Part shown: positions 1 through 39,252 of the stretch, in pieces | Layout of the letters: each line of letters begins with the position of its first letter | How positions within the stretch are numbered: the stretch's first letter is position 1 | UHGV virus genome: UHGV-0390443 | Source of the DNA: a virus | Reading direction: 5' to 3' (one strand) | Length of the DNA: 39,252 bases | Program-made: the position numbers and the translations under genes | Notes under the pieces: model-generated | Seen by the model: the letters and a program-made list of their open reading frames with translations, nothing else | What the model was told of the DNA's origin: nothing | Databases searched by the model: none

Positions 1-142
1 TTTTGGGATCATTCAACATCCCGTTTTTGGGATCATTCAACATCCCGTTTTTGGGTATATTCCCGTTTTCGGTAACATTACCGTTTTCGGGTTCATTACC
101 CCCTTCCCGGTTGCCTTTAATGTTCCCGTTTTTGGTTATATT
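1..142. repeat. Origin iterons: perfect 24-bp units CCCGTTTTTGGGATCATTCAACAT (copies at 39224..39247, 39248..19 across the junction, 20..43) followed by degenerate CCGTTTT(T/C)GG copies to about 142
   Basis: Direct tandem repeats visible in sequence; embedded in the initiator coding frame, as in lambda ori within gene O. Confidence 0.75.
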
Positions 143-397
143 AAGAGAGAAAACCCGCACTCTTTTCGTCGCTCCCTTTCTCTCTCCGGTATCTGAAATA
201 AGCCCCATTTTCATGAGCGATATAAGCCCGGCCTGCACGGTTTTTTTATTCAGGCAAGTGTCTTTAACGAGGCGTTCTATGCTGGGGTAGCAGAGGTTAT
301 ATTCATCGGCTCTGTCAGCCATCGAGAGCAGTATGAGCTTTAATGATGAGCTGCCTGGATCTGTCTCCCAGGCCCAATCTGTTGCATGTCTGCTCAT
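1..397 (-). CDS. Replication initiator, lambda O-like, N-terminal part; gene crosses the circular junction and continues in 38810..39252
   Basis: Manual minus-strand translation: ATG at 397..395 preceded by GGAGA (spacing 6); N-terminus MSRHATDWAWETDPGSSSLKLILLSMADRADEYNLCYPSIERLVKDTCLNKKTVQAGLISMLKMGLISDTGERKG (winged-helix-like initiator domain); frame stays open through the iterons (encoding repeated PKNGMLND) to position 1, in phase with ORF 38810..39247; in-frame stop upstream at 412..410. Confidence 0.7.
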   Translation of the reverse strand, partial: MSRHATDWAWETDPGSSSLKLILLSMADRADEYNLCYPSIERLVKDTCLNKKTVQAGLISLMKMGLISDTGERKGATKRVRVFSLNITKNGNIKGNREGGNEPENGNVTENGNIPKNGMLNDPKNGMLNDPK

Positions 398-412
398 GAT
401 TAATCTCCGCTA

Positions 413-612
413 TCAGCTTGAGTGTTGTGGGGAGGAATTAATCATGATCTGCTTAATCTCTGCCCTGATGCGACGGTTTGATTCCATGGTGCACTCAACA
501 CAGTGTCCGTTGTAAACCCAGCGTTCACTGTCATGTCCGTGCTTACATTGTTTTCCGGTGTAATAGCGTTTAAGTCCGCGCTTTGCGGCATCAATACGTG
601 TAATGATTTCCA
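413..612 (-). CDS. Small zinc-finger-like protein (C-x3-H ... C-x2-C), about 66 aa
   Basis: ORF track 413..682; likely start at internal ATG 612 (MEIITRIDAAKRGLKRYYTGKQCKHGHDSERWVYNGHCVEC...); sits between Cro-like gene and initiator. Confidence 0.5.
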
Positions 613-693
613 TGGTAAGCCCTGTTATTAGTATTGGGATTACGGTCATTTTGTGCTGACACAAAAAAAAGATCAACCACATTTGGTTTTTTA

Positions 694-708
694 TTACCTT
701 TGAGGTGC
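694..708. promoter_or_regulatory. Operator-like dyad TTACCTTTGAGGTGC (imperfect member of TTACCT-N4-GGTAA family)
   Basis: Matches family consensus in 14 of 15 core positions; intergenic, upstream of zinc-finger gene on minus strand. Confidence 0.45.
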
Positions 709-709
709 G

Positions 710-742
710 AATAGATATGAAAAGACCGCCGGATGGCGGTCT
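710..742 (-). terminator. Putative intrinsic terminator after Cro-like gene (tR1-like position)
   Basis: Stem AGACCGCC/GGCGGTCT (723..742) with loop GGAT; minus-strand downstream tract TTTCATAT. Confidence 0.45.
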
Positions 743-763
743 ACAGAGGGTTGTGGCTGGATA

Positions 764-994
764 TCATGAGTAGAAGAAGTATGCCAGTTCTGCTTTTGAG
801 CGCAGCCATTGTCTTGTTTTACAGGCTTTAAAAAGCCCATTCATCAATACCTTACCTGGCATTTTGCGCTTACCTGTTAAGTGAGTCTGGATATAGTGAC
901 TCGTCGTTCCGGCTTCCTGTGCGAAGGCTTCACGCTCATCCGGAGTAAGTGCAAGCCAGTGCTTTTTGAAATCGAAATGTCCGTTATCGCTCAT
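764..994 (-). CDS. Cro-like HTH DNA-binding protein (first gene of minus-strand early operon)
   Basis: 76-aa ORF; HTH-like segment FAQEAGTTSHYIQTHLTGKR; divergent from repressor across operator-containing intergenic region. Confidence 0.6.
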   Translation of the reverse strand: MSDNGHFDFKKHWLALTPDEREAFAQEAGTTSHYIQTHLTGKRKMPGKVLMNGLFKACKTRQWLRSKAELAYFFYS

Positions 995-1061
995 AGCTAT
1001 TGCCTGATATTTATTTCAGATAATAAATATTCACCCATAAGGTAACAAAAATCAAGGATAG

Positions 1062-1093
1062 TTACCTATGGGGTGCATTTACCTGTTGGGTAA
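1062..1093. promoter_or_regulatory. Tandem operators in the switch region: TTACCTATGGGGTGC (1062..1076) and TTACCTGTTGGGTAA (1079..1093), centres 17 bp apart
   Basis: Dyad-symmetric sites between divergent genes 764..994(-) and 1149..1733(+); also flanked by GGTAAC...GTTACC inverted repeat 1041..1066. Confidence 0.6.
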
Positions 1094-1148
1094 TATTGCT
1101 TTAAATTGAATCATCTACTGATTCATATATGAGGCGATTTTCCAGAAA

Positions 1149-1733
1149 ATGAAAAGTATCCAGGACGTCCGCAGGCAAAATCTCAACGACTTGATCGACC
1201 GTGAATTCAATGGTGTTCAGACGCGGATGGCAGAAAAACTTGGAACTCAGGCAAATCTGGTAAACCGCTGGGCTCTTGGCAAGAAGGTTATCGGCGACCA
1301 GGTTGCGCGAAAAATTGAAGCTGCCGCCAATAAACCCCGTAACTGGCTTGATATCGATCGCTCGCTTTCTCAGGAAGGTTTTCAGCCTGTCGGCCCAAGC
1401 GACATTGGTCAGCTGGCGGCTCACAACCTGGAACGCTGGATGAGCGAAAGCCGCGACCTTTCAACACAGGGAAAACTTCACCGCGCATCCGGCGTCGCCC
1501 AGGTGACAATCAGCCGCCTGTTAAACAATGAGGTCAGCGTTTCCATTTCCACCCTGGAGAATGTTGCATCCGCATTCGGGCGTCACGGCTATGAATTACT
1601 GATTCACCCGCACGACCCTGCGACCATCAACTATGACCGCTCGCGCTACGCATTGTTACCCGAAACCGAGAAAGCAAAGATCGAAAGTTACATTGAATTT
1701 GTCATCAACCAGAACGAAAAAAACAAACAATAA
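1149..1733 (+). CDS. Phage repressor-like regulator with two HTH modules (CII/XRE-like N-terminal HTH plus second HTH); no LexA-like peptidase domain evident
   Basis: 194-aa ORF; motifs QTRMAEKLGTQANLVNRWALGKK and LHRASGVAQVTISRLLNNEVSVSISTLENVASAFG; CI-like position (divergent from Cro-like gene, followed by terminator). Confidence 0.65.
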   Translation: MKSIQDVRRQNLNDLIDREFNGVQTRMAEKLGTQANLVNRWALGKKVIGDQVARKIEAAANKPRNWLDIDRSLSQEGFQPVGPSDIGQLAAHNLERWMSESRDLSTQGKLHRASGVAQVTISRLLNNEVSVSISTLENVASAFGRHGYELLIHPHDPATINYDRSRYALLPETEKAKIESYIEFVINQNEKNKQ

Positions 1734-1753
1734 AATCATATTTTTCAGTAAGT

Positions 1754-1779
1754 AAGCCGCCTTCTGGCGGCTTTTTTAT
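1754..1779 (+). terminator. Rho-independent terminator after repressor gene
   Basis: AAGCCGCC-TTCT-GGCGGCTT followed by TTTTATT. Confidence 0.75.
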
Positions 1780-1790
1780 TGCCTGCGCAA

Positions 1791-1867
1791 TTACCTTAAG
1801 GGTAATTTTTTTAACTCATATCTATTGACACCAAACCAAATACGCATAATTATTACCTCAACGGTAA
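1791..1867. promoter_or_regulatory. Early plus-strand promoter region with two operators: TTACCTTAAGGGTAA (1791..1805) and TTACCTCAACGGTAA (1853..1867), flanking TTGACA at 1825..1830
   Basis: Perfect dyads; -35-like hexamer between them; immediately upstream of RBS GAGGTGA and ATG 1887. Confidence 0.6.
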
Positions 1868-1886
1868 CAGACCGAGGTGACAAGTT

Positions 1887-2039
1887 ATGCAGTGGAAAAT
1901 CATCAACGGTTGGTACTGCGTTACTGCATGCGGATTCATGAGCTGGAAGTTCCGCACCTTACAGGAAGGCATTAAGTGGGCTTTCGTCAGCAAAGAAGCT
2001 CGCGATGTGGCCAACGATAACGAGATATGGGAGGGCTGA
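1887..2039 (+). CDS. Small hypothetical protein (50 aa)
   Basis: ATG 1887 with strong RBS GAGGTGA at 1874..1880; not in ORF track (below 60 aa); MQWKIINGWYCVTACGFMSWKFRTLQEGIKWAFVSKEARDVANDNEIWEG. Confidence 0.45.
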   Translation: MQWKIINGWYCVTACGFMSWKFRTLQEGIKWAFVSKEARDVANDNEIWEG

Positions 2040-2041
2040 TA

Positions 2042-2341
2042 ATGAACGTTAATCAGCAGAAAAATCTTCAAAAAATCATGCTGGCATTCGACAAGGACTA
2101 CCGCCTGTCAGAACAGCTATATGACCGACAAGTTGAACTGATTGAGAGTATCCGGCTTCATCAACTGGCATCAACTTTCGACGTTGTAACAGTTAAAGGC
2201 GTTCGCCAGGAAGTACTGGAGGCCGCTAAAGACAGCCCTGAGTTCGAAGAACTAATGGATGCCTACCGGCGCGAGGCAATGGCAATTATCGCCCGCTGGG
2301 ATCTGGCTGATCAGATTGATGGGCAGAGGGACGCGGCATGA
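2042..2341 (+). CDS. Hypothetical early protein (99 aa)
   Basis: ORF track 2027..2341; ATG 2042 preferred (RBS GGGAGGG 2029..2035); translationally coupled to downstream exonuclease. Confidence 0.55.
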   Translation: MNVNQQKNLQKIMLAFDKDYRLSEQLYDRQVELIESIRLHQLASTFDVVTVKGVRQEVLEAAKDSPEFEELMDAYRREAMAIIARWDLADQIDGQRDAA

Positions 2342-3159
2342 ATCCGGGAATTTATTTCGATATCAGCAACGAGGACTACCACGCCGGTGACGGCGTGAGT
2401 AAGTCGCAGCTAGATATGGTGGCTAAGAACCCTGCCCTTCTGAAATGGGTGAAGGCTGCTCCGGAAGACGAAGAGAAGAAGTCTGCACTGGACATGGGTA
2501 CTGCTCTGCACTGTCTGCTTCTGGAACCTGGAGAGTTTGACAAACGCTTCATCGTTTCACCGAAATTCGATCGTCGGACAAAACAAGGTAAAGCTGACGA
2601 AGAGGCATTTATTCGTGATGTAGCGGATATGGGGATTTCGGTACTTGATGCAGAGCAGTGGCGAAAACTGGAGCTGATGCGTGATAGCGCAATGGCTCAC
2701 CCGGCGGCACGCTGGATGTTGGAAGCACCTGGTTACTGCGAAGCATCAATGTACTGGAACGATGAAGATACGGGTGAGTTGTGCCGAATTCGTCCAGACA
2801 AATGGCTGAACGAGCACAACGTGATCGTCGACGTGAAAAAGGTTGCAGATATGGACCGTTTTGCACGCCACATCGAGGAGTTCCGCTACCACGTGCAGGA
2901 CGCAATGTACCGCGAAGGCGCAATGAGGGTTACTGGTCAGCCACATGGTTTTTTCTTTCTTGCCGTGAGCGAAAGCATTGATTGTGGTCGGTATCCGGTA
3001 CGCGTGTTCGAGCTGGATGCGCCGGATGTCGATGCCGGGCACGCTCTGTTCCGCCGGGATCTGAATACCTATCACGAATGCCGCATCAACGATGAGTGGG
3101 GCGGAGTGGAAATTATTAAACGCCCTGACTGGGCACGTAAACAGGATATGTACGTATGA
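2338..3159 (+). CDS. Recombination exonuclease, PD-(D/E)XK fold (RecE/exonuclease VIII-like partner of RecT)
   Basis: 273 aa; ATGA overlap with upstream and downstream genes; motifs GTALHCLLLEP and DVKKVADM; immediately upstream of RecT-family gene. Confidence 0.7.
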   Translation: MNPGIYFDISNEDYHAGDGVSKSQLDMVAKNPALLKWVKAAPEDEEKKSALDMGTALHCLLLEPGEFDKRFIVSPKFDRRTKQGKADEEAFIRDVADMGISVLDAEQWRKLELMRDSAMAHPAARWMLEAPGYCEASMYWNDEDTGELCRIRPDKWLNEHNVIVDVKKVADMDRFARHIEEFRYHVQDAMYREGAMRVTGQPHGFFFLAVSESIDCGRYPVRVFELDAPDVDAGHALFRRDLNTYHECRINDEWGGVEIIKRPDWARKQDMYV

Positions 3160-4037
3160 GCAATGATATCGCAATCACATCACAACCAGGCGCAACTGTA
3201 GGTACTGCTGCGGCAATCTTCAGCCCGGAGGGCATGAATCAACTGGTGCGTTTCGCGGAGTTGATGTCACAAAGCAAAGCGACTGTACCGAAACATCTTG
3301 AAGGCAAACCTGCCGATTGTCTGGCGGTGACCATGCAGGCGGCACAGTGGGGAATGAATCCTTTCGCCGTGGCGCAGAAAACGCATGTGGTAAACGGAAC
3401 GTTAGGCTACGAAGCACAGTTGGTAAACGCGGTCGTATCCTCTTCCAGCCTGCTAGCGACACGCCTGAATTATCGCTGGAGCGGTGACTGGTCGAATGTT
3501 AACGGCAAAACAGATAAATCACCGAATCTGACGGTAACTGTGTCAGCAGTTCTTAAAGGAGAAGCAGAACCCCGTGAGCTTACCATCAGTATGGCGCAAG
3601 CCGGAGTGCGTAACTCTCCATTGTGGGAACAGGATCCGCGCCAGCAGCTTGCCTATCTTTGCACGAAACGATGGGCTCGCCTGCACGCTCCTGATGTACT
3701 TCTCGGTGTTTACACCCCTGACGAATTACAGGAAACGGCACCGCGCGTTGAGCGAGACATTACTCCGCAAACGACCACTGCTGCGGGAATGAACAGTCTG
3801 ATCAACGCTAAACCAGCGAAAAAGCCTGATGAGCAAACGCGTAAAGCGGATAGCCGTGATCCAGAAGAAATGCTGATGGCCTTTACCAGCGCAGCGATGA
3901 ATTACAGCACTGTCTCCGAACTGGATAAGGCTTACAAATACATTGCACAAAAACTTTCAGATGATGACGAACTGCTGGCAAAAGCCACCGACGTTTACAG
4001 CGTTCGTCGGGAAGAATTAAACGAAACATCTATGTAA
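3156..4037 (+). CDS. recT: RecT-family single-strand annealing recombinase
   Basis: 293 aa; RecT-like core (AVTMQAAQWGMNPFAVAQKTHVVNG...); ATGA coupling to exonuclease. Confidence 0.75.
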   Translation: MSNDIAITSQPGATVGTAAAIFSPEGMNQLVRFAELMSQSKATVPKHLEGKPADCLAVTMQAAQWGMNPFAVAQKTHVVNGTLGYEAQLVNAVVSSSSLLATRLNYRWSGDWSNVNGKTDKSPNLTVTVSAVLKGEAEPRELTISMAQAGVRNSPLWEQDPRQQLAYLCTKRWARLHAPDVLLGVYTPDELQETAPRVERDITPQTTTAAGMNSLINAKPAKKPDEQTRKADSRDPEEMLMAFTSAAMNYSTVSELDKAYKYIAQKLSDDDELLAKATDVYSVRREELNETSM

Positions 4038-4086
4038 CCACCACCGCGGCGCCACGCGCGCCGCACTGCAACCAAGAGAGGTATTT

Positions 4087-4335
4087 ATGAAAGGTGCATT
4101 AGGTAAGAAGGAACTCCTGGCGGTGGTGCCACTGTCATGGAGCACTATCGACCGTATGGAGCGCGCAGGGGAATTTCCTAAACGCTGGTATATCACCGAT
4201 AAACGCTGCGCATGGAACCGTGATGAAGTTGAGCGTTGGCTTGATGAACGTCAGGCAGCAAGCCCGGCAGAGTTCCAGGGTAAAAAACCTCCTGTTCAGC
4301 AACGTGTATATCGTCCCGTGAGCAACGCGGCATGA
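4087..4335 (+). CDS. AlpA/Xis-like small DNA-binding protein
   Basis: 82 aa; ELLAVVPLSWSTIDRMERAGEFPKRWYITDKRCAWNRDEVERWLDE resembles AlpA-family HTH; RBS AGAGAGG upstream. Confidence 0.7.
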   Translation: MKGALGKKELLAVVPLSWSTIDRMERAGEFPKRWYITDKRCAWNRDEVERWLDERQAASPAEFQGKKPPVQQRVYRPVSNAA

Positions 4336-4444
4336 GTGTGCTGCTAAGGCACTGGAGCAAATGGTCAGGATGGTACTTATTCCTGGCCTCTGTTTCTGCA
4401 TGGCTTTATCTGCTGGCATTAATTTTCAGAGAGGGTTGGATTAA

Positions 4445-4744
4445 GTGAGAAAGTTAAGCCGACTTGAAAAATATCACATGAACAAGGTTTCAATGCGCAG
4501 CCCTTCAAAGGTTGTTGCCGTTACTCCTGCGGCGATAGAGATCGAAAAACGCGCGATTGAAAGAGAGAAAAAAGGGCAGTTCCGCATTGCCGCCCACCTT
4601 TGGCTTCAGTGTATGGATGTTGCTTCTGGTGATGTTGAGCGTGCAAGGATCGCGGTTCGCAGGGACCAATGTATCACAAAAGGTAACGGCCTTCGCCGTG
4701 GCGACTATAGCGGCATAGGATGTTGCGGGGTGGTTTATGACTAA
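4445..4744 (+). CDS. Hypothetical protein; start uncertain (GTG 4445, or ATG 4493 with AAGG RBS)
   Basis: ORF track; overlaps start of methyltransferase. Confidence 0.45.
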   Translation: MRKLSRLEKYHMNKVSMRSPSKVVAVTPAAIEIEKRAIEREKKGQFRIAAHLWLQCMDVASGDVERARIAVRRDQCITKGNGLRRGDYSGIGCCGVVYD

Positions 4745-5387
4745 GAAATACACACTAATCTATGCAGATCCACCCTGGGTATACCGGGACAAAGCCGCAG
4801 ATGGTAATCGCGGTGCCGGTTTTAAATATCCGGTTATGAGTGTGCTGGATATCTGCCGCCTTCCTGTGTGGGATTTGGCCGATGAAAACTGTCTGTTGGC
4901 CATGTGGTGGGTGCCAACACAACCACTCGAAGCACTAAAAGTTGTTGAAGCCTGGGGATTCCGTCTGATGACCATGAAGGGCTTCACGTGGATAAAATGT
5001 GGTAGTCGACAACCAGATAAACTGGTTATGGGTATGGGACACATGACTCGCGCCAATAGTGAAGATTGCCTGTTTGCAGTAAAGGGAAAACTACCTCCGC
5101 GCATTAATGCAGGGATCGTTCAGTCATTTACCGCACCGCGGCTTGAGCATTCAAGAAAACCAGATGTCGTTCGTGAAAAACTTGTGCAATTGTTAGGCGA
5201 TGTTTCTCGCATTGAACTGTTCGCCCGCCAGTCGTCTCATGGCTTCGATGTTTGGGGTAATCAGTGCGAAGACCCGGCAGTGCAACTACACCCTGGATAC
5301 GCATTGGATATTGCCAGATTAACAAATGCATTCAGCAATGCTCCGCTGTCACCAACAGACAACCAGGGGCGGGAGCGTGCAGCATGA
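4737..5387 (+). CDS. MT-A70 family N6-adenine DNA methyltransferase
   Basis: 216 aa; catalytic DPPW motif (LIYADPPWVY) near N-terminus. Confidence 0.85.
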   Translation: MTKKYTLIYADPPWVYRDKAADGNRGAGFKYPVMSVLDICRLPVWDLADENCLLAMWWVPTQPLEALKVVEAWGFRLMTMKGFTWIKCGSRQPDKLVMGMGHMTRANSEDCLFAVKGKLPPRINAGIVQSFTAPRLEHSRKPDVVREKLVQLLGDVSRIELFARQSSHGFDVWGNQCEDPAVQLHPGYALDIARLTNAFSNAPLSPTDNQGRERAA

Positions 5388-5578
5388 ACAGGGCATCACC
5401 AGCAGATTTAAGGAAATGCCTTGAAACTGCAAACATGCTTGCACACAGCGGGATCAGGTTTGTTCCAGTTCCCGCTGTCACTGATGCTGAATTTGCAACG
5501 CTGTCAGCAATATTCGCAGACAAAATTGAATCACTGGCAGCAGAAGCCGAGATGGAAGAAAATCAGCAGAATAATTAA
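5384..5578 (+). CDS. Hypothetical small protein (64 aa)
   Basis: ATG 5384 overlapping methylase stop; ORF track 5264..5578 uses a non-ATG upstream start. Confidence 0.45.
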   Translation: MNRASPADLRKCLETANMLAHSGIRFVPVPAVTDAEFATLSAIFADKIESLAAEAEMEENQQNN

Positions 5579-5581
5579 ACG

Positions 5582-6832
5582 TTATTCCCCCGCCATCCAC
5601 TTCTCAAACTTCGACGGGGAGAACGGAATCAGATCCGTATGCTCCCCGTTAATCCAGGAATCAATCATATCGGCCCACTGCTGCAACATGTAGGCGCGCT
5701 GTCTGGCGTATTCCGCTTTGTTATATACGGCGCGCACACCTTTCTGCTCATGTGCCAGAGCCTTTTCAATCCAGTCTGAAGGATAACCAGCCTCATGCAA
5801 CAACGTACTGGCTGTACGGCGCATATCGTGTACGGTGAAGTCCTGAATATGCTCACCATCTTCATTTATTATTTTCACCGTTCTGTCGATCAGAGAGTTC
5901 AGCGCGGCATTAGATAATGGCTTCCGGAAATTGTAACGACCAGGAACCAGATATTCACTTCCACCAGCGCACATCTGCAACCCGACCAATATATCCTGTG
6001 CCTGTTTAGGCAGGTAAATAACGTGCGCCCGGCTTCCCTTCATACGGTCTGAAGGAATTGTCCATGTCCATTTTTTAAAATCTATTTCATCCCACGTTGC
6101 ATTGGTGAATTCGCCTTTACGAACCATAGTGATAAGCACCAGCTTTAAAGCCATTTTCATAGTGCCCATAGCGCCAATGGCATCCAACGTGCGGAAGAAC
6201 AGGCCAATTTCTTCTGGTGTCAGTGTTCGCTCTCGTGGTTTAAATATGGCGATAGACGAAGGTTTAATGTCAGCCGCAGGATTAAACAAACCATGACCAC
6301 GGTCATTGGCGTGACGGTATACGCTGCTGATGATCTCCCGGGCCTGCACTGCTGTTGCCCGGCCACCGCGTTCGACAATCCGGTCACACAAATCACGAAC
6401 CATCGATGTGGTAATTTCAGCCATCATTTTGTTGCCAAGAACCGGAAGTATGTCACGGTCGATCACCGCCTGCTTCATTGCGCGGGTACTTTCAGCCAGG
6501 ATGACGTGTTTCATATAACTGTCGGTATGTACCGCAAATGTCTCGGCACCACGAATCTTTTTGATACCGTCACGTTTAGCCGCAGCCGGCGACTGGCCTG
6601 CTTTAAGCAGCTTCTTTGCAGCAATCAGTTCTTCCCGCGCTTCTGCCAGGCTGATACCGTCACGCCCATACTGCCCGATTACCAGTGTTTCGCGGCGACC
6701 GTTGATACGGTAGTCATAGCGAAACGAGACCGTACCTGACGTAAGCACAGCTACATACAGCCCGTCACGATCGGAAACTTTGTACAGTTTGTCCTGTGGC
6801 TTGAGGTTCTTTAATTTTGTATCGGTAAGCAC
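5582..6832 (-). CDS. int: Tyrosine integrase (P4-like, with N-terminal arm-binding domain)
   Basis: 416 aa; N-terminus LTDTKLKNLKPQDKLYKVSDRDGLYVAV; C-terminal catalytic region HDMRRTASTLLHEAGY...RAVY; GTG start. Confidence 0.9.
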   Translation of the reverse strand: MLTDTKLKNLKPQDKLYKVSDRDGLYVAVLTSGTVSFRYDYRINGRRETLVIGQYGRDGISLAEAREELIAAKKLLKAGQSPAAAKRDGIKKIRGAETFAVHTDSYMKHVILAESTRAMKQAVIDRDILPVLGNKMMAEITTSMVRDLCDRIVERGGRATAVQAREIISSVYRHANDRGHGLFNPAADIKPSSIAIFKPRERTLTPEEIGLFFRTLDAIGAMGTMKMALKLVLITMVRKGEFTNATWDEIDFKKWTWTIPSDRMKGSRAHVIYLPKQAQDILVGLQMCAGGSEYLVPGRYNFRKPLSNAALNSLIDRTVKIINEDGEHIQDFTVHDMRRTASTLLHEAGYPSDWIEKALAHEQKGVRAVYNKAEYARQRAYMLQQWADMIDSWINGEHTDLIPFSPSKFEKWMAGE

Positions 6833-6860
6833 AATTCACCCGTATAGAAACCATTTTCAT

Positions 6861-6896
6861 GACGGTATGAGAGTATACCTTTAAGGTAATACCGTC
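6861..6896. promoter_or_regulatory. Int-proximal nested palindrome GACGGTAT...ATACCTTTAAGGTAA...ATACCGTC (contains an operator-family site at 6875..6889)
   Basis: 8-bp inverted repeat 6861..6868 / 6889..6896 enclosing a dyad site; immediately upstream of int start. Confidence 0.4.
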
Positions 6897-6954
6897 ACCT
6901 GTACCGCCGAAAAATATGGTGTAGAGTGAATAGAAATGAATACATAAAAACAAA

Positions 6955-6980
6955 AAACCCTCTGTAAAAACAGAGGGTTA
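6955..6980 (-). terminator. Rho-independent terminator ending the late operon (after spanin genes)
   Basis: Stem CCCTCTG/CAGAGGG with loop TAAAAA; minus-strand downstream tract TTTTTGTTTTT. Confidence 0.7.
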
Positions 6981-7150
6981 AATTAGTATCTGAATAGGAA
7001 TGAGTTGCTATGAGTTAGCTGTTAATCATTCCCACTCAATTATTTACGAAAACCATAACCAATTGACTGATAACAACTTTCCTCAACCTAATTTTCACCG
7101 TACCGTTTTATATACCGTCACCGGAAATCAGTACCATGAAAAATGCCATG

Positions 7151-7633
7151 CTATCTTGTCAGGGTGTCATACTGTTTTTCGCAGACTCTTCCGGCTGCGG
7201 CTGCCCGGTCAGCATACTCTGCCAGTTGTCTGTTTCTCTCGAGAGATTTGCTGAGCACGTCGGCAAGCAAAACTCCGGTGTCTGCGGCTGACGTCCCAGC
7301 GCCGACAATGGCGTTATACTGCCTGAGCTGCTCACGGATGGCAAAGAGTTGTTGCTGCAACCTGCCAGCGCGAGCGGCAGCATCAAGAGCATCATTGCGC
7401 GCCTGGTCGATCCTCTGCTGAGCTTCACGTTCATTGGCCACTTTCTCCTGTTCGTAGTACTGACGAACTTTGTCTTCTTCGGCTTTGCGGTCTTCTTCCG
7501 CCTGCGCATACCCGGCATCGTACTGGCGACTGCCGTGTATATTCCAGGCAACCACTCCGACGATGAACAGAGCAGCAAGCATCAACACAATAAGCATCTG
7601 TTTCCAATATGCTTTTACGAATGCCCAGATCAT
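7151..7633 (-). CDS. Rz-like inner-membrane spanin (i-spanin)
   Basis: 160 aa; N-terminal TM segment then charged coiled-coil region; last gene of lysis cassette. Confidence 0.7.
7159..7434 (-). CDS. Rz1-like outer-membrane lipoprotein spanin (o-spanin), embedded in the i-spanin gene in another frame
   Basis: Within ORF 7159..7578; start at internal Met giving [26 protein letters not shown] (signal peptide with lipobox LAGC), Pro-rich mature region. Confidence 0.6.
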   Translation of the reverse strand: MNVKLSRGSTRRAMMLLMLPLALAGCSNNSLPSVSSSGSITPLSALGRQPQTPEFCLPTCSANLSRETDNWQSMLTGQPQPEESAKNSMTP

Positions 7634-8259
7634 ATAGCCAGCACCTTACTGGCAGTGACGTACCGCGCGCGCCGGTCGTCGATGCCGTTCCTGCCACCAT
7701 TGATAATCAGAGTTACACGTGCAATATCACCGGTATACTTCATGCATCCTTTGCTGGCAAAGAACCACGCCGCGCTACGAGCCGCGTATTCGTCCTGCGC
7801 CAGCAGTTCAGGATTCTCCAGCAAGTCCACTTTCAAGCCGTTTCCGCAGTCACGATAGTTATTCAAACCGGTAATCTGGATAAGTCCGCGACCTCGGTAA
7901 TTCCAGCCATCGCCGGGAGCATTGTTCCCCATGCGTTTGCTGTACACCAGATTGGCAATCGCTCTCTGGCGCTCAGGTGGCAATGGTGGTTCACCAGCAC
8001 GGCGCCCCAATGCGTTGGCCTGTCCCTGAGTGAGACGCCCAGCCCGAACGAAGTTAGCCAGTCCGCTGACGCTGTAGTTGAAATTTTCCTGCAACCGGGT
8101 GAAGCCTCCAGACTCATGCCCGACCTGAGCAATAAACATTGCCTGATCTTCTGGTTTGCTGATATCAAACTCTTTCATCGCAGAAGTTATATGCGAGAAC
8201 CAGCGTGCGGCCAGCGCCTCGCTAATACCAGCAGCTCGCTGGAATTGTTTAATCTCCAT
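7630..8259 (-). CDS. Endolysin, glycoside hydrolase family 19 (chitinase-like lysozyme)
   Basis: 209 aa; motif [22 protein letters not shown]. Confidence 0.85.
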
Positions 8260-8557
8260 GTTTAGACCTCGTTATTTTGAAAATCTGAACGACGTTACCG
8301 CGAGTTTTAAGAACCGCAGCAAGCATGACAGCGTTGATAATGACCTCAGATAAATCCACAGCCATTGGCGTGCGTAACCAGATTGCATAGACGACACGAA
8401 CAGGAATACTGGCCGCAGCAACAATAAGGAAATAAGCAAGCCACCCTCCCCATCTTCGGTGTTGTGAACCGTTACGCCGGAATGTGACAACACGAATTGC
8501 TATGCCAGTACAAATAAGTGCATTGGTGATAAGCAAAACAAGCTCATTAGTTACCAT
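8249..8557 (-). CDS. Small membrane protein, holin or antiholin candidate
   Basis: 102 aa with 2-3 hydrophobic segments; between holin-like gene and endolysin. Confidence 0.5.
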
Positions 8558-8957
8558 CGCCTTTTCTCCCCGGAATTAACTCGCGTGGATTATCGGAACG
8601 GTGATAGAGCCAGATGCCAATTCGAACTGCGACGATTGCTGACACGAATGCACCAGCAGAGAAAACAATCCCTTTCTCAAACGAGTCCTGCGTAATGGTA
8701 GGGATCAGGCTGGCTATGCCGATAAGAATTGATGCTGCTGGTTTGTAAAAGAGAAGGCCGCAAAGAAAGCTAAGCATCGACAGGAGCACCCGTCGGCGAA
8801 TCGGATATTCGACAGCAGAGGTAACAAAAATTACCGCACCAGACAAAGAACCCAAAGCAACCTCCGGAGGAACACCTGCTATCACCGCAGCAAGAGACCC
8901 CATACTAAGCCACTGATTTAATGTTTCACTGGTTAGTTGAGCAGACATGTTTTTCAC
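8547..8957 (-). CDS. Holin-like multi-pass membrane protein
   Basis: 136 aa, several hydrophobic helices; first gene of lysis cassette. Confidence 0.55.
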   Translation of the reverse strand: MKNMSAQLTSETLNQWLSMGSLAAVIAGVPPEVALGSLSGAVIFVTSAVEYPIRRRVLLSMLSFLCGLLFYKPAASILIGIASLIPTITQDSFEKGIVFSAGAFVSAIVAVRIGIWLYHRSDNPRELIPGRKGDGN

Positions 8958-9214
8958 CGTTTATGTACATTAAAACCATAAGAAAAGAGAATAACACATT
9001 AAACCATAAATGGTTTTTTGTTACCTTGCAACAATTTGTGAAATAAATGAAACACAAAACAATAATAAATAAACAGCAGGAGATATTTAAAAGATGGAAT
9101 TTAACATATATTAAATATAAGCATGTGATAAGCAGAACGCCTATTTATTCGCATGACAACACATTATATTGACAGATATTTATTGGTAAATACAGAGCAT
9201 GTATTTTAAGTAAA

Positions 9215-9235
9215 CCTGCGCTATAACAGCGCAGG
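9215..9235 (-). terminator. Hairpin just downstream of tailspike gene (possible terminator or attenuator)
   Basis: CCTGCGC-TATAACA-GCGCAGG; minus-strand downstream TTTACTT; within AT-rich 8958..9263 spacer. Confidence 0.4.
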
Positions 9236-9263
9236 TCAACAATTATAAAAAAAGAAATTTAAT

Positions 9264-11804
9264 TCATTTTTTTACATTGCCATTTTCAATGGCTAAAATT
9301 CTCTTTTCCATATTATCAATTCTCTCCCAGCATTGCTGAATTGATTTAACAATAGGCGGGATGAATTCATCGTAACCAAGTGAGTAAACATCATCCCCAC
9401 CATTTTTCAAGTGATGCTGTAGTCCACCGAACTCAACACCTAATTCTTCACACAGTTTCAATACGTCCTGTGCAATAAACCAGTGATGGTATCGTTGACG
9501 TTTTTTACTGCCGTCAGGAGTTTTCTGCACTACTTCAAGATATTTTTCTTCGACATTCTCAATAGCTGATATAGTAATTCCATCAACATCTCGTTCTACT
9601 TTTTTTGGTACAATTCTTGTTTTTTCAATAACATCAACATAATCATCACGCATATCCCAGCGACCATCGACAGGACGAAGCCCAAGGATAAATTCAATCC
9701 CCAGCAAGGTATCTCGGATATCTGTTTTATCACGCGCATCAGATCTGTTTTGCACAGTTCCATATACATATGTCGTTGTGGAAGAATTGCCAAGCTGCAC
9801 CTGGTTACTTCCAGACACCCTTGCATCATTGCCAACAGTTGTTGTGTTGGTAAGTGATGATGTGCTTTCCCCTGATTGAGTTAATCTACCTGAATTATGT
9901 CCAATAGCCGTGTTTAATGCGCCGGTTGTATTTGTGACAAGAGAGCCAGACCCGATTGCAACGTTACTGCTTCCCGATGTTGTTCCTTTTAATGCCTGCT
10001 GTCCAACCGCAACATTATTATCACCCGTTGCTGCTATAAGTGCCATGTGACCAATAGAAACGGTAAATGAACCTAGCGTTTGAGTTTCACCGCATGCCCC
10101 ATAACCAATTACAACAACATTATCTGTAATTGTTGACTCGGTTGCCGCTCCAGCACCAATAACAACGCTTTCATTCCCGGCAAGATTCTTGCGCATTGCG
10201 AACATTCCAATGCCAACATTATCATGCCCAGTCCCTGTTCCTGCAGCCTCCGCAGCACCAAGACAGTTTCCTGCTCTGTAGCCAACCATGGTGTTATTTG
10301 AACCAATAGAGAAGTCTCCGGCAAAAGAGCCTACGTATACACTATTAGACTGTGAGTAATCTCCAGGATTTCCATTCGCCCGATATCCTACTGCAACTGT
10401 ATAAATAGTATCTGGAGCCTCAGCCATGGCCTCAAAGCCAACCCCAACGTTATATCTACCGCCCTTAACTTTTTCTCCTGCACCAAGTCCGAAGAATGAG
10501 TTATAGCTCCCGGTTGTTAGCCACTCGCCAGCAACAGAACCTACAGCAGTGTTTCCTGTTCCAGTACATCGATACAAAGTCAGGAAGCCAACTCCGGTAT
10601 TATTATTTCCTGAAATATTACTCATCAATGATTTTGACCCAATGGCAGTATTGTTAACACCATCGGTCAGATCCTGTAACGCTCGCGGGCCAAATGCTGT
10701 ATTATCGTAACCCTTTGGCGCTGTTGTTGGATCTGGTAACTCAGGGGTTAGTTTTTCACCACCACCACCATTGGCACAAAGATTGTAAGATCGAATAAAT
10801 TCAGCCACTGGCCCAAGTTTTAAATAACCATTGGCAATATTAATTCTGACACTTACATTAACTGAGCTACCAGGAGCTTCTATTGTCCTGTCATCAACCC
10901 AGGTAAAACTCTGTGGTATCCCGTCATAAGTTAATGTCACATCTCCTTTATCATTATAATTATAGAACAATGTATAACGCTCATTTATAGATTCAGAACC
11001 TGATGATCCTCCTCTCCTCCACCACTCTGCATTATCAAAAATAAGTAATCCCGGACCATAATATTTAGCTTTCTGTCCCAAAATCATAGGGCTTGATAAT
11101 CTCCATACCCCCTCAGGAACATATATATTGCTACTTATTCTTTCAGCATTATTAAAAGCAGTATCACATAGCTCGTCACCACCTTCTTTAGCTCCAAAGT
11201 CCAGAACACTGACAGTATCCCGCATCTTATCCTGGAACGTTCGATATACTGCTCCAGAACCATACTGAATAAACCAACCAAAACCACCAACAACCCCGGC
11301 GATTGCAGCATCGACATAATTACGCATTGAGCGATTATTTACAGCGTCCTGCTCAAGTGATGGATCTGCAAGGTTAGAAATTCTGTTTTGCTTTGCATCG
11401 TAATATTTTGCAAGCAAAGATGGTTTCATCAATGCACGTCTGAACCATCCAAAACATTGCTGGATCAGCATCGTCAGATAGTCAAAGGCATCTTCATGCA
11501 CCTCGGGGAAAAATTTTCCCTGATTACGAAGATCAGTCTCCTGCACCACATCAAGCACACGATCTATCGTAATTCGCCATCCAGCAGCAAGCGGCGACGG
11601 AAGAACAACAGAACCGCCACTATAAGTGCCCGCCCCAGTTACCATATAACCGGTATCCAGAACCAATTCTGTTACGTTCCCGTTCAGGTCAGACACCTGA
11701 ACAACCAGGTCGGATTTTTTGAAAATACGGAAGGTGTACGGGAATGATGTCGTAATGCCGTTACCGGTGTATTCGTTGTGGTCAACTTCGGTTGAGACCG
11801 TCAT
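9264..11804 (-). CDS. Tailspike / tail fibre with Gly-rich beta-helical repeats and C-terminal peptidase S74-type intramolecular chaperone domain
   Basis: 846 aa; central repeated NTA-x-G motifs; C-terminus SDARDKTDIRDTLLGIEFILGLRPV...DEFIPPIVKSIQQC typical of auto-cleaving chaperone domains. Confidence 0.8.
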   Translation of the reverse strand: MTVSTEVDHNEYTGNGITTSFPYTFRIFKKSDLVVQVSDLNGNVTELVLDTGYMVTGAGTYSGGSVVLPSPLAAGWRITIDRVLDVVQETDLRNQGKFFPEVHEDAFDYLTMLIQQCFGWFRRALMKPSLLAKYYDAKQNRISNLADPSLEQDAVNNRSMRNYVDAAIAGVVGGFGWFIQYGSGAVYRTFQDKMRDTVSVLDFGAKEGGDELCDTAFNNAERISSNIYVPEGVWRLSSPMILGQKAKYYGPGLLIFDNAEWWRRGGSSGSESINERYTLFYNYNDKGDVTLTYDGIPQSFTWVDDRTIEAPGSSVNVSVRINIANGYLKLGPVAEFIRSYNLCANGGGGEKLTPELPDPTTAPKGYDNTAFGPRALQDLTDGVNNTAIGSKSLMSNISGNNNTGVGFLTLYRCTGTGNTAVGSVAGEWLTTGSYNSFFGLGAGEKVKGGRYNVGVGFEAMAEAPDTIYTVAVGYRANGNPGDYSQSNSVYVGSFAGDFSIGSNNTMVGYRAGNCLGAAEAAGTGTGHDNVGIGMFAMRKNLAGNESVVIGAGAATESTITDNVVVIGYGACGETQTLGSFTVSIGHMALIAATGDNNVAVGQQALKGTTSGSSNVAIGSGSLVTNTTGALNTAIGHNSGRLTQSGESTSSLTNTTTVGNDARVSGSNQVQLGNSSTTTYVYGTVQNRSDARDKTDIRDTLLGIEFILGLRPVDGRWDMRDDYVDVIEKTRIVPKKVERDVDGITISAIENVEEKYLEVVQKTPDGSKKRQRYHHWFIAQDVLKLCEELGVEFGGLQHHLKNGGDDVYSLGYDEFIPPIVKSIQQCWERIDNMEKRILAIENGNVKK

Positions 11805-11908
11805 GTTAAATCTCCAGATAGTCGCAGCACCCGTTGCGCCGCATATCTGGTTATTCTATTACCTGAAAAACCACATATGGATAGAAAGACTATAAATACC
11901 AATAGATA

Positions 11909-11923
11909 TTACCTTTCGGGTGA
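11909..11923. promoter_or_regulatory. Operator-like dyad TTACCTTTCGGGTGA (imperfect)
   Basis: Family consensus match; upstream of LexA box and small antirepressor-like gene. Confidence 0.4.
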
Positions 11924-11960
11924 TTTGCAAAACGTGCTGGATAGCAAACAAATTATTTGC

Positions 11961-11980
11961 TACTGTATAAATATACAGTT
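11961..11980. promoter_or_regulatory. LexA (SOS) box TACTGTATAAATATACAGTT
   Basis: CTGT-N8-ACAG with AT-rich spacer, near-perfect to E. coli consensus TACTGTATATATATACAGTA; 20 bp upstream of ATG 12001. Confidence 0.75.
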
Positions 11981-12000
11981 ATTGCATGGAGAAGATAAGA

Positions 12001-12257
12001 TGCAGCAGTATCACTATCCACTGGAAGACGGATTTACCGAAAGGATTCACACGCCGGGAGGCGTCAGATCACTGGTGGAGGGATCGCACTTGATGAAATT
12101 ACTCCGGGATCTCGATAAGGATGGATTTAATGTCGATGGCCCACTTGCCGAACTGACTGCACTGATTAACTACGTCACCAGCTCACAGATGTCTATGCAG
12201 GATCTGCAAACACATCTCGACTATTGTGCCGAACAATTACGAAAGCAAACCAGATAA
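12001..12257 (+). CDS. Small antirepressor-like protein (paralog of the C-terminal domain of the downstream Bro-N antirepressor), putatively SOS-induced
   Basis: 85 aa from ATG 12001 (RBS GGAGAAG); HTPGGVRSLVEGSHLMKLLRDLDKDGFNVDGPLAELTALINYV aligns with HSPSGVLGLTEHSLLMNLLNQLQEDGHDVSGAAAELTTMFCYI of 12571..13263; ORF-track start 11877 rejected because the LexA box lies inside it. Confidence 0.6.
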
Positions 12258-12289
12258 GGTTTGCAATTACCAAGTGGAGTGCTTATATT

Positions 12290-12304
12290 TACCTTTGCGG
12301 TAAA
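12290..12304. promoter_or_regulatory. Operator TTACCTTTGCGGTAA
   Basis: Perfect family dyad, extended palindrome ATTTACC...GGTAAAT. Confidence 0.55.
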
Positions 12305-12570
12305 TTTACATCGCACTCCTCTTGTGCCATAGTAATCAGGCACTGGCAAAATCCAGTGCCGGGATTGGTCTCCCGGATTACTACAGAGGCACATATGCCG
12401 CATAAGCGGTTTTTTTATGTGTAAAGCGCACCTATTCTATGGTGGGCTGTGTGGGGGCACCGAAAGGTGCGCCGGGTTCCTTTGTAGCCGGTAAGACCAA
12501 CTCTGCACAGTTCACCACCATCTGATTGGTCTCAGCGGTGGTGATTAACCTAACTACAAAGGTGATCGCC

Positions 12571-13263
12571 ATGAATACCAAACCTTCCATCTTTTCCTTT
12601 GAGTCATCCTGCCAGATCCGTATGTTCATGATTGACGGAGAACCTTGGTTTGTCACCAAAGATGTGTGCAATGCTTTGAATATTGATGTTACACAAGCGA
12701 GAAAACTTGATAAAAAAGGCTGGAACAAAAAGGGGCTGTATTCAATACAGACCCCTGGTGGAATACAAGAACTATCCATCGTTTCAGAATCAGGTCTCTA
12801 CATCCTTATTCTGCGTTGCAAAGAGGCAATGACAGAGGGAACGAGAGCATTCAGATTTCTTGAATGGGTTACAGGTGAGGTTCTTCCTCAGATCCGCCGC
12901 ACCGGAAGTTACATTAAAAACTCGCTCCCGCAGGAAGAACGCATAAAGATGGTTGCCGACCAGGTAGCCAACGCCACGGCGTCAGCAGTAATGCAGGCGA
13001 TGAAGATAGAGAACAAAACCTACAGTGCCCCACTGAAGCCCGGCTACCGTAGCCTGATTCATTCGCCGTCTGGTGTTCTCGGCCTGACGGAGCACTCACT
13101 GCTGATGAATCTGCTGAACCAGTTACAGGAAGACGGGCATGATGTATCAGGCGCGGCGGCGGAGCTGACCACCATGTTCTGCTACATCGTCGGTGTGAGC
13201 AAATGCCTGCGTGATATCCAGACGCACGCGGAGTACATCAACGACAAGGCTGGGTTCTTCTGA
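12571..13263 (+). CDS. Antirepressor with Bro-N N-terminal domain and Ant/KilA-C-like C-terminal domain
   Basis: ATG 12571 with RBS AAAGGTGA; Bro-N signature SIFSFESSCQIRMFMIDGEPWFVTKDVCNALNI. Confidence 0.75.
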   Translation: MNTKPSIFSFESSCQIRMFMIDGEPWFVTKDVCNALNIDVTQARKLDKKGWNKKGLYSIQTPGGIQELSIVSESGLYILILRCKEAMTEGTRAFRFLEWVTGEVLPQIRRTGSYIKNSLPQEERIKMVADQVANATASAVMQAMKIENKTYSAPLKPGYRSLIHSPSGVLGLTEHSLLMNLLNQLQEDGHDVSGAAAELTTMFCYIVGVSKCLRDIQTHAEYINDKAGFF

Positions 13264-13329
13264 CGGGCGGCGGCACAGGGATGTGCCTTTAAAATAATCA
13301 TTGGCGATGTGATGTAGATTCGCGTAATA

Positions 13330-13344
13330 TTACCTTAAAGGTAA
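13330..13344. promoter_or_regulatory. Operator TTACCTTAAAGGTAA overlapping a putative promoter (-10-like TAATAT 13325..13330)
   Basis: Perfect dyad 27 bp upstream of ATG 13371. Confidence 0.55.
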
Positions 13345-13370
13345 ACCATGTGTTTACATGAGGAGGAGAT

Positions 13371-13580
13371 ATGGGATTTTGGTTCGCTCGTACAAAAACG
13401 AGGGATAATGCACCCAGCCCTCAGGCAAAAAATGCAGAAGTTCCGGCGTCAGCGCAGGTTAACAAGCGTGGTGGAGTATATATCTCATCACAGCAAATTT
13501 CTGAGCTTCCTGAGGTTAAGGAGATGCGTCGTCTCGCTGCTGCAATTGTTAAACAGGATCTTGCCACTGTAAGGAAGTAG
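13371..13580 (+). CDS. Small soluble hypothetical protein (69 aa), first gene of a two-gene moron operon
   Basis: ORF with strong RBS GAGGAGGAG; stop overlaps start region of the membrane protein gene. Confidence 0.55.
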   Translation: MGFWFARTKTRDNAPSPQAKNAEVPASAQVNKRGGVYISSQQISELPEVKEMRRLAAAIVKQDLATVRK

Positions 13581-14446
13581 TGTTGCTAGCTCTTCTAATT
13601 ATCCCAATCCTGGTTAGCGGTTATATTATGATAACCGCTAACCAGTATCATTATTTCCGTTTATACCGACACGAAGGCCAGCTTCTTTATATGAAAGTAG
13701 CGGCACTAGGTACATATTGCCTTGTTGCATCAGTAATAATTGCAGCCGCTATAAAATATAAATGGCCTGATTTTCACCTAGTTCACGATATGGTGGAAAC
13801 TTTTAATGTAACATCAAAACCAGAAACAGATAGAATTTACATGTGGCTGCTTCTTCTCTCAGCCACATCCATTTGCTTCTCTTTGTGTTATGTGTCTGTT
13901 GTGTGGGTGAAAGATTTTCTTCTTGGTTGTTTTTATAAACGTGATATTTACGAGCAAAAAACAGAGGCAATGAAGGCCAGAGTACTGCGAAAAACTTACT
14001 CGCAAGGTTCTTTAGACTTACTATTGCTTGATGCTATTGAATCGGATCCTAAACGACCAATGCTGATTACTTTATCATCAAACAAAGTGTATGTTGGAAT
14101 AATAAATGGTTCTGGTGAACCAACGGAAAATCAGGGTCCGCATCAGCACATATCTTTTGTTCCTTTAATGTCAGGATACAGGAACAAAGAAAACTTATCT
14201 GTCACATTCACTAATGCTTATCCAGGAGAAATACAGGTCAAGCGGACTGCAGCAATAAGAGGAATTAGCAGAAAGAAAGTGCCAGGACTTGAGATCATGG
14301 TGTCTATTGACGAAATAAGTTATATATCATGGTTTGATTTTGAAGTATATAAAGCAACAAATAACAAAGTAGAATCCAGGGGGCACGTTATTCGTGTTAC
14401 CAAAAATGGAAGAAATATATATCAAAGAAATAGCAAAAAAGAATAG
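13580..14446 (+). CDS. Membrane protein with about 3 N-terminal TM helices and a ~170-aa C-terminal soluble domain; function unknown
   Basis: 288-aa ORF, low GC; hydrophobic segments LLALLIIPILVSGYIMITA, VAALGTYCLVASVIIAAAI, IYMWLLLLSATSICFSLCYVSVVWV; start (GTG 13580 or TTG 13583) uncertain. Confidence 0.55.
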   Translation: MLLALLIIPILVSGYIMITANQYHYFRLYRHEGQLLYMKVAALGTYCLVASVIIAAAIKYKWPDFHLVHDMVETFNVTSKPETDRIYMWLLLLSATSICFSLCYVSVVWVKDFLLGCFYKRDIYEQKTEAMKARVLRKTYSQGSLDLLLLDAIESDPKRPMLITLSSNKVYVGIINGSGEPTENQGPHQHISFVPLMSGYRNKENLSVTFTNAYPGEIQVKRTAAIRGISRKKVPGLEIMVSIDEISYISWFDFEVYKATNNKVESRGHVIRVTKNGRNIYQRNSKKE

Positions 14447-14447
14447 C

Positions 14448-14472
14448 CCGCGCCGCGGGCTTTTTTGTGTCT
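14448..14472 (+). terminator. Rho-independent terminator after membrane protein gene
   Basis: GCCCGCG-CC-GCGGGC followed by TTTTTTGT. Confidence 0.75.
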
Positions 14473-14512
14473 GCGGACTCCCGCCCGGGCGGCGGTGGCA
14501 TTCGTTAAAAAC

Positions 14513-14531
14513 AAGGCCGCGAAAGCGGCCT
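14513..14531 (-). terminator. Putative terminator for the convergent minus-strand gene
   Basis: AGGCCGC-GAAA-GCGGCCT; minus-strand downstream TGTTTTTAAC. Confidence 0.5.
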
Positions 14532-14543
14532 GTGACATGTCAC
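14532..14543. repeat. 12-bp perfect palindrome GTGACATGTCAC (copy 1 of 3; others at 31882..31893 with one mismatch and 34147..34158)
   Basis: Exact string seen three times, with shared 14-bp context CGTGACATGTCACA in two copies. Confidence 0.6.
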
Positions 14544-14544
14544 G

Positions 14545-14994
14545 CTACTTGCGAAATCTTTCTTTACCCTTCCAGCCAGTAGATGTTAGTTCAGGATGAA
14601 TGGTTCCCAATATAAAGCCAACCATAGCGGAGCGAGGATCTTCTATTTTATCCGTTAATTCTTCGGCATAACTCACAGGCAACCAAGCAACAAGATCACC
14701 AATCCTCAGCTTTGGTCCTTTGCTGTAAGATGAATCGGCAATAACAAAAAATCCACCATCAGCTGAGCACACCTTCAGCATTGCCCTTTGTCTTCCAGAA
14801 TCCAGCAAAACTGGCTGTTCCCCACTGGGACCAGGTATGATGATGGCTGGCATTGGTTTATTGGCTGAAAGGCTTGTGTCAAGATACTTACACGCATACT
14901 CAAAAGCTGAAAAGTTATCCTTAAAGATAAGAGGTTGAATTTTATTGCTAACCTCCTTACCACCGATTAATCTGTTGATCATCTTCTTGAACAT
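14545..14994 (-). CDS. Hypothetical cytoplasmic protein (about 149 aa)
   Basis: ORF track 14545..15003; ATG 14994 preferred (RBS AGGTGA, spacing 5). Confidence 0.5.
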   Translation of the reverse strand: MFKKMINRLIGGKEVSNKIQPLIFKDNFSAFEYACKYLDTSLSANKPMPAIIIPGPSGEQPVLLDSGRQRAMLKVCSADGGFFVIADSSYSKGPKLRIGDLVAWLPVSYAEELTDKIEDPRSAMVGFILGTIHPELTSTGWKGKERFRK

Positions 14995-15006
14995 AAAGGT
15001 CACCTA

Positions 15007-15447
15007 ATGATTAAGCCGATGCACGCTATTACAGCTACCGTTTTGTTTATCCTACCAATTTTTTCGTTTGCAAACGACATATGTTTTAAGAATTTAATAA
15101 ATGAGGATATGTGTGCACATGCAAACAAAATTGCATCAGAAGCAGGAAAGTCACTTCCCATAAAATTGAATGATAATATGTCTATTGTTTCAATAAATGC
15201 AATACTAAACAAACTTTTAGTTGTAGCGCATCTTAATTACAACAACAGCTATTTATCAAAAGTTTATAATGGTGATGTAACCTTAGAAAATAAATTAAAG
15301 AGTGTAATGCGAAATTATTCAAAATCGAGCATTTGCTCCAACAGGCAAATAAAAGCATTTATTCACCTTGGCGGAGAGATTGAGTATAGGTATGTATTTA
15401 GTGATGGCAATATATTTGATACATACGCCATCACTAATTGTGAATAG
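15007..15447 (+). CDS. Hypothetical secreted protein with N-terminal signal peptide (about 146 aa, 4 Cys in mature part)
   Basis: MIKPMHAITATVLFILPIFSFA then NDICF...; very AT-rich codon usage; abuts the internal virion protein gene. Confidence 0.5.
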   Translation: MIKPMHAITATVLFILPIFSFANDICFKNLINEDMCAHANKIASEAGKSLPIKLNDNMSIVSINAILNKLLVVAHLNYNNSYLSKVYNGDVTLENKLKSVMRNYSKSSICSNRQIKAFIHLGGEIEYRYVFSDGNIFDTYAITNCE

Positions 15448-18400
15448 CTATTTCATCTGCTCTTCAACTTTATTTAGTAACGGTGATATCGCCCACAGGT
15501 TCTGAAAAGGTAGCATTTTACGGACCGCGTGGGTTTGCTGGCTGTCAAATTCTCCGTTAAGTACACCATTCGCAACCGTCGCGGCATCACCGCCAAGATC
15601 AAAGGTAGGACCAAGTAAAGCACCAATAGCATTACGACTCTGAAACCTTGATACCGGAGGCGCACCAAACATCGCGCCAAGACCAAACCTACCGCCGCTT
15701 ATGTTCTCAACGGTATTCAGCGGCTCAGAGAGCCAGCCAAGCATTCCGCCCCGGTCGATCCCCTCTTTCACAAGGTTATTCCAGCTGTAGTCGATATCGC
15801 GACCGCTTAACTTCTGTTTCATCATATAGACCATTGAGCCAAGCGCAATCGTGCCAAGCGCACCAAGATAGAATGCAGCATCGCCCTGCTGGATACCAGA
15901 TACTAGCACCCTGTTATGCTGTGCGAAGATAAACGTTTTGAACTGCGTGATCATCTTCCAGCCTTCTTTACTAAAAAACAGCGGTGTATCACCTACGCCA
16001 GGCGTTACAATCACTGAGTCTACATCTTTCAGCACTGCAGACTGGAAAATCTCTCTAGCGAAACGGTCATCCCACAGATGACTATGCCCGGTTAACAGCC
16101 CGTCCATATCCTCTCCGTGCTTCCCGAATTGCTCCCCGATTCGGCGCAGAACATCTTCATTGATGCCGACCTGTGCCATCTTCCGCATTTCACTTTTGGA
16201 GAGCGTGCCACCAGCAGAAACTTGGCGAGCCGCGTCAAGTATCCTCGACTGCACTATCATCCCGGACCATGATTTAAGTGCGCTGTTCCACTGATTCATC
16301 AGCGTCCAGTTACCGAATTTCTGCGTCATCCAGTTCAGACCTCGCTCAGCGGCGCTTCTCCGGCTATAGGGGTCAGTAAGATCCGCTATAGCCTTTGTAC
16401 GCGTAGACAGGACATAATCAAGCCCAACGGCCATTTCTCGCAAATCCCTGGTTGCAATTTTCACTGAGTCCATATTTTTAAGCATGCTTACCATTGGTCC
16501 GAGAGATTTTCTCAGGCCATGCTGCATCATCGGTCGCATCAGATCAGTTGCAGCGGAGACAGTCATTCCACCAAGCAAACGGAGGAAGTTAATATTCCTA
16601 GCAACTCGCCCGGCACGAACAAAGAAACTGCGTGGATCTTGAGGTGCACCGTAAGTACCAAGCAGTCGATCACGCATAGCCGTAATATCCCTAATATCAG
16701 CCTCCCGTTGCTTCTCAAGAACTGCACGTCGTTTAGGTGTTTTAGCCTCTTTTATTAGCCGGGTATATTCCTCACTAACCTGACGGATTTGCTCCCCCAT
16801 ATCTTTACGGCCAAACTGCGCAGTCAGCTCAATTTCTGGTGCCACCTGCCGGAGATAACTTTCCATAATGTAGTTAACATCTGATTCAAGAAAATCTTCT
16901 ATACGCTCATCAGGAATAAGCAGCGTTCTGCTTTTAGTGAAACCAGCCCGACCAACGAGTCTCTCTGGGACAATATCGGCTGGTACAAGCCCGGAAGGTG
17001 CGCCTATTATTTTATTCACGATCTCGTCAGCAGCGTCCTCTGCTTCCTCTCGGGATAGAGGCTCCATCTGCTTCAGTGCTCGTTCGCGGCTTGCATTCAG
17101 CCTTGTGGTTGAATTTGCCCGTTTTTGCAGTCGGCGAAGCTCAGAACGATATTTCCGTGGATTATCCAGCAACTCCATATGGCGCTGATAGACAGGAAGC
17201 TCACTCTTTGCCTGCGCTATATCATCAAGGCGTGTTTTAAGGTCAGAGCTTTCTTTCATCATTCTTGCCTGAAGTTTTTCTGATGAAGTCTCGGCCAACT
17301 CTTTTTCTATTCTTGTAAGACGCGCCTGTGTGTCAGTCTCCTGAGATATAAGCTTATTTCGTTTATCCAGTTCTTCCATGAGTAGAATTTTTTTACCAGA
17401 CCATTTCTCCGCTTCAGCGATTTCACTAGCGAGAGCATCAGCGCGCGGTGCCGATTCCTCTGCAGTTTTTAGCAATGAATTTATCCTTTCAATTCGCTGA
17501 CCTGCTTTGTCAGCACCTTTGGCACTAATCCCTTGTATCCAGTTGGCAATTCGCCCTCTGAATTCAGTGCGGTCGGAAAGTATCTTATCGAACTTATAAA
17601 TGCGGGGAAGATAACTTTTCGCCGTCACGACATCGATATCCTCAGGAAGGATCCCCAGTTCCTGCATACGGGCTTTTGTGGTCTCGAAAATGGGGCGGAT
17701 TCTGGCGGCTGCTTGTGAAACCTCAGGAATATCACTCTGATCACCACGGCGCATAGCCATGCCAACAGCTTCATTGAAATCAATAAAGCTCATCCTCTTC
17801 ACGCCGCGGGCGCTAACAGATTTGCTGTACTGCTGGTAAGCATCACGAGTGGCTTCCATCTGCTTATAAAGCATGGCGTCGTATTGCTTAATCTTAGTCT
17901 CGACTGCCGTAAACGTAGCCAACCCCTCATCATTTTTGGCGAAGAAATAGTTATTTTCGGCAAGCTGCTGGTTAATCTGACGGGAGACAAGAGATGGTGA
18001 TTGAGCCAAGCGGCCAGCAGGAGTGACACTCAACGTTTTGTTAGCAAGTCCAAGTCCAGCGAGCTGTTCCTGATCGAGTGTGGTATTGAAAACCTGAGCT
18101 GCACCAATGCTTTGAGGAGAATCCATACCTCGCAAATGATTACCTACTGAGTTAACCACTGCCTCGCGCGCGCTAGGTCCAGCAAGTAGCTGTGCACCAG
18201 CACCAAGGATCCCACCAACGAGAGCATCAACAACAACGTTCGATACGCTCTCCATCGGTGAGCGAGCTTCCTGAGTGGCCTGTAATGCGGCTTCTGATAC
18301 TCCCCCACCAGCAGCATTCGCTAGGGCAAAACGCCCTGCCGTCTCAGCAATACTTCCTCCACGCGCTACCGCCCCTACAGGGATGAACATTGCAGCCACA

Positions 18401-18837
18401 TTAACCGGGTCTATCATTCCCATTGCTAAGCTTGAAATAGTACCAGCACCCCCCATTTCAGATAGATATTCTCTATCTGTTCTTTGCTTATCGATTCGAT
18501 GTTTAATTGCCATTGTTTCTTCATGCGAACCGGAGTTGATAAACGAATCTGCAAAATCTTCATAGCCTTTAATATCTGCTGCATCGTTATCAAATGGGTT
18601 ATATCCTTCAACCCTGTCAAACTGACTGAAAGGAGCACTGGCAATAAAGCTACCCAGCGTGTTATCTATACGAAATGCTGCTTGTCTAGACCTTTGAACG
18701 CGTTGATCACTGGTAAATGGGTTCACAGCAGAAAGCAAAGAAGGTGTTTCCATATAGAAATTACTGTCATCAGGTGCTGCTATTTGCTGAATATCCTCGC
18801 CAAGCAACTCTTTAGGATCCTGTTCATATATCGGCAT
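15448..18837 (-). CDS. Large internal virion / ejection protein (T7 gp16-like position)
   Basis: 1129 aa, coiled-coil-rich, last gene of T7-like tail-tube/core block. Confidence 0.7.
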   Translation of the reverse strand: MPIYEQDPKELLGEDIQQIAAPDDSNFYMETPSLLSAVNPFTSDQRVQRSRQAAFRIDNTLGSFIASAPFSQFDRVEGYNPFDNDAADIKGYEDFADSFINSGSHEETMAIKHRIDKQRTDREYLSEMGGAGTISSLAMGMIDPVNVAAMFIPVGAVARGGSIAETAGRFALANAAGGGVSEAALQATQEARSPMESVSNVVVDALVGGILGAGAQLLAGPSAREAVVNSVGNHLRGMDSPQSIGAAQVFNTTLDQEQLAGLGLANKTLSVTPAGRLAQSPSLVSRQINQQLAENNYFFAKNDEGLATFTAVETKIKQYDAMLYKQMEATRDAYQQYSKSVSARGVKRMSFIDFNEAVGMAMRRGDQSDIPEVSQAAARIRPIFETTKARMQELGILPEDIDVVTAKSYLPRIYKFDKILSDRTEFRGRIANWIQGISAKGADKAGQRIERINSLLKTAEESAPRADALASEIAEAEKWSGKKILLMEELDKRNKLISQETDTQARLTRIEKELAETSSEKLQARMMKESSDLKTRLDDIAQAKSELPVYQRHMELLDNPRKYRSELRRLQKRANSTTRLNASRERALKQMEPLSREEAEDAADEIVNKIIGAPSGLVPADIVPERLVGRAGFTKSRTLLIPDERIEDFLESDVNYIMESYLRQVAPEIELTAQFGRKDMGEQIRQVSEEYTRLIKEAKTPKRRAVLEKQREADIRDITAMRDRLLGTYGAPQDPRSFFVRAGRVARNINFLRLLGGMTVSAATDLMRPMMQHGLRKSLGPMVSMLKNMDSVKIATRDLREMAVGLDYVLSTRTKAIADLTDPYSRRSAAERGLNWMTQKFGNWTLMNQWNSALKSWSGMIVQSRILDAARQVSAGGTLSKSEMRKMAQVGINEDVLRRIGEQFGKHGEDMDGLLTGHSHLWDDRFAREIFQSAVLKDVDSVIVTPGVGDTPLFFSKEGWKMITQFKTFIFAQHNRVLVSGIQQGDAAFYLGALGTIALGSMVYMMKQKLSGRDIDYSWNNLVKEGIDRGGMLGWLSEPLNTVENISGGRFGLGAMFGAPPVSRFQSRNAIGALLGPTFDLGGDAATVANGVLNGEFDSQQTHAVRKMLPFQNLWAISPLLNKVEEQMK

Positions 18838-21584
18838 TATTTGCCCCCTGCGTATATATTGCTCGGAAGGTAATTGGCTGAACCATAACCGAATGGTTTG
18901 GTCAGATCTGGAGGAGTATATCCATCTTTATTGCTGAACTGCGGCAGCGGATTGCCTTCTCTCCGCACTCTAGCCTCATCAACACGCTGTTGCTGTAACT
19001 GAATGGTTTGCCTGTACATTGGAGATGTCAGCTGATCCGGCTTGAAACGAACAGGGAGACCATTTTCTCCAATATAATTTCTCGGTTCTATCGCTCCGTT
19101 TGCGTCAGGCTGTAAAACCATAACAGCATAACTCCTATCCCTTGCCGTAAGGCCATCAGAAACAAGTATTAAGTCCGTATCACTGCGAGGACCGCCAAAG
19201 GATTTTGATTTAAGCTCGCGTTTTTCCTGCTCCCACTGCCCCTGTATCCAGTTACCAGCACCATTATTTACTCCGTACAATGCCTCAGGTGCATACTTCA
19301 TAACCTCTGCTTTGCCATTAACCGTAGAAACTCCCCAGGTGGTTCTGATCATGGCATTGGTCATTTTCTCAGCCTGTTCTGCATCGCCACCTGTCTGTAC
19401 AAAGTTAGCATCGTAAATTGTCTGGTAATCTCGCTGATAGGCCGCATTTGATTTTCCTGGATCGGTAATATCCGGAGACCACGAACCAAAGGAAGTCAGA
19501 CTGCTGGCGTTATTTTGTGCAGCAGTTGCCCTCGCCGCGACATATTTTTTGTCTCGCATGGCAGTGGAAAGCATCTGTTTCATTCGGTCATCCTGTTGGA
19601 ACACCTGGCTGTAAGCCATATCAACAGCCTTATCCTCCGGCACGCCAGCGCGGGAATAATCGTAAACCTTGCCGTAAAATGCCATCGTACTTTTATCAAG
19701 TGTTGCCGCTGCCGCCGGATTATTATCGAATAACTGACCGTAGAATTTTGCCATCGGGACAACCAGCGCAGGATCTCTTGATGTTGCTCCACTGTTAAGC
19801 ATTGTTTTAACCTGAGTTGGTATCATGCCGCTTTTAGTTGTGACGGTGACCAGTGTATTGATGCTCTGCGGATCAGATATGGAAAACGAAGGCGCGATAT
19901 CCTGCGCGAAATAACGGTCTACCGCTGCCTGATTGTTTTTGTCGTTCGGGTCCAGCGGGAAGTTATTTTGCATTGAAGACACGAACCTGTTTCTTCCCTG
20001 CTGAATCTCCCACTCCCTATCCATCTCTTTAAATTTGGCCTGCATTTTCTCCCAGCGTTGCTGGTTAGCAGCAAATCCAGGAGCGTTTGGATCCTGTGGA
20101 CGTAAACGTTCAAGAATGTCTTGTCGTCCTTCTGGAGTGAGGTCTTTAGCGGCACCAATGACACCTCCATATTGTATCTGCGCCTGCATATCCTTCCACT
20201 TCATAGCGCCAATGCGCGGACCATTGGCCCGGATAAAATCGTCCTCAGAAGGTAACTTCTCAGGTTTCAATCCTTCATCAAGGGCTGAATATGCATCTTT
20301 AACTACGGTGCTAAGCTGGTCCGCATACTGCTGGCGGTACTGATTTCTCAGCTCATTAGCCTGCCTCAATGCCTGTATTTGCATTTGAGGGCTCATAGCA
20401 TCAAATGCCGCATTGCCCGTATAACGCTTAGGTGAATCAAGGTTAGTTAGACCAAGGGCTGCCGAGATACCAGTTTCAAGCTGTTCGGTGCTATAAGGCA
20501 TACTGCCATTTTCGTGTTTAATAATCCCAGCACATAAAGCAGCTAGTGTCTTTGGGTTAGAGATATCAAGCTGATCATTCTCCCCAACACCAAGCTCACC
20601 ACACAATGCCCTAATATAAGCATCAGTATTATTACCATCACTAGCCGGAGCATAGCGATTAACAATCTCGCTAACGGTGTCATAGCCTTGACGCTGGTAA
20701 GACAACATATTTTTACCCAACGCGCGGATTCCATGCTCAGGGGTAGCAAACGTTGCAAAACGTCCATCGCTACCGATCTGACCTTCCCACGGGTTAGATT
20801 TGCTCGCTTCAATATTACCAGGGTTATTATTACGTAAACCACGAGCATCCAATGAATTACCATGTGATATTGCACGACTCACACCACCAAGATCCCCTGG
20901 CTCTCCATTAACCTGAAGAAACTCGTTGTATTTTTGAGCGATATTTCCTATCCATGCTTGCTGCCCCATTTCTTCCTTGAGCTGAGTTTTCTGCTGAACA
21001 CGCCACTCATCAGGAAGCCCATGCGCATCAGCGTATTGATCAATAGATTCAAATCGCTGCTTGGCTAAATCGACAAATGCTTGGTTATCGCTATATAGCC
21101 CCGCAGACTGAGTGACAGCCAATGCATTTCCTGACAAATACGTTTGATCTTGGAATTGCTGAAACTGCCCAACTTCATATCGACGTGCCTGATTGTAATA
21201 AGACTGCATAGACTGCTGGAGTTGAAAGGATAATTTATTCCTTTCCTCACTTTCAGGGATTGAGCCTAATAATGCCTGAGCCCTTTCCTGCATATTTTTC
21301 ATAACAGCGTCACTCTGACCAAGAGCGTTTTTACCCTGTTTAGAAATCAGCCCATTTTCAGGGTTGTTAATCTGGTCATCTGCAAATTGGTTAAATTGCA
21401 GTAACGCCTCCTGGGCCATAGCAACATTCGCTTTCTGCCTGGCTTCACCATATGCCACCGCATACTGATCTGCGACATTCGCCAGCACCTGACCTGCTTG
21501 AGGAACATCGAAGGTCTGAAAACCACCGGTTTGCACACCACGACTTTGCACCTGGCGTCCGGATGTAGTAGGAACAACAGGCAT
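18837..21584 (-). CDS. Internal virion / ejection protein (T7 gp15-like position) with conserved RNNNPGNI motif region
   Basis: 915 aa; segment ARGLRNNNPGNIEASKSNPWEGQIGSDGRFATFATPEHGIRALGKNM; start overlaps stop of upstream gene. Confidence 0.7.
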   Translation of the reverse strand: MPVVPTTSGRQVQSRGVQTGGFQTFDVPQAGQVLANVADQYAVAYGEARQKANVAMAQEALLQFNQFADDQINNPENGLISKQGKNALGQSDAVMKNMQERAQALLGSIPESEERNKLSFQLQQSMQSYYNQARRYEVGQFQQFQDQTYLSGNALAVTQSAGLYSDNQAFVDLAKQRFESIDQYADAHGLPDEWRVQQKTQLKEEMGQQAWIGNIAQKYNEFLQVNGEPGDLGGVSRAISHGNSLDARGLRNNNPGNIEASKSNPWEGQIGSDGRFATFATPEHGIRALGKNMLSYQRQGYDTVSEIVNRYAPASDGNNTDAYIRALCGELGVGENDQLDISNPKTLAALCAGIIKHENGSMPYSTEQLETGISAALGLTNLDSPKRYTGNAAFDAMSPQMQIQALRQANELRNQYRQQYADQLSTVVKDAYSALDEGLKPEKLPSEDDFIRANGPRIGAMKWKDMQAQIQYGGVIGAAKDLTPEGRQDILERLRPQDPNAPGFAANQQRWEKMQAKFKEMDREWEIQQGRNRFVSSMQNNFPLDPNDKNNQAAVDRYFAQDIAPSFSISDPQSINTLVTVTTKSGMIPTQVKTMLNSGATSRDPALVVPMAKFYGQLFDNNPAAAATLDKSTMAFYGKVYDYSRAGVPEDKAVDMAYSQVFQQDDRMKQMLSTAMRDKKYVAARATAAQNNASSLTSFGSWSPDITDPGKSNAAYQRDYQTIYDANFVQTGGDAEQAEKMTNAMIRTTWGVSTVNGKAEVMKYAPEALYGVNNGAGNWIQGQWEQEKRELKSKSFGGPRSDTDLILVSDGLTARDRSYAVMVLQPDANGAIEPRNYIGENGLPVRFKPDQLTSPMYRQTIQLQQQRVDEARVRREGNPLPQFSNKDGYTPPDLTKPFGYGSANYLPSNIYAGGK

Positions 21585-22159
21585 CAGTAACCTCCTATTT
21601 TGAATCGGGAGTCAGAATTCATAAAACCTGAGTTAGATAACATTGGCGTCCCACCACCAGATGTACTTCCTTTAGAGAACGGACTCCACGTCCCACCAAA
21701 CATCTGGTACGCACCGTATGCCTTCAGAGGCGCAGTGAGCAATGTTGTTGCTGCTCCCACATTCCCCTGTTTACGGGCTGAACTGGCTTCTGCTTTATAG
21801 TTGGCAGCCTGAACCTGATAACCGTAAGCCTCGCGTTGCGCGTTATTCACCGTCGTCAGCGAATCAAGAGCGCCAAACTGGGCAGTGTCGCCAAATATAT
21901 CCAGCGCGTTACCTGTAGATAAATCAGCGCCGGTAGCCCCCATTGTCGCCGCCTGTGTACCAAGCCGCTGTCGGGTCTCTCTGCGCCGTTGCTCAGCTTC
22001 AGCGTTACCTCTGTTTATTGCATCATTTGCCTGAGCTGTGGCTATATCTGCGTTCGCTTCTGCAACCTTCGAGGCATACTTTCCCTGTTGGTACTGGGTG
22101 TATGCCTGAATGCCACTCATGACGAGCATTGCGCCACCAGCAATAACCGGATCGCACAT
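21584..22159 (-). CDS. Putative internal virion protein (gp14-like position)
   Basis: 191 aa, N-terminal hydrophobic segment, Ala/Gln-rich; synteny only. Confidence 0.5.
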   Translation of the reverse strand: MCDPVIAGGAMLVMSGIQAYTQYQQGKYASKVAEANADIATAQANDAINRGNAEAEQRRRETRQRLGTQAATMGATGADLSTGNALDIFGDTAQFGALDSLTTVNNAQREAYGYQVQAANYKAEASSARKQGNVGAATTLLTAPLKAYGAYQMFGGTWSPFSKGSTSGGGTPMLSNSGFMNSDSRFKIGGY

Positions 22160-22623
22160 TATTTTCTCTCCATGTGAAATCTGTGGAAATTAAGACCAAG
22201 TGCACCATAAGGCGCGGCTTCTTCAAGCCTGAACCCAAGCCAGTGCAGCCATGCTTTGGCAACATGGTTTCGCTCGTCGACGTAGTTTTCCAGGCGCGGA
22301 TAAACTGCCAGCATCTGCTGCAATACAGGTCGGCAGTGGCGAAGAAATGTCTTCTGATATTTTTCAATACGGCTGGTTCCGACCAGCCAGGGCGTACCAT
22401 TGCCACCGATCATTGACGCCGGAGATACGCCAAACATGGTTACCAGTTCTCCGTTCGCGAACCCTGACCAGGCCATAGTCGCAGTGCGAAGACCAACACG
22501 CAGCGCATCTTCGGTAGTCATCAGCGATACCGCATACAGTTCGTCAATATCAGCCTGACGAACATCCGGCAAAATCATCTGAAGATGCTCTTCGGTGGCG
22601 GGAATAATTCGAACATCGATCAT
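22159..22623 (-). CDS. Virion-associated hypothetical protein (gp13-like position)
   Basis: 154 aa ORF, start/stop overlaps with neighbours; synteny only. Confidence 0.5.
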   Translation of the reverse strand: MIDVRIIPATEEHLQMILPDVRQADIDELYAVSLMTTEDALRVGLRTATMAWSGFANGELVTMFGVSPASMIGGNGTPWLVGTSRIEKYQKTFLRHCRPVLQQMLAVYPRLENYVDERNHVAKAWLHWLGFRLEEAAPYGALGLNFHRFHMERK

Positions 22624-25094
22624 CAGAATCCCCCAACAGTAAGACGAGGAATAACGGCAAGAACAGACAGCGGCAACGGGTCAAGCTGACGGATTCTTAC
22701 ACGTCCGTTTTTGCCCCAGTTACTGTCCAGTTTCACTTCTACTTTTCCGGTAGCGTCATCAACAGGATCATCGTAGAACTCGAATTCACGCTGTGGATAT
22801 TCGTACCATTTACCGCCGGGCGTAGTCGCCCAGATGCCGCGACTGGCATTCACAACCAGAGTAACGGACGGGATCACCTGTTTTTTGTCCAGCAGCGTTT
22901 CCTGTCCGTTAATGTTGATATCCAGTGTTTCGAATTCAGCAGTTATTGGCAGGCCGATGTGCACAACAGCCCCCGGTGATTCCAGCGTGACGGCACCTCC
23001 GGAAACCACTTTTTGTGGTTCCACGTTCGCATCAGAGAGGATGTTTACGGTCTGGCCTTCAAGATGAGACAAGCCGCCAAATGTCCGGCGCGCCATCTGC
23101 CAGTTTGTGGTAGCCACATTCCTGAGGGATGGCGGGACGTTCCTGTTAGCACGAACCACTACTGCGGTATTGCTGGTTACAGAAATAATGTCGCAACGTA
23201 ATTCTTTTGACACTTCATCGCCAGTATCAGGATCAGTTCCGGTATAAGGGAACTGTAGTTGCGCACCGACATCACTACTGGTGAAGTACGCACCACCAGA
23301 AACACTGATTGTATATTCCGCGCGGTAATCCCATTCACCAGAACCACCAGTGATGGTCATCGTTCTGTCAGACGTATTTCTTCCATCATAGCTAAGGCCA
23401 GAATCAACAAAGAAAGCATCTTCATCGCTGGTAAATAAACGGCTGGACAGTCGCTCGATGTATCTCACTGTTTGCCCGTTAACGGTTCGGTTAACGACGA
23501 AATACACCGCATCTTCATTGCCTTCGCTGATACTGCATGTGCTTTCATATTTTCCGGTACTGGACTGTGGTGCCCATGCAAAAACCTGTTGATCACGCAG
23601 ATAGGTCATCACCAGTAATTTACCGTCATCACGAATGCAGAAGGCGCTGGAGTAAGGGACAATAGAGAAGCACCAGTCAACAATGCTGTGCTTCTGAAAA
23701 AGATGATTGGCAAGGATAGTCAGGTCGTTCCCCTGATAGCCGTCAACATCGAATGAGTAGGCCAGATCACGGACAACACTGCCTTTCTCCTGGACGAACA
23801 GAGCAATATTCGCCACGGCAATTGGTGGGACATTGCTCGAGCCATTTGATCCCTGAGAGCTGAATGCAAATGATGATGGGGTTAACACTTTGTTCTGGTC
23901 GCCGGTGATGACGTACTCACCTCCGGAAGTCAGTGCCACCAGCGAACCGACATCAATCAGGTGGCGGATCTCATTAACCTGACGCCCGGCATAGGTGTAG
24001 ATAATTCTGTCGTCATCCTGCGTAGGATTGCTTTTGCCAAAATCCTTATAATCCCCGGTACGGCTGGCCCAGATAGTCTGAGGGAACGCAGTCGATGCGG
24101 CGAAGTAAAGGCGTTGTTGATAATAAACAACAGTGCCAGGATAACCGTTAATACTGTTCCAGGCATATTTAGCCCATTTATAGCTGGCATTATCCTCGCC
24201 AACTACCTGCGAAGGGATATAGGAAATCACCTCGGCAGTTGCAGTAGTTCCATTTGCAGCAGAGATACGGGCAATGCCAAAACCACTGTGCAGATACTCC
24301 CACTCAATGCCGGTATCATCATCACCGGATCCGCCCCAGCCATCCCATGATGTGCCTTCTGTATGCGAAGGGCGCAAAGTGCCTGTTTTGCCTGCTGTAA
24401 CGGCGCGATAGTAGTTACTGTCTGCACGGCGAATATCGCCAATCGACGTACTCTTACTGGTTTCCCATACCGGCACAGAATCCACTGCAGGCTGTTCCAG
24501 ATAGAACAATTTGCCTACCTGCTCCGCGCCAAAAATTGAGGCGCTTGCCGTTAACGTAATTGTCCCGGTGCTGGCGCTGGCATAAACCGTCACTGACTCG
24601 TCAATATTGATATCTTCAAATGGCCCGTTCTTCGTTACCACATCAACCAGTTGCCAGTTGTCATGCGCATAGCGGCGCAACTCTTTCGGCGGGTATGCCG
24701 GATGAACCAGCGTAAGCACGTCTGCGCTTTGCGTGAATTTAATTCGGAACAGATCGGCTTCAGTATATGGCGTGGCAATTTCATAAATAACATTGCTGCT
24801 GTTCAGCACCAACGCACCATCTTTGATAACGCGCATGTACTGGTGTCCGAACTCCAGAGCATAAGTCTGAACCGTCGAGAACTGGAACGGGATCAGGCGG
24901 CATTTCCGATTTGGGTATTTGGCGGCACCGACAAAACGCGTACCAGGTCGATTCTCAACGCCGCCATACTGCCGCACGATAAAGTTATCGCACTTGCGCA
25001 ATGCCACCTGGTACTTCGCCATGTCGATACGACCGTACAACGACGGTCCAATCTCACCACCGGCAAAGCTGGGCTGGATCCAACTGATAGCCAT
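22623..25094 (-). CDS. Tail tubular protein B-like (nozzle) structural protein
   Basis: 823 aa, directly after a 202-aa gene, matching T7 gp11/gp12 size and order. Confidence 0.65.
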   Translation of the reverse strand: MAISWIQPSFAGGEIGPSLYGRIDMAKYQVALRKCDNFIVRQYGGVENRPGTRFVGAAKYPNRKCRLIPFQFSTVQTYALEFGHQYMRVIKDGALVLNSSNVIYEIATPYTEADLFRIKFTQSADVLTLVHPAYPPKELRRYAHDNWQLVDVVTKNGPFEDINIDESVTVYASASTGTITLTASASIFGAEQVGKLFYLEQPAVDSVPVWETSKSTSIGDIRRADSNYYRAVTAGKTGTLRPSHTEGTSWDGWGGSGDDDTGIEWEYLHSGFGIARISAANGTTATAEVISYIPSQVVGEDNASYKWAKYAWNSINGYPGTVVYYQQRLYFAASTAFPQTIWASRTGDYKDFGKSNPTQDDDRIIYTYAGRQVNEIRHLIDVGSLVALTSGGEYVITGDQNKVLTPSSFAFSSQGSNGSSNVPPIAVANIALFVQEKGSVVRDLAYSFDVDGYQGNDLTILANHLFQKHSIVDWCFSIVPYSSAFCIRDDGKLLVMTYLRDQQVFAWAPQSSTGKYESTCSISEGNEDAVYFVVNRTVNGQTVRYIERLSSRLFTSDEDAFFVDSGLSYDGRNTSDRTMTITGGSGEWDYRAEYTISVSGGAYFTSSDVGAQLQFPYTGTDPDTGDEVSKELRCDIISVTSNTAVVVRANRNVPPSLRNVATTNWQMARRTFGGLSHLEGQTVNILSDANVEPQKVVSGGAVTLESPGAVVHIGLPITAEFETLDININGQETLLDKKQVIPSVTLVVNASRGIWATTPGGKWYEYPQREFEFYDDPVDDATGKVEVKLDSNWGKNGRVRIRQLDPLPLSVLAVIPRLTVGGF

Positions 25095-25702
25095 CAGGAC
25101 AACCTCGCAATGGTAAACTCGTCAACCGGTGGCTGTGGTTCCTGTGATTCATTCTGGCTATGCGAGCCAGCACTAAGAATCACGCGATTGTACATATTGA
25201 GGGCAAACGTACCGAGGTCTGCATTCCCAGTCAGCGCCATGTTAATAGCTGCCGCAAGACGCCAGGCCAACGCCTCCATAAAAATGGCATCAAACATGTT
25301 CACATCTGAAACGCGAGAGACATACTTGAGCCATGCCTGCGGCTGGTCTGTGTAGATCAACTTTCCTGTTCCGTTGGTGTCTGCACCAACTTCGTACTGA
25401 ACGCGCATTGCTGCTGTTGGATTGCGTACACCAGGAAGCATAATTTCAGTAATGCGCAGACAATCGGACGGGTACTGGTACGCATATTCCCAGTCAGGCG
25501 GTGGATTGCTCGTATCTGCAAGCGCCACGCGTTTGGTAGCAAAGTTCCAGTCAAAATCAGAAAGAACAGCATCACGGCAGGCCTCAAAGTGCAGCGAACA
25601 TTCACCCGCTTCCTTGCTGGCTTCCGTCAGGCTGTTAATACTGCGGCTGTTGCCAATATTGGACAGCGCACGATTACAGATCTCTACTACAGAGGCCATC
25701 AC
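25094..25702 (-). CDS. Tail tubular protein A-like (adaptor) structural protein
   Basis: 202 aa; position and size as T7 gp11. Confidence 0.6.
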   Translation of the reverse strand: MMASVVEICNRALSNIGNSRSINSLTEASKEAGECSLHFEACRDAVLSDFDWNFATKRVALADTSNPPPDWEYAYQYPSDCLRITEIMLPGVRNPTAAMRVQYEVGADTNGTGKLIYTDQPQAWLKYVSRVSDVNMFDAIFMEALAWRLAAAINMALTGNADLGTFALNMYNRVILSAGSHSQNESQEPQPPVDEFTIARLS

Positions 25703-26028
25703 TCACCTCCGTTACCGTACAGAGTTTCAGCCGCTGATTTTTCTACATCCCTGGAAACAGGAGCGATCGCCATATCAGTGATCTGCAGATCGGCGCTGCG
25801 ATTAACACCATCGTCAGTTTCTCTGGCAGACAGGCCTCGAATAACAGCCTTTGCAGTTATCATCACTTCTGTTCCGACGCCCTGAGGTTGCGCCTTCAGC
25901 TTATTCAATGTGTCGTTATTAAGAGTGATGCACAGCCCCCACGGGTATTCATCGCGAGTTCTGGTTTCTCCGCTCTCATCCTGGTAGCTGTCAGTGCCGG
26001 TTTTGAGGTTTACGAGTTCCATATACAC
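25699..26028 (-). CDS. Hypothetical virion morphogenesis protein
   Basis: 109-aa ORF coupled to downstream gene. Confidence 0.5.
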   Translation of the reverse strand: MYMELVNLKTGTDSYQDESGETRTRDEYPWGLCITLNNDTLNKLKAQPQGVGTEVMITAKAVIRGLSARETDDGVNRSADLQITDMAIAPVSRDVEKSAAETLYGNGGE

Positions 26029-26072
26029 TCCTGCAATAAAGGGGCCGAAGCCCCTTGTCGGATTCGCGAGGC

Positions 26073-26417
26073 TTACACGCCCAGTTCTTTACGCTTATCT
26101 GCGATCTTCTCGCGGAGCGTTTCGGCTTTAGCGTTATGGTGTGGCTTCTCGTTAAAGAGCAATTCGTACTCTTCACGGAGCTTATCCAGTTCACCATCAT
26201 CTGACACATCGTTGATGATTTTGGTGCTGGTTGCTGCCATAGACACCTTTCCTGCTACCTTTGCTTTTGCCTGTCTGGCTGCATCGTTAACAGGTTCCAG
26301 TGCGCTACCGGGCTCACCTTCGTATTCGATTTCTTCCCCCTCCGGCCACAGTGTGTTATGGATATGAGAGAGGCGCAGAACGCGGTATCTTGGTTTCTCA
26401 CCTGACATCGATATCAC
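26073..26417 (-). CDS. Hypothetical head-module protein
   Basis: 114-aa ORF, acidic C-terminal half. Confidence 0.5.
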   Translation of the reverse strand: MISMSGEKPRYRVLRLSHIHNTLWPEGEEIEYEGEPGSALEPVNDAARQAKAKVAGKVSMAATSTKIINDVSDDGELDKLREEYELLFNEKPHHNAKAETLREKIADKRKELGV

Positions 26418-26418
26418 C

Positions 26419-26856
26419 TTAACCAGTTACTTTTGAGCGGATCGGGTACGGCGTATTGGCATCAACATCCAGACTGATACCCGCAGTGAATTTGCCGGCC
26501 GTTAGTGGGCCAGTTGCGACGGAGTAGTTAACACGCAGATATCGCTGAACACCGGCAGGCACCTTTGCAGAAACAACTCGTTTACCTGCTGTCAGGGTAG
26601 CCTTTGCCAGTGCGCCACTATCATAAATAGTGGACCATGAGCTGTTATTCTCACTCGTCTGCAACTGGATGTTTACAGTTGCCTCACCACTTGCCGTGGC
26701 GGCTTCGTTAACCAGCACCCAAAACTCAAGCGGATAACCCACGCCGATATCGCGACGGTTTCCATCAATTGGACCGAGATCGATTACGTCAGTAGAAGCC
26801 GCGGTATTCGTAACCGCCTGAGCTTCGGAGAACATCAACAGTTTGTCGGTGATCAT
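26419..26856 (-). CDS. Putative capsid decoration protein
   Basis: 145 aa immediately downstream of major capsid gene; RBS GGAGAAAG; beta-rich composition. Confidence 0.55.
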   Translation of the reverse strand: MITDKLLMFSEAQAVTNTAASTDVIDLGPIDGNRRDIGVGYPLEFWVLVNEAATASGEATVNIQLQTSENNSSWSTIYDSGALAKATLTAGKRVVSAKVPAGVQRYLRVNYSVATGPLTAGKFTAGISLDVDANTPYPIRSKVTG

Positions 26857-26907
26857 CTTCTTTCTCCATTAGTGGGTCTGTTACGACCCACAGGTTAATA
26901 ACAGGCG

Positions 26908-27900
26908 TTACACCACGCGGGCTTCTGTTTCCAGAAGCGCATCAGTTTCACGGATTGGTACACCACGGAATGAAGTCCACCACTCGCCTTCAGTCTCTTT
27001 TACGCTGATCGCCAGAGATGTTTTCTCCAGAGATTGCAGATCAAGAGCCTGGCCTACATTGCGGTTCATGTAGAACACCGGGCGACCCATTCCACGGTTT
27101 GGAATGCGATGCAGTGCTTTAACCATCAACTTCGCAATATTTGCGGCAGAGGAAGGTTCTGAAAGATTGCTGACATCGATGTTTGCAATGCGAACAACAT
27201 AACGCCAGTCACGCAGAGCAAGTCCGTTGTCCCATTTGTAATGGGTGCGATAGCCTTCGTACTTGCCGCCATTAGCATCTTCCAGTGTCACCTGGCCTTT
27301 ATCTTCCATCTGGATGCCAGCCTTCTGCCCTTTCGGGAAGATGCCATGCACGGTGTTTTCGCCCCACACCACTAACCAGATTGAGGTGTTATCTGTACCC
27401 GTGCCACCAGCATCAATGATGTTCTGAGCATTACCCGCAGACAGGCTGGAATAGCGGGAGGACAGTCCCATAAACTGCTGAGGGTTAACGCTGGAATCAC
27501 CATAAAACAACGTCTGCGCCATCTGCTGATTCATCGCTTCAATAAATGCGCGGTCTTCAGACAGGCGGAATTCGGCGGTATTACCGTTCAGATCAGCCAG
27601 TGACTTATCGACTTCAGCATAGGTTTCCAGCATTCCAACGGAATCGGTGACCTGCACTGTGGTTGATTTGCTTGGCTGTACGCCATAGTTCAGCAAACGC
27701 CAGGTGGCTGAAGGTAAACCAGAACGAATGGTGGTTCGGTGTCCGGTAGGAAGGTTCCCTTCGACAAAAGGCATATCCTGAAGGATCGGGTTAGTTTGAC
27801 CGAGAAGCTCGATAATCTTATCGACTTTCCCGTTTGGATCGACGCGCTTACCCCAGTCAGCCAGCGTTAGCGCAGTTAAGCCTTTAACAGCCATTGTCAT
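26908..27900 (-). CDS. Major capsid protein (HK97 fold)
   Basis: 330 aa, downstream of scaffold gene; size and position typical. Confidence 0.8.
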   Translation of the reverse strand: MTMAVKGLTALTLADWGKRVDPNGKVDKIIELLGQTNPILQDMPFVEGNLPTGHRTTIRSGLPSATWRLLNYGVQPSKSTTVQVTDSVGMLETYAEVDKSLADLNGNTAEFRLSEDRAFIEAMNQQMAQTLFYGDSSVNPQQFMGLSSRYSSLSAGNAQNIIDAGGTGTDNTSIWLVVWGENTVHGIFPKGQKAGIQMEDKGQVTLEDANGGKYEGYRTHYKWDNGLALRDWRYVVRIANIDVSNLSEPSSAANIAKLMVKALHRIPNRGMGRPVFYMNRNVGQALDLQSLEKTSLAISVKETEGEWWTSFRGVPIRETDALLETEARVV

Positions 27901-27908
27901 TTCCTCTC

Positions 27909-28610
27909 TTATTTGCCATAGAGCACTTCGGCCGCACTACGCTGGCCTTCATTACCACCGGTGACCATGCCATCTTCAGACATCGCCTTTCCGATTTTCA
28001 CGAACGTTTTGACCAGATCAGGGTGATTACCCAGTCCGGTGGTGTTCAGATATTCTTTGAGTTCAGGTGTCCCGAACTGGTCAAGCGCACGCTGTGCGGC
28101 GCTAAGGTTAGAAATCAACTTGTCGCCACCGATTTCTTTGTCAGCTTTTACATCCGCAGCCCACTGCTCGGTTGTTTTCTGCCAGGCTTCTGCCTGGCGC
28201 TGCTGAACACCTGCCAGAATCTTCGGATAAGCATCAACCAGCTTTTGCGCTTGCTCGTTGGTCAGGTTTAGTTCTCGCGCCACCGGCTCGAATTCCTTCA
28301 ACGCTTCTGTATCCAGCTCTACGCCTTCGGCAGCCTGAAACTCGTACTTCTCAGGCGCACCCTCTGGTTTATCGCCGCCCTTTTTTTCATCCTGCTTATC
28401 GTTTTCAGGCTTTTTGTCATCAGCAGGTTTATCGCCATCAGCAACAGGTTGTGGCTTATCACCTTCCGGTTGTGATGGATCACCAACTGGAGCAGGGTTA
28501 TCACCTGCAGGCGCTGACGGTTCTGACGCAGCCGGAGCTGCTCCACCATCGACTGGTTGCTCATTGCAAAGACGGCGATACAGCAAACGCTCAAATAAAT
28601 TCATGATCAC
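27909..28610 (-). CDS. Scaffolding protein
   Basis: 233 aa, low-complexity Pro/Asp/Lys-rich N-terminal half, helical C-terminal half; between portal and capsid genes. Confidence 0.7.
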   Translation of the reverse strand: MIMNLFERLLYRRLCNEQPVDGGAAPAASEPSAPAGDNPAPVGDPSQPEGDKPQPVADGDKPADDKKPENDKQDEKKGGDKPEGAPEKYEFQAAEGVELDTEALKEFEPVARELNLTNEQAQKLVDAYPKILAGVQQRQAEAWQKTTEQWAADVKADKEIGGDKLISNLSAAQRALDQFGTPELKEYLNTTGLGNHPDLVKTFVKIGKAMSEDGMVTGGNEGQRSAAEVLYGK

Positions 28611-28903
28611 TCCTGTTCACTGGCCTCTTTGGCCATCTTCAAATACTGTTCAGGGCAATGCGCCATAACGCGCTGAAACAGTTCCAGCGCCAGATTGCGT
28701 TGCCCCTCATTAAATGCCATTGCCATAGCGTCCATCGGTGAGATAGCGGAAAACACACGGCCTTTCTCCAGCACCGACCAGACAACGCGACGCCCCTGTT
28801 CACTGCTCATGACAAAGCGAATGTCATCAATTTCACGCTGTGCCATGTCACATTGCTTACGGGCGTTTTCTTCTTTCAGTTGATCATCTTCGTAATCTGT
28901 CAT
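28607..28903 (-). CDS. Hypothetical head assembly protein
   Basis: 98 aa, coupled between portal and scaffold genes. Confidence 0.5.
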   Translation of the reverse strand: MTDYEDDQLKEENARKQCDMAQREIDDIRFVMSSEQGRRVVWSVLEKGRVFSAISPMDAMAMAFNEGQRNLALELFQRVMAHCPEQYLKMAKEASEQE

Positions 28904-30579
28904 TGTGATTGCCCACCCTGACCACTAACTGCATTCGCCATAGCTGACAAAACACTCGGCTCCGAAGTTTTAGCTTCGCTTAGCGTCTTGGCACCCTGTG
29001 CCGCCGCCATCCCCATCGCCATCATTTGTTGCTGCTGTTGTTGCTGTGCCCGTTGCTGGCGAGCCTGCTCAACCTGTTCCTGCGGAACAATGACGGTTGG
29101 AGACACTCCGGACATATCAGCGAATGCATCGATCGCCTGATCAACGTTGAGTTTGTCGAGAGCTTCTGGTTTCGCTTGCGCAAGTTGACCAATGAAGTTA
29201 ACCGTGGACGCCAGACTGGACAGGCCGATAGACTTCTGCGCCTGAGCCATGACGGAAATGTATTCGACCTTCAGGGGCATGCCTTCCATCGCGTCAGGCG
29301 GTGGCGGCAACATGTTTTTACGCACCATCATCGAGAAAGTGCGGTCAATGAGAGGATTAAGACATTCGTCGTTCAGACGCTCCAGAACTGGCCCCAACAT
29401 CAGAAGCTTTTCTTCTTTCATTTCGATCACTGCTTCAACAGGCATCGAGCGGGTATTGATGTTCTGCAACATCATGAACAGATCGACAAAGTAGGCGCTG
29501 TTAATGATTTGGCGGGTGTCCTGAATGTCTGCTACCAGATCTGCTGTACTGGGGTTAACCAGATAAGCAGGCCTGAAACCATCCTGACCAGTAATCTGAT
29601 CGATATACGTGATGTCGCCAGGAAGAAGGGAGGCGCGCTGATTCTTGAGGGAAGTCGGAGCAACCATCGGCGGATTGGTGGCTTTATCAATCAACTGCGA
29701 CTTGCGCTTCTGGAGAAGCTGCAATGCCTTAACAGGTCCAAGCGCCAGCATACCAGGGCATGATGATCCATAAACATCTTCGCCGTTAACTTCCCAGCGC
29801 GGAGCCATAATTGGAAACTCATCGAATCCGGACTCACGCAACAACTTGTCGTTATCGCCACCAACCTCGTAATAAACCGATTTGAATGGCTTGTTCTTGC
29901 TATCCAGCTTCGATGTATCGCGGTCAATGTTCGGGTAAACCGAATGCATCACTTCAATCCACTTCTCGTAGGTGCCGCTTTCCCACATGCTTTTTACGGA
30001 TTCGCTGACGTTATTTAGCCCGAACTCCTGAACAAGCTGACGAACAGTCATAGAGAACTTGCGAAAACAGGTGTCCACACTGCCACGAGGTGAGTTAGCC
30101 AGGTAGTAACTGCCTATAGGGAATGGCATTGTGCGAATGATGTCCTCGTCATCCTCCAGCACCGCCATTGCACCAGTGCTGTATGTGCCGAGGCTTCCGT
30201 ATAACTGCGGCAGCGACTGATAGAGATTCGACTTATTGAACATATCGTTCATGCGGTTCTGCACCGCCTCAAGCCACAACTTAACAGGGCCATAATCCAT
30301 CATTTCAGGATCTGGCGTAGCCAGGCGAAACCACGGACGCGCGGGGCTTGTGATGCCTGACATCATGCCGCTGGCGAGAGTGCGCGCCGCCATAGTCCCG
30401 GTCGAATCAATAATGCGTGTATTCCGTCGATCGTTACGGTTGACCTCAGAAGTCAGAAAGCGGGAACCACGCGGGTTGATGTAATCACTCAACTCGCGCC
30501 AGTGCGGCTCGAACGACTGACGCTCGCTTTCAAGTTGTGCGAACTGTTTGTTCAATCGCTCTTTAGTTGTTTCCGCCAT
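28900..30579 (-). CDS. Portal protein
   Basis: 559 aa directly upstream of scaffold/capsid; Gln-rich acidic C-terminus; position after terminase. Confidence 0.8.
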   Translation of the reverse strand: MAETTKERLNKQFAQLESERQSFEPHWRELSDYINPRGSRFLTSEVNRNDRRNTRIIDSTGTMAARTLASGMMSGITSPARPWFRLATPDPEMMDYGPVKLWLEAVQNRMNDMFNKSNLYQSLPQLYGSLGTYSTGAMAVLEDDEDIIRTMPFPIGSYYLANSPRGSVDTCFRKFSMTVRQLVQEFGLNNVSESVKSMWESGTYEKWIEVMHSVYPNIDRDTSKLDSKNKPFKSVYYEVGGDNDKLLRESGFDEFPIMAPRWEVNGEDVYGSSCPGMLALGPVKALQLLQKRKSQLIDKATNPPMVAPTSLKNQRASLLPGDITYIDQITGQDGFRPAYLVNPSTADLVADIQDTRQIINSAYFVDLFMMLQNINTRSMPVEAVIEMKEEKLLMLGPVLERLNDECLNPLIDRTFSMMVRKNMLPPPPDAMEGMPLKVEYISVMAQAQKSIGLSSLASTVNFIGQLAQAKPEALDKLNVDQAIDAFADMSGVSPTVIVPQEQVEQARQQRAQQQQQQQMMAMGMAAAQGAKTLSEAKTSEPSVLSAMANAVSGQGGQSQ

Positions 30580-30593
30580 TTCAATGACTCCGG

Positions 30594-30800
30594 TTACTGA
30601 CCAAGCAGCGTTTTACCGCTGGTATTAGCGGTTGATGTGTCGCCCTGAGAACCGGTAAGCAGCGTAGAACTACGACCAGCAGCAGCGCGACGGCGACGTG
30701 TTTCTTCGTCGCGGGCATCAACAACGGCGGCATCCTGCTCCTGTGGTGCTGCCTGAACTTCTGGTGTTGCAGGCACTGATGGTGAGCTACCCATGCACAT
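30594..30800 (-). CDS. Small hypothetical protein upstream of portal
   Basis: 68-aa ORF, RBS GGAG spacing 7, Ala/Thr-rich. Confidence 0.4.
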   Translation of the reverse strand: MCMGSSPSVPATPEVQAAPQEQDAAVVDARDEETRRRRAAAGRSSTLLTGSQGDTSTANTSGKTLLGQ

Positions 30801-30868
30801 ATCAATGACTCCGTACGCAATTAAATTATTACCAATTTAACCACATATGATTTATTTATCGTAGATAG

Positions 30869-30905
30869 TTGACATTTAACGCACAAATTATTACCTTTCA
30901 GGTAA
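30869..30905 (+). promoter_or_regulatory. Putative promoter (TTGACA 30869..30874) with operator TTACCTTTCAGGTAA (30891..30905), facing tRNA and gp49-like gene
   Basis: -35 hexamer; dyad overlaps expected -10 position at 17-bp spacing. Confidence 0.5.
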
Positions 30906-31227
30906 GCAAAGGGTTCATTCCGGTTATTAACCTGACTGGCTTGTCGTTAAATTGAACAGGTGGAGTGAGCTTTTATTTTGAGCAGTACGGCGTATGGCAC
31001 ATGCGCCGATAGCGGTCTGGATACGTTTAAGGGGCACCCTCCCTTGCTCGGGCAAACGAACCAGGTAGCCGGAATGTGCAAGTCGAGCGGTTTTATTCCG
31101 CGCACGGGGATTCACCATCCCGGCGATTCGGTGTGACGCCTCGGAAGAGACGAGGGTACAACGATGAGAGCATTTATGGAGCCGCGACAAAGTGTGGCGC
31201 CTTAACAGGCTAAGTGCTCTCAGCGTT

Positions 31228-31304
31228 GTGGCATTAGCTCAGTTGGACAGAGCAACCGCCTTCTAAGCGGTTGGTCGCAGGTTCGAATCCTGCATGCCAC
31301 GCCA
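31228..31304 (+). tRNA. tRNA-Arg (anticodon UCU), with encoded CCA
   Basis: Manually folded cloverleaf: acceptor GTGGCAT/ATGCCAC, D-stem GCTC/GAGC, anticodon stem ACCGC/GCGGT with loop CTTCTAA, T-stem GCAGG/CCTGC with TTCGAAT loop. Confidence 0.85.
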
Positions 31305-31347
31305 GAATCACGCCTAAGGACCGTGATGCCAGAAGTTCCAGGTGCTT

Positions 31348-31390
31348 GGCGGTGATAGTTTCCCTTGAAGGACTATCACCGCCCTTTTTA
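31348..31390 (+). terminator. Strong rho-independent terminator after tRNA
   Basis: 12-bp stem GGCGGTGATAGT/ACTATCACCGCC followed by CTTTTTAC. Confidence 0.75.
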
Positions 31391-31467
31391 CAGCAGGACG
31401 CCATTGCGATGACTTCATGCTGTAAACCCGTACAGCCACGGAAGGCATAACTCATTGCTTCCAGTTC

Positions 31468-31491
31468 GCCCGGTTCGCCGGGCATTTTTTT
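31468..31491 (+). terminator. Second rho-independent terminator upstream of gp49-like gene
   Basis: GCCCGG-TTCG-CCGGGC followed by ATTTTTTT. Confidence 0.7.
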
Positions 31492-31502
31492 AAGGTGAGA
31501 TT

Positions 31503-31877
31503 ATGAACGACCAGCAAATCGAAAAAGAAATCGTTGAGAAAGGCAAAACGGCACCGCGCGTAACACCTGAGAAAATTGAAGGCCTCATTTGCAGTGAGCA
31601 TTTTTTCACTGCTGCGCAGGGTGATCACCAGGCTAAAGAAGATGACCTTATTTATAATCCGGAGCCTTATGTCGAAGCCACCCCTGATGCTCTGCACCTT
31701 CTCACTTTCTGCGTACTGGTGCTGAAGAATGGCTTCACCGTCACCGGAGAGAGTTCCTGTGCAAGTCCGGAAAATTTTGATGCAGAAATTGGTCGGAAGA
31801 TTGCCCGGCAGAATGCTGTAAACAAAATCTGGATGCTCGAAGGTTACTTGCTGAAGCAGAAGTTAAGCGAGCAATAA
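31503..31877 (+). CDS. N4 gp49 / Sf6 gp66-family phage protein (moron between terminase and portal)
   Basis: 124 aa; RBS AAGGTGAG; family assignment from remembered similarity, unverified. Confidence 0.6.
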   Translation: MNDQQIEKEIVEKGKTAPRVTPEKIEGLICSEHFFTAAQGDHQAKEDDLIYNPEPYVEATPDALHLLTFCVLVLKNGFTVTGESSCASPENFDAEIGRKIARQNAVNKIWMLEGYLLKQKLSEQ

Positions 31878-31895
31878 CACCGTGGCATGTCACAA

Positions 31896-31925
31896 ACAGC
31901 CAGCCTATGAGCTGGCTTTGTTTTA
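31896..31925 (+). terminator. Rho-independent terminator after gp49-like gene
   Basis: Stem AGCCAGC/GCTGGCT followed by TTGTTTTAT. Confidence 0.65.
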
Positions 31926-31967
31926 TCCTCACCAGAGGATATCAACGACATTATCCCCACCAGCGGA

Positions 31968-33443
31968 TTAAGCATAAGGGTCATAATCCGTTATGGCCCT
32001 TCCCTGCTGGCTTTGCTGTCCTGGTATATTTATGCGTTTCGAGACCGGGAAAGCAAACGTCAGCAGTAGCGCATCTCCTTTACCAGGAGAACGCCCAAGA
32101 CGCTCTTTGATATCTTCCTTCGGTTCGATAACGATTTTACCGTCCACACGAACTTTGTACTCTGCCGCCGACAGGTCGTCTGCAGTTTCCTGGTCATCCA
32201 GCATGCCGCCCAGCCTCAGCCATGTCTTACATGAGTTGAACATCTCCCCACGCTTGTTAAGCATCTGCGGGTCAGTGGACGCACCGCCGAACGGAACAAG
32301 TTGCCATGTACGTCCCCAGCCATCACCGATTGACTTCAAACCGGTTCCATAACCGAAGTCGATGAACACCGCGTCAGCCTGATACTGGTCTTCAAAGTCA
32401 GCGATACGCTTCGCCATAATCAGATCGTCGGTGGTCTTGTTACCAGTCCATAGCACCTTACTGTGCAGCCCCTGCCGCAGGTATATCACAGCGTCATCAA
32501 CGCCGGAGTATGCCGGGTCAACGCCGATTATCACCGGAGCATGTGCAACCTGCGCAGCGGTTACCACCCGTTTCATTGCCTCGTCAGTAAGGCCGGTAGG
32601 GATAAACTGCAATTCAGATGCATCCGGGAATATGCCGCGCACACGGATTTTAACGAAGTCGCTGTCTTCCCCGTAGTCATCAACCCATTTCTGCAACTGC
32701 TGTTTGTTAGTGCCTTCCACCGTCCGGCTGTCAATCTGCGCAGTTTTCCAGCGGTGTTTATATTTGCGGAAACATTCGCGGAAACGCCCGGTGTTACGTG
32801 TAGGGTTTCCGAATGCCACCCAGATAATCTCAGTGTCTTCGTCCGTCAGCGCACCCTCTGCTACCTCCCACACCAGATCGGCAATGTTGGATGCTTCGTC
32901 GAATACCACGATGATGCGTTTGCGCTCGTTGTGTAGTCCGGCGAATGCCTCAGTGTTGTGCTCAGACCAGGGGATTGCGTCAGCTCGCCACCGCTTGTCG
33001 TGCCCAGGGTCATTGCTGTACATCGCGGTAGCGGTACAGGTAAACCAGTCTTTCGTGATAGCAAGGTTCGACCACTTGATAATTTCCGGCCAGGTCTTCG
33101 TTCGTAGCTGGTTGTCGGTGTTGGCGGTCACCACGACCTTACAATCCTCGCAAGTGGACATGCCCCAGTTGATCAGCATTGAGATGAATGCGGATTTACC
33201 AATACCGTGACCAGAAGCACGTGCCAGCATAAGCGGCTGATATCGCGTCTCTGGATTCTGCAGGTGATCACGTATCTCTCGGAACGCATCGGCCTGCCAC
33301 TGACGTGGACCGGTGGCATGTGCCAGTTCAGTACCCTCTTCCCCCCACGGGAACGCATAGAGGGCATAGCCAAGCGGATCGTGAGTGAACCCTGCAATAT
33401 CCTCGATTAACTGCTCTTCAGGAGATAATGCTGTATCTGTCAC
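31968..33443 (-). CDS. Terminase large subunit
   Basis: 491 aa; Walker A-like ARASGHGIGKS; nuclease-domain acidic residues in C-terminal half; overlaps small subunit gene. Confidence 0.9.
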   Translation of the reverse strand: MTDTALSPEEQLIEDIAGFTHDPLGYALYAFPWGEEGTELAHATGPRQWQADAFREIRDHLQNPETRYQPLMLARASGHGIGKSAFISMLINWGMSTCEDCKVVVTANTDNQLRTKTWPEIIKWSNLAITKDWFTCTATAMYSNDPGHDKRWRADAIPWSEHNTEAFAGLHNERKRIIVVFDEASNIADLVWEVAEGALTDEDTEIIWVAFGNPTRNTGRFRECFRKYKHRWKTAQIDSRTVEGTNKQQLQKWVDDYGEDSDFVKIRVRGIFPDASELQFIPTGLTDEAMKRVVTAAQVAHAPVIIGVDPAYSGVDDAVIYLRQGLHSKVLWTGNKTTDDLIMAKRIADFEDQYQADAVFIDFGYGTGLKSIGDGWGRTWQLVPFGGASTDPQMLNKRGEMFNSCKTWLRLGGMLDDQETADDLSAAEYKVRVDGKIVIEPKEDIKERLGRSPGKGDALLLTFAFPVSKRINIPGQQSQQGRAITDYDPYA

Positions 33444-34036
33444 TGATTGCCATCCTGACGTTCTTTCAGTCTCTTCCTGGCTGCCGCTATGCGATCAGCA
33501 ATTGTCACATTCACATTAACATCCAGGCGTTCTTTGAATGCGTTGACGTCGACGTGCTTACCAATCAGTTCGAGGTTCTTCACCTTGTCAGGCCATTTAA
33601 TTTTTTTGAGGATTGTCTCTATCGAATCCTCGTTCATGTTCATGATGGTCGATGACAGATCAAAGCCACTAAGCGTAGTGCGCCAGATTTTCGGCCACTC
33701 ACGGATTGGTTTAAGGCTCCCATCGTCGTTGAGGATATCGATCACGTCCATCTGGTCGATCTCCACCAGGCGCATGAGAACGTAATCAGCACTGACGCGC
33801 ATTCGTTTGTTGCGCTCCTCCATCAACTCGGCAATCCGTTTTTGAATGCGTTCATCGCGCATCATGACACTGGCTTTAACTGCCGCTGTATTTGGGGAGA
33901 ATCCTGCGTTAATCGCTGCCTGAGTCTGGTTTTCAGGCGTTTTGATGTATGACTGGCAATAAGCCTCCTGCATTGCTGTGAGCGGCTTAAATTGCGTTGA
34001 TTTGCGTTTATAGGTTTTAGGTTCAGCAGGCATCAT
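33440..34036 (-). CDS. Terminase small subunit
   Basis: ORF track 33440..34114; start at MMPAEPKTYKRK (34036) preferred because a minus-strand terminator hairpin lies at 34078..34105 and the conserved LTAMQEAYCQSY region begins ~19 aa later. Confidence 0.7.
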   Translation of the reverse strand: MMPAEPKTYKRKSTQFKPLTAMQEAYCQSYIKTPENQTQAAINAGFSPNTAAVKASVMMRDERIQKRIAELMEERNKRMRVSADYVLMRLVEIDQMDVIDILNDDGSLKPIREWPKIWRTTLSGFDLSSTIMNMNEDSIETILKKIKWPDKVKNLELIGKHVDVNAFKERLDVNVNVTIADRIAAARKRLKERQDGNQ

Positions 34037-34077
34037 AACCACCGTGGTAATAGTTACCGTTGTGGTAATAGTACCAT

Positions 34078-34105
34078 GCAAAATAAAGCCGCCATAGTTG
34101 GCGGC
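34078..34105 (-). terminator. Rho-independent terminator between early genes and the late operon
   Basis: Stem GCCGCCA/TGGCGGC with loop; minus-strand downstream TTTATTTTG. Confidence 0.6.
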
Positions 34106-34154
34106 AGTATTCAAAACACATCAAATTCATCATGCATAATCTACTCGTGACATG

Positions 34155-34496
34155 TCACACTATTAATTTCGTTTCATGCCAGCCTTTAGTCACCCAGCAT
34201 TGCGAGTCACCATTGCACGGGCATGAATTAACTGGAACTCTCTCGCCGCACTTACCGCAACGTTTTCTGCTGATCGATTTTATACGCCCGCGCACGCGTG
34301 CATCATCCTGGCGGATCAGTAACGCTATATACTCACCAAATTCGTAAGGCGCACGCCCGGGGCGACGCGTGGCACAGTTACGCTCCAGCATTTCAATTTC
34401 CTGAGCATCAAGCACAATTTCCAGCTTACGCACACCAGATGCAGCTTGTCTGGCTCTCTGAGCGGCTTTGCGCTCTGCTGCTGATTTAGCCATCAA
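34155..34496 (-). CDS. Small DNA-binding-like protein (RHH-like N-terminus plus Cys-rich C-terminus); candidate late-gene regulator
   Basis: 113 aa; MMAKSAAERKAAQRARQAASGVRKLEIVLDAQEIEMLERN then RKRCGKCGERVPVNSCPCNGDSQCW; last gene before late-operon terminator. Confidence 0.45.
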   Translation of the reverse strand: MMAKSAAERKAAQRARQAASGVRKLEIVLDAQEIEMLERNCATRRPGRAPYEFGEYIALLIRQDDARVRGRIKSISRKRCGKCGERVPVNSCPCNGDSQCWVTKGWHETKLIV

Positions 34497-34767
34497 TATT
34501 TACCTTTATCGCGAACACATTTACCGGTTTATCGCCGAAGTGCGGATGTGTGATTGTCTTGATTTCATACCCTTCATACGGGACGTCTATTCTACGACTG
34601 GAATCGTCGCGCTTCGGATATCCCTTTGTGATAATCAGGCGGTCATACTTACGGTTAACGAGGCGCTTATTCCAGTAGTCATTACACAAGCGATACTCTT
34701 CCGTTTTCTCTCCGCGAATCATGGCATCGAAGTATTCACCTTTGACGGCAAGTTGCAGGTTAGCCAT
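34486..34767 (-). CDS. Hypothetical protein, possible ASCH/PUA-like fold
   Basis: ATG 34767 with RBS GGAGG spacing 7 (TAATG stop/start overlap); ORF track 34486..34788. Confidence 0.45.
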   Translation of the reverse strand: MANLQLAVKGEYFDAMIRGEKTEEYRLCNDYWNKRLVNRKYDRLIITKGYPKRDDSSRRIDVPYEGYEIKTITHPHFGDKPVNVFAIKVNIDG

Positions 34768-35024
34768 TACCGCACCTCCAGTCTCCATACCGCCTGACCA
34801 ATCCGGCTGGCATGGGTATCTTTGGATACTGTTCCGTCTTTAGCCATCTCCATAAGAATTTTGCGCAAATCTGCCGAACGCCATTCTTCATCAGGAAATT
34901 CCTTCTCCATTGCCAACCGCAGATTCCAGGTTGCCATCCTGAATGGATATTCCCCGCCGAGAGCTTTATCTTGCAGGGCAGCCCGGGAACGCATCACCTG
35001 CAAAACCTTCTCTTTTACAGCCAT
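34767..35024 (-). CDS. Hypothetical protein (about 85 aa)
   Basis: Internal ATG of ORF 34767..35099 (MAVKEKVLQ...), abutting the upstream stop. Confidence 0.4.
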   Translation of the reverse strand: MAVKEKVLQVMRSRAALQDKALGGEYPFRMATWNLRLAMEKEFPDEEWRSADLRKILMEMAKDGTVSKDTHASRIGQAVWRLEVR

Positions 35025-35812
35025 CACTTCACCTCCTGCGGCGGTTCTGGTAGTTGCATCCAGTGTGATGGTATCCACGACGCACCAGGAATTATCCACC
35101 CATCATTAGCGTCAGGATGCCCAGGGATGTAAGTCGCCCATTTCATTCGCCAGTCACCTTTCCTGTCAAACTCCCTGGCAACAAGAACGGCTGTTTTGCT
35201 ATCCGGCATTAGATCACTACAGCTTATCCAACCATCCGGAGTTACCGGATAGTTGCCCGATAGCGCATTACGCAATCGCTCCAGCTTCACGTATTCCTGA
35301 ACCCTGTTTCCGTCGCATGCCTGAAGCCATTGCGCAGCCTTTTGCGCATCAGTGTGAAAGGCACAAGTGCGACCGTCATCAAATTGCATTTCGTAGAGGT
35401 CAGCAACTTGTTCAAACTGCGTGTGTTGTGACTTGTAAGTTTGGCTTACAGGTTCGGCACCATGAAGCATGGCGGCGCGGCAGGCGTTCCAGCCTCTCAC
35501 CTCTGCAATAGCGGCAACAGCATCGACCGCGTACATTTTAAGAGGGTTAGGCATTGGTTTTTCTTCAGGTACTACTGGCACTGGAGGGGCGGCATAAACA
35601 GGAATAACGTCCGATTGCTCTTTATTGCTTTCATCCGTTAAAGCCCAGAATAATTTTCCAGCCGGATGTTTGAAAATATAAGCAACTGGATCTGCTTCCA
35701 GCGATGCCAGTGCAATTTCATAAGCACGGCGCTCAATATTGTCTCGAACGTCCAAGCTGCCTATGCGCTCTTTGATTTCTTTAATCAGTTCTTTGTCGGT
35801 GAAAGTGGTCAT
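35024..35812 (-). CDS. DUF551 domain-containing early protein
   Basis: ATG 35812 with RBS AAGGAG; C-terminus GWISCSDLMPDSKTAVLVA...SHWMQLPEPP matches DUF551 signature ending. Confidence 0.6.
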   Translation of the reverse strand: MTTFTDKELIKEIKERIGSLDVRDNIERRAYEIALASLEADPVAYIFKHPAGKLFWALTDESNKEQSDVIPVYAAPPVPVVPEEKPMPNPLKMYAVDAVAAIAEVRGWNACRAAMLHGAEPVSQTYKSQHTQFEQVADLYEMQFDDGRTCAFHTDAQKAAQWLQACDGNRVQEYVKLERLRNALSGNYPVTPDGWISCSDLMPDSKTAVLVAREFDRKGDWRMKWATYIPGHPDANDGWIIPGASWIPSHWMQLPEPPQEVK

Positions 35813-36164
35813 ATCACTCTCCTTTAGTGCGAAAGTGGTTTTTCCAGCGGTTTTGTGCTGCGCTTCTGTTTCGCCAGACACCGTAAAAACGAATAGAGGA
35901 ACACCCCCTAAAACCCAGATATCTATAGTAAATAACAAGCCGATTTGAGATACGGATACGCTGCCCCGGCTTTGCTATCAGCATCTTTGCCTTACGGTTT
36001 TTCATCGCACTGCGTACCCCTTCTCTCGTCTGTTCCGCGACGCGGTGGGTTTATAGTTAAATGCGAATACCACCCTACCAAACATGCCGATCACCGCCCG
36101 TTTGTGATTGCTGATTGGTAGCTTCTCGTACCCCGTCGAACGCGATAAAAGAAGTAATTTTGCC

Positions 36165-36890
36165 TTACGGTTTTTCATCGTTTTGTTCTCCTGCGTCTCC
36201 TTTGATGCGAATGCCAGCGACGCGGATTGCAGCGATGACTTCAGAAACTTTGTATGCCATTACCGTTTGGTAATCCTCGTTAAAATCTGTTCGATGAAGC
36301 ATACTGCTACGTTCCGGGAGCAGTATTTCCCGCGCTTCCAGTTCTGCTATGCGCTTCTCTGCGGATTCCAGCGCCGCAACCAATTCGTCTACAGTTCCGG
36401 CAGCTTGCAGTGCGTAATCGGTAATAGCCATCTCATGATCAATTTCAGTACCGTTCTCATTCGTTGAGGTGATAGCAAAATAATCAGAGTCGATTTCGTT
36501 ATCAGCTAAGTGGCGTAGCGTATCGGCAACAAGCCGGCCGTTTTCGATTAGCAGCTTCCCTACCGTTAGCGCAATATCCTCGTTCTCCTGGTCGCGGGAT
36601 TTGATGTATTGCTGGTTTCTTTCCCGTTCATCCAGTAATGCCAGCACGGTAGCTGGATTGGCTGCGGCGATGAATTCAGCATTGGCCTGCTGTTCCATTT
36701 GGAAATCTTCATAGAAACGGCTTTCTGGATGCGCTCCTTCAATTCTGCAAATGGGAATATATCCAGCAACCTCGCGATGAATTAGTGCATCATCACCATC
36801 AAATCGTCCCTCTCCATATTCGAGCGACCACACACCACACGTTGCTTTCTCTGCCTTAGCACGCAATGCCTGATAGTCAATCTTGCTCAC
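36165..36890 (-). CDS. Ead/Ea22-like family protein
   Basis: Motifs IDYQALRAKAEKAT, NAEFIAAANPATVLALLDE, AEKRIAELEA; GTG 36890 preferred (RBS AGGAGG) over ORF-track 36923. Confidence 0.6.
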   Translation of the reverse strand: MSKIDYQALRAKAEKATCGVWSLEYGEGRFDGDDALIHREVAGYIPICRIEGAHPESRFYEDFQMEQQANAEFIAAANPATVLALLDERERNQQYIKSRDQENEDIALTVGKLLIENGRLVADTLRHLADNEIDSDYFAITSTNENGTEIDHEMAITDYALQAAGTVDELVAALESAEKRIAELEAREILLPERSSMLHRTDFNEDYQTVMAYKVSEVIAAIRVAGIRIKGDAGEQNDEKP

Positions 36891-37504
36891 TGGTTGCCTC
36901 CTTTGCGAAGCTGCTCCGCACAATGCAGCAGGGCGTCCGTCGCTTCTTTCACCGTAACGATGTCGCCATCGTCCAGCCCGGCAACCGTCGCGTCCTTAAC
37001 GAACACCGAGCAAAGGTCATTAAACGCCTGCGCCCGTACTTCAGCCAGGAAAGCATCGGTGGCTGGGGTTTCGACATTAGGTCGAAGCTCATAATCACAA
37101 ACTCTTTCAATCCATGGTGATACTCTGTCGCATTTCCTCTTCTTGCGTTCACCGACCTTGGTTGCCTGCTGAATAATTACCCCCCAGCAAATGCTTTCGA
37201 CCTCTTCGCTCCATCCATCGCAAGCATCGCCTCTATAGTCGTCAATTGCAGCCTCAGCAGCAGCGATAGCCTCCTCAGCAGTTTTGTGACACTCGAAACT
37301 AAATTCAGAGCCATATGAGAAATACATAGCCCCGGCCTTCAGTCTTGCATTCTCCGCCGCCAGCGCATTAGCACGCGCCAGTTGCACTTCCAGTTGCGCT
37401 GCCAAACAGCGAACAAGCACGGATGGTGCGCCTGTCATGTCGTCAGCTAACGCATGCCCTGATGCCACTAAATCTTTGATCATACCTTCAGCCATACTTT
37501 CCAT
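36887..37504 (-). CDS. Hypothetical early protein (205 aa)
   Basis: ORF track; Ala-rich coiled-coil-like N-terminus. Confidence 0.5.
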   Translation of the reverse strand: MESMAEGMIKDLVASGHALADDMTGAPSVLVRCLAAQLEVQLARANALAAENARLKAGAMYFSYGSEFSFECHKTAEEAIAAAEAAIDDYRGDACDGWSEEVESICWGVIIQQATKVGERKKRKCDRVSPWIERVCDYELRPNVETPATDAFLAEVRAQAFNDLCSVFVKDATVAGLDDGDIVTVKEATDALLHCAEQLRKGGNQ

Positions 37505-37565
37505 CTTTACCCTCGCTTATCCACATAACTTATTGATTACATTGATAACTAAAAAGATCGTCGAT

Positions 37566-37910
37566 TCAGAACTCTTCGATGTTCCAGCCACCACCTGCTT
37601 TCTTTGGTTTAACCGTTACCCCGATGATTCGGAACGGATACTGATCTGCGGCGACTTTGGTTTTCACCCTGGCGTCGTCGGTCCAGAAACCTTTCACTTC
37701 GTGCAGTTCCATCTCGCCGGTGGCGAGCATCACAGCAAAATCGGGCGTATAGAACGTGTTGTCAGCTAACCGCAGCTTGATACCCTCAAATCGATACCAG
37801 ACGATTTCTCCTGCACGTTTACGCAGCTCAAGGTGCTGGCAATACGCAGATTCTGTTTTGTTCATCTGTCCTGTTTTGAGTCGACCAAGAGCCTGTATCT
37901 GTTTTCTCAT
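37566..37910 (-). CDS. DUF1064-like protein, predicted PD-(D/E)XK nuclease fold (possible resolvase)
   Basis: 114 aa; YTPDF and ELHEVKG motifs consistent with a D...ExK active site. Confidence 0.55.
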   Translation of the reverse strand: MRKQIQALGRLKTGQMNKTESAYCQHLELRKRAGEIVWYRFEGIKLRLADNTFYTPDFAVMLATGEMELHEVKGFWTDDARVKTKVAADQYPFRIIGVTVKPKKAGGGWNIEEF

Positions 37911-37913
37911 GAT

Positions 37914-37990
37914 TTACCTCTGAGGTAATTAAAAACCACATAAGACACGAAATCAATAGATTTTAGAATATTTTATTACCTAACAGGTAA
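37914..37990. promoter_or_regulatory. Two operators TTACCTCTGAGGTAA (37914..37928, overlapping the RBS of 37566..37910) and TTACCTAACAGGTAA (37976..37990)
   Basis: Perfect dyads in the P-like/DUF1064 intergenic region. Confidence 0.55.
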
Positions 37991-38027
37991 TTATCGAAAC
38001 GTAAAAAAATGCGCTATCGCGCTGGTA

Positions 38028-38828
38028 TTACTTGATAAATCCTGCCGCCTTTCCTCGCCTGTATTCCTCCATCAGCCACTGCGCCGGTGTTATTCCCCCA
38101 AGGGTGGCGGCGTTAGGCATGCACCCGAAACTTCGCCCTGGTGGATGGTAAACGTCTCTCCCTGTGTCCGGAGGCGTACTCATGGGTTCTGGCTTTGCCT
38201 GTATGCTGATCACCGGATCGGGTATCTGCTGTCCGGAAGCCACCTTTTTCGCCCAATCATCGAGCAGCCTGCGCGCGTGTTTCTCAACCTCTATCTCGCT
38301 AAGCTGGCGCTGATACATTGCACGGCGGGTATCACATACGACCCAGTACATAACCGGATGCCGCCACGGGAATCTTTCGGGACCACCAGGATATAAACTT
38401 TTTTCCTTGCTGTACCGGTGAAACTCCGTCATCACATCGTCAATGGTGACGCCAAGAACCATCTTGCTGTCTTTGCACCACTTGATGAATTGCCCTGGCG
38501 ACGGCCAGAACGGAGAATCACTGGCGCGGGCGTGGCGCATACCAGCAGAAACCTGTTCACGGGTTCGGATCCCCCCTTCGGCAAACGCAGCAATCCACTG
38601 CTGTTTTGCAGCAACTTCCTGCTCTGGCGTCTTCAGGTTGGTTACCACTGCCGCCGGAAACAGTTGTTTCAACTGTTTGAAAAGGGCATCAACAAGCCTC
38701 TCTGCTGACATGTTCACTACGTTGTCATTGTTGACGTACTGATGCTCATAACCTGACATGCGAGAAAGGGCTTCTCCGTCACGGTTTTGTATTGCGGTAA
38801 AAACGTTGTTCACAAGAAATCCTCCCAT
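38028..38828 (-). CDS. Lambda P-like replication protein (helicase loader)
   Basis: 266 aa; EQVSAGMRHARASDSPFWPSPGQFIKWC...LYPGGPERFPWRHPVMYWVV resembles my recollection of lambda P (MEQVNAGMRVARRQNRPFLPSPGQFVAWC...); start overlaps O-like stop. Confidence 0.7.
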   Translation of the reverse strand: MGGFLVNNVFTAIQNRDGEALSRMSGYEHQYVNNDNVVNMSAERLVDALFKQLKQLFPAAVVTNLKTPEQEVAAKQQWIAAFAEGGIRTREQVSAGMRHARASDSPFWPSPGQFIKWCKDSKMVLGVTIDDVMTEFHRYSKEKSLYPGGPERFPWRHPVMYWVVCDTRRAMYQRQLSEIEVEKHARRLLDDWAKKVASGQQIPDPVISIQAKPEPMSTPPDTGRDVYHPPGRSFGCMPNAATLGGITPAQWLMEEYRRGKAAGFIK

Positions 38829-39252
38829 GCTTCAGGGCTGTTCCAGTGCGGAACGTTGTTATCAGGTAATGTTGATTGCTTCTGTCTGCTAATCTGCAGC
38901 CGCCTTGCCAGCTTCTGCTCCCACTGCGCCTGATGGTATGCCTTACCCTCAGCCATCCAGTAAATTCTGAACTCTGCAAGTTCCTGTGCCGTTGGCAGAC
39001 TGTCCAGGTAGATCCCCTGCAATGAGCTTTTCCGAAGAAAGTCATCTGATGGTTGCCATTGTTCATGCATGACAAATTTGCCTAATTGCCCTGGCCCACC
39101 AGGAGGAACAAAGTTATTCATCACGGCGTTGTTTGCGCCGGGGTCATGAGGCACAGAATCCCCGGTTTTTGTCCTGCTCTCCCTCTCTTGGTTAAATGAC
39201 TGGTTATATGACTGGTTCTGGATCCCGTTTTTGGGATCATTCAACATCCCGT
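38810..39252 (-). CDS. Replication initiator, lambda O-like, C-terminal part (gene starts at 397 and crosses the junction)
   Basis: ORF 38810..39247 is in phase with the minus-strand frame of 1..397; iteron-encoded PKNG/MLND repeats then C-terminal domain. Confidence 0.7.
   Translation of the reverse strand, partial: GMLNDPKNGIQNQSYNQSFNQERESRTKTGDSVPHDPGANNAVMNNFVPPGGPGQLGKFVMHEQWQPSDDFLRKSSLQGIYLDSLPTAQELAEFRIYWMAEGKAYHQAQWEQKLARRLQISRQKQSTLPDNNVPHWNSPEAWEDFL
39190..39252. repeat. Origin repeats: GGTTA(A/T)ATGACT direct repeats and first 24-bp iteron copies, continuing at 1..142
   Basis: Direct repeats seen in sequence; unit phase preserved across end-to-start junction. Confidence 0.7.

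What the first reader, a model, noticed from the sequence alone, without database searches (positions are those of the whole stretch)
1..397. Window is a closed circular genome: replication initiator gene and 24-bp iteron array span the end-to-start junction
The final bases (…GATCCCGTTTTTGGGATCATTCAACATCCCGT) and the first bases (TTTTGGGATCATTCAACAT…) join to give three perfect in-phase copies of a 24-bp unit. The minus-strand reading frame of ORF 38810..39247 continues uninterrupted through position 1 up to an ATG at 397 with a good RBS, yielding a ~279-aa O-like initiator. The plus-strand ORF 3..290 in the track is a repeat artefact. Iterons embedded in the initiator reading frame mirror lambda ori.
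Basis: seen in the sequence. Interest (0 to 1): 0.55.

Follow-up and report, generated by a model that had tools for sequence, protein, structure and literature searches.

The report
Phage replication origin inside split initiator gene
The window is a complete phiV10-like temperate E. coli phage genome cut open inside its replication-initiator gene, and the repeats at the cut are very probably the phage's origin of replication: an ordinary lambda-style arrangement, correctly spotted.

Summary
Joining the window's end to its start gives an 86-nt stretch with a perfect 24-nt period. It also gives an uninterrupted minus-strand ORF (ATG at 397, stop at 38810) of 279 aa. That protein is identical to a protein annotated in complete E. 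coli chromosomes. The junction is contiguous in phiV10 and in prophages of 424 of 5426 complete E. coli genomes. The window is collinear all round with phiV10 (Uetakevirus).

The protein has a winged-helix N-domain (Pfam HTH_36), a disordered linker encoded by the repeats, and a DnaT-type ssDNA-binding C-domain. A lambda-P-family helicase-loader gene follows it.

The repeats share a palindromic core, GATCCCAAAAACGGGATC, close to lambda's iteron ATCCCTCAAAACGAGGGA. In 44 distant loci with the same N-domain, the core CC[AG]AAAACGG occurs 82 times just after that domain and twice elsewhere. In 11 of those loci it lies in more than one reading frame, so it is the DNA that is conserved.

- The circle is a map; relatives package permuted linear DNA.
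- The first and last 24 nt are identical, so the copy number (2 or 3) is unresolved.
- The protein is not a Pfam Phage_rep_O member.
- No strong AT-rich tract is present.
- Origin function is inferred, not tested.

This is a new member of a known kind, of low interest.

The parts
1..397 (-). 5' part of the replication-initiator gene (codons 1-132; ATG at 395-397). It encodes the winged-helix N-domain (aa 1-93, window 119-397) and the first part of the linker.
   Evidence: HTH_36 over aa 18-67, E 1.9e-10; AF2 pLDDT above 88 for aa 1-93.
38810..39252 (-). 3' part of the same gene (stop at 38810-38812). It encodes the rest of the disordered linker and the DnaT-type ssDNA-binding C-domain (aa 188-273, window 38831-39088).
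   Evidence: Pfam DnaT, E 1.2e-15; about 50% identical to E. coli DnaT 85-170; 4ou6, TM 0.9.
405..408 (-). Shine-Dalgarno GGAG, 7 nt upstream of the initiator ATG.
   Evidence: Read from the sequence. The same start is annotated in phiV10 and by PGAP in E. coli 2452.
39221..39252 (-). Iteron array, part before the junction. It holds the strong iteron GATCCCAAAAACGGGATC (core 39225-39234) and the first half of the iteron that spans the junction (core 39249..6).
1..135 (-). Iteron array, part after the junction. Strong iterons have cores at 21-30 and 45-54 (24-nt spacing). Weaker iterons have cores at 63-72, 81-90 (18-nt spacing) and 126-135.
39166..39220 (-). Conserved tract just downstream of the iterons, read in the sense of the gene. 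It contains AACCAGTCATAT / AACCAGTCATTT (12-nt repeats) followed by the purine-rich AACCAAGAGAGGGAGAGCAGGACAAAAACC. It is a candidate unwinding or loading region. It is only 55-60% A+T.
   Evidence: the tract belongs to the nearly invariant block of the gene across 62 distinct alleles; period-12 repeat at 39189-39217.
38028..38828 (-). Lambda-P-family helicase-loader gene. It probably starts at the GTG at 38811-38813, overlapping the initiator's stop codon as GTGA, as annotated in phiV10 and by PGAP. The longest ORF starts at the ATG at 38828.
   Evidence: Phage_lambda_P, E 1.7e-56.
413..613 (-). Small upstream gene in the same early operon, homologous to phiV10p42 (66 aa). It is Cys/His-rich.
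723..742 (-). Terminator-like hairpin between the cro-like gene (764-994, minus strand) and the replication genes. It corresponds to the terminator annotated in phiV10.
3..290 (+). Antisense shadow ORF. It is part of a 130-codon open frame that begins at 39150 in the circle. It is probably not a gene.
   Evidence: no PHROG match. (hydrophobic low-complexity product; the frame is open in all relatives, and its wobble positions coincide with those of the initiator frame).

Best explanation
The window is the complete genome of a phiV10-like temperate podovirus of E. coli (genus Uetakevirus). It is written as a circular permutation whose break falls inside the replication-initiator gene.

That gene (397 down to 1, then 39252 down to 38810, minus strand) encodes a two-domain initiator. 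The N-terminal winged helix is inferred to bind, probably as a dimer, the palindromic iterons GATCCCAAAAACGGGATC. There are four strong copies at 24-nt spacing if the ends abut, and three weaker copies further upstream in the gene. All lie in the DNA that encodes the protein's own disordered linker. This is the lambda ori-in-O arrangement.

The inferred mechanism runs as follows. Transcription of the early operon runs through the gene. Initiator molecules assembled on the iterons bend and open the neighbouring conserved tract. The C-terminal DnaT-type domain, which in host DnaT forms filaments on ssDNA, captures the opened strand and/or docks the lambda-P-like protein encoded just downstream. 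That protein then delivers host DnaB.

What is shown here: the contiguity of the junction, the intact gene, the domain content, and conservation of the repeats at the DNA level. What is inferred: binding, unwinding, helicase delivery, and origin function itself.
For: Contiguity and completeness:
- The junction aligns in one piece to phiV10 (98%) and six other phage records.
- It aligns full-length in 421 of 5426 complete E. coli genomes.
- The window is collinear all round with phiV10 and typing phage 10, and its two ends map to overlapping phiV10 coordinates 33796-33819.

The gene:
- The 279-aa product is identical to the prophage protein of E. coli 2452 and to P0024.
- It matches HTH_36 and DnaT domains and phrog_1032 'replication initiation protein' full-length.
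- The C-domain is about 50% identical to E. coli DnaT 85-170. The AF2 model matches 4ou6 at TM 0.9, and the N-domain resembles MarR/ArsR-type winged helices.
- A lambda-P-family gene lies directly downstream.

The iterons:
- The core occurs 7 times in the array (6 in the linear window, expected 0.18, plus 1 across the junction) and has no exact copy elsewhere in 39 kb.
- The core is palindromic with an A-tract, close to lambda's annotated iterons ATCCCTCAAAACGAGGGA.
- The array sits after the DNA-binding domain and before the C-domain, in a linker with pLDDT below 50, as in lambda O.
- Among 62 distinct alleles, the strong iterons plus the downstream tract form the three longest invariant runs of the gene. 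Third-codon positions vary at 1 of 39 sites there against 56 of 232 elsewhere (p = 0.001).
- In 44 loci from other genera with the same N-domain, CC[AG]AAAACGG occurs 82 times in the 320 nt after the domain and twice in the remaining ~226 kb counted over both strands. It is always on the coding strand. In 11 loci it lies in two or three reading frames, translated as PKNG, PKTE or QKR.
- Copy number varies in frame among relatives, from 1 to 5 units of 24 nt and 1 to 3 units of 18 nt. Iteron number also varies between lambda (4) and Stx phages (6) (PMC7466680).
- In-gene iterons are the rule for lambda O, P22 gene 18 and L gene 18 (PMC8022706).
Against: - No experiment on origin function was found for phiV10-like phages in the searchable literature.
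- There is no pronounced AT-rich unwinding element. The maximum is 70% A+T over 40 nt, and it lies upstream of the array. The downstream conserved tract is 55-60% A+T.
- Within the window itself all iteron spacings are multiples of 3. The DNA-versus-peptide argument therefore rests on relatives.
- Tyrion, which has a different N-domain but the same C-domain, shows no clear iteron array in its gene. In-gene iterons are thus not universal in the genus.
- The near-invariance of the strong iterons could owe something to recent spread or to homogenisation of repeats.
Confidence: 0.88

Rival explanations
1. The ends overlap rather than abut. The identical 24 nt at both ends are an assembler's end overlap (for example k-1 for k = 25). 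Under this reading the true circle is 39228 bp, with two full 24-nt units (three strong iteron cores) and a 271-aa initiator. Everything else stands.
For: - The first 24 nt equal the last 24 nt.
- The break lies inside the only strong tandem repeat, which has a 0.2% chance for a random cut. This is typical of graph-based assembly breaks.
- The public record KP869108.1 has a 130-nt terminal overlap over the same array.
- The 2-unit allele is the commonest among the IMG/VR relatives, 70 of 80.
- The exact 271-aa product exists in L022-L024.
Against: - Any cut inside a tandem array with at least one full period on each side gives identical 24-nt ends, so the identity carries no information by itself.
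- The exact 279-aa product is also common: P0024 on 39 contigs, and other 279-aa proteins at 100% BLASTP identity on 151-208 contigs, including complete chromosomes.
Confidence: 0.4
2. The repeats are only a protein-level low-complexity linker (NG-rich repeats) that expands and contracts by slippage. The real origin lies elsewhere in the genome.
For: - In the window all units are in one frame and encode PKNGMLND or ENGNVT.
- The segment is predicted to be disordered.
- No strong AT-rich tract is adjacent.
Against: - In relatives the same 10-nt core recurs in all three frames with different peptides.
- The core is palindromic and lambda-iteron-like.
- Synonymous sites in the strong iterons are nearly invariant.
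- The core is 660-fold enriched in that zone and strictly on one strand.
Confidence: 0.05
3. The window is not a complete circle. It would then be a fragment, a chimera, or a prophage excerpt whose ends resemble each other only because both happen to lie in copies of a repeat.
For: The only support is that the evidence for joining within the window itself is a 24-nt identity in a repeat.
Against: - The window ends map to overlapping coordinates of phiV10, and the order of all modules is preserved.
- The junction is contiguous in 7 phage records and more than 420 complete chromosomes.
- The size of 39.2 kb matches the genus (38.7-41.8 kb).
- A prophage excerpt would end at the att sites next to the integrase gene (5582-6832), not in the initiator gene.
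Confidence: 0.02

Closest known systems
Escherichia phage phiV10 gp43 (YP_512298, 'replication initiation protein', DnaT family) with gp44 (lambda P family); the same gene pair occurs in E. coli prophages integrated next to guaA (WP_117355252.1)
   Same: The gene is the same, at 97-100% protein identity, with the same neighbours, the same iteron array and the same genome architecture.
   Different: Only the copy number of the 24-nt unit differs (2 in phiV10, 3 or 2 here), along with the 12-nt unit (3 in phiV10, 2 here). No record examined annotates an origin in these phages.
Bacteriophage lambda ori inside gene O, with P downstream
   Same: - The iterons lie inside the initiator's own gene, in the linker-coding part after the DNA-binding domain.
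- The iterons are palindromic and contain an A-tract with a very similar sequence: ATCCCTCAAAACGAGGGA in lambda against GATCCCAAAAACGGGATC here.
- Spacing is about 20-24 nt.
- A P-family loader gene lies immediately downstream, and both genes belong to an early operon.
   Different: - The N-domain scores as HTH_36, not Phage_rep_O, and BLASTP finds no similarity to O.
- The C-domain is DnaT-like rather than lambda O's C-domain.
- The palindrome is 16-18 nt, with a spacer 2 nt shorter.
- There are seven sites instead of four.
- No marked AT-rich tract is present.
DopC/DopE of Cellvibrionales and Oceanospirillales (PMC5509034)
   Same: The initiator-like protein has the same architecture, HTH_36 plus a DnaT C-terminal motif, and sits next to a lambda-P-like protein.
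   Different: DopC/DopE are domesticated chromosomal genes, and that paper reports no iterons in dopC. Here the gene is in a phage and carries iterons.
E. coli DnaT (replication-restart primosome; PDB 4ou6, 6aep, 9zbt)
   Same: The C-terminal ssDNA-binding domain is about 50% identical (aa 188-273 against DnaT 85-170). That domain forms a helical filament on ssDNA (PMC13377028).
   Different: There is no DnaT N-terminal domain. The NCBIfam DnaT equivalog scores 84.9 against a cut-off of 201. Localisation here would be by sequence-specific iteron binding rather than by PriA/PriB.
P22 gene 18 and phage L gene 18 initiators
   Same: Both are lambdoid initiators whose own coding region holds family-specific iterons (PMC8022706).
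   Different: The iteron sequences differ, and the partner is a DnaB-type helicase (gp12) rather than a P-type loader.

Membership tests
Lambda O family (Pfam PF04492 Phage_rep_O) | N-terminal Phage_rep_O DNA-binding domain | tested here: not met
   Pfam reports only HTH_36 and DnaT for this protein. Lambda O scores Phage_rep_O at 5.7e-36. BLASTP of the two proteins gives nothing significant. HHpred-level relatedness of HTH_36 initiators to the O N-terminus is reported in PMC5509034 but was not tested here.
Lambda-type origin (ori within the initiator gene) | Several direct repeats of a palindromic initiator-binding site inside the initiator's coding region | tested here: met
   Seven cores lie in gene nt 263-425, and four of them are palindromic 18-mers. 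The conservation is at the DNA level.
Lambda-type origin (ori within the initiator gene) | AT-rich unwinding tract adjacent to the iterons | tested here: inconclusive
   The downstream conserved tract is only 55-60% A+T and purine-rich. The richest 40-nt window (70%) lies upstream of the array.
Lambda-type origin (ori within the initiator gene) | P-family helicase-loader gene immediately downstream | tested here: met
   Phage_lambda_P, E 1.7e-56, at 38028-38828 on the minus strand.
Lambda-type origin (ori within the initiator gene) | The initiator binds the iterons and the fragment supports replication | not testable with these tools
   This needs EMSA or footprinting and a plasmid replication assay.
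phrog_1032 / PGAP 'DnaT-like ssDNA-binding domain-containing protein' (HTH_36 + DnaT-CTD phage initiators) | Full-length match with both domains | tested here: met
   phrog_1032 matches residues 1-277 of 281 profile positions, E 3.3e-113. HTH_36 and DnaT domains are both found. Identical or 99% identical proteins are named this way.
Host primosomal protein DnaT (NCBIfam NF002770 equivalog) | Full-length DnaT, including the N-terminal oligomerisation domain, above the curated cut-off | tested here: not met
   The score is 84.9 against a cut-off of 201, and only profile positions 86-169 are matched.
Genus Uetakevirus (phiV10 / epsilon15-like podoviruses) | Genome-wide collinearity and nucleotide similarity to phiV10 | tested here: met
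   Identity is 90-98% over most of the genome in the same gene order. Mosaic replacements lie at 8977-11681, 13274-21678 and 34766-37495.
Circular (complete) genome | The ends are contiguous in the source DNA | tested here: inconclusive
   Contiguity is shown in relatives and through the intact joined gene. The reads of this assembly are not available, so the copy number at the join (2 or 3) is unresolved.

The most novel reading that the evidence does not exclude
The initiator may be a hybrid machine. An origin-specific winged helix would place the protein on iterons, and a DnaT-type C-domain would then polymerise on the opened strand, as host DnaT does in replication restart. This would replace the need for a strongly AT-rich unwinding element and would hand the strand to P-DnaB. 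Under this reading the in-frame gain and loss of iterons (1-5 units among relatives) would tune origin strength or incompatibility between co-resident prophages. The same iteron core, CC[AG]AAAACGG, would serve one N-domain family across several orders of Gammaproteobacteria, and it also turns up in two MAG loci labelled Desulfovibrio and Halieaceae.
Probability: 0.25. Interest if true: 0.45.

Novelty: new member of a known kind. Interest (0 to 1): 0.2.

Why it matters
For annotation, the window should be rotated so that the initiator gene is intact. As linearised, gene callers produce a truncated 145-aa 'DnaT' ORF and a spurious antisense ORF. The public record KP869108.1 shows the same defect.

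For biology, the result places the probable origin of phiV10-like phages, which are used as O157 reporter and typing phages and are common E. coli prophages. It also gives a simple 10-nt signature for locating origins in a wide family of HTH_36 initiators. The principle, iterons inside the initiator gene with a P-type loader downstream, has been textbook knowledge since lambda.

Tried and rejected
- Substitution pattern by codon position, to decide between the initiator frame and the antisense ORF 3..290. This was uninformative, because the two frames share wobble positions.
- A search for an own iteron array in Tyrion's initiator, which has a different N-domain. Only a 10-nt repeat present twice (TCCCTGATCC) was found, so that phage does not support N-domain/iteron co-variation.
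- A search for a lambda-like AT-rich tract. None is convincing.
- A profile-based locus search with a 19-sequence full-length alignment failed because no stretch was conserved enough. It succeeded with a 9-sequence N-domain alignment.
- Literature searches for phiV10/epsilon15 origins and for the core sequence itself. Nothing relevant turned up. The hits to the core were papillomavirus E2 sites and primers. Perry 2009 and Kropinski 2007 did not come up in these searches (Perry 2009 only as a citation) and I did not read them, so I cannot exclude that they mention these repeats.
- GATC clustering in the array (4 sites in 72 nt) was considered as a regulatory feature. The GATC comes from the flanks of the core, and those flanks differ in distant relatives, so it is not a family feature.
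- The Foldseek search confirmed that the N-domain is a generic winged helix, with only weak E-values (0.01 or higher). It did not link the domain to a particular initiator structure.

Full report
**1. What is in the sequence**

The window ends in ...GGATCCCGTTTTTGGGATCATTCAACATCCCGT and begins with TTTTGGGATCATTCAACATCCCGTTTTTGGG. Abutting the ends gives three perfect copies of GGGATCATTCAACATCCCGTTTTT, at 39233-4, 5-28 and 29-52. They lie inside an 86-nt stretch of perfect 24-nt periodicity, 39222..55.

Read on the minus strand, the frame is open from the ATG at 395-397 to the TGA at 38810-38812. A GGAG at 405-408 lies 7 nt upstream of the ATG. The product is 279 aa.

The 10-nt core CCRAAAACGG occurs six times in the linear window and a seventh time across the junction. 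All seven are in this array and on the same strand. Shuffles give 0.18 expected.

Any cut inside a tandem array gives this. It is also what an assembler's end overlap looks like. A random cut would fall inside the 86-nt periodic stretch with probability 0.002, so the position of the break is almost certainly assembly-driven. The public record KP869108.1 has a 130-nt terminal overlap over the same array. The copy number at the join (3 if abutted, 2 if overlapped) therefore cannot be settled without the reads. Both joins keep the frame. Both products exist exactly elsewhere: the 279-aa product is P0024 and the prophage protein of E. coli 2452, and the 271-aa product is found in L022-L024.

**2. 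Is the window a closed circle?**

- The first 8 kb is 96-97% identical to Escherichia phage phiV10 and its relatives in the genus Uetakevirus.
- A 2000-nt sequence built across the junction aligns in one piece to phiV10 (98%), PAS61, phiv142-3 and others.
- A 648-nt junction sequence aligns over at least 80% of its length in 421 of 5426 complete E. coli genomes, at up to 99.2%.
- The whole window is collinear with phiV10. Its two ends map to overlapping phiV10 coordinates, 33819 and 33796.
- In E. coli 2452 the prophage sits next to guaA, with the integrase gene at the end of the prophage. The initiator gene is intact in the middle of the prophage, 840 nt long and annotated as a 'DnaT-like ssDNA-binding domain-containing protein'. 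A prophage excerpt would therefore not end where the window ends.

The window is a complete genome written as a circular permutation. The circle is a map and, by inference, also the intracellular replicative form. Tyrion, a member of the genus, is reported as circularly permuted with a terminally redundant contig (PMC5754475). The phiV10 large terminase is annotated as PacB-like.

**3. The protein**

- Pfam finds HTH_36 (aa 18-67, E 1.9e-10) and the DnaT DNA-binding domain (aa 192-260, E 1.2e-15).
- PHROGs gives a full-length match to phrog_1032, 'replication initiation protein' (E 3e-113), and partial matches of the N-half to several 'replication initiation O-like' families.
- The C-domain (aa 188-273) is about 50% identical to E. 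coli DnaT 85-170. However, the NCBIfam DnaT equivalog is far below its cut-off, 84.9 against 201.
- An AlphaFold2 model built from a 19-sequence alignment shows a confident winged helix (aa 1-93), a linker with pLDDT below 50 (aa 94-187) and a confident three-helix C-domain. The C-domain superposes on the DnaT-ssDNA structure 4ou6 at TM 0.9. The N-domain resembles MarR/ArsR-type winged helices only generically.
- The next gene downstream (38028-38828, minus strand) belongs to the lambda P family (E 1.7e-56). In relatives its start overlaps the initiator's stop codon.
- Lambda O itself scores as Phage_rep_O and shows no BLASTP similarity to this protein.

'O-like' is thus true of architecture and genomic context, but not of Pfam family membership. 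The same HTH_36 plus DnaT-C architecture next to a P-like protein has been described for the domesticated DopC/DopE pair, where no iterons were found (PMC5509034).

**4. Are the repeats a DNA element or only a repetitive peptide?**

In the sense of the gene, the cores start at gene nt 263, 308, 326, 344, 368, 392 and 416. The spacings are 45, 18, 18, 24, 24 and 24 nt. The last four cores are embedded in palindromes of the form GATCCCAAAAACGGGAT(C/G). Lambda's four annotated iterons read ATCCCTCAAAACGAGGGA, ATCCCCTAAAACGAGGGA, ATCCCTCAAATTGGGGGA and ATCCCTCAAAACAGGGGG. The design is the same: ATCCC and GGGAT arms around an A-tract.

The array encodes aa 88-142, in the disordered linker. Lambda's iterons (O-gene nt 349-433) likewise begin just after the end of the Phage_rep_O match (aa 22-115).

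Three further lines of evidence point to a constraint on the DNA itself.

(a) Conservation among close alleles. Among 62 distinct 816-nt alleles from IMG/VR, the three longest invariant runs of the gene are contiguous (nt 345-460). They cover the strong iterons and the tract downstream of them. Third-codon positions vary at 1 of 39 sites there against 56 of 232 elsewhere (Fisher p = 0.001).

(b) Conservation in distant loci. In 44 loci from other genera that encode the same N-domain, the exact core CC[AG]AAAACGG occurs 82 times in the 320 nt after the domain. These genera include Superficieibacter, Vibrio, Providencia, Proteus, Pseudoalteromonas, Rheinheimera, Neptuniibacter and a Desulfovibrio MAG, among others. 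The core occurs only twice in all the remaining sequence counted over both strands, and within the zone it is always on the coding strand.

(c) Reading-frame independence. In 11 of those loci the copies are 17, 23 or 25 nt apart and lie in two or three reading frames. The same DNA is then translated as PKNG, PKTE or QKR. A peptide repeat cannot explain this.

Loci whose N-domain is below about 50% identity lack this core and show other repeats in the linker. This is what co-evolution of initiator and iterons predicts, but I did not analyse those repeats further. Tyrion, which has another N-domain on the same C-domain, has no clear array.

**5. Polymorphism**

The 24-nt unit is present in 1 copy (BP9), 2 copies (phiV10, PAS61 and 70 of 80 IMG/VR loci) or 3, 4 and 5 copies. 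A 311-aa variant was also found. The 18-nt unit varies from 1 to 3 copies and the 12-nt unit from 2 to 3. All changes are in frame. Iteron number also differs between lambda (4) and Stx phages (6), with functional consequences (PMC7466680).

**6. Mechanism (inferred)**

By analogy with lambda, the initiator would assemble on the iterons and bend them. The neighbouring conserved tract would open. That tract holds the AACCAGTCAT(A/T)T repeats followed by a purine-rich run (39166-39220). The P-like protein would then deliver host DnaB.

The DnaT-type C-domain forms a helical filament on ssDNA in the host preprimosome (PMC13377028). It is therefore a candidate for capturing the opened strand, for docking P, or for both.

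The arrangement departs from lambda in that no strongly AT-rich tract is present. The downstream tract is 55-60% A+T, and the richest 40-nt window (70%) lies upstream of the array. None of these steps has been tested. I found no experimental work on origins of phiV10-like phages in the searchable literature, and I did not read the original phiV10 and epsilon15 papers (they did not come up in these searches).

**7. The antisense ORF 3..290(+)**

In the circle this ORF is part of a 130-codon open frame that starts at 39150. It encodes a hydrophobic low-complexity sequence with no PHROG match. It stays open in all relatives, and its wobble positions coincide with those of the initiator frame, so conservation cannot decide whether it is a gene. 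Its TTG start at position 3 is an effect of the window's edge.

**8. Verdict**

The finding is correct in observation and in its main interpretation, but it describes an ordinary arrangement. This is a lambda-style origin inside the initiator gene of a known phage type. The gene is already annotated in relatives as a replication initiation protein. The useful additions are:

- the caveat about copy number at the join;
- the family assignment (HTH_36 plus DnaT C-domain, not Phage_rep_O);
- the family-wide, frame-independent conservation of the iteron core.

Novelty: a new member of a known kind. Interest: 0.2.

Noticed in passing
L002 (KP869108.1) 1-130 and 39105-39234: The public record of E. 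coli O157 typing phage 10 carries a 130-nt exact terminal duplication over the same iteron array. Its 'dnaT' CDS (38707-39180) is a truncated call of the split initiator gene, the same artefact as in this window.
   Followed up: partly
window 7, 31, 39221, 39235: Four GATC sites fall within 72 nt of the strong iterons, one in a palindrome arm of each. The phage encodes an MT-A70-family adenine methyltransferase at 4737-5387(+). GATC is not conserved in the iteron flanks of distant relatives.
   Followed up: partly
window 4-52 (+): On the plus strand each 24-nt unit reads as a hairpin, GGGAT-N8-ATCCC, followed by TTTTT. The scan scored it as terminator-like, antisense to the initiator gene. The arms alternate with the iteron palindrome, so the array could form alternative hairpins when single-stranded.
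   Followed up: no
window 8977-11681, 13274-21678, 34766-37495: These segments have no megablast match to phiV10. They include an 846-aa tailspike-like protein (9264-11804, minus strand) with a weak match to the endosialidase chaperone domain. They also include two very large virion proteins, of 1129 aa and 915 aa, where phiV10 has three genes of different sizes. Part of the nin-like region is also replaced. No megablast match was seen to the phiV10 oac (O-acetyltransferase) region at 23636-24652.
   Followed up: partly
window 31228-31304 (+): A tRNA-Arg (anticodon TCT) lies on the opposite strand to the flanking packaging (31968-33443, minus) and portal-side (28900-30579, minus) genes. It is also annotated in typing phage 10 and in the E. 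coli 2452 prophage.
   Followed up: no
L094, L097, L108, L115, L118, L128 (gene nt about 250-540): In distant relatives the iteron core CC[AG]AAAACGG is spaced 17, 23 or 25 nt apart and is read in all three frames (PKNG, PKTE, QKR). The last copy is nearly always followed by a conserved ...NG(T/I/V)QN(Q/L)S(L/V)EP peptide.
   Followed up: partly
L009 (Tyrion) 1058-1825: Tyrion's initiator has an unrelated N-terminal domain fused to the same DnaT-type C-domain and followed by the same P-like gene. This shows modular exchange of the origin-recognition half within the genus. No clear iteron array was seen in that gene.
   Followed up: partly
L118 gene nt 299-474: Some relatives' iterons read ACCGAAAACGGTAC. 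This matches the papillomavirus E2 binding-site consensus ACCGNNNNCGGT and explains the hits in the literature search. It is presumably coincidence.
   Followed up: no

What the first reader, a model, noticed from the sequence alone, without database searches (positions are those of the whole stretch)
694..37990. Genome-wide family of at least 12 TTACCT-N4-GGTAA dyad operators at intergenic promoter regions
A 15-bp dyad recurs at 694, 1062, 1079, 1791, 1853, 6875, 11909, 12290, 13330, 30891, 37914 and 37976. Eight copies are perfect and four have one half-site mismatch (ATACC, GGTGC or GGTGA). Every copy is intergenic and most overlap a -35/-10-like promoter or an RBS. They sit at the cro/repressor switch, the plus-strand early promoter, delayed-early genes, the tRNA/gp49 moron, both antirepressor genes, the membrane-protein operon and the int-proximal region. 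One regulator controlling many scattered promoters, including morons, is unlike the clustered OL/OR arrangement of lambda and more like P1 C1 regulons. The binding protein is unknown; candidates are the tandem-HTH repressor (1149..1733) and the Cro-like protein (764..994).
Basis: seen in the sequence. Interest (0 to 1): 0.75.

Follow-up and report, generated by a model that had tools for sequence, protein, structure and literature searches.

The report
Known repressor operators of epsilon15-like phage
The repeated TTACC-N5-GGTAA dyads are real binding sites for this phage's main repressor at nearly every promoter, but the same motif is already annotated as repressor sites in the sister phage epsilon15, so the finding is sound but not new.

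Summary
The window has 9 exact and 4 one-mismatch TTACC-N5-GGTAA dyads. Shuffles predict 0.03 and 0.7 genome-wide, and 0.006 and 0.12 in intergenic DNA alone. All 13 are intergenic, and only the N5 spacing is enriched. The two-mismatch sites at 694 and 1062 are at background level as pattern matches, but their positions are conserved in relatives.

The window is a complete phiV10/epsilon15-like temperate podovirus (Uetakevirus). GenBank AY150271.2 (epsilon15) already annotates seven scattered ATTACC-N5-GGTAAT sites as "protein_bind: repressor". A matrix built from those seven recovers ten of the window's sites. About ten operator positions are syntenic in six genus members.

The binder is not unknown. 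ORF 1149..1733 is a full-length homologue of SPC32H Rep (PDB 5D50). Its partner Ant (12000..12257) sits behind a LexA box.

The layout is partly lambda-like: a triple operator between cro and rep, and operator pairs exactly 62 bp apart bracketing two early promoters. It is partly dispersed, with single or tandem sites at the terS, head/moron, tail-fibre and second-antirepressor units.

Verdict: real and functional, already known in kind, low novelty.

The parts
1149..1733 (+). Rep, the prophage repressor. It has an N-terminal HTH DNA-binding domain, a middle HTH-like dimerisation domain and a C-terminal tetramerisation/Ant-binding domain.
   Evidence: Full-length match to SPC32H Rep, PDB 5D50 (E=4e-42). 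It is 100% identical to the vB_EcoP_ZX5 and phiV10 repressors. The helix NLVNRW is invariant in five genus members. Pfam finds only HTH families and no S24 peptidase.
764..994 (-). Cro-like small regulator (epsilon15 gp39 / phiV10 p41 homologue), divergent from rep.
   Evidence: Matches phrog_35 'transcriptional repressor' (E=5.6e-13). It is 58-84% identical across the genus, with a conserved AGTTSHYIQTHLTG segment.
1031..1045 (.). OR1 (TCACCCATAAGGTAA), inside the best leftward (cro) promoter matches.
   Evidence: A site lies 44-47 bp from the cro ATG in all six phages.
1062..1076 (.). OR2 (TTACCTATGGGGTGC, 2 mismatches).
   Evidence: Its position is conserved, 17 bp from OR3, in all six phages. 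It is an exact site in epsilon15, SPC32H and BUCT711.
1079..1093 (.). OR3 (exact), rep-proximal. It overlaps a possible -35 of the rep promoter.
1791..1805 (.). OL distal operator, 62 bp upstream of OL proximal.
1853..1867 (+). OL proximal operator. It abuts the -10 of the early-left promoter (TTGACA 1825-1830, 17 nt, AATTAT 1848-1853), which drives the recE/recT operon.
694..708 (-). Operator-like site (2 mismatches) after the cro terminator (742-723) and upstream of the replication genes.
   Evidence: A site lies 61-63 bp from the cro stop codon in all six phages.
37914..37928 (-). Proximal operator of the delayed-early promoter (TTGATT 37956-37951, 17 nt, TTTAAT 37933-37928). It contains the RBS of the DUF1064 gene 37566..37910.
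37976..37990 (-). Distal operator of the delayed-early promoter, 62 bp from the proximal one.
   Evidence: The spacing is 62 bp in 11 of 12 pairs across six phages (coordinates).
34054..34068 (-). terS operator 1 (exact), in phase with an extended -10 (TGgTACTAT) just after the terminator at 34105-34088.
   Evidence: It is orthologous to the annotated epsilon15 repressor site at 12-27.
34036..34050 (-). terS operator 2 (1 mismatch), 18 bp from operator 1 and ending 2 nt before the terS ATG.
30891..30905 (.). Operator between the head operon (30800 leftward) and the rightward tRNA-Arg/moron unit. It overlaps the -10 position of a conserved TTGACA promoter (30869-30874) that points at the tRNA.
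   Evidence: It is orthologous to the annotated epsilon15 site at 2931-2947.
11909..11923 (.). Operator in the divergent tail-fibre/ant region (TTACCTTTCGGGTGA).
   Evidence: It is orthologous to the annotated epsilon15 site at 19895-19911.
11963..11978 (+). LexA box CTGTATAAATATACAG overlapping the ant promoter.
   Evidence: It is conserved in all six phages.
12000..12257 (+). Ant, the small antirepressor.
   Evidence: Matches SPC32H Ant, PDB 5D50 chain E (E=4e-47).
12289..12303 (+). Operator at the start of the isrK/C4/Bro-N-antirepressor unit. It abuts the -10 TATATT (12284-12289) and lies 1 nt before the -35 TTTACA (12305-12310) of a second promoter.
12340..12522 (+). isrK-like sRNA (12340-12416) and C4 antisense RNA (12435-12522), upstream of the Bro-N antirepressor.
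   Evidence: Rfam gathering-threshold hits of 74.7 and 78.6 bits.
12526..13263 (+). Second antirepressor: a Bro-N domain fused to a C-terminal Ant-like domain.
   Evidence: Pfam Bro-N. PHROG anti-repressor families, with phrog_450 (the small-Ant family) matching residues 162-243.
13330..13344 (+). Operator abutting the -10 TAATAT (13325-13330) of a promoter for genes 13371..14446 (function unknown). No counterpart was found in the five genomes compared.
6875..6889 (-). Int-proximal operator-like dyad (ATACCTTTAAGGTAA). Its status is uncertain.
   Evidence: Present in all six phages with the same deviation. It lies in a hairpin-rich conserved region that the epsilon15 record annotates as Int and RNase III sites.

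Best explanation
The dyads are the operator set of the prophage repressor Rep (1149..1733) of a phiV10/epsilon15-like podovirus.

Binding. Rep is a non-cleavable repressor. Pairs of its N-terminal HTH domains read the TTACC/GGTAA half-sites, which are separated by 5 bp.

Core switch. Three operators lie between cro and rep. OR1 lies inside the cro promoter. OR3 lies on the probable rep promoter.

Early promoters. The early-left and delayed-early promoters are each bracketed by two operators exactly 62 bp apart. The proximal one starts at the last base of the -10 hexamer, so bound Rep covers the transcription start. The distal one lies about six helical turns upstream, which fits one Rep tetramer or cooperating Rep molecules clamping the promoter.

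Other units. Further single or tandem operators shut the terS promoter, the tRNA/moron promoter beside the head operon, the tail-fibre/ant region, the isrK-C4-antirepressor unit and one accessory operon.

Induction. This runs through LexA rather than Rep cleavage. DNA damage removes LexA from the box at 11963-11978, Ant (12000..12257) is made, and Ant strips Rep from all operators at once.

What is shown and what is inferred. Shown here: the sites, their enrichment, synteny and promoter phasing, and the homologies. Inferred: physical binding in this phage, the promoter assignments and the 62-bp bridging.
For: Enrichment and spacing:
- Enrichment, spacing specificity and an exclusively intergenic location.

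Link to epsilon15 and the genus:
- The epsilon15 GenBank record annotates seven ATTACC-N5-GGTAAT sites as repressor-binding.
- A matrix built from those seven finds 11 window hits against 1.1 in simulations, ten of them at the catalogued operators.
- About ten syntenic operator positions occur in six phages whose Rep proteins are only 42-78% identical to the window's.

Promoter architecture:
- The -35/17 nt/-10/operator phasing is conserved, as is the 62-bp pairing.

The proteins:
- Rep matches 5D50 Rep (E=4e-42).
- Ant matches 5D50 chain E (E=4e-47).
- A LexA box is present.
- The Rep N-terminal domain is better conserved than the rest (53% against 37% identity to SPC32H), and the helix NLVNRW is invariant.

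Natural domain swap:
- The cI of Pseudomonas phage PseuP_224 shares only this N-terminal domain (39% identity, E=1e-12) and carries an S24-type C-terminus.
- It is flanked by four TTACC-N4-GGTAA dyads (0.06 expected).
- The neighbouring small ORF tested shows no similarity to the window's Cro-like protein.

Literature:
- Overexpressing the identical Rep in phage ZX5 cut endolysin and holin mRNA by 99.99% and 99.97% (PMC9782041).
- SPC32H Rep binds palindromic sites as a tetramer and is released by tetrameric Ant (PMC9638917; PMC9986798).
Against: - No binding data exist for this phage or for any phiV10-type Rep. The primary epsilon15 and SPC32H papers could not be read here.
- Sites 694, 1062 and 6875 are weak matches.
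- The operators at the tail-fibre and head late-type promoters lie roughly 55-70 bp upstream of the likely -10, which is not a classic occluding position.
- The window lacks the lysis-cassette operator that four of the five relatives compared carry.
- The Cro-like protein is also well conserved and could share some sites.
- A 62-bp loop closed by a single tetramer is sterically demanding. PMC9986798 puts the two pairs of middle domains about 100 A apart.
Confidence: 0.85

Rival explanations
1. The dyads, or a subset such as the triple between cro and rep, are bound mainly by the Cro-like protein (764..994). Alternatively, Rep and Cro share them as in lambda, with Cro shutting down rep and early transcription during lytic growth.
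For: The Cro-like protein has a conserved HTH-like segment and is 58-84% identical across the genus. PHROG calls its family a transcriptional repressor. The conserved deviations in OR1 and OR2 (TCACC, GGTGC) suggest graded or differential affinities.
Against: PseuP_224 has the same half-sites beside a repressor that shares the Rep N-terminal domain, and the adjacent small ORF tested shows no similarity to the Cro-like protein. The epsilon15 record assigns the sites to the repressor. Overexpressing Rep alone silences lytic genes. Shared use by both proteins is not excluded.
Confidence: 0.1
2. The dyads are not protein operators. They are promoter, leader or RNA elements, such as short hairpins or RNase III sites, that recur because the phage's promoters share a common ancestry.
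For: Several sites overlap the -10, +1 or RBS, and would therefore be transcribed. The epsilon15 record places RNase III sites near some of them, including the int-proximal one.
Against: - A 5-bp stem with a 5-nt loop is too weak to act as a structural RNA element.
- The distal operators and the sites between cro and rep lie upstream of promoters, in untranscribed positions.
- The half-sites are invariant while the central 5 nt vary freely, which is the pattern of a protein-DNA dyad.
Confidence: 0.03
3. A host transcription factor common to Enterobacterales recognises TTACC-N5-GGTAA, and the phage has recruited it.
For: The motif is identical in phages of Escherichia, Salmonella, Klebsiella and Enterobacter.
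Against: No such host factor was identified here. The Pseudomonas phage with a related repressor domain has the same half-sites at a different spacing, which links the motif to the phage protein. A phage-encoded repressor with a solved structure is present.
Confidence: 0.02

Closest known systems
Repressor-binding sites of Salmonella phage epsilon15 (GenBank AY150271.2 'protein_bind: repressor, lysogeny'; Kropinski et al. 2007, Virology 369:234, recalled from memory and not readable here)
   Same: The dyad is identical (ATTACC-N5-GGTAAT), the genus is the same, and the positions are syntenic: terS, head operon, tailspike/ant, the region downstream of rep, and the delayed-early promoter.
   Different: The window's Rep is only 42% identical to epsilon15 gp38. 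The epsilon15 record lists 7 sites, whereas 15-16 are detectable in each genome. The record omits the triple between cro and rep. The window has an extra site at 13330 and lacks the lysis-cassette site.
SPC32H Rep-Ant-LexA lytic switch (PDB 5D50 and 5D4Z; Kim & Ryu 2013 J Virol; Kim et al. 2016 PNAS). Known here through citing papers PMC9638917 and PMC9986798, and from memory.
   Same: Rep and Ant are full-length homologues. A LexA box precedes ant. SPC32H carries the same operator set.
   Different: The window's phage adds a second antirepressor module: an isrK-like sRNA, a C4 RNA and a Bro-N protein fused to an Ant-like domain. The SPC32H annotation does not show this module.
Phage P1 C1 repressor regulon and immI (c4-icd-ant), from established knowledge (Heinrich, Velleman & Schuster 1995 review)
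   Same: One repressor has operators scattered over many transcription units. An antirepressor operon is preceded by a C4 antisense RNA and headed by a repressor-controlled promoter.
   Different: P1 operators are asymmetric 17-mers read by an unrelated C1 protein. Here the sites are symmetric dyads read by an HTH repressor, and there is a lambda-like divergent cro/rep core.
Lambda CI/Cro with OL and OR
   Same: The cro and rep genes are divergent, with a tripartite operator between them and a multi-operator early-left promoter.
   Different: Rep has no S24 autocleavage domain. Induction is by an antirepressor. Operators also lie at late, accessory and delayed-early promoters.
cI of Pseudomonas phage PseuP_224 (OP795451.1)
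   Same: The N-terminal HTH domain is related (39% identity) and the half-sites are the same TTACC/GGTAA.
   Different: The spacer is 4 bp rather than 5. The C-terminus is an S24-type cleavable domain. The four sites flank the cI gene within the 5.2-kb stretch examined.

Membership tests
Uetakevirus (epsilon15/SPC32H-type) Rep operator regulon | 15-17 bp dyad (A)TTACC-N5-GGTAA(T) | tested here: met
   There are 9 exact and 4 one-mismatch sites, and only the N5 spacing is enriched. A matrix built from the annotated epsilon15 sites recovers them.
Uetakevirus (epsilon15/SPC32H-type) Rep operator regulon | Rep homologue with an N-terminal HTH, a middle domain and a C-terminal tetramerisation domain | tested here: met
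   Full-length alignment to 5D50 Rep (E=4e-42). The position equivalent to interface residue Phe190 is invariant (F184 in the window protein), and the Phe187 position is Tyr (residue roles from PMC9986798).
Uetakevirus (epsilon15/SPC32H-type) Rep operator regulon | Small Ant antirepressor under a LexA box | tested here: met
   Ant matches 5D50 chain E (E=4e-47). CTGTATAAATATACAG lies at 11963-11978, 22 bp before the ant ATG.
Uetakevirus (epsilon15/SPC32H-type) Rep operator regulon | Operators at positions syntenic with those annotated in epsilon15 | tested here: met
   The terS, head, tail-fibre/ant, early-left and delayed-early positions all match.
Uetakevirus (epsilon15/SPC32H-type) Rep operator regulon | Physical binding of Rep to the dyads and release by Ant | not testable with these tools
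   Only indirect support is available: ZX5 Rep overexpression and descriptions of SPC32H Rep in citing papers.
Lambda-type CI immunity (OL/OR, RecA-mediated cleavage) | Repressor with an S24 peptidase autocleavage domain | tested here: not met
   Pfam finds only HTH families in Rep. The C-terminus aligns to the SPC32H tetramerisation domain.
Lambda-type CI immunity (OL/OR, RecA-mediated cleavage) | Operators confined to two clusters flanking the repressor gene | tested here: not met
   Clusters exist at 1031-1093 and 1791-1867. Nine further sites lie elsewhere, at 694, 6875, 11909, 12289, 13330, 30891, 34036, 34054 and 37914/37976.
P1 C1 regulon | C1-family repressor reading asymmetric 17-bp operators | tested here: not met
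   The sites are symmetric dyads. Rep is an HTH_3/XRE-type protein homologous to SPC32H Rep. The nature of P1 operators is from established knowledge.
P1 immI-type antirepressor module | C4 antisense RNA upstream of an antirepressor gene, in a repressor-controlled transcription unit | tested here: met
   Rfam C4 (78.6 bits) lies at 12435-12522, directly before the Bro-N antirepressor 12526..13263. The operator at 12289 lies upstream.

The most novel reading that the evidence does not exclude
Two points are not documented in anything I could read.

1. Early promoters across the genus are clamped by operator pairs at an invariant 62-bp spacing (11 of 12 pairs in six phages). The proximal operator is locked in phase with the -10. 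This would fit a single Rep tetramer bridging both sites across the promoter.

2. A second conserved near-palindrome, AACCA-N4-TGGTT (CCATATGTGGTT), accompanies the Rep operators.
- It occurs at the late-type head, tail-fibre and lysis promoters, 7 nt upstream of a -10 and with no -35.
- It occurs inside the spacers of the two early promoters.
- It occurs at the isrK/C4 promoter.

This pattern suggests an unidentified second regulator that represses early promoters and activates late ones, overlaid on the Rep regulon.
Probability: 0.3. Interest if true: 0.45.

Novelty: already known. Interest (0 to 1): 0.2.

Why it matters
The finding confirms that epsilon15/phiV10-type prophages are silenced by one repressor acting at nearly every transcription unit. 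These prophages are common in E. coli O157, Salmonella, Klebsiella and Enterobacter. Release comes from a LexA-controlled antirepressor. The full site catalogue, the promoter phasing and the 62-bp pairing give concrete targets for engineering these phages, some of which are used as reporter and typing phages. They also allow a test of how the tetrameric Rep represses, which a 2023 structural paper says has not been extensively characterised. As a discovery it adds little, because the motif and its assignment to the repressor are already in the public epsilon15 record.

Tried and rejected
- Primary papers. I tried to read Kropinski 2007 (DOI, PMC2698709, PMID), Kim & Ryu 2013 (PMC3807360) and Kim 2016 (DOI, PMC4983836). 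None is held. A full-text search for the consensus string I recalled found nothing. What these papers say is therefore marked as memory or taken from citing papers.\n- Chance or AT-richness. Rejected by whole-genome and intergenic-only shuffles.\n- Partner sites. I looked for weak partners 15-90 bp from the single operators. None was found.\n- Lysis-cassette operator in the window. Only a GGTAA half-site remains.\n- Identity of other regulators. I tried to identify the Cro-like protein and the p55/gp49-like regulator through PDB, Pfam and NCBIfam. Nothing informative came back beyond PHROG family names.\n- Generic promoter scan. On its own it is not informative, giving 28 hits against 32.6 expected. 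Promoter calls therefore rest on cross-phage conservation.

Full report
WHAT THE WINDOW IS

The first 8 kb is 96-97% identical to Escherichia phage phiV10, O157 typing phages 9 and 10, and relatives. Gene order matches the whole phiV10 and typing-phage-10 genomes. The window is therefore a complete, circularly permuted genome of an epsilon15-like temperate podovirus (genus Uetakevirus). Its first base lies inside the replication-initiator gene.

THE OBSERVATION

- TTACC-N5-GGTAA occurs 9 times exactly, against 0.03 expected. With one mismatch or fewer it occurs 13 times, against 0.71 expected.
- Only the 5-nt spacer is enriched.
- I built a curated gene map from ORFs and the relatives' annotations. 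On it, all 13 sites fall in intergenic DNA, which is about 8% of the genome. The 36 kb of coding DNA has none.
- Dinucleotide shuffles of the intergenic DNA alone predict 0.006 exact and 0.124 one-mismatch sites.
- Two-mismatch matches are background: 24 hits, 22 of them coding. Both occupy positions that carry a site in all six phages compared.
- Three sites were missed: 1031, 34036 and 34054.

IT IS A KNOWN OPERATOR FAMILY

The epsilon15 GenBank record (AY150271.2) carries seven "protein_bind, repressor, lysogeny" features scattered over the genome. Their sequences are all ATTACC-N5-GGTAAT.

A weight matrix built only from those seven sites gives 11 window hits at 9 bits or more, against 1.1 in simulated sequence. 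Ten of these are operators in the catalogue below, and the eleventh (31643, 9.0 bits) is a marginal match. The same matrix finds 11-17 sites in each of phiV10, epsilon15, SPC32H, Enterobacter phage Tyrion and Klebsiella phage BUCT711.

The sites are syntenic:
- upstream of terS;
- between the head operon and a divergent moron;
- between ant and the tail-fibre gene;
- downstream of ant;
- upstream of the lysis cassette (absent in the window);
- upstream of int;
- a pair downstream of rep;
- a triple between cro and rep;
- one site 61-63 bp after the cro stop codon;
- a pair before the delayed-early genes.

I recall that Kropinski et al. 2007 described this consensus. I could not open the paper, so that statement rests on memory. 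The GenBank features are the tool-verified evidence.

THE BINDING PROTEIN

- ORF 1149..1733 aligns end to end with the crystallised repressor of Salmonella phage SPC32H (PDB 5D50, E=4e-42).
- ORF 12000..12257 aligns with its antirepressor, Ant (5D50 chain E, E=4e-47).
- A perfect LexA box, CTGTATAAATATACAG, lies at 11963-11978, just before ant. It is conserved in the relatives.
- Citing papers describe SPC32H Rep as binding palindromic sites as a tetramer. The two DNA-binding domains on one site come from different dimers, and tetrameric Ant releases Rep (PMC9638917). They describe an N-terminal DNA-binding domain, a middle dimerisation domain and a C-terminal tetramerisation domain (PMC9986798). 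The Pfam HTH_3 hit at residues 106-147 is that middle domain.
- Across the genus, the Rep N-terminal domain is more conserved than the rest (53% against 37% identity to SPC32H). The helix NLVNRW is invariant. This fits invariant half-sites despite 42% overall identity.
- An independent check comes from Pseudomonas phage PseuP_224. Its cI shares only this N-terminal domain (39% identity, E=1e-12) and has a LexA-like cleavable C-terminus. It is flanked by four TTACC-N4-GGTAA dyads (0.06 expected). The small ORF beside it that I tested shows no similarity to the window's Cro-like protein. The half-site therefore travels with the Rep-type HTH, not with the Cro-like protein.
- Phage ZX5 has a Rep 100% identical to the window's. 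Overexpressing it lowered endolysin and holin mRNA by 99.99% and 99.97% (PMC9782041). That paper defines no operators.

ARCHITECTURE AND LIKELY MECHANISM

The promoter assignments below are inferred from sequence.

Paired operators at two early promoters:
- The early-left promoter (downstream of rep) and the delayed-early promoter (after the replication genes) share one design in all six phages.
- The design is: distal operator, about 20 nt, CTATTGAnn (-35), 17 nt, and a -10 hexamer whose last T is the first T of the proximal operator.
- The two operators are 62 bp apart in 11 of 12 cases (coordinates).

The same -10/operator phase recurs elsewhere:
- at 12289 (TTGCAA, 17 nt, TATATT) and 13330 (TTGGCG, 18 nt, TAATAT);
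- at terS, where a conserved TGnTACTAT extended -10 follows the preceding terminator. Two operators 18 bp apart fill the space to the start codon.

Bound Rep would thus cover the start sites. The distal operators, six helical turns away, fit cooperative or bridging binding by the tetramer. That step is conjecture.

Between cro and rep, the three operators sit at fixed distances (centres -111, -80 and -63 from the rep ATG; spacings 31 and 17 bp) in all six phages. OR1 lies inside the best leftward promoter matches. OR3 lies on a possible -35 for rep, followed by a conserved TAAATT. This is a lambda-like autoregulatory layout.

At the head and tail-fibre regions, the operator lies roughly 55-70 bp upstream of a late-type promoter. 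At the head site it also overlaps the -10 position of a conserved TTGACA promoter that points the other way, towards tRNA-Arg (31228-31304) and a moron.

Induction is expected to follow the SPC32H scheme: LexA inactivation, Ant synthesis, then Rep release.

- The family, its intergenic location, its overlap with promoters and the idea of one regulator for many units are correct.
- The P1 analogy is fair as "works like". It gains support from an Rfam C4 antisense RNA (12435-12522) and an isrK-like sRNA (12340-12416). These lie between the 12289 operator and a Bro-N antirepressor whose C-terminus is an Ant-like domain.
- Membership in the P1 C1 family fails: the dyads are symmetric and the protein is unrelated.
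- Membership in the lambda CI type fails on the missing S24 domain and on the dispersed sites.
- The claims that the binder is unknown and that there is no OL/OR-like clustering are wrong.

NOVELTY

The kind of system, the motif and its assignment to the repressor are already public for this genus. I saw no operator annotation in the phiV10-type records. The 2022 ZX5 paper leaves the mechanism open.

The possibly new items are modest:
- the full catalogue of 15 sites;
- the 62-bp pairing;
- the phasing rule;
- a second dyad family (see the items noticed in passing).

I score interest at 0.2.

LIMITS

There are no binding or transcript data for this phage. The promoter calls are consensus matches supported by conservation only. 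The site at 6875 may be an RNA or Int-related element rather than an operator.

Noticed in passing
window 675-688, 9002-9015, 11869-11882, 12248-12261, 30839-30852 (weaker: 1833-1844, 37932-37944): A second dispersed near-palindrome, AACCA-N4-TGGTT (CCATATGTGGTT), lies beside the Rep operators. Both exact copies and 5 of the 9 copies with one mismatch or fewer are intergenic. At the head, tail-fibre and lysis promoters, the block CATATGTGGTT-N7-TAnnAn is almost invariant in the six phages while its flanks vary. In the two early promoters it sits in the -35/-10 spacer. It is not annotated in epsilon15, and its binder is unknown.
   Followed up: partly
window 12340-12416 and 12435-12522 (+): Rfam gathering-level hits to the isrK Hfq-binding sRNA and the C4 antisense RNA lie directly upstream of the Bro-N antirepressor gene (12526..13263). 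This is a P1 immI / Gifsy-type antirepressor control module placed behind the Rep operator at 12289. A TTTACA-17-CATAGT promoter would start transcription at about 12340, the first base of the isrK model.
   Followed up: partly
window 12526-13263 (+): The Bro-N protein carries a C-terminal domain (residues 162-243) of the same PHROG family as the small SPC32H-type Ant. The phage therefore appears to encode two antirepressors with the same Rep-binding module under different controls: LexA for one, Rep/C4 for the other.
   Followed up: partly
window 8950-9263: The Rep operator upstream of the lysis cassette is missing here. It is present in phiV10 (24692), epsilon15 (24704), SPC32H (24782) and Tyrion (26408). 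Only a GGTAA half-site at about 9021-9025 remains, next to the second-motif palindrome. The window also lacks the O-antigen acetylase gene that lies beside this region in phiV10.
   Followed up: partly
window 1-143 (inside the gene 397..1, minus strand, running off the window start): At least five 18-24 bp direct repeats (core CCCGTTTTTGG) lie inside the N-terminal part of the replication-initiator gene and encode a repeated PKNGMLND peptide. They look like origin iterons embedded in the initiator gene, as in lambda O. The window is permuted so that its first base falls inside this gene.
   Followed up: partly
L001 (phiV10 NC_007804.2) 41-715; window 33440-34033: The phiV10 RefSeq terS start (41) lies upstream of the two operators and of the ATG used in epsilon15 and typing phage 10. 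The annotated start is probably too early.
   Followed up: no
window 6833-6990: The int-proximal dyad lies within nested inverted repeats (GACGGTA...TACCGTC). The epsilon15 record annotates this region as Int-binding and RNase III sites. Its ATACC/GGTAT deviation is conserved in all six phages.
   Followed up: partly
L007 (Pseudomonas phage PseuP_224) 2422-2474 and 3297-3336: Four TTACC-N4-GGTAA dyads flank a cI gene. Its N-terminal domain is related to Rep, but its C-terminus is an S24-type cleavable domain. The half-site is the same and the spacer is one base shorter.
   Followed up: partly
window 30801-30860 and orthologous positions in L001-L005: A 28-bp block, ATATGTGGTTAAATTGGTAATAATTTAA, upstream of the head operon is identical in all six phages despite divergent flanks. 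This is stronger conservation than a plain promoter would need.
   Followed up: no

What the first reader, a model, noticed from the sequence alone, without database searches (positions are those of the whole stretch)
6861..6896. Nested palindromic locus immediately upstream of the integrase start: candidate attP arm/core element or int operator
An 8-bp inverted repeat (GACGGTAT / ATACCGTC) encloses a member of the operator dyad family (ATACCTTTAAGGTAA). It lies between the late-operon terminator and the int start. The attachment site could not be identified by inspection; the encoded tRNA-Arg is intact and 24 kb away, so it is unlikely to be the attP core.
Basis: inference. Interest (0 to 1): 0.35.

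Follow-up and report, generated by a model that had tools for sequence, protein, structure and literature searches.

The report
Integrase-binding arm sites flanking repressor operator
The palindrome is a real but fairly ordinary piece of a temperate phage's attachment site: two inverted integrase docking sites with a repressor-operator-like dyad between them, sitting just upstream of the integrase gene about 130-180 bp from the true crossover core, which lies in the end of the host guaA gene.

Summary
TGACGGTAT (6860-6868) and ATACCGTCA (6889-6897) form a perfect 9-bp inverted repeat around ATACCTTTAAGGTAA (6875-6889).

The window is a phiV10/epsilon15-type phage (Uetakevirus). Its attP core is not here. 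Prophage junctions, K-12 attB and published junction sequencing place it at 7024-7040 (AATCATTCCCACTCAAT), the 3' end of guaA.

The outer arms are copies of ATACCGTCAC, which clusters six times in 6311-7121 around int and the core. Int relatives across Proteobacteria keep the same motif and layout at fixed distances from the core (+128, +140, inverted +180). The integrase has an arm-binding domain. The arms are therefore Int arm-type sites of the int-proximal attP arm.

The inner dyad ranks tenth among the window's ten TTACC-N5-GGTAA sites, the family GenBank annotates as repressor sites in epsilon15. It occurs in this arm only in Uetakeviruses. It overlaps a weak promoter-like element: GTGACG, 15 bp, TATACT (TATAAT in epsilon15).

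The likely role is twofold: an intasome arm, and an int control region repressed by Int (as in KplE1 and P4) and by Rep. The regulatory part is inferred. The RNase III hairpin annotated in epsilon15 gets no covariation support. Novelty is low.

The parts
6860..6868 (-). Int arm-type site, inverted copy nearest the int start. Plus strand reads TGACGGTAT; in the int direction it reads ATACCGTCA. It is the left arm of the palindrome.
   Evidence: I12. It is the more variable arm among relatives. Distant Int relatives keep an inverted copy at core+180, against core+170 here.
6875..6889 (.). Dyad ATACC-TTTAA-GGTAA, a member of the TTACC-N5-GGTAA family of putative Rep operators. One outer flank is off consensus.
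   Evidence: 10 copies against 0.17 expected. It ranks 10th of about 39,000 positions with a matrix trained on 52 sites from five other genomes. The half-sites are invariant and the central 5 bp vary in 13 distinct relatives. The homologous family is annotated 'repressor' in epsilon15. A Rep homologue is encoded at 1149-1733.
6889..6898 (+). Int arm-type site ATACCGTCAC, exact consensus, right arm of the palindrome. In the int direction it reads GTGACGGTAT and also supplies the -35-like GTGACG.
   Evidence: Invariant in 13 distinct relatives. Sits at core+141, a distance conserved across Int relatives. The homologous 10-mer is annotated as an integrase binding site in epsilon15.
6901..6909 (+). 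Degenerate tandem arm-type copy GTACCGCCG, 12 bp from the strong site. Klebsiella relatives have a perfect TGACGGTAT here.
   Evidence: Read directly. Tandem sites at core+128 and core+140 are seen in distant relatives.
6872..6877 (-). -10-like hexamer TATACT (TATAAT in epsilon15). With GTGACG (6898-6893) at a 15-bp gap it is the best sigma-70-like candidate between the terminator and int. Putative int promoter.
   Evidence: The consensus scan found no promoter, so this part is inferred.
5582..6832 (-). Integrase gene (GTG start) with an N-terminal arm-binding domain.
   Evidence: Pfam PF13356, PF22022 and PF00589.
6956..6979 (-). Rho-independent terminator. It ends the lysis operon in the phage and guaA in the lysogen, and shields int from upstream transcription.
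   Evidence: Its stems are identical to the host guaA terminator.
7024..7040 (.). attP core AATCATTCCCACTCAAT, identical in attP, attB, attL and attR. It comprises the last 15 nt of guaA plus 2 nt.
   Evidence: Published as attgagtgggaatgatt (PMC9782041).
7112..7121 (+). Int arm-type site ATACCGTCAC in the other (lysis-side) attP arm, with a degenerate copy GTACCGTTT at 7100-7108.
   Evidence: The homologous site is annotated as an integrase binding site in epsilon15.
6564..6573 (+). Copy of the arm-type 10-mer inside the int coding region, encoding part of KRDGIK. Possible extra arm or autoregulatory site.
   Evidence: Annotated in epsilon15. The motif is kept in gammaproteobacterial relatives despite amino-acid changes around it.
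6654..6663 (+). Second copy of the arm-type 10-mer inside int (GRDGIS), 90 bp from the first.
6311..6320 (-). Third exact 10-mer copy inside int, in the opposite orientation. Not consistently conserved in relatives.

Best explanation
The locus is the promoter-proximal part of the int-side arm of attP in a guaA-integrating phiV10/epsilon15-type phage.

The two outer arms are inverted arm-type sites (consensus TGACGGTAT) for the N-terminal arm-binding domain of the P4-family integrase encoded immediately downstream. In the intasome, integrase molecules bound here would bridge to the core at 7024-7040, where strand exchange occurs.

Between the two sites this phage lineage carries one copy of the TTACC-N5-GGTAA dyad, which marks the phage repressor's (Rep) putative operators throughout the genome.

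A terminator lies just upstream, so int needs a promoter within about 120 bp of its start. The best candidate is GTGACG, 15 bp, TATACT, which lies exactly across these sites. The same DNA therefore most likely also controls int transcription. Int would repress its own promoter, as shown for KplE1 IntS and P4 Int. Rep bound to the dyad would keep int, and possibly arm occupancy at attL, down in the lysogen.

Shown here: the sequence elements, the position of the core, the motif clustering, the conserved geometry, and the family membership of the dyad. Inferred: actual binding by Int and Rep, the promoter, and the direction of regulation.
For: - The window is a Uetakevirus.
- The core lies at 7024-7040, from the break-points of about 570 E. 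coli prophage junctions, K-12 attB and a four-way alignment, and from published junction sequencing.
- The arm 10-mer clusters only around int and attP.
- Int carries Arm-DNA-bind_3 (E = 3.9e-20).
- In about 25 Int relatives from gamma-, beta- and alpha-proteobacteria, GACGGTA heptamers sit at core+128, core+140 and, inverted, core+180. Most heptamers in each 7-kb locus lie in the interval scanned around int (-450 to +1300 of its start), and many of them between the core and int.
- The epsilon15 GenBank record annotates the homologous 10-mers as integrase binding sites.
- The dyad family is far above chance (10 copies against 0.17). The site at 6876 ranks 10th with an independent matrix. Its half-sites are invariant and its centre is free in 13 relatives. 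It is present upstream of int in every Uetakevirus genome examined (L139 and L140, share the Uetakevirus gene order). It is absent from the equivalent spacer in relatives with more distant integrases.
- The Rep homologue matches PDB 5D50 (E = 4e-42).
- A terminator lies upstream.
- The best sigma-70-like candidate in the terminator-to-int interval uses the arm site as its -35, and the -10 is TATAAT in epsilon15.
- Precedent: int promoters overlapping attL are negatively autoregulated in KplE1 and P4 (PMC2951348).
Against: - No binding or transcription data exist for this locus.
- The consensus promoter scan finds nothing in 6600-7300.
- The candidate has a 15-bp spacer, and 99 position-and-spacer combinations on the two strands score as well or better. 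The arm motif resembles a -35 hexamer in any case, so that coincidence carries little weight.
- The dyad is the weakest of the ten and lacks one consensus flank.
- The epsilon15 annotators did not mark it as a repressor site; they marked the hairpin as an RNase III site.
- That TTACC-N5-GGTAA binds Rep rests on GenBank annotation and on its positions around rep. I could not read the experimental papers.
- Every relative with the short 29-bp arrangement has the same phage backbone, so the dyad and Rep could not be uncoupled.
Confidence: 0.7

Rival explanations
1. The palindrome acts as RNA. It would be a hairpin in the int mRNA leader that RNase III cuts to control Int synthesis, as annotated for the homologous 39 bp of epsilon15.
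For: The epsilon15 record marks 26874-26912 as 'RNaseIII, mRNA processing'. The minus-strand RNA 6955-6820 folds with the hairpin in its minimum-energy structure (-31.7 kcal/mol, z = -2.7).
Against: - The stem is only 9 + 4 bp, interrupted by an asymmetric bulge.
- Across 13 distinct sequences no pair shows a compensatory change. The upstream arm is invariant and all changes are in the other arm; four cells break pairing.
- Each arm is a motif that also occurs unpaired at 7112, 6564 and 6654.
- In distant relatives the spacer between the inverted sites changes completely in length and sequence while their distance to the core is kept.
- No Rfam family comes near its threshold.
- If int starts at the candidate promoter, its transcript would lack the upstream arm.
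Confidence: 0.1
2. The inner dyad is not a repressor site. It would be bound by another factor, such as the AlpA-family excision factor encoded at 4087-4335, or it is a decayed integrase site. Only the outer arms would matter.
For: Directionality factors usually bind between arm sites in att arms, and P4 Vis and KplE1 TorI act at the int promoter region. An AlpA-family ORF is present. In Klebsiella relatives the right half of the dyad reads TTACGGTAT, close to the arm motif.
Against: The same dyad recurs at nine other places, flanking rep, upstream of early and late operons and in 62-bp pairs. That distribution fits a global repressor, not a recombination factor. The half-sites TTACC and GGTA are invariant while the centre varies. 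The site scores with the family matrix.
Confidence: 0.1
3. It is a chance palindrome with no function of its own.
For: Perfect 8-bp inverted repeats with short loops are common in this genome (41 in the window).
Against: Both components belong to strongly over-represented motif families. The locus is conserved in prophages of at least ten enterobacterial genera. The inverted pair keeps a fixed distance to the core across classes of Proteobacteria.
Confidence: 0.03
4. It is the attP core, the crossover site.
For: None beyond its closeness to int.
Against: Homology between phage and prophage junctions switches at 7024-7040, and the palindrome stays wholly on the int side in about 570 lysogens. 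Published junction sequencing agrees.
Confidence: 0.01

Closest known systems
Epsilon15 and phiV10 attP region, as annotated in GenBank AY150271.2 and reported for vB_EcoP_ZX5 (PMC9782041)
   Same: It is the orthologous locus, about 83% identical to epsilon15 and 99% to phiV10 over the arm. It has the same guaA core, the same 10-mer annotated as integrase binding sites, and the same terminator and hairpin.
   Different: The epsilon15 record labels the hairpin an RNase III site. It does not mark the inverted arm copy or the inner dyad as protein sites. Here the comparative data favour DNA-level sites.
KplE1 (CPS-53) intS promoter overlapping attL, and P4 int regulated by Int and Vis
   Same: int is transcribed away from the core with its 5' end next to the att arm. 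Arm-type sites lie over the putative -35 and start region. RDF and int transcription are uncoupled, and an AlpA-family candidate RDF is encoded elsewhere.
   Different: The target is the 3' end of a protein gene (guaA), not a tRNA. Autoregulation is untested here. There is an extra repressor-type dyad between the arm sites.
Lambda attP arm-type sites (P1, P2, P'1-3)
   Same: An integrase with a separate arm-binding domain, and repeated arm motifs on both sides of a short core, about 80-180 bp away.
   Different: In lambda the 3' end of int faces attP and control is by sib retroregulation from PL and PI. Here the 5' end faces attP. The motif and integrase subfamily (P4-like, PF13356) also differ.
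SPC32H Rep/Ant immunity system (PDB 5D50) and the multi-site TTACC-N5-GGTAA dyads of Uetakeviruses
   Same: The window's Rep is a clear homologue. The dyads occupy the same genomic positions as in SPC32H and epsilon15, including 62-bp pairs.
   Different: The int-upstream copy is single, has one non-consensus flank, and is wedged between integrase sites. I could not read the papers that define Rep operators experimentally.

Membership tests
Arm-type integrase sites of an attP arm (heterobivalent tyrosine integrases) | The integrase has a separate N-terminal arm-binding domain. | tested here: met
   PF13356 Arm-DNA-bind_3, residues 2-87, E = 3.9e-20.
Arm-type integrase sites of an attP arm (heterobivalent tyrosine integrases) | A short motif unlike the core is repeated on both sides of the core within a few hundred bp. 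| tested here: met
   ATACCGTCAC at 6889 and 7112, inverted at 6860, plus copies at 6564, 6654 and 6311. 12 hits against 1.58 expected.
Arm-type integrase sites of an attP arm (heterobivalent tyrosine integrases) | Position relative to the crossover core is conserved along with the integrase family. | tested here: met
   Sites at core+128, core+140 and inverted core+180 in relatives from three proteobacterial classes; core+129 (degenerate), +141 and +170 here.
Arm-type integrase sites of an attP arm (heterobivalent tyrosine integrases) | Integrase binds directly and the sites are required for recombination. | not testable with these tools
   Needs footprinting and attP deletion assays.
attP core (crossover site) | The sequence is shared by attP, attB, attL and attR, and homology switches there. 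| tested here: not met
   The shared 17 bp are at 7024-7040. The palindrome lies 127 bp away, wholly on the phage side.
Uetakevirus Rep operator family (TTACC-N5-GGTAA) | The site matches the dyad consensus. | tested here: met
   Exact TACC-N5-GGTA. 18.9 bits, rank 10 in the window, with a matrix from 52 sites of other genomes. One flank is A instead of T.
Uetakevirus Rep operator family (TTACC-N5-GGTAA) | The cognate repressor is encoded by the phage. | tested here: met
   ORF 1149-1733 matches SPC32H Rep, PDB 5D50, E = 4e-42.
Uetakevirus Rep operator family (TTACC-N5-GGTAA) | The site overlaps a promoter that it could block. | tested here: inconclusive
   No consensus promoter. The weak candidate GTGACG-15-TATACT spans the dyad.
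Uetakevirus Rep operator family (TTACC-N5-GGTAA) | Rep binds the site. | not testable with these tools
   Only GenBank 'repressor' annotations of sister sites in epsilon15 were available. The primary papers are not held.
RNase III processing hairpin | A long, mostly continuous double-stranded RNA stem. | tested here: not met
   9 bp plus 4 bp, separated by an asymmetric bulge. The length requirement is from my own knowledge of RNase III substrates.
RNase III processing hairpin | Base pairing is maintained by compensatory changes. | tested here: not met
   0 of 13 pairs have changes on both sides, and one-sided changes include four breaks. Variation is low, so this is weak negative evidence.
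Self-repressed int promoter overlapping attL (KplE1/P4 type) | The 5' end of int faces the att arm, and int has no shared promoter with the RDF. | tested here: met
   The int start at 6832 is 192 bp from the core. A terminator lies upstream. The AlpA-like ORF is 2.5 kb away on the other strand.
Self-repressed int promoter overlapping attL (KplE1/P4 type) | Int lowers transcription from its own promoter. | not testable with these tools
   Needs reporter fusions with and without Int.

The most novel reading that the evidence does not exclude
In the Uetakevirus lineage, an ancestral spacer of about 40 bp between two inverted integrase arm sites was replaced by one about a helical turn shorter that carries an operator for the prophage master repressor. 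Immunity would then be wired directly into the recombination machinery. Rep bound inside the attL arm would shut the int promoter and also hinder integrase from assembling on the arm. The prophage would be locked in place until the antirepressor removes Rep.
Probability: 0.3. Interest if true: 0.5.

Novelty: new member of a known kind. Interest (0 to 1): 0.3.

Why it matters
This resolves the attachment site for the phage: the core lies in guaA and the arms are defined by a repeated integrase motif. It also shows that the 'palindrome' is two protein sites, not an RNA signal, and it corrects a database label in a reference genome (epsilon15).

The arm geometry is conserved from enterobacteria to alpha-proteobacteria. 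That gives a ready template for annotating attP arms in the many guaA-inserted elements; about 10% of complete E. coli genomes carry this one.

If the nested dyad really binds Rep, it would be a simple, testable case of a master repressor acting inside an att arm. That would be useful for understanding prophage stability and for engineering phiV10-type reporter phages.

Tried and rejected
- **Consensus promoter scan of 6600-7300.** No sigma-70 site found. My rough matrix scan gives only a weak candidate.
- **Rfam at permissive threshold.** Only chance-level hits, none near its gathering score.
- **RNA covariation test.** No compensatory changes.
- **Viral-contig search with Int.** It returned 80 loci with Int at least 99% identical, mostly cut at the int start, so it added no diversity.
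- **Search for a natural module swap** (same int and arm with a different immunity system), to test the dyad-Rep link. The lowest-identity E. coli prophages and all phage records examined are the same phage type, so the test could not be made.
- **Primary papers** on epsilon15 (Kropinski 2007) and SPC32H Rep (Kim and Ryu 2013; Kim et al. 2016) are not held. A full-text search for arm-type sites in int promoters found nothing.
- **tRNA-Arg as att site.** Rejected: it is intact and 24 kb away, and the junctions are at guaA.
- **A partner operator 62 bp away** for a Rep tetramer. None was seen by eye on either side of 6876.

Full report
**What is in the sequence**

The plus strand at 6860-6898 reads TGACGGTAT-gagagt-ATACCTTTAAGGTAA-TACCGTCAC. 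The repeat finder confirms a perfect 9-bp inverted repeat, 6860-6868 with 6889-6897, 20 nt apart (I12). The enclosed dyad occupies 6875-6889.

The integrase gene runs on the minus strand from a GTG at 6832 to 5582. A minus-strand terminator lies at 6979-6956.

A palindrome of this size is not unusual in itself. The window has 41 perfect 8-bp inverted repeats with 10-30 nt loops, against about 12.5 in shuffles. The case rests on what the parts are.

**Identity of the window and position of the attachment core**

The region is 95-97% identical to phiV10, vB_EcoP_ZX5 and the O157 typing phages, and 86% identical to Salmonella phage epsilon15. All are Uetakevirus.

About 570 of 5,426 complete E. 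coli genomes carry the int-side sequence. In the integrated copies homology stops at window position 7040, inside the last codons of guaA. The lysis-side homology starts at 7024.

I aligned attP with K-12 attB and both junctions. The shared core is the 17-bp AATCATTCCCACTCAAT at 7024-7040. The same sequence (attgagtgggaatgatt) was found by PCR and Sanger sequencing of attB, attL and attR for vB_EcoP_ZX5. That paper states it has been proven for phiV10 and epsilon15 (PMC9782041).

The core is thus known, and it lies 127 bp from the palindrome. The palindrome is not the core, and tRNA-Arg (31228-31304) plays no part.

**The outer arms are integrase arm-type sites**

- **Clustering.** The 10-mer ATACCGTCAC occurs exactly at 6311(-), 6564, 6654, 6889 and 7112, and with one mismatch at 6859(-), the palindrome's left arm. 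Five further 1-mismatch hits are scattered elsewhere in the window. In total there are 12 hits at up to 1 mismatch against 1.58 expected, and no shuffle reached 12. Copies lie on both sides of the core.
- **Tandem copies.** Each strong site has a degenerate copy 12 bp away: GTACCGCCG at 6901-6909 and GTACCGTTT at 7100-7108. Klebsiella relatives have a perfect copy at the first of these.
- **Existing annotation.** The epsilon15 GenBank record already annotates the homologous 10-mers as integrase binding sites.
- **Conserved geometry.** I collected 47 chromosomal loci encoding relatives of this integrase. Most of them, from Enterobacterales through Morganella, Edwardsiella, Oceanimonas and Tolumonas to beta- and alpha-proteobacteria, sit next to a guaA 3' end. 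They carry the heptamer GACGGTA at about 128 and 140 bp from the core in one orientation and at about 180 bp in the other, often with more copies toward int. In each locus most heptamers in 7 kb fall in the interval scanned around int (-450 to +1300 of its start), and many of them lie between the core and int.

In the window the corresponding positions are +129 (degenerate), +141 and +170.

**The inner dyad**

TACC-N5-GGTA occurs ten times in the window against 0.17 expected. The other nine copies all read tTACC-N5-GGTAa. They sit beside the repressor gene (1080, 1792, 1854) and in intergenic regions ahead of early and late operons, twice as pairs 62 bp apart.

Epsilon15 has the same family at the same relative places, annotated as repressor binding sites. 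SPC32H, TL-2011b, BUCT711, Tyrion and a Klebsiella prophage have 9-12 copies each, always including one upstream of int.

The window's ORF 1149-1733 is a homologue of the SPC32H repressor, whose structure is solved (5D50, E = 4e-42).

I built a matrix from 52 sites of five other genomes, leaving out their int-upstream copies. It ranks 6876 tenth in the window at 18.9 bits. The nine perfect sites score 20.5-26.3 and the next candidates 16.9 and below.

In 13 distinct sequences from ten or more enterobacterial genera, the half-sites TTACC and GGTA never change, while four of the five central bases vary. That is the pattern of a protein-bound dyad.

Relatives with more distant integrases have no such dyad. 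Their spacer between the inverted arm sites is about 10 bp longer and unrelated in sequence. The dyad is thus a lineage-specific insert into a conserved arm.

I could not uncouple it from the repressor. Every element with the short arrangement, including the most divergent E. coli prophages, has the same phage backbone.

**Does it control int?**

In the lysogen int lies directly behind guaA, and in the phage behind the lysis genes. The terminator at 6979-6956 should stop both, so int needs a promoter in 6955-6833.

The consensus scan found none. A rough position-weight scan gives GTGACG (6898-6893), a 15-bp gap, and TATACT (6877-6872) as the best candidate there. It is only in the 99.98th percentile, and 99 position-and-spacer combinations on the two strands score as well or better.

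The hexamer is TATAAT in epsilon15 and TATAnT in most relatives. In several gammaproteobacterial relatives the best candidate likewise uses an arm site (TTGACG) as its -35.

This layout would place the dyad across the spacer. One integrase site would cover the -35 and the other the start region. The same situation is shown experimentally for KplE1 intS, and reported for P4 int, where the integrase and the excision factor repress the int promoter that overlaps attL (PMC2951348). An AlpA-family ORF, a candidate excision factor, is at 4087-4335.

I regard regulation of int from this locus as likely but unproven. The arm motif looks like a -35 regardless, so that coincidence is weak evidence.

**The RNA alternative**

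The epsilon15 record labels the homologous 39 bp as an RNase III site. The RNA does fold with this hairpin (z = -2.7). However, the stem is 9 + 4 bp with a bulge.

No pair shows a compensatory change in 13 sequences. All variation is on one arm, and four cells are broken. Both arms also occur singly elsewhere, and no Rfam family matches. With so little variation this does not exclude an RNA role, but nothing supports one.

**Verdict**

The locus is part of the int-proximal arm of a known attP and is very probably also the int control region. It is not the core.

It is an ordinary element of a well-known kind, already partly annotated in a sister phage. The one point I have not seen described is the repressor-type dyad wedged between the integrase sites. 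I therefore rate interest as low to moderate.

Noticed in passing
window 6956-6979, compared with L005 (K-12) just downstream of guaA: The phage terminator has stems identical to the host guaA terminator: AACCCTCTGT/ACAGAGGGTT, with loop AAAA in the phage and AGTA in the host. After integration the phage copy ends guaA. The host copy is moved to the far junction, behind the lysis genes.
   Followed up: partly
window 6927-6939, 6991-7003 and 7026-7038: TGAATAG(A/G)AATGA occurs twice in the int-side arm, flanking the terminator. An inverted, related copy (TCATTCCCACTCA) lies inside the core (D6 and I7). Relatives also conserve ATCATnTCTATTCA. These may be core-type or accessory-protein sites.
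   Followed up: no
window 6564-6573, 6654-6663 and 6311-6320 (inside int): There are exact copies of the arm 10-mer inside the int coding region. The two that are 90 bp apart both encode RDGI. Gammaproteobacterial relatives keep TGACGGTA there even where neighbouring amino acids change. Relatives from other classes encode similar peptides with other codons. This suggests selection on the DNA.
   Followed up: partly
window 1792/1854 and 37915/37977; L004 (epsilon15) 32556/32618 and 35908/35970: Operator-type dyads come in pairs exactly 62 bp apart at two places in the genome, and likewise in epsilon15, SPC32H, TL-2011b, Tyrion, BUCT711 and the Klebsiella prophage. This fits a repressor that binds two dyads at once.
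   Followed up: no
window 4087-4335 (+): An 82-aa AlpA-family protein (PF05930, E = 3e-5) is encoded in the early operon. It is a candidate excision/directionality factor, transcribed separately from int.
   Followed up: partly
window 7060-7072 (minus strand): TATCAGTCAATTG matches the IHF consensus WATCAR-N4-TTR. It lies between the core and the lysis-side arm site, in the stretch where the epsilon15 record annotates IHF sites. This was read by eye only.
   Followed up: no
E. coli genome collection: 569 of 5,426 complete E. coli genomes carry this int-side att arm, in the records listed almost always next to guaA. A few copies lie elsewhere, for example beside bigA or on a 41-kb plasmid-sized replicon.
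   Followed up: no
window 7003-7020; L004 26753-26789: A second small palindrome (AGCTAACTCATAGC, int-sense) lies between the core and the terminator. It is conserved in enterobacterial relatives and is also labelled RNase III in epsilon15.
   Followed up: no

What the first reader, a model, noticed from the sequence alone, without database searches (positions are those of the whole stretch)
11961..13263. LexA-box-controlled small antirepressor-like gene paired with a full Bro-N antirepressor; repressor lacks a self-cleavage domain
A near-consensus SOS box (TACTGTATAAATATACAGTT) sits 20 bp upstream of an 85-aa ORF whose sequence is homologous to the C-terminal ~65 aa of the downstream 230-aa Bro-N antirepressor. 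The candidate repressor (1149..1733) has two HTH modules and no recognisable LexA/CI-type S24 peptidase region. This suggests induction by a LexA-derepressed antirepressor (as in Gifsy-type prophages and coliphage 186 Tum) rather than RecA-stimulated repressor autocleavage. A C-domain-only paralog as the SOS-controlled component is unusual.
Basis: partly seen in the sequence, partly recalled or inferred. Interest (0 to 1): 0.7.

Follow-up and report, generated by a model that had tools for sequence, protein, structure and literature searches.

The report
Known LexA-controlled phage antirepressor, plus RNA-gated second one
This is the induction switch of an E. coli phiV10/epsilon15-like phage: a small DNA-damage-controlled protein already known from Salmonella phage SPC32H that disables the phage repressor, followed by a second antirepressor gene gated by a P1-type antisense RNA, so the parts are ordinary and only their combination is undescribed.

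Summary
A near-consensus LexA box (11961..11980) lies 19 nt upstream of an 85-aa ORF (12000..12257). That ORF is homologous (42% over 74 aa, E 2e-15) to the C-terminus of the Bro-N protein (12571..13263). The repressor (1149..1733) has no S24 peptidase domain.

The switch is not new. The 85-aa protein is 88% identical to Ant of Salmonella phage SPC32H (PDB 5D50 chain E). The repressor is the homologue of SPC32H Rep (5D50 chain A). The window is a phiV10-like Uetakevirus, the same genus. The small stand-alone protein is the usual form of this family; the Bro-N fusion is the minority form.

The C4 loops pair with the Bro-N gene's ribosome-binding site, and these pairings covary across 24 specificity types. 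A palindrome, TTACC-N5-GGTAA, probably the Rep operator, sits in this module's promoter.

The locus is therefore two known systems joined, both probably acting on Rep: SPC32H-type SOS antirepression and P1 immI/Gifsy-1 isrK-type RNA-gated antirepression. I rate it a new member of a known kind, of low to moderate interest.

The parts
1149..1733 (+). rep: phage repressor, homologue of SPC32H Rep; two HTH-like regions, no S24 peptidase domain
   Evidence: PDB 5D50_A E 4e-42 over residues 1-190. Pfam gives HTH_3 and a YdaS-like HTH only. 100% identical to Rep of phiV10, ZX5 and EC.W1-9.
1031..1093 (.). Cluster of three TTACC-N5-GGTAA palindromes (1031, 1062, 1079) just upstream of rep: putative Rep operators
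   Evidence: The same motif flanks rep in SPC32H.
1791..1867 (.). Two exact TTACC-N5-GGTAA palindromes (1791, 1853) just downstream of rep, ahead of the early genes: putative Rep operators
11909..11923 (.). TTACCTTTCGGGTGA, an operator-like palindrome with 1 mismatch, between the tail-fibre gene and the LexA box
   Evidence: An exact palindrome occupies the equivalent place upstream of ant in SPC32H and ZX5.
11961..11980 (+). LexA (SOS) box TACTGTATAAATATACAGTT
   Evidence: Single match in the window, 0.01 expected. The position is conserved in 57/57 orthologous loci.
12000..12257 (+). ant: 85-aa small antirepressor, orthologue of SPC32H Ant
   Evidence: PDB 5D50_E E 4e-47. 88% identity to the SPC32H ant gene, which is annotated 'anti-repressor protein'.
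12261..12289 (+). Promoter-like site P1: TTGCAA, 17 nt, TATATT
   Evidence: Conserved in relatives that carry the operator.
12289..12303 (.). Exact TTACCTTTGCGGTAA palindrome (putative Rep operator) between the -10 of P1 and the -35 of P2
   Evidence: Found at this position in 55 of 56 loci whose downstream antirepressor has the Ant-like C-domain, and in none of the 50 loci with neither Bro-N nor Ant-like C-domain downstream.
12305..12333 (+). Promoter-like site P2: TTTACA, 17 nt, TG-extended CATAGT, placing the start near 12340, the first base of isrK
12340..12416 (+). isrK-type RNA. Carries target copies a1 (TTGGTCT, 12365..12371) and b1 (CTACAGAGG, 12381..12389) and an intrinsic terminator (12397..12410 plus a T run).
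   Evidence: Rfam RF01394, 74.7 bits against a gathering score of 50. Terminator scan. Coordinates.
12435..12522 (+). C4-type antisense RNA with recognition loops b' (CCTTTGTAG, 12479..12487) and a' (AGACCAA, 12494..12500)
   Evidence: Rfam RF01695, 78.6 bits against a gathering score of 45. Coordinates.
12526..12562 (+). Leader of the Bro-N gene with C4 targets a2 (TTGGTCT, 12526..12532) and b2 (CTACAAAGG, 12554..12562). b2 overlaps the Shine-Dalgarno AAGGTG, which lies 6-7 nt before the ATG at 12571.
   Evidence: a1/a2 and b1/b2 covary with a'/b' across 24 specificity types.
12571..13263 (+). Second antirepressor (230 aa): Bro-N domain (residues 16-106) fused to an Ant-like C-domain (residues ~149-225)
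   Evidence: Pfam Bro-N. C-domain against 5D50_E, E 1.6e-13. 80% identical to the ZX5 ORF4 anti-repressor, and identical apart from one residue from about residue 100 on.
13330..13344 (.). Exact TTACCTTAAAGGTAA palindrome ahead of two genes of unknown function (13371..13580 and 13580..14446)

Best explanation
The window is a phiV10-like Uetakevirus. Its lysis-lysogeny switch has two antirepressor modules that both probably act on the same non-cleavable repressor, Rep (1149..1733).

Module 1 (11961..12257) is the SPC32H-type SOS switch. In a lysogen, host LexA sits on the box at 11961..11980 and keeps the 85-aa Ant off. DNA damage removes LexA and Ant is made. Ant binds Rep, breaks up the Rep tetramer, and Rep leaves its operators. 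I infer these operators to be the TTACC-N5-GGTAA palindromes.

Module 2 (12261..13263) is an immunity unit of the P1 immI / Gifsy-1 isrK type. Tandem promoter-like sites flank a Rep-operator palindrome. They would drive isrK, which carries decoy copies a1/b1 and a leaky terminator, then the C4 antisense RNA. Next comes a leader whose a2/b2 sites pair with the C4 loops, and then a Bro-N protein with an Ant-like C-terminal domain. C4 pairing with b2 would cover the Shine-Dalgarno sequence and block translation of this second antirepressor.

The module would thus be silent in a lysogen because of Rep and C4. It would come on after Rep is inactivated or when C4 is not cognate. It could then lock in the lytic decision, or act as an anti-immunity function on infection.

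What is shown here: the homologies, the RNA family matches, the complementarities and their covariation, and the motif statistics and associations. What is inferred: LexA binding, Ant-Rep binding in this phage, Rep binding to TTACC-N5-GGTAA, and the order of events.
For: Module 1:
- Ant matches PDB 5D50_E at E 4e-47 and is 88% identical to the SPC32H ant gene.
- Rep matches 5D50_A at E 4e-42 over its full length and has no S24 domain.
- The LexA box is unique in the window and conserved in position in 57/57 orthologous loci.
- Gene order is the same as in SPC32H and phiV10: tail spike, divergent ant, virion genes.
- The secondary literature states that Ant is made after LexA self-cleavage and inhibits the repressor by protein-protein contact (PMC7380047). 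It also states that tetrameric Ant binds two Rep dimers and breaks the tetramer (PMC9638917).
- phiV10-species prophages were induced 21- to 47-fold by a DNA-damaging microcin (bioRxiv 10.64898/2026.05.26.727859).

Module 2:
- Rfam isrK scores 74.7 bits and C4 78.6 bits.
- a' pairs with a1/a2 and b' with b1/b2, and b2 lies on the Shine-Dalgarno sequence.
- In 119 loci with 24 distinct a'/b' combinations, the targets change together with the loops.
- The Bro-N C-domain matches 5D50_E at E 1.6e-13. It keeps all 20 positions that are invariant among the small Ants aligned.
- ZX5 ORF4 is 80% identical overall, and identical apart from one residue from about residue 100 on. When overexpressed it lowered lysogen titres from 10^9 to 10^6 (PMC9782041).

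Operator:
- There are 9 exact TTACC-N5-GGTAA sites against 0.03 expected. They cluster on both sides of rep here and in SPC32H.
- The site is present at the isrK promoter in 55/56 loci with an Ant-like C-domain downstream, and absent from all 50 loci with neither Bro-N nor Ant-like C-domain downstream.
- 55 of 60 operator-type loci also carry a small Ant nearby.
Against: - No experiment exists for this phage. I could not open the primary SPC32H papers. The SPC32H Rep operator sequence and the ant transcription start are therefore unconfirmed.
- The consensus scan found no sigma-70 promoter overlapping the LexA box.
- Rep is only 42% identical to SPC32H Rep, so transferring the Ant-Rep contact is an inference.
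- TTACC-N5-GGTAA could belong to a different phage regulator.
- Unlike P1 (icd) and Gifsy-1 (orf45), there is no upstream ORF translationally coupled to the antirepressor gene. The details of C4 control may therefore differ.
- In Gifsy-1, IsrK activates translation, so the net sign of RNA control in vivo is uncertain.
Confidence: 0.75

Rival explanations
1. One reading: the Bro-N protein is the original antirepressor, and the 85-aa ORF is an unusual truncated paralog that has taken over SOS control.
For: The two proteins are homologous over 74 aa and adjacent. Many phage antirepressors are Bro-N, AntA or Rha proteins (PHROG names).
Against: The stand-alone ~86-aa form is the one crystallised with Rep. 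It is the only form in SPC32H and epsilon15, which have one Ant-like match and no second module. It dominates the family: most of the 62 representatives are 80-95 aa. The Ant-like domain is fused to at least four different N-terminal domains (Bro-N, AntA, Rha, ORF6N), which fits a mobile C-terminal module rather than truncation of one Bro-N ancestor.
Confidence: 0.1
2. Single SOS operon: both antirepressors are expressed from the LexA-controlled promoter by read-through. The RNAs only tune the amount, so the Bro-N protein is equally an SOS effector.
For: No terminator lies between the ant stop codon (12257) and isrK. The isrK terminator has only a 5-bp stem. In Gifsy-1 a fraction of transcripts read through the isrK terminator (PMC4825925).
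Against: Promoter-like sites P1 and P2 and a palindrome are conserved between the genes. EC.W1-9 has two opposite-strand genes inserted between ant and isrK yet keeps module 2 with its own promoter region. C4 complementarity to the Shine-Dalgarno sequence argues for separate translational gating. Related C4 modules occur without any small Ant.
Confidence: 0.2
3. The Bro-N protein does not target Rep. It is a DNA-binding regulator or anti-host factor, and its Ant-like domain serves only for oligomerisation.
For: Function of the Bro-N domain is poorly defined. Ant is a tetramer, so the shared domain could mainly provide self-association (PMC9638917).
Against: A near-identical protein (ZX5 ORF4) shifted the phage away from lysogeny by three logs and lowered repressor transcription. 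The Ant-like C-domain and the operator palindrome at the promoter co-occur almost perfectly. All 20 invariant Ant positions are kept.
Confidence: 0.12
4. TTACC-N5-GGTAA is not the Rep operator but the site of another phage regulator, for example a Cro-like or late regulator. In that case module 2 is not under Rep control.
For: No binding data were available to me. Some sites lie far from the immunity region (30891, 34054, 37914, 37976).
Against: The densest clusters flank rep on both sides in this phage and in SPC32H, although the two Reps are only 42% identical. The motif tracks the presence of an Ant-like, that is Rep-directed, domain.
Confidence: 0.2

Closest known systems
Salmonella phage SPC32H Rep/Ant antirepression system (Kim & Ryu 2013, J Virol; Kim et al. 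2016, PNAS; PDB 5D4Z, 5D50)
   Same: Same genus (Uetakevirus). Ant is 88% identical and of the same length. Rep is homologous over its full length and lacks S24. The LexA box lies about 20 nt before the ant start. The position between the tail spike and virion genes is the same. The same TTACC-N5-GGTAA palindromes flank rep and lie upstream of ant.
   Different: Rep is only 42% identical. SPC32H and epsilon15 have nothing between ant and the next virion gene: no isrK, no C4 and no Bro-N gene.
P1/P7 immI region: C4 antisense RNA controlling icd-ant (Citron & Schuster 1990; RNase P processing, Hartmann et al. 1995; cited from my own knowledge)
   Same: C4 family RNA (RF01695). It has two recognition elements, a' and b', with a target copy upstream (a1/b1) and one downstream (a2/b2) at the ribosome-binding site. 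Specificity variants covary as in P1 versus P7. A palindrome that is probably the primary repressor's operator sits at the promoter, as Op51 does in P1.
   Different: The host phage is a podovirus. The target is the antirepressor's own Shine-Dalgarno sequence, not that of an upstream icd ORF. The antirepressor is a Bro-N protein with an Ant-like domain. It stands in tandem with a LexA-controlled antirepressor.
Gifsy-1 isrK-orf45-anrP-isrJ locus (Hershko-Shalev et al. 2016, PMC4825925)
   Same: An isrK RNA with a leaky terminator is followed by a processed stable RNA (STnc1160, in the position of C4) and an antirepressor gene. IsrK pairs with the downstream region.
   Different: There is no orf45-like ORF coupled to the antirepressor. 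A 25-aa ORF ends 76 nt before the ATG. The promoter differs: tandem promoter-like sites with a palindrome here, against a single TTGAC-17-TATATT promoter in loci without the operator. No downstream isrJ was detected by Rfam.
Escherichia phage vB_EcoP_ZX5 ORF4 'anti-repressor' (Li et al. 2022, PMC9782041)
   Same: Closest studied phage. Rep and small Ant are 100% identical to the window's. ORF4 is 80% identical to the Bro-N protein, and identical apart from one residue from about residue 100 on. Overexpression reduced lysogeny.
   Different: That paper treats ORF4 as the only antirepressor. Its GenBank record labels the small Ant 'hypothetical protein' and the C4 region an 'ash family protein'. 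ZX5 carries the other C4 specificity (a' ACGCCAA, b' CCTTTTAG).
LexA-controlled antirepressors Tum (coliphage 186) and GfoA/GfhA (Gifsy phages; Lemire et al. 2011, PMC3121763)
   Same: Same logic: the repressor is not cleaved, and a LexA-repressed small protein inactivates it.
   Different: No sequence relationship was detected. The small Ant matches no Pfam family above threshold. I recall the SPC32H authors describing it as structurally distinct from those antirepressors (my recollection of the abstract).

Membership tests
SPC32H-type Ant/Rep SOS antirepression | Small (~86 aa) Ant protein homologous to SPC32H Ant | tested here: met
   phmmer against PDB 5D50_E: E 4e-47, residues 2-84. tblastn: 88% identity to the SPC32H ant gene.
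SPC32H-type Ant/Rep SOS antirepression | Rep-type repressor (N-terminal DNA-binding domain plus C-terminal domain) without a self-cleavage domain | tested here: met
   5D50_A E 4e-42 over residues 1-190. No Peptidase_S24 hit at E<=0.1.
SPC32H-type Ant/Rep SOS antirepression | LexA box immediately upstream of ant, overlapping its promoter | tested here: inconclusive
   The box is present, unique and conserved. The consensus scan found no promoter overlapping it, and I could not read the published transcription start.
SPC32H-type Ant/Rep SOS antirepression | LexA binding to the box, Ant binding to Rep, and release of Rep from DNA | not testable with these tools
   Needs EMSA, pull-down or genetics. 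Inferred from orthology only.
P1 immI / C4 antisense-controlled antirepressor | C4 family RNA upstream of the antirepressor gene on the same strand | tested here: met
   RF01695, 78.6 bits (gathering score 45), at 12435..12522.
P1 immI / C4 antisense-controlled antirepressor | Two loop elements complementary to sites at the ribosome-binding site of the controlled gene, with covariation between specificity types | tested here: met
   a' pairs with a2 over 7 nt and b' with b2 over 9 nt, and b2 overlaps the Shine-Dalgarno sequence. In all 24 a'/b' types a2 lies about +5 to +7 after C4. In 21 of 24, b2 lies about +31 to +53. Both change together with the loops.
P1 immI / C4 antisense-controlled antirepressor | Small upstream ORF (icd in P1, orf45 in Gifsy-1) whose translation is the direct target and is coupled to ant | tested here: not met
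   The only ORF there (12417..12494, 25 aa) ends 76 nt before the ATG at 12571. b2 lies directly on the antirepressor's own Shine-Dalgarno sequence.
P1 immI / C4 antisense-controlled antirepressor | Operator of the primary repressor at the module's promoter (Op51 in P1) | tested here: inconclusive
   An exact TTACC-N5-GGTAA lies at 12289..12303 between P1 and P2. It is strongly associated with Rep-type loci, but binding is untested.
isrK RNA (RF01394) | Match to the covariance model, including the terminator hairpin | tested here: met
   74.7 bits (gathering score 50), full model 1-77. Terminator found at 12397..12410.
Bro-N domain proteins (PF02498) | Bro-N domain above the Pfam gathering score | tested here: met
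   51.4 bits against 25.6, residues 16-106.
LexA/CI-type self-cleaving repressors | C-terminal S24 peptidase domain | tested here: not met
   No PF00717 hit. The C-terminal half aligns to the SPC32H Rep C-domain (5D4Z, E 4e-20) instead.
Tum (186) / Gifsy GfoA-type antirepressors | Sequence homology to Tum or GfoA | not tested
   No direct comparison was run. The small Ant matches no Pfam family above its cutoff. The resemblance is in logic only.

The most novel reading that the evidence does not exclude
The Ant fold may be a portable Rep-binding module that this phage group uses twice: once under LexA as the SOS trigger, and once under Rep plus C4 RNA. The second copy would work as a feed-forward lock on induction. 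It would also work as a P1/P7-style anti-immunity weapon. Phages with 100% identical Rep and near-identical small Ant carry different C4 specificities: the window and EC.W1-9 against phiV10 and ZX5. a' and b' variants reassort among relatives. Such phages would be heteroimmune and could induce each other's prophages, giving a second, RNA-coded immunity layer in podoviruses.
Probability: 0.35. Interest if true: 0.5.

Novelty: new member of a known kind. Interest (0 to 1): 0.28.

Why it matters
The switch itself adds nothing new to phage biology. It is the SPC32H mechanism in a common E. coli prophage: this region matched 542 of 5426 complete E. coli genomes.

The practical value is in annotation. 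The small Ant is labelled hypothetical in RefSeq and GenBank records. Its PHROG (phrog_450) is labelled 'unknown function'. The C4 RNA region is annotated as a protein in ZX5. The ZX5 study interpreted the Bro-N protein as the only antirepressor.

The tandem use of one repressor-binding domain under two different controls has not been described in the literature I could search. Neither has the existence of several RNA specificities behind one identical repressor. Together they offer a directly testable case of two-layer immunity outside P1/P7.

Tried and rejected
- Primary SPC32H papers. I tried to read J Virol 2013 and PNAS 2016 by DOI and PMC id. Neither is held, so I used citing papers, PDB molecule names and GenBank annotation.
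Position 12001 gave stop codons; the correct frame starts at 12000.
- Palindrome spacing. My first guess, TTACC-N6-GGTAA, was wrong and gave only chance-level hits. The spacer is N5.
- Whole-molecule RNAduplex of C4 against its neighbours was uninformative, because it ignores the C4 fold. I replaced it with a loop-restricted search for complementarity and a cognate versus non-cognate comparison.
- Promoter scan. It found no sigma-70 match over the LexA box. Manual candidates (TTGCTA-17-TATTGC, or -10 TATACA) are weak or leave no room for the Shine-Dalgarno sequence, so the ant promoter stays unresolved.
- Downstream genes. PADLOC found nothing for 13371..15003.
- Structure prediction of the Bro-N protein. 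I considered it and dropped it: the sequence match to 5D50_E (E 1.6e-13) already settles homology, and a single-chain model cannot test Rep binding.
- Word-indexed protein search. It returned only close small Ants. The exhaustive profile search was needed to see the fusions.
Full report
WHAT THE WINDOW IS

Region 11800..13400 matches temperate E. coli podoviruses of the genus Uetakevirus at 92-98% nucleotide identity. These include phiV10, vB_EcoP_ZX5, EC.W1-9 and TL-2011b. Gene order around the finding is the same as in phiV10 and Salmonella phage SPC32H. A tail-fibre or tail-spike gene lies on the minus strand (9264..11804). A short plus-strand region follows, then virion genes on the minus strand.

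CHECK OF THE OBSERVATION

The LexA box TACTGTATAAATATACAGTT is at 11961..11980. It has two mismatches to the 20-nt consensus. It is the only match with 3 or fewer mismatches in the window, against 0.01 expected.

GGAG lies at 11988, and 19 nt separate the box from the ATG.

The 85-aa product aligns with residues 149-222 of the 230-aa protein encoded at 12571..13263. Identity is 42% over 74 aa without gaps, E 2e-15. The larger protein has a Bro-N domain at residues 16-106.

The repressor candidate (1149..1733) shows an HTH_3 match at 106-147 and a weaker YdaS-like HTH at 21-61. It has no S24 peptidase domain. All elements of the observation are therefore real and far beyond chance.

WHAT THE SMALL GENE AND THE REPRESSOR ARE

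The 85-aa protein matches chain E of PDB 5D50, 'Anti-repressor protein', at E 4e-47 over residues 2-84. This is Ant of Salmonella phage SPC32H. The gene is annotated 'ant: anti-repressor protein' in KC911856, and the window protein is 88% identical to it.

The 194-aa repressor matches chain A of the same entry, 'Repressor', at E 4e-42 over its whole length. Its C-terminal half also matches 5D4Z.

Citing papers describe the system as follows. [quoted passage not shown] Rep binds DNA as a tetramer, and tetrameric Ant binds two Rep dimers and breaks the tetramer (PMC9638917, citing Kim et al. 2016). From my own memory of the 2013 abstract, a single-base change in the LexA box of the sister phage SPC32N makes Ant constitutive. 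I could not open either primary paper.

The LexA box is conserved. Of 57 small-Ant orthologues with upstream sequence, 46 have an exact CTGT-N8-ACAG ending 19-22 nt before the start codon. The other 11 have ATGT-N8-ACAG in the same place. The central eight bases vary.

Prophages of the phiV10 species were induced 21- to 47-fold by a DNA-damaging microcin.

THE SMALL PROTEIN IS THE USUAL FORM, NOT AN ODD TRUNCATION

I ran an exhaustive profile search with small Ants plus the Bro-N C-domain. It found only 62 representative clusters, and most are 80-95 aa. About ten carry the domain at the C-terminus of a longer protein. Their N-terminal parts are Bro-N, AntA, Phage_pRha or ORF6N.

SPC32H and epsilon15 have only the small gene. 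Each has one Ant-like match per genome, no second antirepressor gene and no RNA genes downstream.

The Ant fold therefore behaves as a portable module. It is usually free and is sometimes attached to the common N-terminal domains of phage antirepressors. The fused copy in the window keeps all 20 positions that are invariant among the small Ants I aligned. On its own it matches 5D50_E at E 1.6e-13.

WHAT LIES BETWEEN THE TWO GENES

Rfam finds an isrK RNA at 12340..12416 (74.7 bits, gathering score 50). It finds a C4 antisense RNA at 12435..12522 (78.6 bits, gathering score 45).

isrK ends in an intrinsic terminator, 12397..12410 followed by a run of T.

C4 has two exposed elements: b' (CCTTTGTAG, 12479..12487) and a' (AGACCAA, 12494..12500). 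Their complements occur twice:
- inside isrK, as a1 (TTGGTCT, 12365..12371) and b1 (CTACAGAGG, 12381..12389, with one G-U pair);
- in the leader of the Bro-N gene, as a2 (TTGGTCT, 12526..12532) and b2 (CTACAAAGG, 12554..12562).

b2 overlaps the Shine-Dalgarno AAGGTG before the ATG at 12571. From my own knowledge, this is the layout of the P1/P7 immI region (Citron and Schuster 1990). There C4 RNA, cut out of the same transcript, pairs with a2/b2 and prevents antirepressor synthesis.

The pairing is supported by covariation. A scan of viral contigs for the conserved C4 stem gave 119 usable loci with 24 different a'/b' combinations. In every type a1 and a2 change together with a', and a2 always lies 5-7 nt after C4. 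In 21 of the 24 types, b2 (31-53 nt after C4) changes with b' in the same way. Two types showed no b2 match in the leader and one is doubtful. For example, b' CCTTTTAG goes with CTAAAAGG, CCGTATGCG with CGCATACGG, and TTGAGTAG with CTACTCAA. phiV10 and ZX5 carry a' ACGCCAA and b' CCTTTTAG with matching targets.

The Gifsy-1 locus isrK-orf45-anrP is the studied relative. There the isrK promoter drives the whole unit and a fraction of transcripts read through the terminator. A stable processed RNA, STnc1160, occupies the position of C4. Short IsrK pairs with the downstream region and switches antirepressor translation on (PMC4825925).

One defining detail of P1 and Gifsy-1 is not met here: there is no upstream ORF coupled to the antirepressor gene. 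The only ORF (12417..12494, 25 aa) ends 76 nt before the ATG.

A PUTATIVE REP OPERATOR TIES THE TWO MODULES TOGETHER

The palindrome TTACC-N5-GGTAA occurs nine times exactly in the window, against 0.03 expected. Several one-mismatch copies also occur.

The copies cluster on both sides of rep: 1031, 1062 and 1079 upstream, and 1791 and 1853 downstream. Others lie at 11909 (one mismatch, 38 nt upstream of the LexA box), 12289, 13330, 30891, 34036/34054, 37914 and 37976.

SPC32H shows the same motif in the same relative places, including both flanks of rep and upstream of ant, although its Rep is only 42% identical.

At 12289..12303 the palindrome sits between two promoter-like sites. P1 is TTGCAA-17-TATATT at 12261..12289. 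P2 is TTTACA-17-CATAGT with an upstream TG at 12305..12333. P2 places the transcription start at about 12340, the first base of isrK.

Among the C4 loci from viral contigs, the palindrome is present at this position in 55 of 56 cases where the downstream antirepressor has the Ant-like C-domain. It is absent from all 50 loci with neither Bro-N nor Ant-like C-domain downstream. The loci without the palindrome that I listed use a single strong promoter of the TTGAC-17-TATATT type. Of 60 operator-type loci, 55 also carry a small Ant nearby, 30 of them in the same compact arrangement.

I infer that this palindrome is the Rep operator and that Rep holds module 2 off in a lysogen, as C1 does at Op51 of P1 (the P1 detail is from my own knowledge). 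Binding has not been tested.

EXPERIMENTAL SUPPORT FOR THE BRO-N PROTEIN AS AN ANTIREPRESSOR

ZX5 has a Rep and a small Ant that are 100% identical to the window's. Its ORF4 is 80% identical to the window's Bro-N protein, and identical apart from one residue from about residue 100 onward. Overexpressing ORF4 lowered lysogen titres from 10^9 to 10^6 and reduced repressor transcripts by 75% (PMC9782041). That paper does not discuss the small Ant or the RNAs. In the ZX5 record the small Ant is labelled 'hypothetical protein' and the C4 region 'ash family protein'.

MOST LIKELY MECHANISM

In a lysogen, LexA blocks ant, and Rep occupies its operators, including the one in the isrK promoter region. 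Any C4 RNA that is made covers the Shine-Dalgarno sequence of the Bro-N gene.

DNA damage removes LexA, and Ant is made and takes Rep off the DNA. Early promoters and module 2 open. isrK, C4 and the long transcript are then produced. The balance between C4 and its decoy sites in isrK sets how much Bro-N antirepressor is translated.

The second antirepressor then either reinforces the loss of Rep or serves mainly on infection. An incoming phage whose C4 type differs from that of a resident prophage could express its antirepressor and inactivate the shared Rep. This fits the finding that phages with identical Rep carry different C4 specificities, as P1 and P7 do.

The first half of this chain rests on close orthology to experiments. 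The second half is inference from sequence.

RIVALS

I consider four rivals:
- truncation of a Bro-N ancestor;
- a single SOS operon;
- a Bro-N protein that does not target Rep;
- a palindrome that belongs to another regulator.

Each is less likely, for the reasons given in the rival section. The single-operon idea is partly compatible with the main model, because no terminator separates ant from isrK.

NOVELTY AND SCORE

The finding as written describes a known system, the SPC32H-type LexA/Ant/Rep switch, in a very common E. coli prophage: this region matched 542 of 5426 complete genomes. The second module is a member of the known C4/isrK class.

I did not find three things described in the searchable literature. 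The first is the tandem arrangement. The second is the reuse of the Ant domain under two controls. The third is the presence of several RNA specificities behind one Rep.

I rate the locus a new member of a known kind, with interest 0.28. The more novel reading, two-layer immunity with P1/P7-like heteroimmunity, has a probability of about 0.35.

Noticed in passing
window 13610..13645: A perfect 15-bp inverted repeat (CTGGTTAGCGGTTAT, a 6-nt loop, ATAACCGCTAACCAG) lies inside the 5' end of the 288-aa ORF 13580..14446. The terminator scan flagged it. Its function is unknown.
   Followed up: no
window 12417..12494; L127 2655..2768; L001 3598..3665: A 25-aa ORF overlaps the C4 RNA. The same place is annotated 'ash family protein' in ZX5 and 'similar to SF0880' in phiV10. 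This is probably an RNA gene mis-annotated as a protein.
   Followed up: partly
window 12000..12257 and 1149..1733: Ant is 88% identical to SPC32H Ant, but the Rep it should bind is only 42% identical. Either the contact surface on Rep is a small conserved patch, or Ant is constrained by something else, such as tetramer formation.
   Followed up: no
window 12479..12500 compared with L001 and L127: Rep is 100% identical in the window, phiV10, ZX5 and EC.W1-9. The C4 recognition loops and their targets differ between two groups: the window and EC.W1-9 (AGACCAA, CCTTTGTAG) and phiV10 and ZX5 (ACGCCAA, CCTTTTAG). Among viral contigs, a' and b' variants occur in mixed combinations.
   Followed up: partly
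window 13371..14446: Two plus-strand genes of unknown function (69 aa, phrog_5739; 288 aa, phrog_3630) follow an exact TTACC-N5-GGTAA site at 13330. They have no Pfam or PADLOC match. ZX5 and EC.W1-9 have different genes at this position, so this looks like a variable cargo slot.
   Followed up: partly
L002 3482..4397 (phage EC.W1-9): Two minus-strand genes are inserted between the small ant gene and the isrK promoter region. This shows that the two modules can be separated.
   Followed up: no
window 31228..31304: tRNA-Arg (anticodon TCT), syntenic with the tRNA-Arg annotated in SPC32H.
   Followed up: yes
window 30891, 34036/34054, 37914, 37976, 6875: Further TTACC-N5-GGTAA palindromes lie far from the immunity region, mostly in intergenic gaps. 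If they are Rep sites, Rep controls many scattered promoters or forms DNA loops.
   Followed up: no
databases: The small Ant family is PHROG 450, labelled 'unknown function'. RefSeq/PGAP calls it a hypothetical protein, despite the crystal structure 5D50.
   Followed up: yes

What the first reader, a model, noticed from the sequence alone, without database searches (positions are those of the whole stretch)
12340..12570. Structured untranslated leader upstream of the antirepressor gene
Between the small antirepressor-like gene and the Bro-N antirepressor there is a ~230-nt segment with no ORF but several hairpins: CACTGG-CAAAAT-CCAGTG (12348..12365), CCGGGA-TTGGTC-TCCCGG (12366..12383), CCGC-ATAA-GCGG followed by T7 (12393..12412), and GCACC-GAAA-GGTGC with a GNRA loop (about 12457..12472). 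In P22 the ant gene is controlled by an antisense RNA; a comparable cis-RNA element or small RNA here is plausible.
Basis: inference. Interest (0 to 1): 0.4.

Follow-up and report, generated by a model that had tools for sequence, protein, structure and literature searches.

The report
P1-type IsrK/C4 RNA switch controlling antirepressor
The hairpin-rich gap in front of the phage antirepressor gene holds two already catalogued small-RNA genes (IsrK and the C4 antisense RNA) that most likely keep the antirepressor untranslated, so the finding is real but ordinary.

Summary
The hairpins exist. They are more than chance and belong to two curated Rfam families on the + strand: isrK (12340-12416, 74.7 bits, cut-off 50) and C4 antisense RNA (12435-12522, 78.6 bits, cut-off 45).

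The layout copies the immI region of phage P1. A sigma-70 promoter is followed by a 77-nt terminated RNA carrying decoy sites a1 and b1. Next comes a three-way-junction C4 RNA exposing a' and b'. Target sites a2 and b2 follow, and b2 (12554-12562) overlaps the antirepressor Shine-Dalgarno (12559-12565; ATG 12571).

In 19 loci from phages of Escherichia, Salmonella, Hafnia, Klebsiella, Enterobacter, Hamiltonella and Actinobacillus, there are 16 different b' loops. Each matches its own b1 and b2 (0 of 20000 permutations do as well).

Most likely mechanism: processed C4 pairs with the ant leader and blocks translation, and IsrK titrates C4. The pairing pattern is shown here. Processing and the direction of regulation are inferred from P1 and Gifsy-1 experiments.

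The P22 sar analogy (an RNA from the opposite strand) is wrong in mechanism. Gifsy-1's orf45 translational coupling is absent here. Novelty: already known, although unannotated in GenBank and RefSeq records of this phage group. Interest is low.

The parts
12289..12303 (.). Operator-like palindrome TTACCTTTGCGGTAA abutting the -35 hexamer of the isrK promoter. It is a candidate binding site for the phage's main repressor.
   Evidence: TTACC-N5-GGTAA occurs 13 times in the window against 0.71 expected. Two copies lie between the divergent HTH repressor-type genes 764-994(-) and 1149-1733(+). The palindrome arms are kept and the centre varies in phiV10, Tyrion and the Klebsiella phage. No binding was tested.
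12305..12333 (+). Predicted sigma-70 promoter of the isrK-C4-ant transcript: TTTACA, 17-nt spacer, CATAGT, with TG before the -10. The start site would be near 12340.
   Evidence: Promoter scan. A -35/-10 pair at the same distance from the isrK 5' end is present in all 19 loci. The Rfam isrK model starts at 12340.
12340..12416 (+). IsrK-like small RNA, the carrier of the a1/b1 sites. Hairpin 1 is at 12340-12359. Hairpin 2 is at 12360-12375. Single-stranded b1 follows. An intrinsic terminator is at 12397-12416.
   Evidence: Rfam RF01394, 74.7 bits (cut-off 50). Fold z = -2.8. Terminator scan hit. Compensatory changes in hairpin 1.
12365..12371 (+). a1: UUGGUCU in the loop of IsrK hairpin 2, complementary to a' of C4.
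   Evidence: 7-bp perfect complement. Duplex -9.5 kcal/mol. The homologous Gifsy-1 pairs G28-C162 and G31-C159 were proven by published compensatory mutations.
12381..12389 (+). b1: CUACAGAGG, complementary to the b' loop of C4 (9 bp, one G.U).
   Evidence: Duplex -14.7 kcal/mol, reached by 0.2% of shuffled targets. Cognate b':b1 mean 8.1 against 4.6 for non-cognate, 0 of 20000 permutations.
12435..12522 (+). C4 antisense RNA. The closing stem pairs 12440-12456 with 12501-12517. Hairpin 1 is at 12457-12470 (GAAA loop). Hairpin 2 is at 12471-12492. A CCA tail follows at 12518-12520. By alignment with the annotated P1 c4 ends, the mature RNA would be about 12441-12519.
   Evidence: Rfam RF01695, 78.6 bits (cut-off 45). 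Fold -43.6 kcal/mol, z = -4.5. The same architecture folds in all 19 loci. Covariation. P1 c4 ends from the NC_005856 annotation.
12479..12487 (+). b': CCUUUGUAG in the loop of C4 hairpin 2, the recognition loop.
12494..12500 (+). a': AGACCAA in the single-stranded junction of C4, the second recognition segment.
12526..12532 (+). a2: UUGGUCU, the target of a' in the ant leader, 4 nt after C4.
   Evidence: Duplex -9.2 kcal/mol. There are 7 a' classes among the loci; cognate matching was reached in 4 of 20000 permutations.
12512..12544 (+). Alternative hairpin in which the 3' arm of the C4 closing stem (UCACCACC) pairs with downstream GGUGGUGA and displays a2 in its loop. It is mutually exclusive with the C4 fold.
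   Evidence: Predicted in all 19 loci, -12.9 to -22.2 kcal/mol. Both arms are changed in Actinobacillus pPE4 (UCGCCACC/GGUGGCGA) and P1. It is part of the minimum-energy fold of the read-through transcript. Its function is not known.
12554..12562 (+). b2: CUACAAAGG, the target of b'. It overlaps the ant Shine-Dalgarno AAGGUGA (12559-12565).
   Evidence: 9-bp perfect complement ending 8 nt before the ATG. Duplex -12.6 kcal/mol. Cognate b':b2 mean 8.8 against 5.3 for non-cognate, 0 of 20000 permutations over 16 b' classes.
12571..13263 (+). ant: Bro-N antirepressor gene (230 aa), the regulated gene.
   Evidence: Pfam Bro-N, 1.8e-13, and PHROG anti-repressor Ant. RefSeq uses the same start. The orthologue in Uetakevirus ZX5 promotes the lytic cycle when overexpressed (PMC9782041).

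Best explanation
The segment is a P1-type 'immI' RNA immunity module made of two known RNA genes placed in front of the antirepressor gene.

- A sigma-70 promoter (12305-12333) starts transcription near 12340.
- Most transcripts stop at the weak intrinsic terminator (12397-12416). This gives a 77-nt IsrK-like RNA that carries sites a1 and b1.
- Read-through transcripts continue through the C4 element and into ant.
- C4 folds into a long stem with two hairpins and a tRNA-like CCA tail. By analogy with P1, RNase P and 3' trimming process it to a stable RNA of about 79 nt.
- The exposed junction a' (AGACCAA) and loop b' (CCUUUGUAG) of C4 pair with a2 (12526-12532) and b2 (12554-12562) in the ant leader.
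- b2 covers the Shine-Dalgarno, so ribosomes cannot start on ant and the prophage stays repressed. In P1 the untranslated message is then also terminated prematurely.
- IsrK presents the same two sites (a1, b1) as decoys. When IsrK is abundant it ties up C4, or opens the read-through transcript, and Ant is made, which favours induction.
- The two short pairings act as a specificity code that differs between phages.

Shown here: family membership, the folds, the complementarities and their co-variation. Inferred from P1 and Gifsy-1 experiments: processing, action in trans, and the direction of regulation. Inferred from sequence only: control of the promoter by the phage repressor through the adjacent palindrome.
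For: - Both RNAs hit Rfam on the + strand above the curated cut-offs.
- The same isrK-then-C4-then-gene order occurs in 17 other phage loci, and in P1 with isrK below its cut-off (35.1 bits).
- In P1 the annotated a1, b1, c4, a2, b2, icd and ant features have the same order and spacing.
- Window complementarities: a':a1 and a':a2 are 7 bp; b':b1 and b':b2 are 9 bp; b2 ends 8 nt before the ATG. Duplex energies are -9.2 to -14.7 kcal/mol.
- Across 19 loci there are 16 b' classes and 7 a' classes. Cognate matches exceed non-cognate ones: b':b2 8.8 against 5.3, and b':b1 8.1 against 4.6. For b', 0 of 20000 permutations do as well; for a', 4-5 of 20000.
- Stems show compensatory changes.
- The read-through transcript has two competing folds: -100.5 kcal/mol with a1b1 paired to a'b' in cis, and -92.0 with separate IsrK and C4 folds. 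These correspond to structures A and B shown experimentally in Gifsy-1 (PMC4825925).
- The published Gifsy-1 compensatory mutants G28A/C162U and G31A/C159U fall exactly on a1:a' pairs.
- A stable RNA of about 80 nt is processed from the read-through transcript in Salmonella (PMC4825925).
- The Ant orthologue of a 94.6%-identical relative drives the lytic cycle (PMC9782041).
Against: - No transcript data exist for this phage, so the promoter, termination, processing and RNA abundance are all predictions.
- In Gifsy-1 the authors explain activation through an upstream ORF (orf45) and not through relief of C4 repression. Constitutive expression of the C4 region did not protect against IsrK toxicity there. 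The decoy role of IsrK is therefore not settled even in the model system.
- Two loci break the rule at b2: IdasGreatGrand has only 4 bp and VT2-Sakai only 6 bp. SfV has a mismatch in a2.
- The c4-a1b1 Rfam model scores below its cut-off here (38.4 against 46.7).
- Pairing in cis only, without any trans-acting RNA, cannot be excluded by sequence analysis.
Confidence: 0.8

Rival explanations
1. Gifsy-1-type activation by translational coupling. The read-through RNA is silent because the ribosome-binding site of a small upstream ORF (orf45, starting at the AUG in the C4 5' arm) is buried. IsrK in trans opens it, and ribosomes finishing that ORF then start on ant.
For: This is the published model for the homologous Gifsy-1 locus, where orf45 overlaps the anrP start (PMC4825925; the ORF stop overlaps the anrP start by 4 nt). 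The conserved AUGGUGGG is present in the window at 12439. The two alternative folds also exist here.
Against: In the window the ORF from that AUG is 28 codons long and stops at 12525, 45 nt before the ant ATG. Ant has its own Shine-Dalgarno. Across 19 loci this ORF varies from 8 to 200 codons, with ends anywhere from 108 nt upstream of the next start codon to far inside the next gene. It is therefore not a conserved coding unit. The b2-on-Shine-Dalgarno arrangement is conserved, including in Gifsy-1.
Confidence: 0.08
2. P4-type transcriptional immunity. C4 (like P4 CI RNA) pairs with the upstream and downstream sites (like seqA and seqC) mainly to cause premature transcription termination, and does not work by blocking the ribosome.
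For: The three-part layout is the same: upstream target, processed RNA, downstream target. The IsrK authors draw this parallel. In P1, translational repression by c4 is followed by premature termination (my knowledge of Biere, Citron and Schuster 1992; that paper was not read here).
Against: b2 sits on the Shine-Dalgarno and ends 7-11 nt before the start codon in 16 of 19 loci. That is the signature of translational control. No terminator-like site lies between C4 and ant. The two mechanisms are not exclusive.
Confidence: 0.1
3. A purely cis-acting structured leader or attenuator. The terminator and the alternative folds tune read-through and ribosome access on the same molecule, and no free small RNA has a function.
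For: The minimum-energy fold of 12340-12600 pairs a1b1 with a'b' within one molecule. Covariation cannot distinguish cis pairing from trans pairing.
Against: In P1, c4 acts in trans and defines heteroimmunity between P1 and P7 (annotation). In Salmonella both the short IsrK and the RNA of about 80 nt accumulate, and IsrK works from a plasmid in trans. The conserved CCA-tailed stem suggests an excised RNA.
Confidence: 0.05
4. A P22 sar-like antisense RNA transcribed from the opposite strand across the ant ribosome-binding site.
For: It offers only a functional parallel: ant genes are often under antisense control. The IsrK region folds about equally well on either strand.
Against: Both Rfam hits are on the + strand. 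The C4 fold has 6 G.U pairs that cannot form on the - strand, and the - strand fold is weaker (-32 against -43.6 kcal/mol). No - strand promoter-like site lies in 12258-12570. The T-run terminator reads only on the + strand.
Confidence: 0.02

Closest known systems
immI region of phages P1 and P7 (c4 antisense RNA, a1/b1, a2/b2, icd, ant1/2)
   Same: - Same RNA family: P1 c4 scores 68.8 bits and the window 78.6 bits on RF01695.
- Same order: promoter, a1, b1, c4, a2, b2, then gene, with b2 on the ribosome-binding site.
- Same three-way-junction fold with a' in the junction and b' in the loop of hairpin 2.
- A repressor operator sits next to the promoter: Oc4 in P1, and the TTACC-N5-GGTAA palindrome here.
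   Different: - There is no icd gene; b2 sits directly on the ant ribosome-binding site.
- The a1/b1 segment is a full IsrK-type RNA with a clean terminator. P1 reaches only 35.1 bits on isrK.
- The a/b codes differ: UUGGUCU and CUACAAAGG here against UUGACAG and GUUAGUG in P1.
- The host phage is an integrated epsilon15-like podovirus, not a plasmid prophage.
- The antirepressor is a Bro-N protein.
Gifsy-1 isrK-orf45(STnc1160)-anrP-isrJ locus of Salmonella (Hershko-Shalev et al. 2016, PMC4825925)
   Same: - Same two Rfam families in the same order before an antirepressor gene.
- The same alternative folds A and B.
- The a1:a' pairs are supported by published compensatory mutants.
- A processed RNA of about 80 nt corresponds to the C4 element.
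   Different: - No orf45-ant overlap here, so translational coupling is not available.
- No isrJ downstream and no antQ upstream.
- The b code differs.
- The published model does not invoke the P1 c4 mechanism; the paper does not mention P1.
P4 immunity: CI RNA with seqA and seqC
   Same: Same logic of a processed RNA from the leader with complementary sites upstream and downstream of itself. The IsrK authors cite it as a structural homologue.
   Different: P4 CI acts by premature transcription termination of the replication operon and does not cover an antirepressor ribosome-binding site. This rests on my own knowledge. No P4 sequence was compared here.
P22 immI: sar antisense RNA controlling ant
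   Same: An antirepressor gene held in check by an RNA that pairs with its translation start region.
   Different: sar is transcribed from the opposite strand and is fully complementary. It has no homology to C4 or IsrK. Here both RNAs are on the same strand and use two short interrupted pairings.

Membership tests
C4 antisense RNA (Rfam RF01695; P1/P7 c4) | Covariance-model score at or above the curated gathering score | tested here: met
   78.6 bits against a cut-off of 45, full-length match to model positions 1-87, + strand.
C4 antisense RNA (Rfam RF01695; P1/P7 c4) | Long closing stem enclosing two hairpins, supported by covariation | tested here: met
   The minimum-energy fold equals the family consensus. 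The same fold is found in 19 loci. 9 of 24 predicted pairs have compensatory changes.
C4 antisense RNA (Rfam RF01695; P1/P7 c4) | Two exposed segments (a', b') complementary to a2 and b2 downstream, with b2 at a ribosome-binding site | tested here: met
   7 bp and 9 bp. b2 overlaps the Shine-Dalgarno and ends 8 nt before the ATG. The pairing co-varies across loci.
C4 antisense RNA (Rfam RF01695; P1/P7 c4) | Complementary a1/b1 sites upstream on the same transcript | tested here: met
   a1 at 12365-12371 and b1 at 12381-12389.
C4 antisense RNA (Rfam RF01695; P1/P7 c4) | Excision from a longer precursor by RNase P; stable RNA of about 77 nt acting in trans | not testable with these tools
   Only the sequence prerequisites can be seen: a stem followed by a CCA tail (ACCACCA), kept in most of the 19 loci but absent in P1 itself and in Gifsy-1 and APSE-2.
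C4 antisense RNA (Rfam RF01695; P1/P7 c4) | icd gene between c4 and ant (a feature of P1/P7, not of the family) | tested here: not met
   ant starts 48 nt after C4. The same is true of most other loci, so this feature does not define the RNA family.
IsrK (Rfam RF01394) | Covariance-model score at or above the gathering score, with two 5' hairpins and an intrinsic terminator | tested here: met
   74.7 bits against a cut-off of 50, model positions 1-77. Terminator scan hit at 12397-12410 followed by a T run. Hairpin 1 covaries.
IsrK (Rfam RF01394) | Own promoter directly upstream, with read-through feeding the antirepressor gene | tested here: inconclusive
   A promoter-like site with 9 of 12 matches and TG lies at 12305-12333 and is conserved in position. 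No transcript data are available.
IsrK (Rfam RF01394) | Activation of the antirepressor through a translationally coupled upstream ORF (orf45) | tested here: not met
   The ORF ends 45 nt before the ant ATG and is not conserved in length.
IsrK (Rfam RF01394) | Hfq binding | not testable with these tools
   Only a U-rich 3' tail can be seen.
c4-a1b1 motif (Rfam RF03163) | Covariance-model score at or above the gathering score | tested here: not met
   38.4 bits against a cut-off of 46.7 at 12327-12379. The structure matches, but the first 13 model positions, which cover the promoter -10 region, differ. The stretch is covered by the isrK model.
P22 sar antisense RNA | [quoted passage not shown] | tested here: not met
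   Strand evidence.

The most novel reading that the evidence does not exclude
The IsrK-type RNA may act generally as a sponge for C4 and not as an activator through a small ORF. The IsrK, C4 and ant-leader RNAs would then form a three-RNA switch whose two short pairings (a and b) are a freely re-programmable code. That code would define RNA-based immunity groups among enterobacterial prophages: 16 b codes were seen in 19 loci. In this epsilon15-like phage the switch would be one of two parallel inputs to the same repressor. The other input is a LexA-controlled 85-aa protein consisting of only the Ant C-terminal domain. Both inputs sit behind promoters that carry the phage repressor's own operator.
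Probability: 0.35. Interest if true: 0.4.

Novelty: already known. Interest (0 to 1): 0.15.

Why it matters
For annotation, this stretch should be labelled as two ncRNA genes (isrK and C4). Neither the closest RefSeq E. coli record nor the phiV10 GenBank record shows them. In several related phages, gene callers run a protein-coding gene straight through them.

For biology, the result says that the Bro-N antirepressor of epsilon15/phiV10-like prophages, carried by about 10% of complete E. coli genomes, is probably under P1-style RNA immunity. That would affect superinfection immunity and cross-talk between co-resident prophages with the same a/b code.

The result also links two literatures that do not cite each other, P1 c4 and Gifsy-1 IsrK. 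It does not reveal a new kind of system.

Tried and rejected
1. Opposite-strand (sar-like) RNA: rejected on strand evidence.
2. Small ORFs in the gap (12322-12405, 12417-12494, 12439-12525) as genes: rejected. The ORF from the conserved AUG varies from 8 to 200 codons among relatives and is shaped by the RNA stem.
3. orf45-type coupling: rejected for this window.
4. Membership in the c4-a1b1 family: below the cut-off. The stretch is filed under isrK.
5. Extra copies of the b motif at 741-749 and 25687-25695, and of TTGGTCT elsewhere at a frequency not above chance: none sits at a + strand ribosome-binding site that I could see. They were not pursued.
6. The primary P1 papers (Citron and Schuster 1992; Heinrich et al. 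1994) are not held in the library. The P1 mechanism therefore rests on the NC_005856 annotation, secondary descriptions and my own knowledge.
7. RNAalifold did not recover the terminator hairpin or C4 hairpin 2 in the MAFFT alignments, because the variable loops misalign. Single-sequence folds recover both in every locus.

Full report
**Origin of the window.** The window is an epsilon15/phiV10-like podovirus (genus Uetakevirus) of E. coli. The 1.45-kb stretch around the finding is 98% identical to phage EC.W1-9 and 92-95% identical to phiV10, ZX5 and TL-2011b. It is found in 542 of 5426 complete E. coli genomes. The gene order around the finding is:
- a tail fibre gene, 9264-11804 (-);
- an 85-aa ORF, 12000-12257 (+);
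- a 313-nt gap;
- the Bro-N antirepressor gene ant, 12571-13263 (+).

**Observation.** Three of the coordinate ranges are 5-7 nt off. The true positions are 12340-12359, 12360-12375, 12397-12416 (stem plus T7) and 12457-12470.

They are not chance structures.
- The 77-nt and 88-nt units fold with z = -2.8 and z = -4.5 against dinucleotide shuffles.
- Both match curated Rfam covariance models on the + strand with E about 1e-14. These are isrK (RF01394, 12340-12416, 74.7 bits, cut-off 50) and C4 antisense RNA (RF01695, 12435-12522, 78.6 bits, cut-off 45).
- The fourth is the first inner hairpin of C4.

**Relatives.** A sensitive DNA search finds the segment in 225 phage records. I fetched 17 diverse loci plus P1. 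They come from phiV10, Gifsy-1, Hafnia yong2, APSE-1 and APSE-2, VT2-Sakai and other Stx phages, SfV, Enterobacter Tyrion, a Klebsiella phage and an Actinobacillus phage, among others.
- Every one of the 17 has isrK followed 22-27 nt later by C4 on the same strand, both above the gathering scores, and then a gene 46-57 nt after C4.
- In most loci that gene is annotated as an antirepressor (Ant, Rha or Bro-type).
- P1 has C4 (68.8 bits), the c4-a1b1 motif (51 bits) and a sub-threshold isrK match (35.1 bits).
- The stems covary: 7 of 11 predicted pairs in IsrK and 9 of 24 in C4 show double compensatory changes.

**Anatomy compared with P1.** The P1 GenBank record annotates this order: operator Oc4, promoters, a1, b1, c4 RNA, a2, b2, icd, ant. 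The window has the same plan.
- a' (AGACCAA, 12494-12500) lies in the single-stranded junction of C4. It is perfectly complementary to UUGGUCU in the loop of IsrK hairpin 2 (a1, 12365-12371) and to UUGGUCU again 4 nt after C4 (a2, 12526-12532).
- b' (CCUUUGUAG, 12479-12487) lies in the loop of C4 hairpin 2. It is complementary to CUACAGAGG in IsrK (b1, 12381-12389, one G.U) and to CUACAAAGG (b2, 12554-12562).
- b2 overlaps the ant Shine-Dalgarno AAGGUGA (12559-12565) and ends 8 nt before the ATG.
- Duplex energies are -9.2 to -14.7 kcal/mol.

**Test of the pairing.** The 19 loci carry 16 different b' loops and 7 different a' segments. In nearly every locus b1 and b2, and a1 and a2, have changed in step. 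Examples for b' and b2 are CCUUUUAG with CUAAAAGG in phiV10, CCGUAUGC with GCAUACGG in PhiR47_1, and CACUAAC with GUUAGUG in P1.
- Cognate b':b2 complementarity averages 8.8 against 5.3 for non-cognate combinations.
- Cognate b':b1 averages 8.1 against 4.6.
- None of 20000 permutations of the class pairings reaches the observed sum.
- For a', 4-5 of 20000 permutations reach it.
- Exceptions: IdasGreatGrand has a b2 of only 4 bp, VT2-Sakai has 6 bp, and SfV has one mismatch in a2.

There is also independent experimental support. In Gifsy-1, random mutants G28A and G31A in IsrK derepress anrP, and C162U and C159U restore the inactive fold (PMC4825925). Mapped onto the sequence, these residues are exactly the a1:a' pairs G28-C162 and G31-C159.

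**Strand.** The RNAs are on the ant strand.
- Six of the 28 pairs in the C4 fold are G.U.
- The reverse strand folds to only -32 kcal/mol (z = -2.1).
- The T-run terminator reads only on the + strand.
- No - strand promoter-like site lies in the gap.

The P22 sar analogy is therefore functional only.

**Promoter and its control.** TTTACA-17-CATAGT with TG before the -10 (12305-12333) places the start near 12340. Equivalent hexamers sit at the same distance in all loci. Directly upstream is the palindrome TTACCTTTGCGGTAA (12289-12303).
- TTACC-N5-GGTAA occurs 13 times in the window against 0.71 expected.
- Two copies lie between the divergent HTH repressor-type genes at 764-994 (-) and 1149-1733 (+).
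- I infer that the phage's main repressor, or its Cro-like partner, also binds at the isrK promoter, as C1 does at Oc4 in P1. This is inference only.

**Alternative folds.** The read-through transcript 12340-12600 has two competing folds.
- The minimum-energy fold (-100.5 kcal/mol) pairs a1 and b1 with a' and b' in cis.
- The competing fold (-92.0 kcal/mol) has separate IsrK and C4 structures.

These correspond to structures A (silent) and B (active) demonstrated for Gifsy-1. In fold A the 3' arm of the C4 stem pairs with a conserved downstream GGUGGUGA (12512-12544) and displays a2 in a loop. This hairpin is predicted in all 19 loci and has both arms changed in Actinobacillus pPE4 and in P1. 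Its role is not known.

**Difference from Gifsy-1.** In Gifsy-1 a 45-codon ORF starts at the AUG in the C4 5' arm and overlaps the anrP start, and anrP translation depends on it. In the window the same AUG (12439) opens only 28 codons and stops 45 nt before the ant ATG. Among the 19 loci the ORF ranges from 8 to 200 codons. Coupling is therefore not available here and the ORF is not a conserved gene. What is conserved, including in Gifsy-1, is b2 on the ribosome-binding site of the downstream gene.

**Mechanism (committed).**
- Processed C4 RNA pairs through a' and b' with a2 and b2, and occludes the ant Shine-Dalgarno. This keeps the antirepressor off in the lysogen and against superinfecting phages with the same code.
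- IsrK is produced by termination at 12416 and carries the decoys a1 and b1. It competes for C4, or opens fold A, and so allows Ant synthesis.
- Ant then inactivates the repressor. The ZX5 orthologue promotes the lytic cycle when overexpressed (PMC9782041).

I give 0.8 to this module identity and general logic. I am less sure about the sign and importance of the IsrK effect. It is debated even for Gifsy-1, where constitutive expression of the C4 region did not protect against IsrK.

**Novelty.** Both RNA families, the a/b pairing principle and its role in heteroimmunity (P1 versus P7) are established. This sequence passes the curated thresholds of a routine Rfam scan, so the finding is already known in kind.
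- The RNAs are not annotated in phiV10 or in the closest RefSeq E. coli record.
- The one paper on antirepressor control in a close relative does not mention RNA.
- The IsrK paper does not cite P1.
- Rfam keeps isrK outside the C4 clan although it overlaps c4-a1b1.

These are gaps in bookkeeping. They are not new biology.

Noticed in passing
window 11961-11979 and 12000-12257 (+): A near-consensus LexA box (TACTGTATAAATATACAGT; CTGT-N8-ACAG) lies 21 nt upstream of the 85-aa ORF. That ORF is 42% identical to the C-terminal domain of Ant (aa 149-222; phrog_450). The phage therefore seems to carry a second, SOS-controlled mini-antirepressor made of the Ant C-terminal domain alone, next to the RNA-controlled full-length Ant.
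   Followed up: partly
window 1031, 1079, 1791, 1853, 6875, 11909, 12289, 13330, 30891, 34036, 34054, 37914, 37976 (15-nt sites): The palindrome TTACC-N5-GGTAA occurs 13 times against 0.71 expected. The sites are often in pairs and lie in front of genes, including between the divergent HTH repressor-type genes at 764-994(-) and 1149-1733(+). This looks like a dispersed operator set for the phage repressor, reminiscent of the scattered C1 operators of P1.
   Followed up: partly
window 12512-12544: A conserved alternative hairpin in which the 3' arm of the C4 stem pairs with downstream GGUGGUGA and shows a2 in its loop. It is present in all 19 loci, with both arms changed in two of them. It competes with the C4 fold, and its function is unknown.
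   Followed up: partly
L003 1288-1971, L006 1125-1961, L010 1125-2273, L012 1328-1873: In Hafnia yong2, SfV, PhiR47_1 and 2H10 the deposited CDS run straight through the isrK and C4 RNA genes. The products are named 'Ash family protein', 'immunity region', 'Rha protein' and 'putative antirepressor'. The AUG in the C4 stem is in frame with the real downstream gene, so these starts are probably mis-called.
   Followed up: partly
L009 (IdasGreatGrand) 1580-1712; L005 (VT2-Sakai) 1597-1733: These loci are exceptions to the code. IdasGreatGrand keeps b1 (8 bp) but has no b2 match at the ribosome-binding site (4 bp). VT2-Sakai has only 6 bp at b2. These may be escape ('virulent-like') or decayed modules.
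   Followed up: no
window 12327-12379; Rfam RF01394 vs RF03163: Rfam holds two overlapping models for the same element, isrK and c4-a1b1. Only c4-a1b1 is in the C4 clan CL00128. The first 13 positions of c4-a1b1 align to the promoter -10 region, so they model DNA signal and not RNA.
   Followed up: partly
window 31228-31304 (+): A phage-borne tRNA-Arg (anticodon TCT).
   Followed up: no
window 741-749 and 25687-25695 (+): Two further exact copies of the b1 sequence CTACAGAGG. In total CTACARAGG gives 5 matches in the window against 0.35 expected, three of them inside the module. Whether C4 has extra targets was not examined.
   Followed up: no
window 13330-13344 and 13371-14446 (+): Downstream of ant, another TTACC-N5-GGTAA site precedes two genes of unknown function (69 aa, phrog_5739; 288 aa, phrog_3630) with no Pfam match.
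   Followed up: no

What the first reader, a model, noticed from the sequence alone, without database searches (positions are those of the whole stretch)
13300..14472. Operator-controlled two-gene moron operon: 69-aa soluble protein plus 288-aa membrane protein of unknown function
Low-GC cassette with its own operator-overlapped promoter (13325..13344), strong RBS, translational coupling and a clean terminator (14448..14472). The 288-aa product has about three N-terminal TM helices and a ~170-aa cytoplasmic or periplasmic domain with no motif I recognise. It occupies the slot between the antirepressor and the virion internal proteins, where related phages carry lysogenic-conversion or exclusion genes. 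This is the best candidate in the window for an undescribed superinfection-exclusion, abortive-infection or host-modifying system.
Basis: inference. Interest (0 to 1): 0.75.

Follow-up and report, generated by a model that had tools for sequence, protein, structure and literature searches.

The report
Uncharacterised phage membrane Sm-like gene pair
A real, widely conserved two-gene cassette (a small soluble protein plus an inner-membrane protein with an Sm-like domain) sits in a swappable cargo slot of this E. coli prophage; it is a credible but untested candidate anti-phage or toxin-antitoxin-like module.

Summary
ORF69 (13371-13580) and ORF288 (13580/13583-14446) are a translationally coupled, low-GC pair, with an operator-overlapped promoter upstream and a clean terminator downstream.

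Four things are new.
1. The pair is a conserved module. About 35 distinct loci keep a small upstream partner with a shared motif, and the large protein's family has at least 2,355 clusters at 50% identity. No Pfam, NCBIfam or PADLOC model matches either protein.
2. The large protein is predicted (AF2 pLDDT 89.6) to have three TM helices and a C-terminal Sm/LSm-like domain, probably cytoplasmic.
3. The same pair fills the P2 defence hotspot. It is listed without any function as "system 57" in Rousset et al. 2022, Table S5B. It also fills the int-attP slot of phiES15, and in a Klebsiella phage it lies next to bSEFIR.
4. The promoter and operator belong to the slot, not to the cargo. Sibling prophages carry a YafO toxin-antitoxin pair or other cargo behind the same promoter.

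The operator is the phage's immunity operator (9 exact copies in the window against 0.03 expected). The cassette is therefore probably repressed in stable lysogens, which is unlike a classical moron.

A covarying hairpin lies in the first 25 codons of the membrane-protein gene.

My best reading is a membrane effector with a small inhibitor or partner, acting by abortive infection or as a toxin-antitoxin-like pair. Function is inferred, not shown.

The parts
13301..13330 (+). Sigma-70-like promoter of the slot: TTGGCG, 18-nt spacer, TAATAT
   Evidence: Read from the sequence and from the geometry analysis. It scores 8 of 12 against consensus. The last T of the -10 is the first base of the operator, as at the promoters at 1825-1853 and 12261-12289. 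The region is conserved in HEMP4 and in L071 upstream of different cargo.
13330..13344 (.). Operator: the perfect palindrome TTACCTTAAAGGTAA, a member of the phage's immunity-operator family
   Evidence: There are 9 exact TTACC-N5-GGTAA sites in the window against 0.03 expected. Three sites (one exact, one with 1 and one with 2 mismatches) lie between the divergent cro-like gene (764-994, minus strand) and the cI-like double-HTH gene (1149-1733, plus strand).
13361..13366 (+). Shine-Dalgarno sequence AGGAGG for ORF69
   Evidence: Read from the sequence.
13371..13580 (+). ORF69: a small soluble partner protein with a variable N-terminus and a conserved core (about residues 28-62, motif xVxxRGGVYISSxxIxxLPEVKEMxRxAxxIV)
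   Evidence: It matches PHROG 5739. Positional homologues with an invariant Gly and the shared motif are present upstream of the large gene in about 35 distinct loci. A profile search found 91 proteins, none with a Pfam domain. A Pfam scan of the members found no significant or recurrent match.
13583..14446 (+). ORF288 (287 aa from TTG 13583, or 288 aa from GTG 13580): an inner-membrane protein with three TM helices and a C-terminal Sm/LSm-like beta-barrel domain at about residues 145-251
   Evidence: ORF call. It matches PHROG 3630. The family has 2,355 representatives at E<=1e-3. The AF2 model has pLDDT 89.6 and pTM 0.79. The Foldseek PDB top 50 are nearly all Sm/LSm proteins, with probability about 1.0 and target TM-score up to 0.73. 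Hydropathy and charge analysis supports three TM segments.
13607..13648 (+). Conserved hairpin (15-18 bp stem, 6-nt loop, -24.7 kcal/mol) inside codons 10-23 of the membrane-protein gene, followed by the U-rich stretch UAUCAUUAUUU
   Evidence: It was found as an inverted repeat and as a terminator-like site. It is retained in most enterobacterial homologues (z from -3 to -7). Covariation: 7 of 15 pairs change on both sides, 26 such cells against 11.0 +/- 3.4 in shuffles (0 of 500 reach it), and the score is 0.263 against at most 0.100 when the pairing is slid.
14445..14469 (.). Bidirectional intrinsic terminator and right end of the cargo
   Evidence: Terminator scan. Homology to sibling prophages with other cargo resumes at 14470 at 99.6% identity.
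13357..14469 (+). Extent of the exchangeable cargo segment, set by breakpoints against sibling prophages
   Evidence: blastn of the window against L002, L070, L071 and L072.

Best explanation
The region is a self-contained two-gene accessory cassette inserted in a cargo slot of an epsilon15/phiV10-like E. coli prophage.

Shown here:
- A small soluble protein is translationally coupled to a polytopic membrane protein of about 287 aa.
- The two genes travel together across prophages (epsilon15-like, P2-like, lambdoid phiES15) and across chromosomes of distant bacteria.
- The slot's promoter is overlapped by the phage's immunity operator.
- A covarying hairpin sits at the 5' end of the membrane-protein gene.

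Inferred:
- The membrane protein lies N-out/C-in, with three TM helices.
- It oligomerises through its cytoplasmic Sm-like domain into a ring, as Sm/LSm/Hfq proteins and the MscS beta-domain do.
- This places 18-21 TM helices in the inner membrane, where they can perturb or permeabilise it.
- The small protein binds the cytoplasmic domain and keeps the effector inactive, or acts as its sensor.
- The 5' hairpin keeps effector synthesis below that of the partner.
- When the balance is upset by phage infection, the effector acts on the membrane and aborts infection or blocks genome entry.

In short, I read it as a toxin-antitoxin-like abortive-infection module. In this phage it is wired to the immunity repressor, so it would be expressed mainly after derepression or infection rather than constitutively.
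For: - Pair conservation: nearly every locus with upstream DNA has a 53-134-aa ORF ending within -1 to +32 nt of the large gene, with a shared motif. This holds in the further contexts examined.
- Defence-type locations: between gpA and portal in P2-like SEN5, in Klebsiella ST15-OXA48phi14.1 and in a 186-like prophage; between int and attP in phiES15; immediately next to bSEFIR (PADLOC E=6.9e-103); and listed as P2-hotspot system 57 with 75 occurrences.
- The same slot in sibling prophages carries a small gene plus a YafO-family type II toxin.
- The gene order (small gene first), the coupling and the stand-alone copies among housekeeping genes are all typical of toxin-antitoxin modules.
- Structure: three TM helices plus an Sm-like domain.
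- The hairpin shows compensatory changes.
- No match to structural or housekeeping families.
Against: - There is no functional data of any kind.
- Neither protein matches any of 5,027 PADLOC models.
- The family was absent from the DefensePredictor supplements and from the supplements of one metagenomic-selection study.
- The Sm assignment rests on Foldseek E-values of only 0.015-0.09.
- Oligomerisation, pore formation and small-protein binding are all inferred.
- Immunity-operator control implies that the genes are off in a stable lysogen. That is awkward for a system meant to protect lysogens.
- The U-tract after the hairpin is weak, so its role is unknown.
- Toxicity is not indicated by any disrupted alleles. 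The short RefSeq versions are start-codon annotation artefacts.
Confidence: 0.4

Rival explanations
1. It is a superinfection-exclusion protein. The membrane protein sits in the inner membrane and blocks the DNA-delivery conduit of incoming phages, as P22 SieA, T4 Imm or HK97 gp15 do. The small protein is an accessory factor, and no cell death is involved.
For: - It occupies the position between ant and the ejection/internal-protein genes, which mirrors sieA in P22.
- It has three TM helices with a cytoplasmic conserved region, as SieA does (for SieA; for this protein).
- If expressed on derepression or infection, it could exclude competitors during lytic growth, as T4 Imm does.
Against: - It is not homologous to SieA (hhalign probability 0.5%).
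- It has no Pfam match, including to the Sie/Imm families in the library.
- Known Sie proteins are single genes specific for relatives of the carrier phage. This pair occurs in unrelated phage types and as stand-alone chromosomal copies in Brachymonas, Turneriella and other bacteria.
- A conserved, coupled small partner and a 5' attenuating hairpin fit a toxic effector better.
Confidence: 0.2
2. It is a selfish addiction or toxin-antitoxin module with no anti-phage role. It persists because losing it kills or slows the cell, and it hitch-hikes in phage cargo slots.
For: - It has toxin-antitoxin-like architecture, and a YafO toxin-antitoxin pair is an alternative cargo of the same slot.
- Stand-alone copies lie among housekeeping genes.
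- Copies in Arsenophonus endosymbionts are decayed, as happens with mobile toxin-antitoxin modules.
Against: - The repeated occupancy of the P2 hotspot and the adjacency to bSEFIR match the pattern of validated defence systems.
- Many toxin-antitoxin modules in such hotspots do defend against phage.
- Under repressor control, an addiction function for the prophage is not obvious.
Confidence: 0.15
3. It serves the phage's own lytic programme and is switched on with the early genes when the repressor is removed. Possible roles are membrane remodelling, control of lysis timing, counter-defence, or blocking host or satellite interference.
For: - The best operator in the window overlaps its promoter, with the same geometry as the early promoters.
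- There is no terminator between ant and the cassette, so it may also be co-transcribed with the antirepressor.
Against: - The cargo is dispensable and is replaced by unrelated genes in close siblings.
- The phage has a complete lysis cassette elsewhere.
- In P2-like phages and phiES15 the pair sits where lysogen-expressed genes sit.
- Stand-alone chromosomal copies have no phage to serve.
Confidence: 0.15
4. The ORFs are decaying or non-functional passengers.
For: Every copy is annotated as hypothetical. The start codon is non-ATG and is often mis-called.
Against: - The protein is conserved across phyla with invariant residues.
- The partner gene co-occurs throughout.
- The AF2 model is high-confidence.
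- The reading frames are intact in dozens of E. coli genomes at 98-99.9% identity.
Confidence: 0.03

Closest known systems
P2-hotspot 'system 57' (and distant 'system 43') of Rousset et al. 2022, Cell Host Microbe (PMC9122126, Table S5B)
   Same: It is the same protein family and the same two-gene make-up. System 57 protein 1 is 37% identical to ORF288 (E=3e-55). Its protein 2 is a small partner with the same VVGRG...KLM...A..IV core. System 43 aligns to the family profile at 99.7% probability.
   Different: The published entry is only a catalogue row: no Pfam, "2 TM in protein 1", and no notes. The family's motifs were not found in the tested-systems table, Table S2. Here the pair sits in a different phage type (epsilon15-like), in a different slot, under immunity-operator control.
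Type II toxin-antitoxin / abortive-infection pairs with a membrane effector (lambda RexAB; mycobacteriophage Butters gp30/gp31; TM effectors of CBASS, Pycsar and Panoptes such as S-2TMbeta)
   Same: A two-gene or partnered membrane effector carried by prophages. The small gene comes first and overlaps the large one. The TM helices are followed by a beta-rich cytoplasmic domain. It sits in defence hotspots. The sibling slot holds a YafO toxin-antitoxin pair.
   Different: There is no sequence match to any Pfam or PADLOC model at E<=1; the named families were not queried individually. In RexAB the soluble protein is the large one. No nucleotide-signalling enzyme is associated. The comparison with these systems comes from my own knowledge of them, not from a test.
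P22 SieA superinfection exclusion protein
   Same: It occupies the equivalent genome position, between the ejection/internal-protein genes and the immI/ant-tailspike region. It is an inner-membrane protein with three predicted TM helices.
   Different: There is no homology (hhalign probability 0.5%). SieA is 162-164 aa, a single gene, and has no Sm-like domain or partner.
Sm/LSm/Hfq superfamily (and the Sm-like beta-domain of MscS channels)
   Same: The C-terminal domain has an N-terminal helix followed by five bent strands. Nearly all of the top 50 Foldseek PDB hits are Sm/LSm proteins. Such domains normally form hexameric or heptameric rings.
   Different: There is no sequence-level match to any Pfam model, which includes LSM, Hfq and MS_channel, and no MscS chain in the top 50 structural hits. 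The domain is fused to three TM helices. It has a disordered insert of about 25 aa at 214-238. Ring formation and RNA or ligand binding are untested.

Membership tests
Rousset 2022 P2-hotspot system 57 family (uncharacterised) | Large protein homologous to system 57 protein 1 | tested here: met
   BLASTP gives 37% identity over 275 aligned columns, E=3e-55.
Rousset 2022 P2-hotspot system 57 family (uncharacterised) | Adjacent small partner gene of the same family | tested here: met
   The motif is shared in alignment A4. The L052-type partner is nearly identical to system 57 protein 2.
Rousset 2022 P2-hotspot system 57 family (uncharacterised) | Location in the P2 gpA-portal hotspot | tested here: not met
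   Here the pair is in an epsilon15-like prophage, between ant and the internal-protein genes. Relatives are in the P2 hotspot.
Known anti-phage defence systems (PADLOC-DB v2.0.0) | Match to any defence-protein HMM | tested here: not met
   Neither protein matched any family at E<=1.
Known anti-phage defence systems | Protection against phage on expression | not testable with these tools
   This needs cloning and a phage challenge.
Type II toxin-antitoxin module | Two small adjacent, co-transcribed, overlapping or coupled genes | tested here: met
   The stop of ORF69 (13578-13580) overlaps or abuts the start at 13580 or 13583. In homologous loci the gap is -1 to +32 nt.
Type II toxin-antitoxin module | Toxicity of one product, neutralised by direct binding of the other | not testable with these tools
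   No multimer prediction or experiment was available.
Type II toxin-antitoxin module | Antitoxin with a recognisable DNA-binding fold (RHH, HTH, AbrB and similar) | tested here: not met
   A Pfam scan of 20 small partners gave no recurrent or significant family.
P22 SieA family | Sequence homology, including the FxRYPxEAxxFNK motif | tested here: not met
   hhalign probability 0.5%. The motif, as described in PMC10883804, is absent.
Sm/LSm fold superfamily | N-terminal helix plus a five-stranded bent beta-sheet | tested here: met
   AF2 places a helix at 145-154 and strands at 161-165, 169-178, 190-201, 208-213 and 239-251. The Foldseek hits have probability about 1.0 and target TM-score 0.5-0.73.
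Sm/LSm fold superfamily | Sequence signature (Sm1/Sm2 motifs; Pfam LSM or Hfq) | tested here: not met
   No Pfam hit at E<=1, and no hit to PDB sequences.
Sm/LSm fold superfamily | Hexameric or heptameric ring; RNA or ligand binding | not testable with these tools
   Only monomer prediction was available.
MscS-like channels | MS_channel domains, with a pore-lining TM3 followed by an Sm-like beta-domain and an alpha/beta domain | tested here: not met
Moron (lysogen-expressed accessory gene with its own promoter and terminator) | Own promoter, carried with the cargo | tested here: not met
   The promoter and operator are conserved upstream of different cargo in HEMP4 and L071.
Moron (lysogen-expressed accessory gene with its own promoter and terminator) | Atypical base composition, own terminator, dispensable in relatives | tested here: met
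   GC is 0.397 against 0.484 for the window. The terminator at 14445-14469 lies inside the cargo. Siblings lack the cargo.
Moron (lysogen-expressed accessory gene with its own promoter and terminator) | Expression from the repressed prophage | tested here: inconclusive
   A consensus immunity operator overlaps the -10/+1 region, which predicts repression. There are no expression data.

The most novel reading that the evidence does not exclude
The family is a previously unrecognised class of prokaryotic immune or toxin effector. It would be a membrane-anchored Sm/LSm ring whose cytoplasmic face senses a nucleic acid or peptide ligand and gates a multi-helix pore. Candidate ligands are the small partner, incoming phage nucleic acid, or its own hairpin-plus-U-rich mRNA, in the way Hfq binds terminator hairpins. 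The partner protein and a conserved intragenic RNA hairpin would set the trigger threshold.
Probability: 0.2. Interest if true: 0.8.

Novelty: new variant of a known kind. Interest (0 to 1): 0.6.

Why it matters
The family is large: at least 2,355 clusters at 50% identity. It spans Proteobacteria, with members in spirochaete and Acidobacteria genomes, and it recurs in the best-validated phage defence hotspot. Despite this it has no Pfam, NCBIfam or PADLOC model and no assigned function.

If it defends against phage, it would add a new effector architecture, a transmembrane protein with an Sm-like ring plus a small partner, to bacterial immunity. It would also explain 75 or more "unknown" P2 hotspot loci.

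The window gives a compact 1.1-kb unit that can be cloned directly. It also shows two regulatory features that can be tested at once: control by the immunity operator, and a covarying hairpin inside the coding sequence.

Finally, it shows that this epsilon15-like slot is a cargo-exchange site with a fixed, repressor-controlled promoter. That is a different logic from constitutively expressed morons.

Tried and rejected
- SieA homology. Rejected.
- Small partner as a half AbrB/MazE-like antitoxin.
- C-terminal tail of ORF288 (VIRVTKNGRNIY) mimicking the partner's hairpin motif. The partner HMM hits only these tails among the large proteins, but at E of about 5-7, which is not significant.
- Fusion proteins joining the partner and the effector (a Rosetta-stone test). 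None was found among the 220 proteins fetched.
- Truncated 251-aa and 272-aa alleles as signs of counter-selection. They are start-codon annotation artefacts, and the DNA is intact.
- Literature. There was no hit for the family's motifs in the supplements of DefensePredictor or of a metagenomic-selection study. The domain-centric discovery paper had no supplement held. The 2026 P2/P4 paper reports tests of candidate systems from P4 satellites. Brenes and Laub 2025 could not be read, so a description there cannot be excluded.
- BFVD fold search. It returned only uncharacterised viral proteins with Sm-like domains.
Full report
**Setting**

The window is essentially a whole temperate podophage genome of the epsilon15/phiV10 type. 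A near-identical prophage lies next to yfgI in E. coli NZ_OZ040490. It has a Bbp16-type cement protein, a gp10 staple, a T7 gp14-like core protein, a 1129-aa internal protein, a tail fibre and a lysis cassette. The finding lies on the plus strand, among minus-strand late genes. Upstream are the tailspike gene, an Ant-C-terminal-like small ORF, and then isrK (12340-12416), C4 antisense RNA (12435-12522) and a Bro-N antirepressor (12526-13263).

**Checking the observation**

All described elements are present.
- ORF69 runs 13371-13580 from an ATG, preceded by AGGAGG.
- ORF288 runs 13580-14446. Homologues start MLALLIIP, and AGGAAG lies 5 nt before TTG 13583, so that codon is the likelier start. 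The stop of ORF69 overlaps or abuts it.
- A GC-rich stem at 14445-14461 followed by a T-run is a bidirectional terminator.
- GC falls to 0.37 in ORF288, against 0.484 for the window.
- The palindrome TTACCTTAAAGGTAA at 13330-13344 is real.

The palindrome is part of a regulon.
- TTACC-N5-GGTAA occurs 9 times exactly, against 0.03 expected.
- Three sites (one exact, two with 1-2 mismatches) lie between a divergent cro-like gene (764-994, minus strand) and a 194-aa double-HTH repressor gene (1149-1733). That repressor has no peptidase domain.
- Further sites overlap the early promoters and the ant promoter.
- At 1853, 12289 and 13330, and by eye at 37928 on the minus strand, the last T of the -10 hexamer is the first T of the operator.
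- The promoter here (TTGGCG, 18 nt, TAATAT) is weak by consensus, at 8 of 12. Its conserved geometry makes it credible.

**The promoter belongs to the slot, not to the cargo**

- Phage HEMP4 has the same ant 3' end and intergenic region up to 13345 (94% identity). A different small-plus-large ORF pair follows.
- E. coli prophages L071 and L072 match up to 13356. They then carry a 108-aa gene overlapping a YafO-family type II toxin.
- APEC O1 carries a 210-aa unknown protein.
- All of them rejoin the window at 14470, at 96-99.6% identity.
- The ant 3' end is found in 469 of 5,426 E. coli genomes. The cassette is found in 96 genomes, and 28 of these cover at least 80% of it at megablast stringency.

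This is therefore a cargo-exchange slot with a fixed, repressor-controlled promoter. No terminator separates ant from the slot, so read-through from the ant promoter is also possible.

**The proteins**

Neither protein matches Pfam, NCBIfam, PADLOC or any PDB sequence. PHROGs places them in families 5739 and 3630, both of unknown function.

The large protein has only 28 close relatives by word-indexed search. A profile search of 1.84 billion representatives finds 2,355 at E<=1e-3, 920 at E<=1e-10 and 125 at E<=1e-30.

With a 93-sequence alignment, AF2 gives pLDDT 89.6 and pTM 0.79.
- Helices at 2-20, 34-61 and 81-117 coincide with the three hydrophobic segments.
- Two short helices follow.
- The C-terminal part is a helix plus a five-strand unit (145-251) with a disordered insert at 219-230.
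- Foldseek against the PDB returns almost only Sm/LSm proteins in the top 50, with probability about 1.0, target TM-score 0.5-0.73 and E of 0.015-0.09. This held for both models.
- BFVD gives only uncharacterised Sm-like viral proteins.

The charge distribution suggests N-out/C-in, with the Sm-like domain in the cytoplasm. This is an inference: loop 1 has 3 positive and 1 negative residues, loop 2 has 4 and 5, and the C-terminal part has a net charge of +9.

Invariant residues cluster in two places. One is TM1 and loop 1 (G14, G33, Q34, Y37). The other is the Sm-like domain (K169, Y171, S198, G199, R201, Y214).

**The pair is a conserved module**

I fetched 12 genome loci and 39 viral loci, plus further contigs. 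In nearly every locus with upstream DNA, a 53-134-aa ORF ends within -1 to +32 nt of the large gene.

These partners are very divergent, but they align on one core: a hydrophobic strand, an invariant Gly (xVxxRGxxxI), and then a helix (LPEVKEMQRxAxxIV). This holds even in Brachymonas and Turneriella. A profile search finds 91 such proteins. None has a Pfam domain, and some carry a spurious "ABC transporter ATPase" name.

**Where the pair lives**

- In P2-like phages, between replication gene A and the portal gene. This is the position of old/tin and the hotspot of Rousset et al. 2022. It is seen in Salmonella SEN4 and SEN5, in Klebsiella ST15-OXA48phi14.1 and in a 186-like prophage.
- In the Klebsiella phage, a 69-aa ORF and then bSEFIR, a known defence gene, follow directly downstream (PADLOC E=6.9e-103).
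- In Cronobacter phiES15, between int and attP.
- In Rousset's Table S5B, the pair is "system 57". It has 75 occurrences, no Pfam, a Phobius signal-peptide call for protein 1, "2 TM in protein 1" and no note. The family's motifs did not appear in the table of tested systems.
- System 57 protein 1 is 37% identical to ORF288. The single-gene "system 43", with 93 occurrences, is a distant relative.
- In distant bacteria the pair stands alone among housekeeping genes.
- In Arsenophonus endosymbionts it is decayed.

**An RNA element inside the gene**

The terminator scan flagged a 15-bp stem at 13610-13645, inside codons 10-23 of ORF288. The hairpin is retained in most enterobacterial homologues, down to about 37% protein identity, including the P2-hotspot versions (z from -3 to -7).

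Evidence for covariation, on a codon-anchored alignment:
- 7 of 15 pairs change on both sides.
- There are 26 such cells, against 11.0 +/- 3.4 in shuffles; 0 of 500 shuffles reach that number.
- The covariation score is 0.263, against at most 0.100 when the partners are slid, including by +/-3, which keeps the codon phase.
- Example: in the P2 type, the synonymous changes GTT to GTG and AGC to AGT compensate for Ala-Asn becoming Thr-His on the other arm.

The tail UAUCAUUAUUU is only moderately U-rich. Possible roles are an attenuator, a processing site or a brake on translation. The hairpin is absent from the most distant homologues.

**Mechanism**

Shown:
- the anatomy of the cassette;
- the co-inheritance of the two genes;
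- the mobility of the cargo;
- the operator regulon;
- the hairpin covariation;
- the predicted fold.

Inferred:
- Sm-like domains normally form 6-7-mer rings. The protein would then be a ring under the membrane holding 18-21 TM helices.
- The gene order (small first), the coupling, the fast-evolving partner, a YafO toxin-antitoxin pair as alternative cargo and the hotspot locations all fit an effector held in check by a small partner. That is a toxin-antitoxin-like or abortive-infection reading.
- Exclusion at the membrane is the main rival. The position mirrors P22 sieA, but there is no homology. The stand-alone chromosomal copies and the conserved partner fit exclusion less well.
- The consensus immunity operator predicts that in this phage the cassette is silent in a stable lysogen and expressed on infection or derepression. 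In P2-like phages and phiES15, the position suggests expression from the lysogen. Regulation therefore appears to be set by the slot.

**Verdict**

The feature is real and ordinary in layout, but the family is large, mobile and wholly uncharacterised, with an unusual predicted architecture. It is catalogued without function in one published supplement. I rate it a good experimental candidate rather than a discovery.

Noticed in passing
window 1031-1093, 1791-1867, 6875, 11909, 12289, 13330, 30891, 34036-34068, 37914-37990: A 15-bp palindromic operator family (consensus TTACCTnnnAGGTAA) has 9 exact copies against 0.03 expected. The copies are scattered over the genome at promoters, in the manner of P1 C1 operators or mycobacteriophage stoperators. 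The likely binder is a 194-aa protein with two HTH domains and no peptidase domain (1149-1733). Induction presumably goes through the antirepressor.
   Followed up: partly
window 12340-12416 and 12435-12522: Rfam finds isrK (74.7 bits) and C4 antisense RNA (78.6 bits) in tandem between an operator-controlled promoter (12261-12289) and the ant gene. This is a P1-immI-like RNA control module for the antirepressor.
   Followed up: partly
window 13607-13648: A covarying hairpin lies inside the first 25 codons of the membrane-protein gene. It is conserved across prophage types, and synonymous changes compensate for amino-acid changes on the other arm. Its function is unknown.
   Followed up: yes
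L071 3838-4663, L072 3843-4668, L070 3860-4492, L002 4058-4686: The slot downstream of ant carries alternative cargo in sibling prophages. These are a 108-aa gene plus a YafO-family toxin, a 210-aa unknown protein (APEC O1), and an unknown small-plus-large pair (HEMP4). In L071 and HEMP4 the cargo sits behind the same promoter and operator; in APEC O1 homology to the window ends at 13298, upstream of the promoter.
   Followed up: partly
window 11877-12257: This small ORF (probably 91 aa, from an internal start) duplicates the C-terminal domain of Ant (PHROG 450, E=1e-47). It has its own operator-type site at 11909.
   Followed up: no
window 14545-15003 (minus strand) and 15007-15447 (plus strand): Two more low-GC genes of unknown function (GC 0.37; PHROGs 9944 and 8772) lie between the cassette and the internal-protein gene. 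The second has a signal-peptide-like N-terminus. Both are conserved in sibling prophages, so they are backbone rather than cargo.
   Followed up: no
L001 20329-21147; L074 670-1425: RefSeq annotates the membrane protein as 272 or 251 aa from internal ATGs, which cuts off the most conserved transmembrane helix. In some genomes ORF69 is not annotated at all. The DNA is intact.
   Followed up: yes
L004 4856-6495: In Klebsiella phage ST15-OXA48phi14.1 the pair is followed by a 69-aa ORF and a bSEFIR defence gene in the P2 hotspot. I did not examine whether these act together with the pair.
   Followed up: no
window 14381-14420 (ORF288 residues about 268-281): The C-terminal tail VIRVTKNGRNIY of the E. 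coli-clade proteins resembles the partner's conserved xRVxxRGxxYI hairpin. The partner HMM hits only this tail among the large proteins, but not significantly (E of about 5-7).
   Followed up: partly
L011, L013, L015: Copies in Arsenophonus endosymbiont genomes are fragmented (matches split, with ORFs of 126-139 aa). This is consistent with decay of a mobile module in reduced genomes.
   Followed up: no
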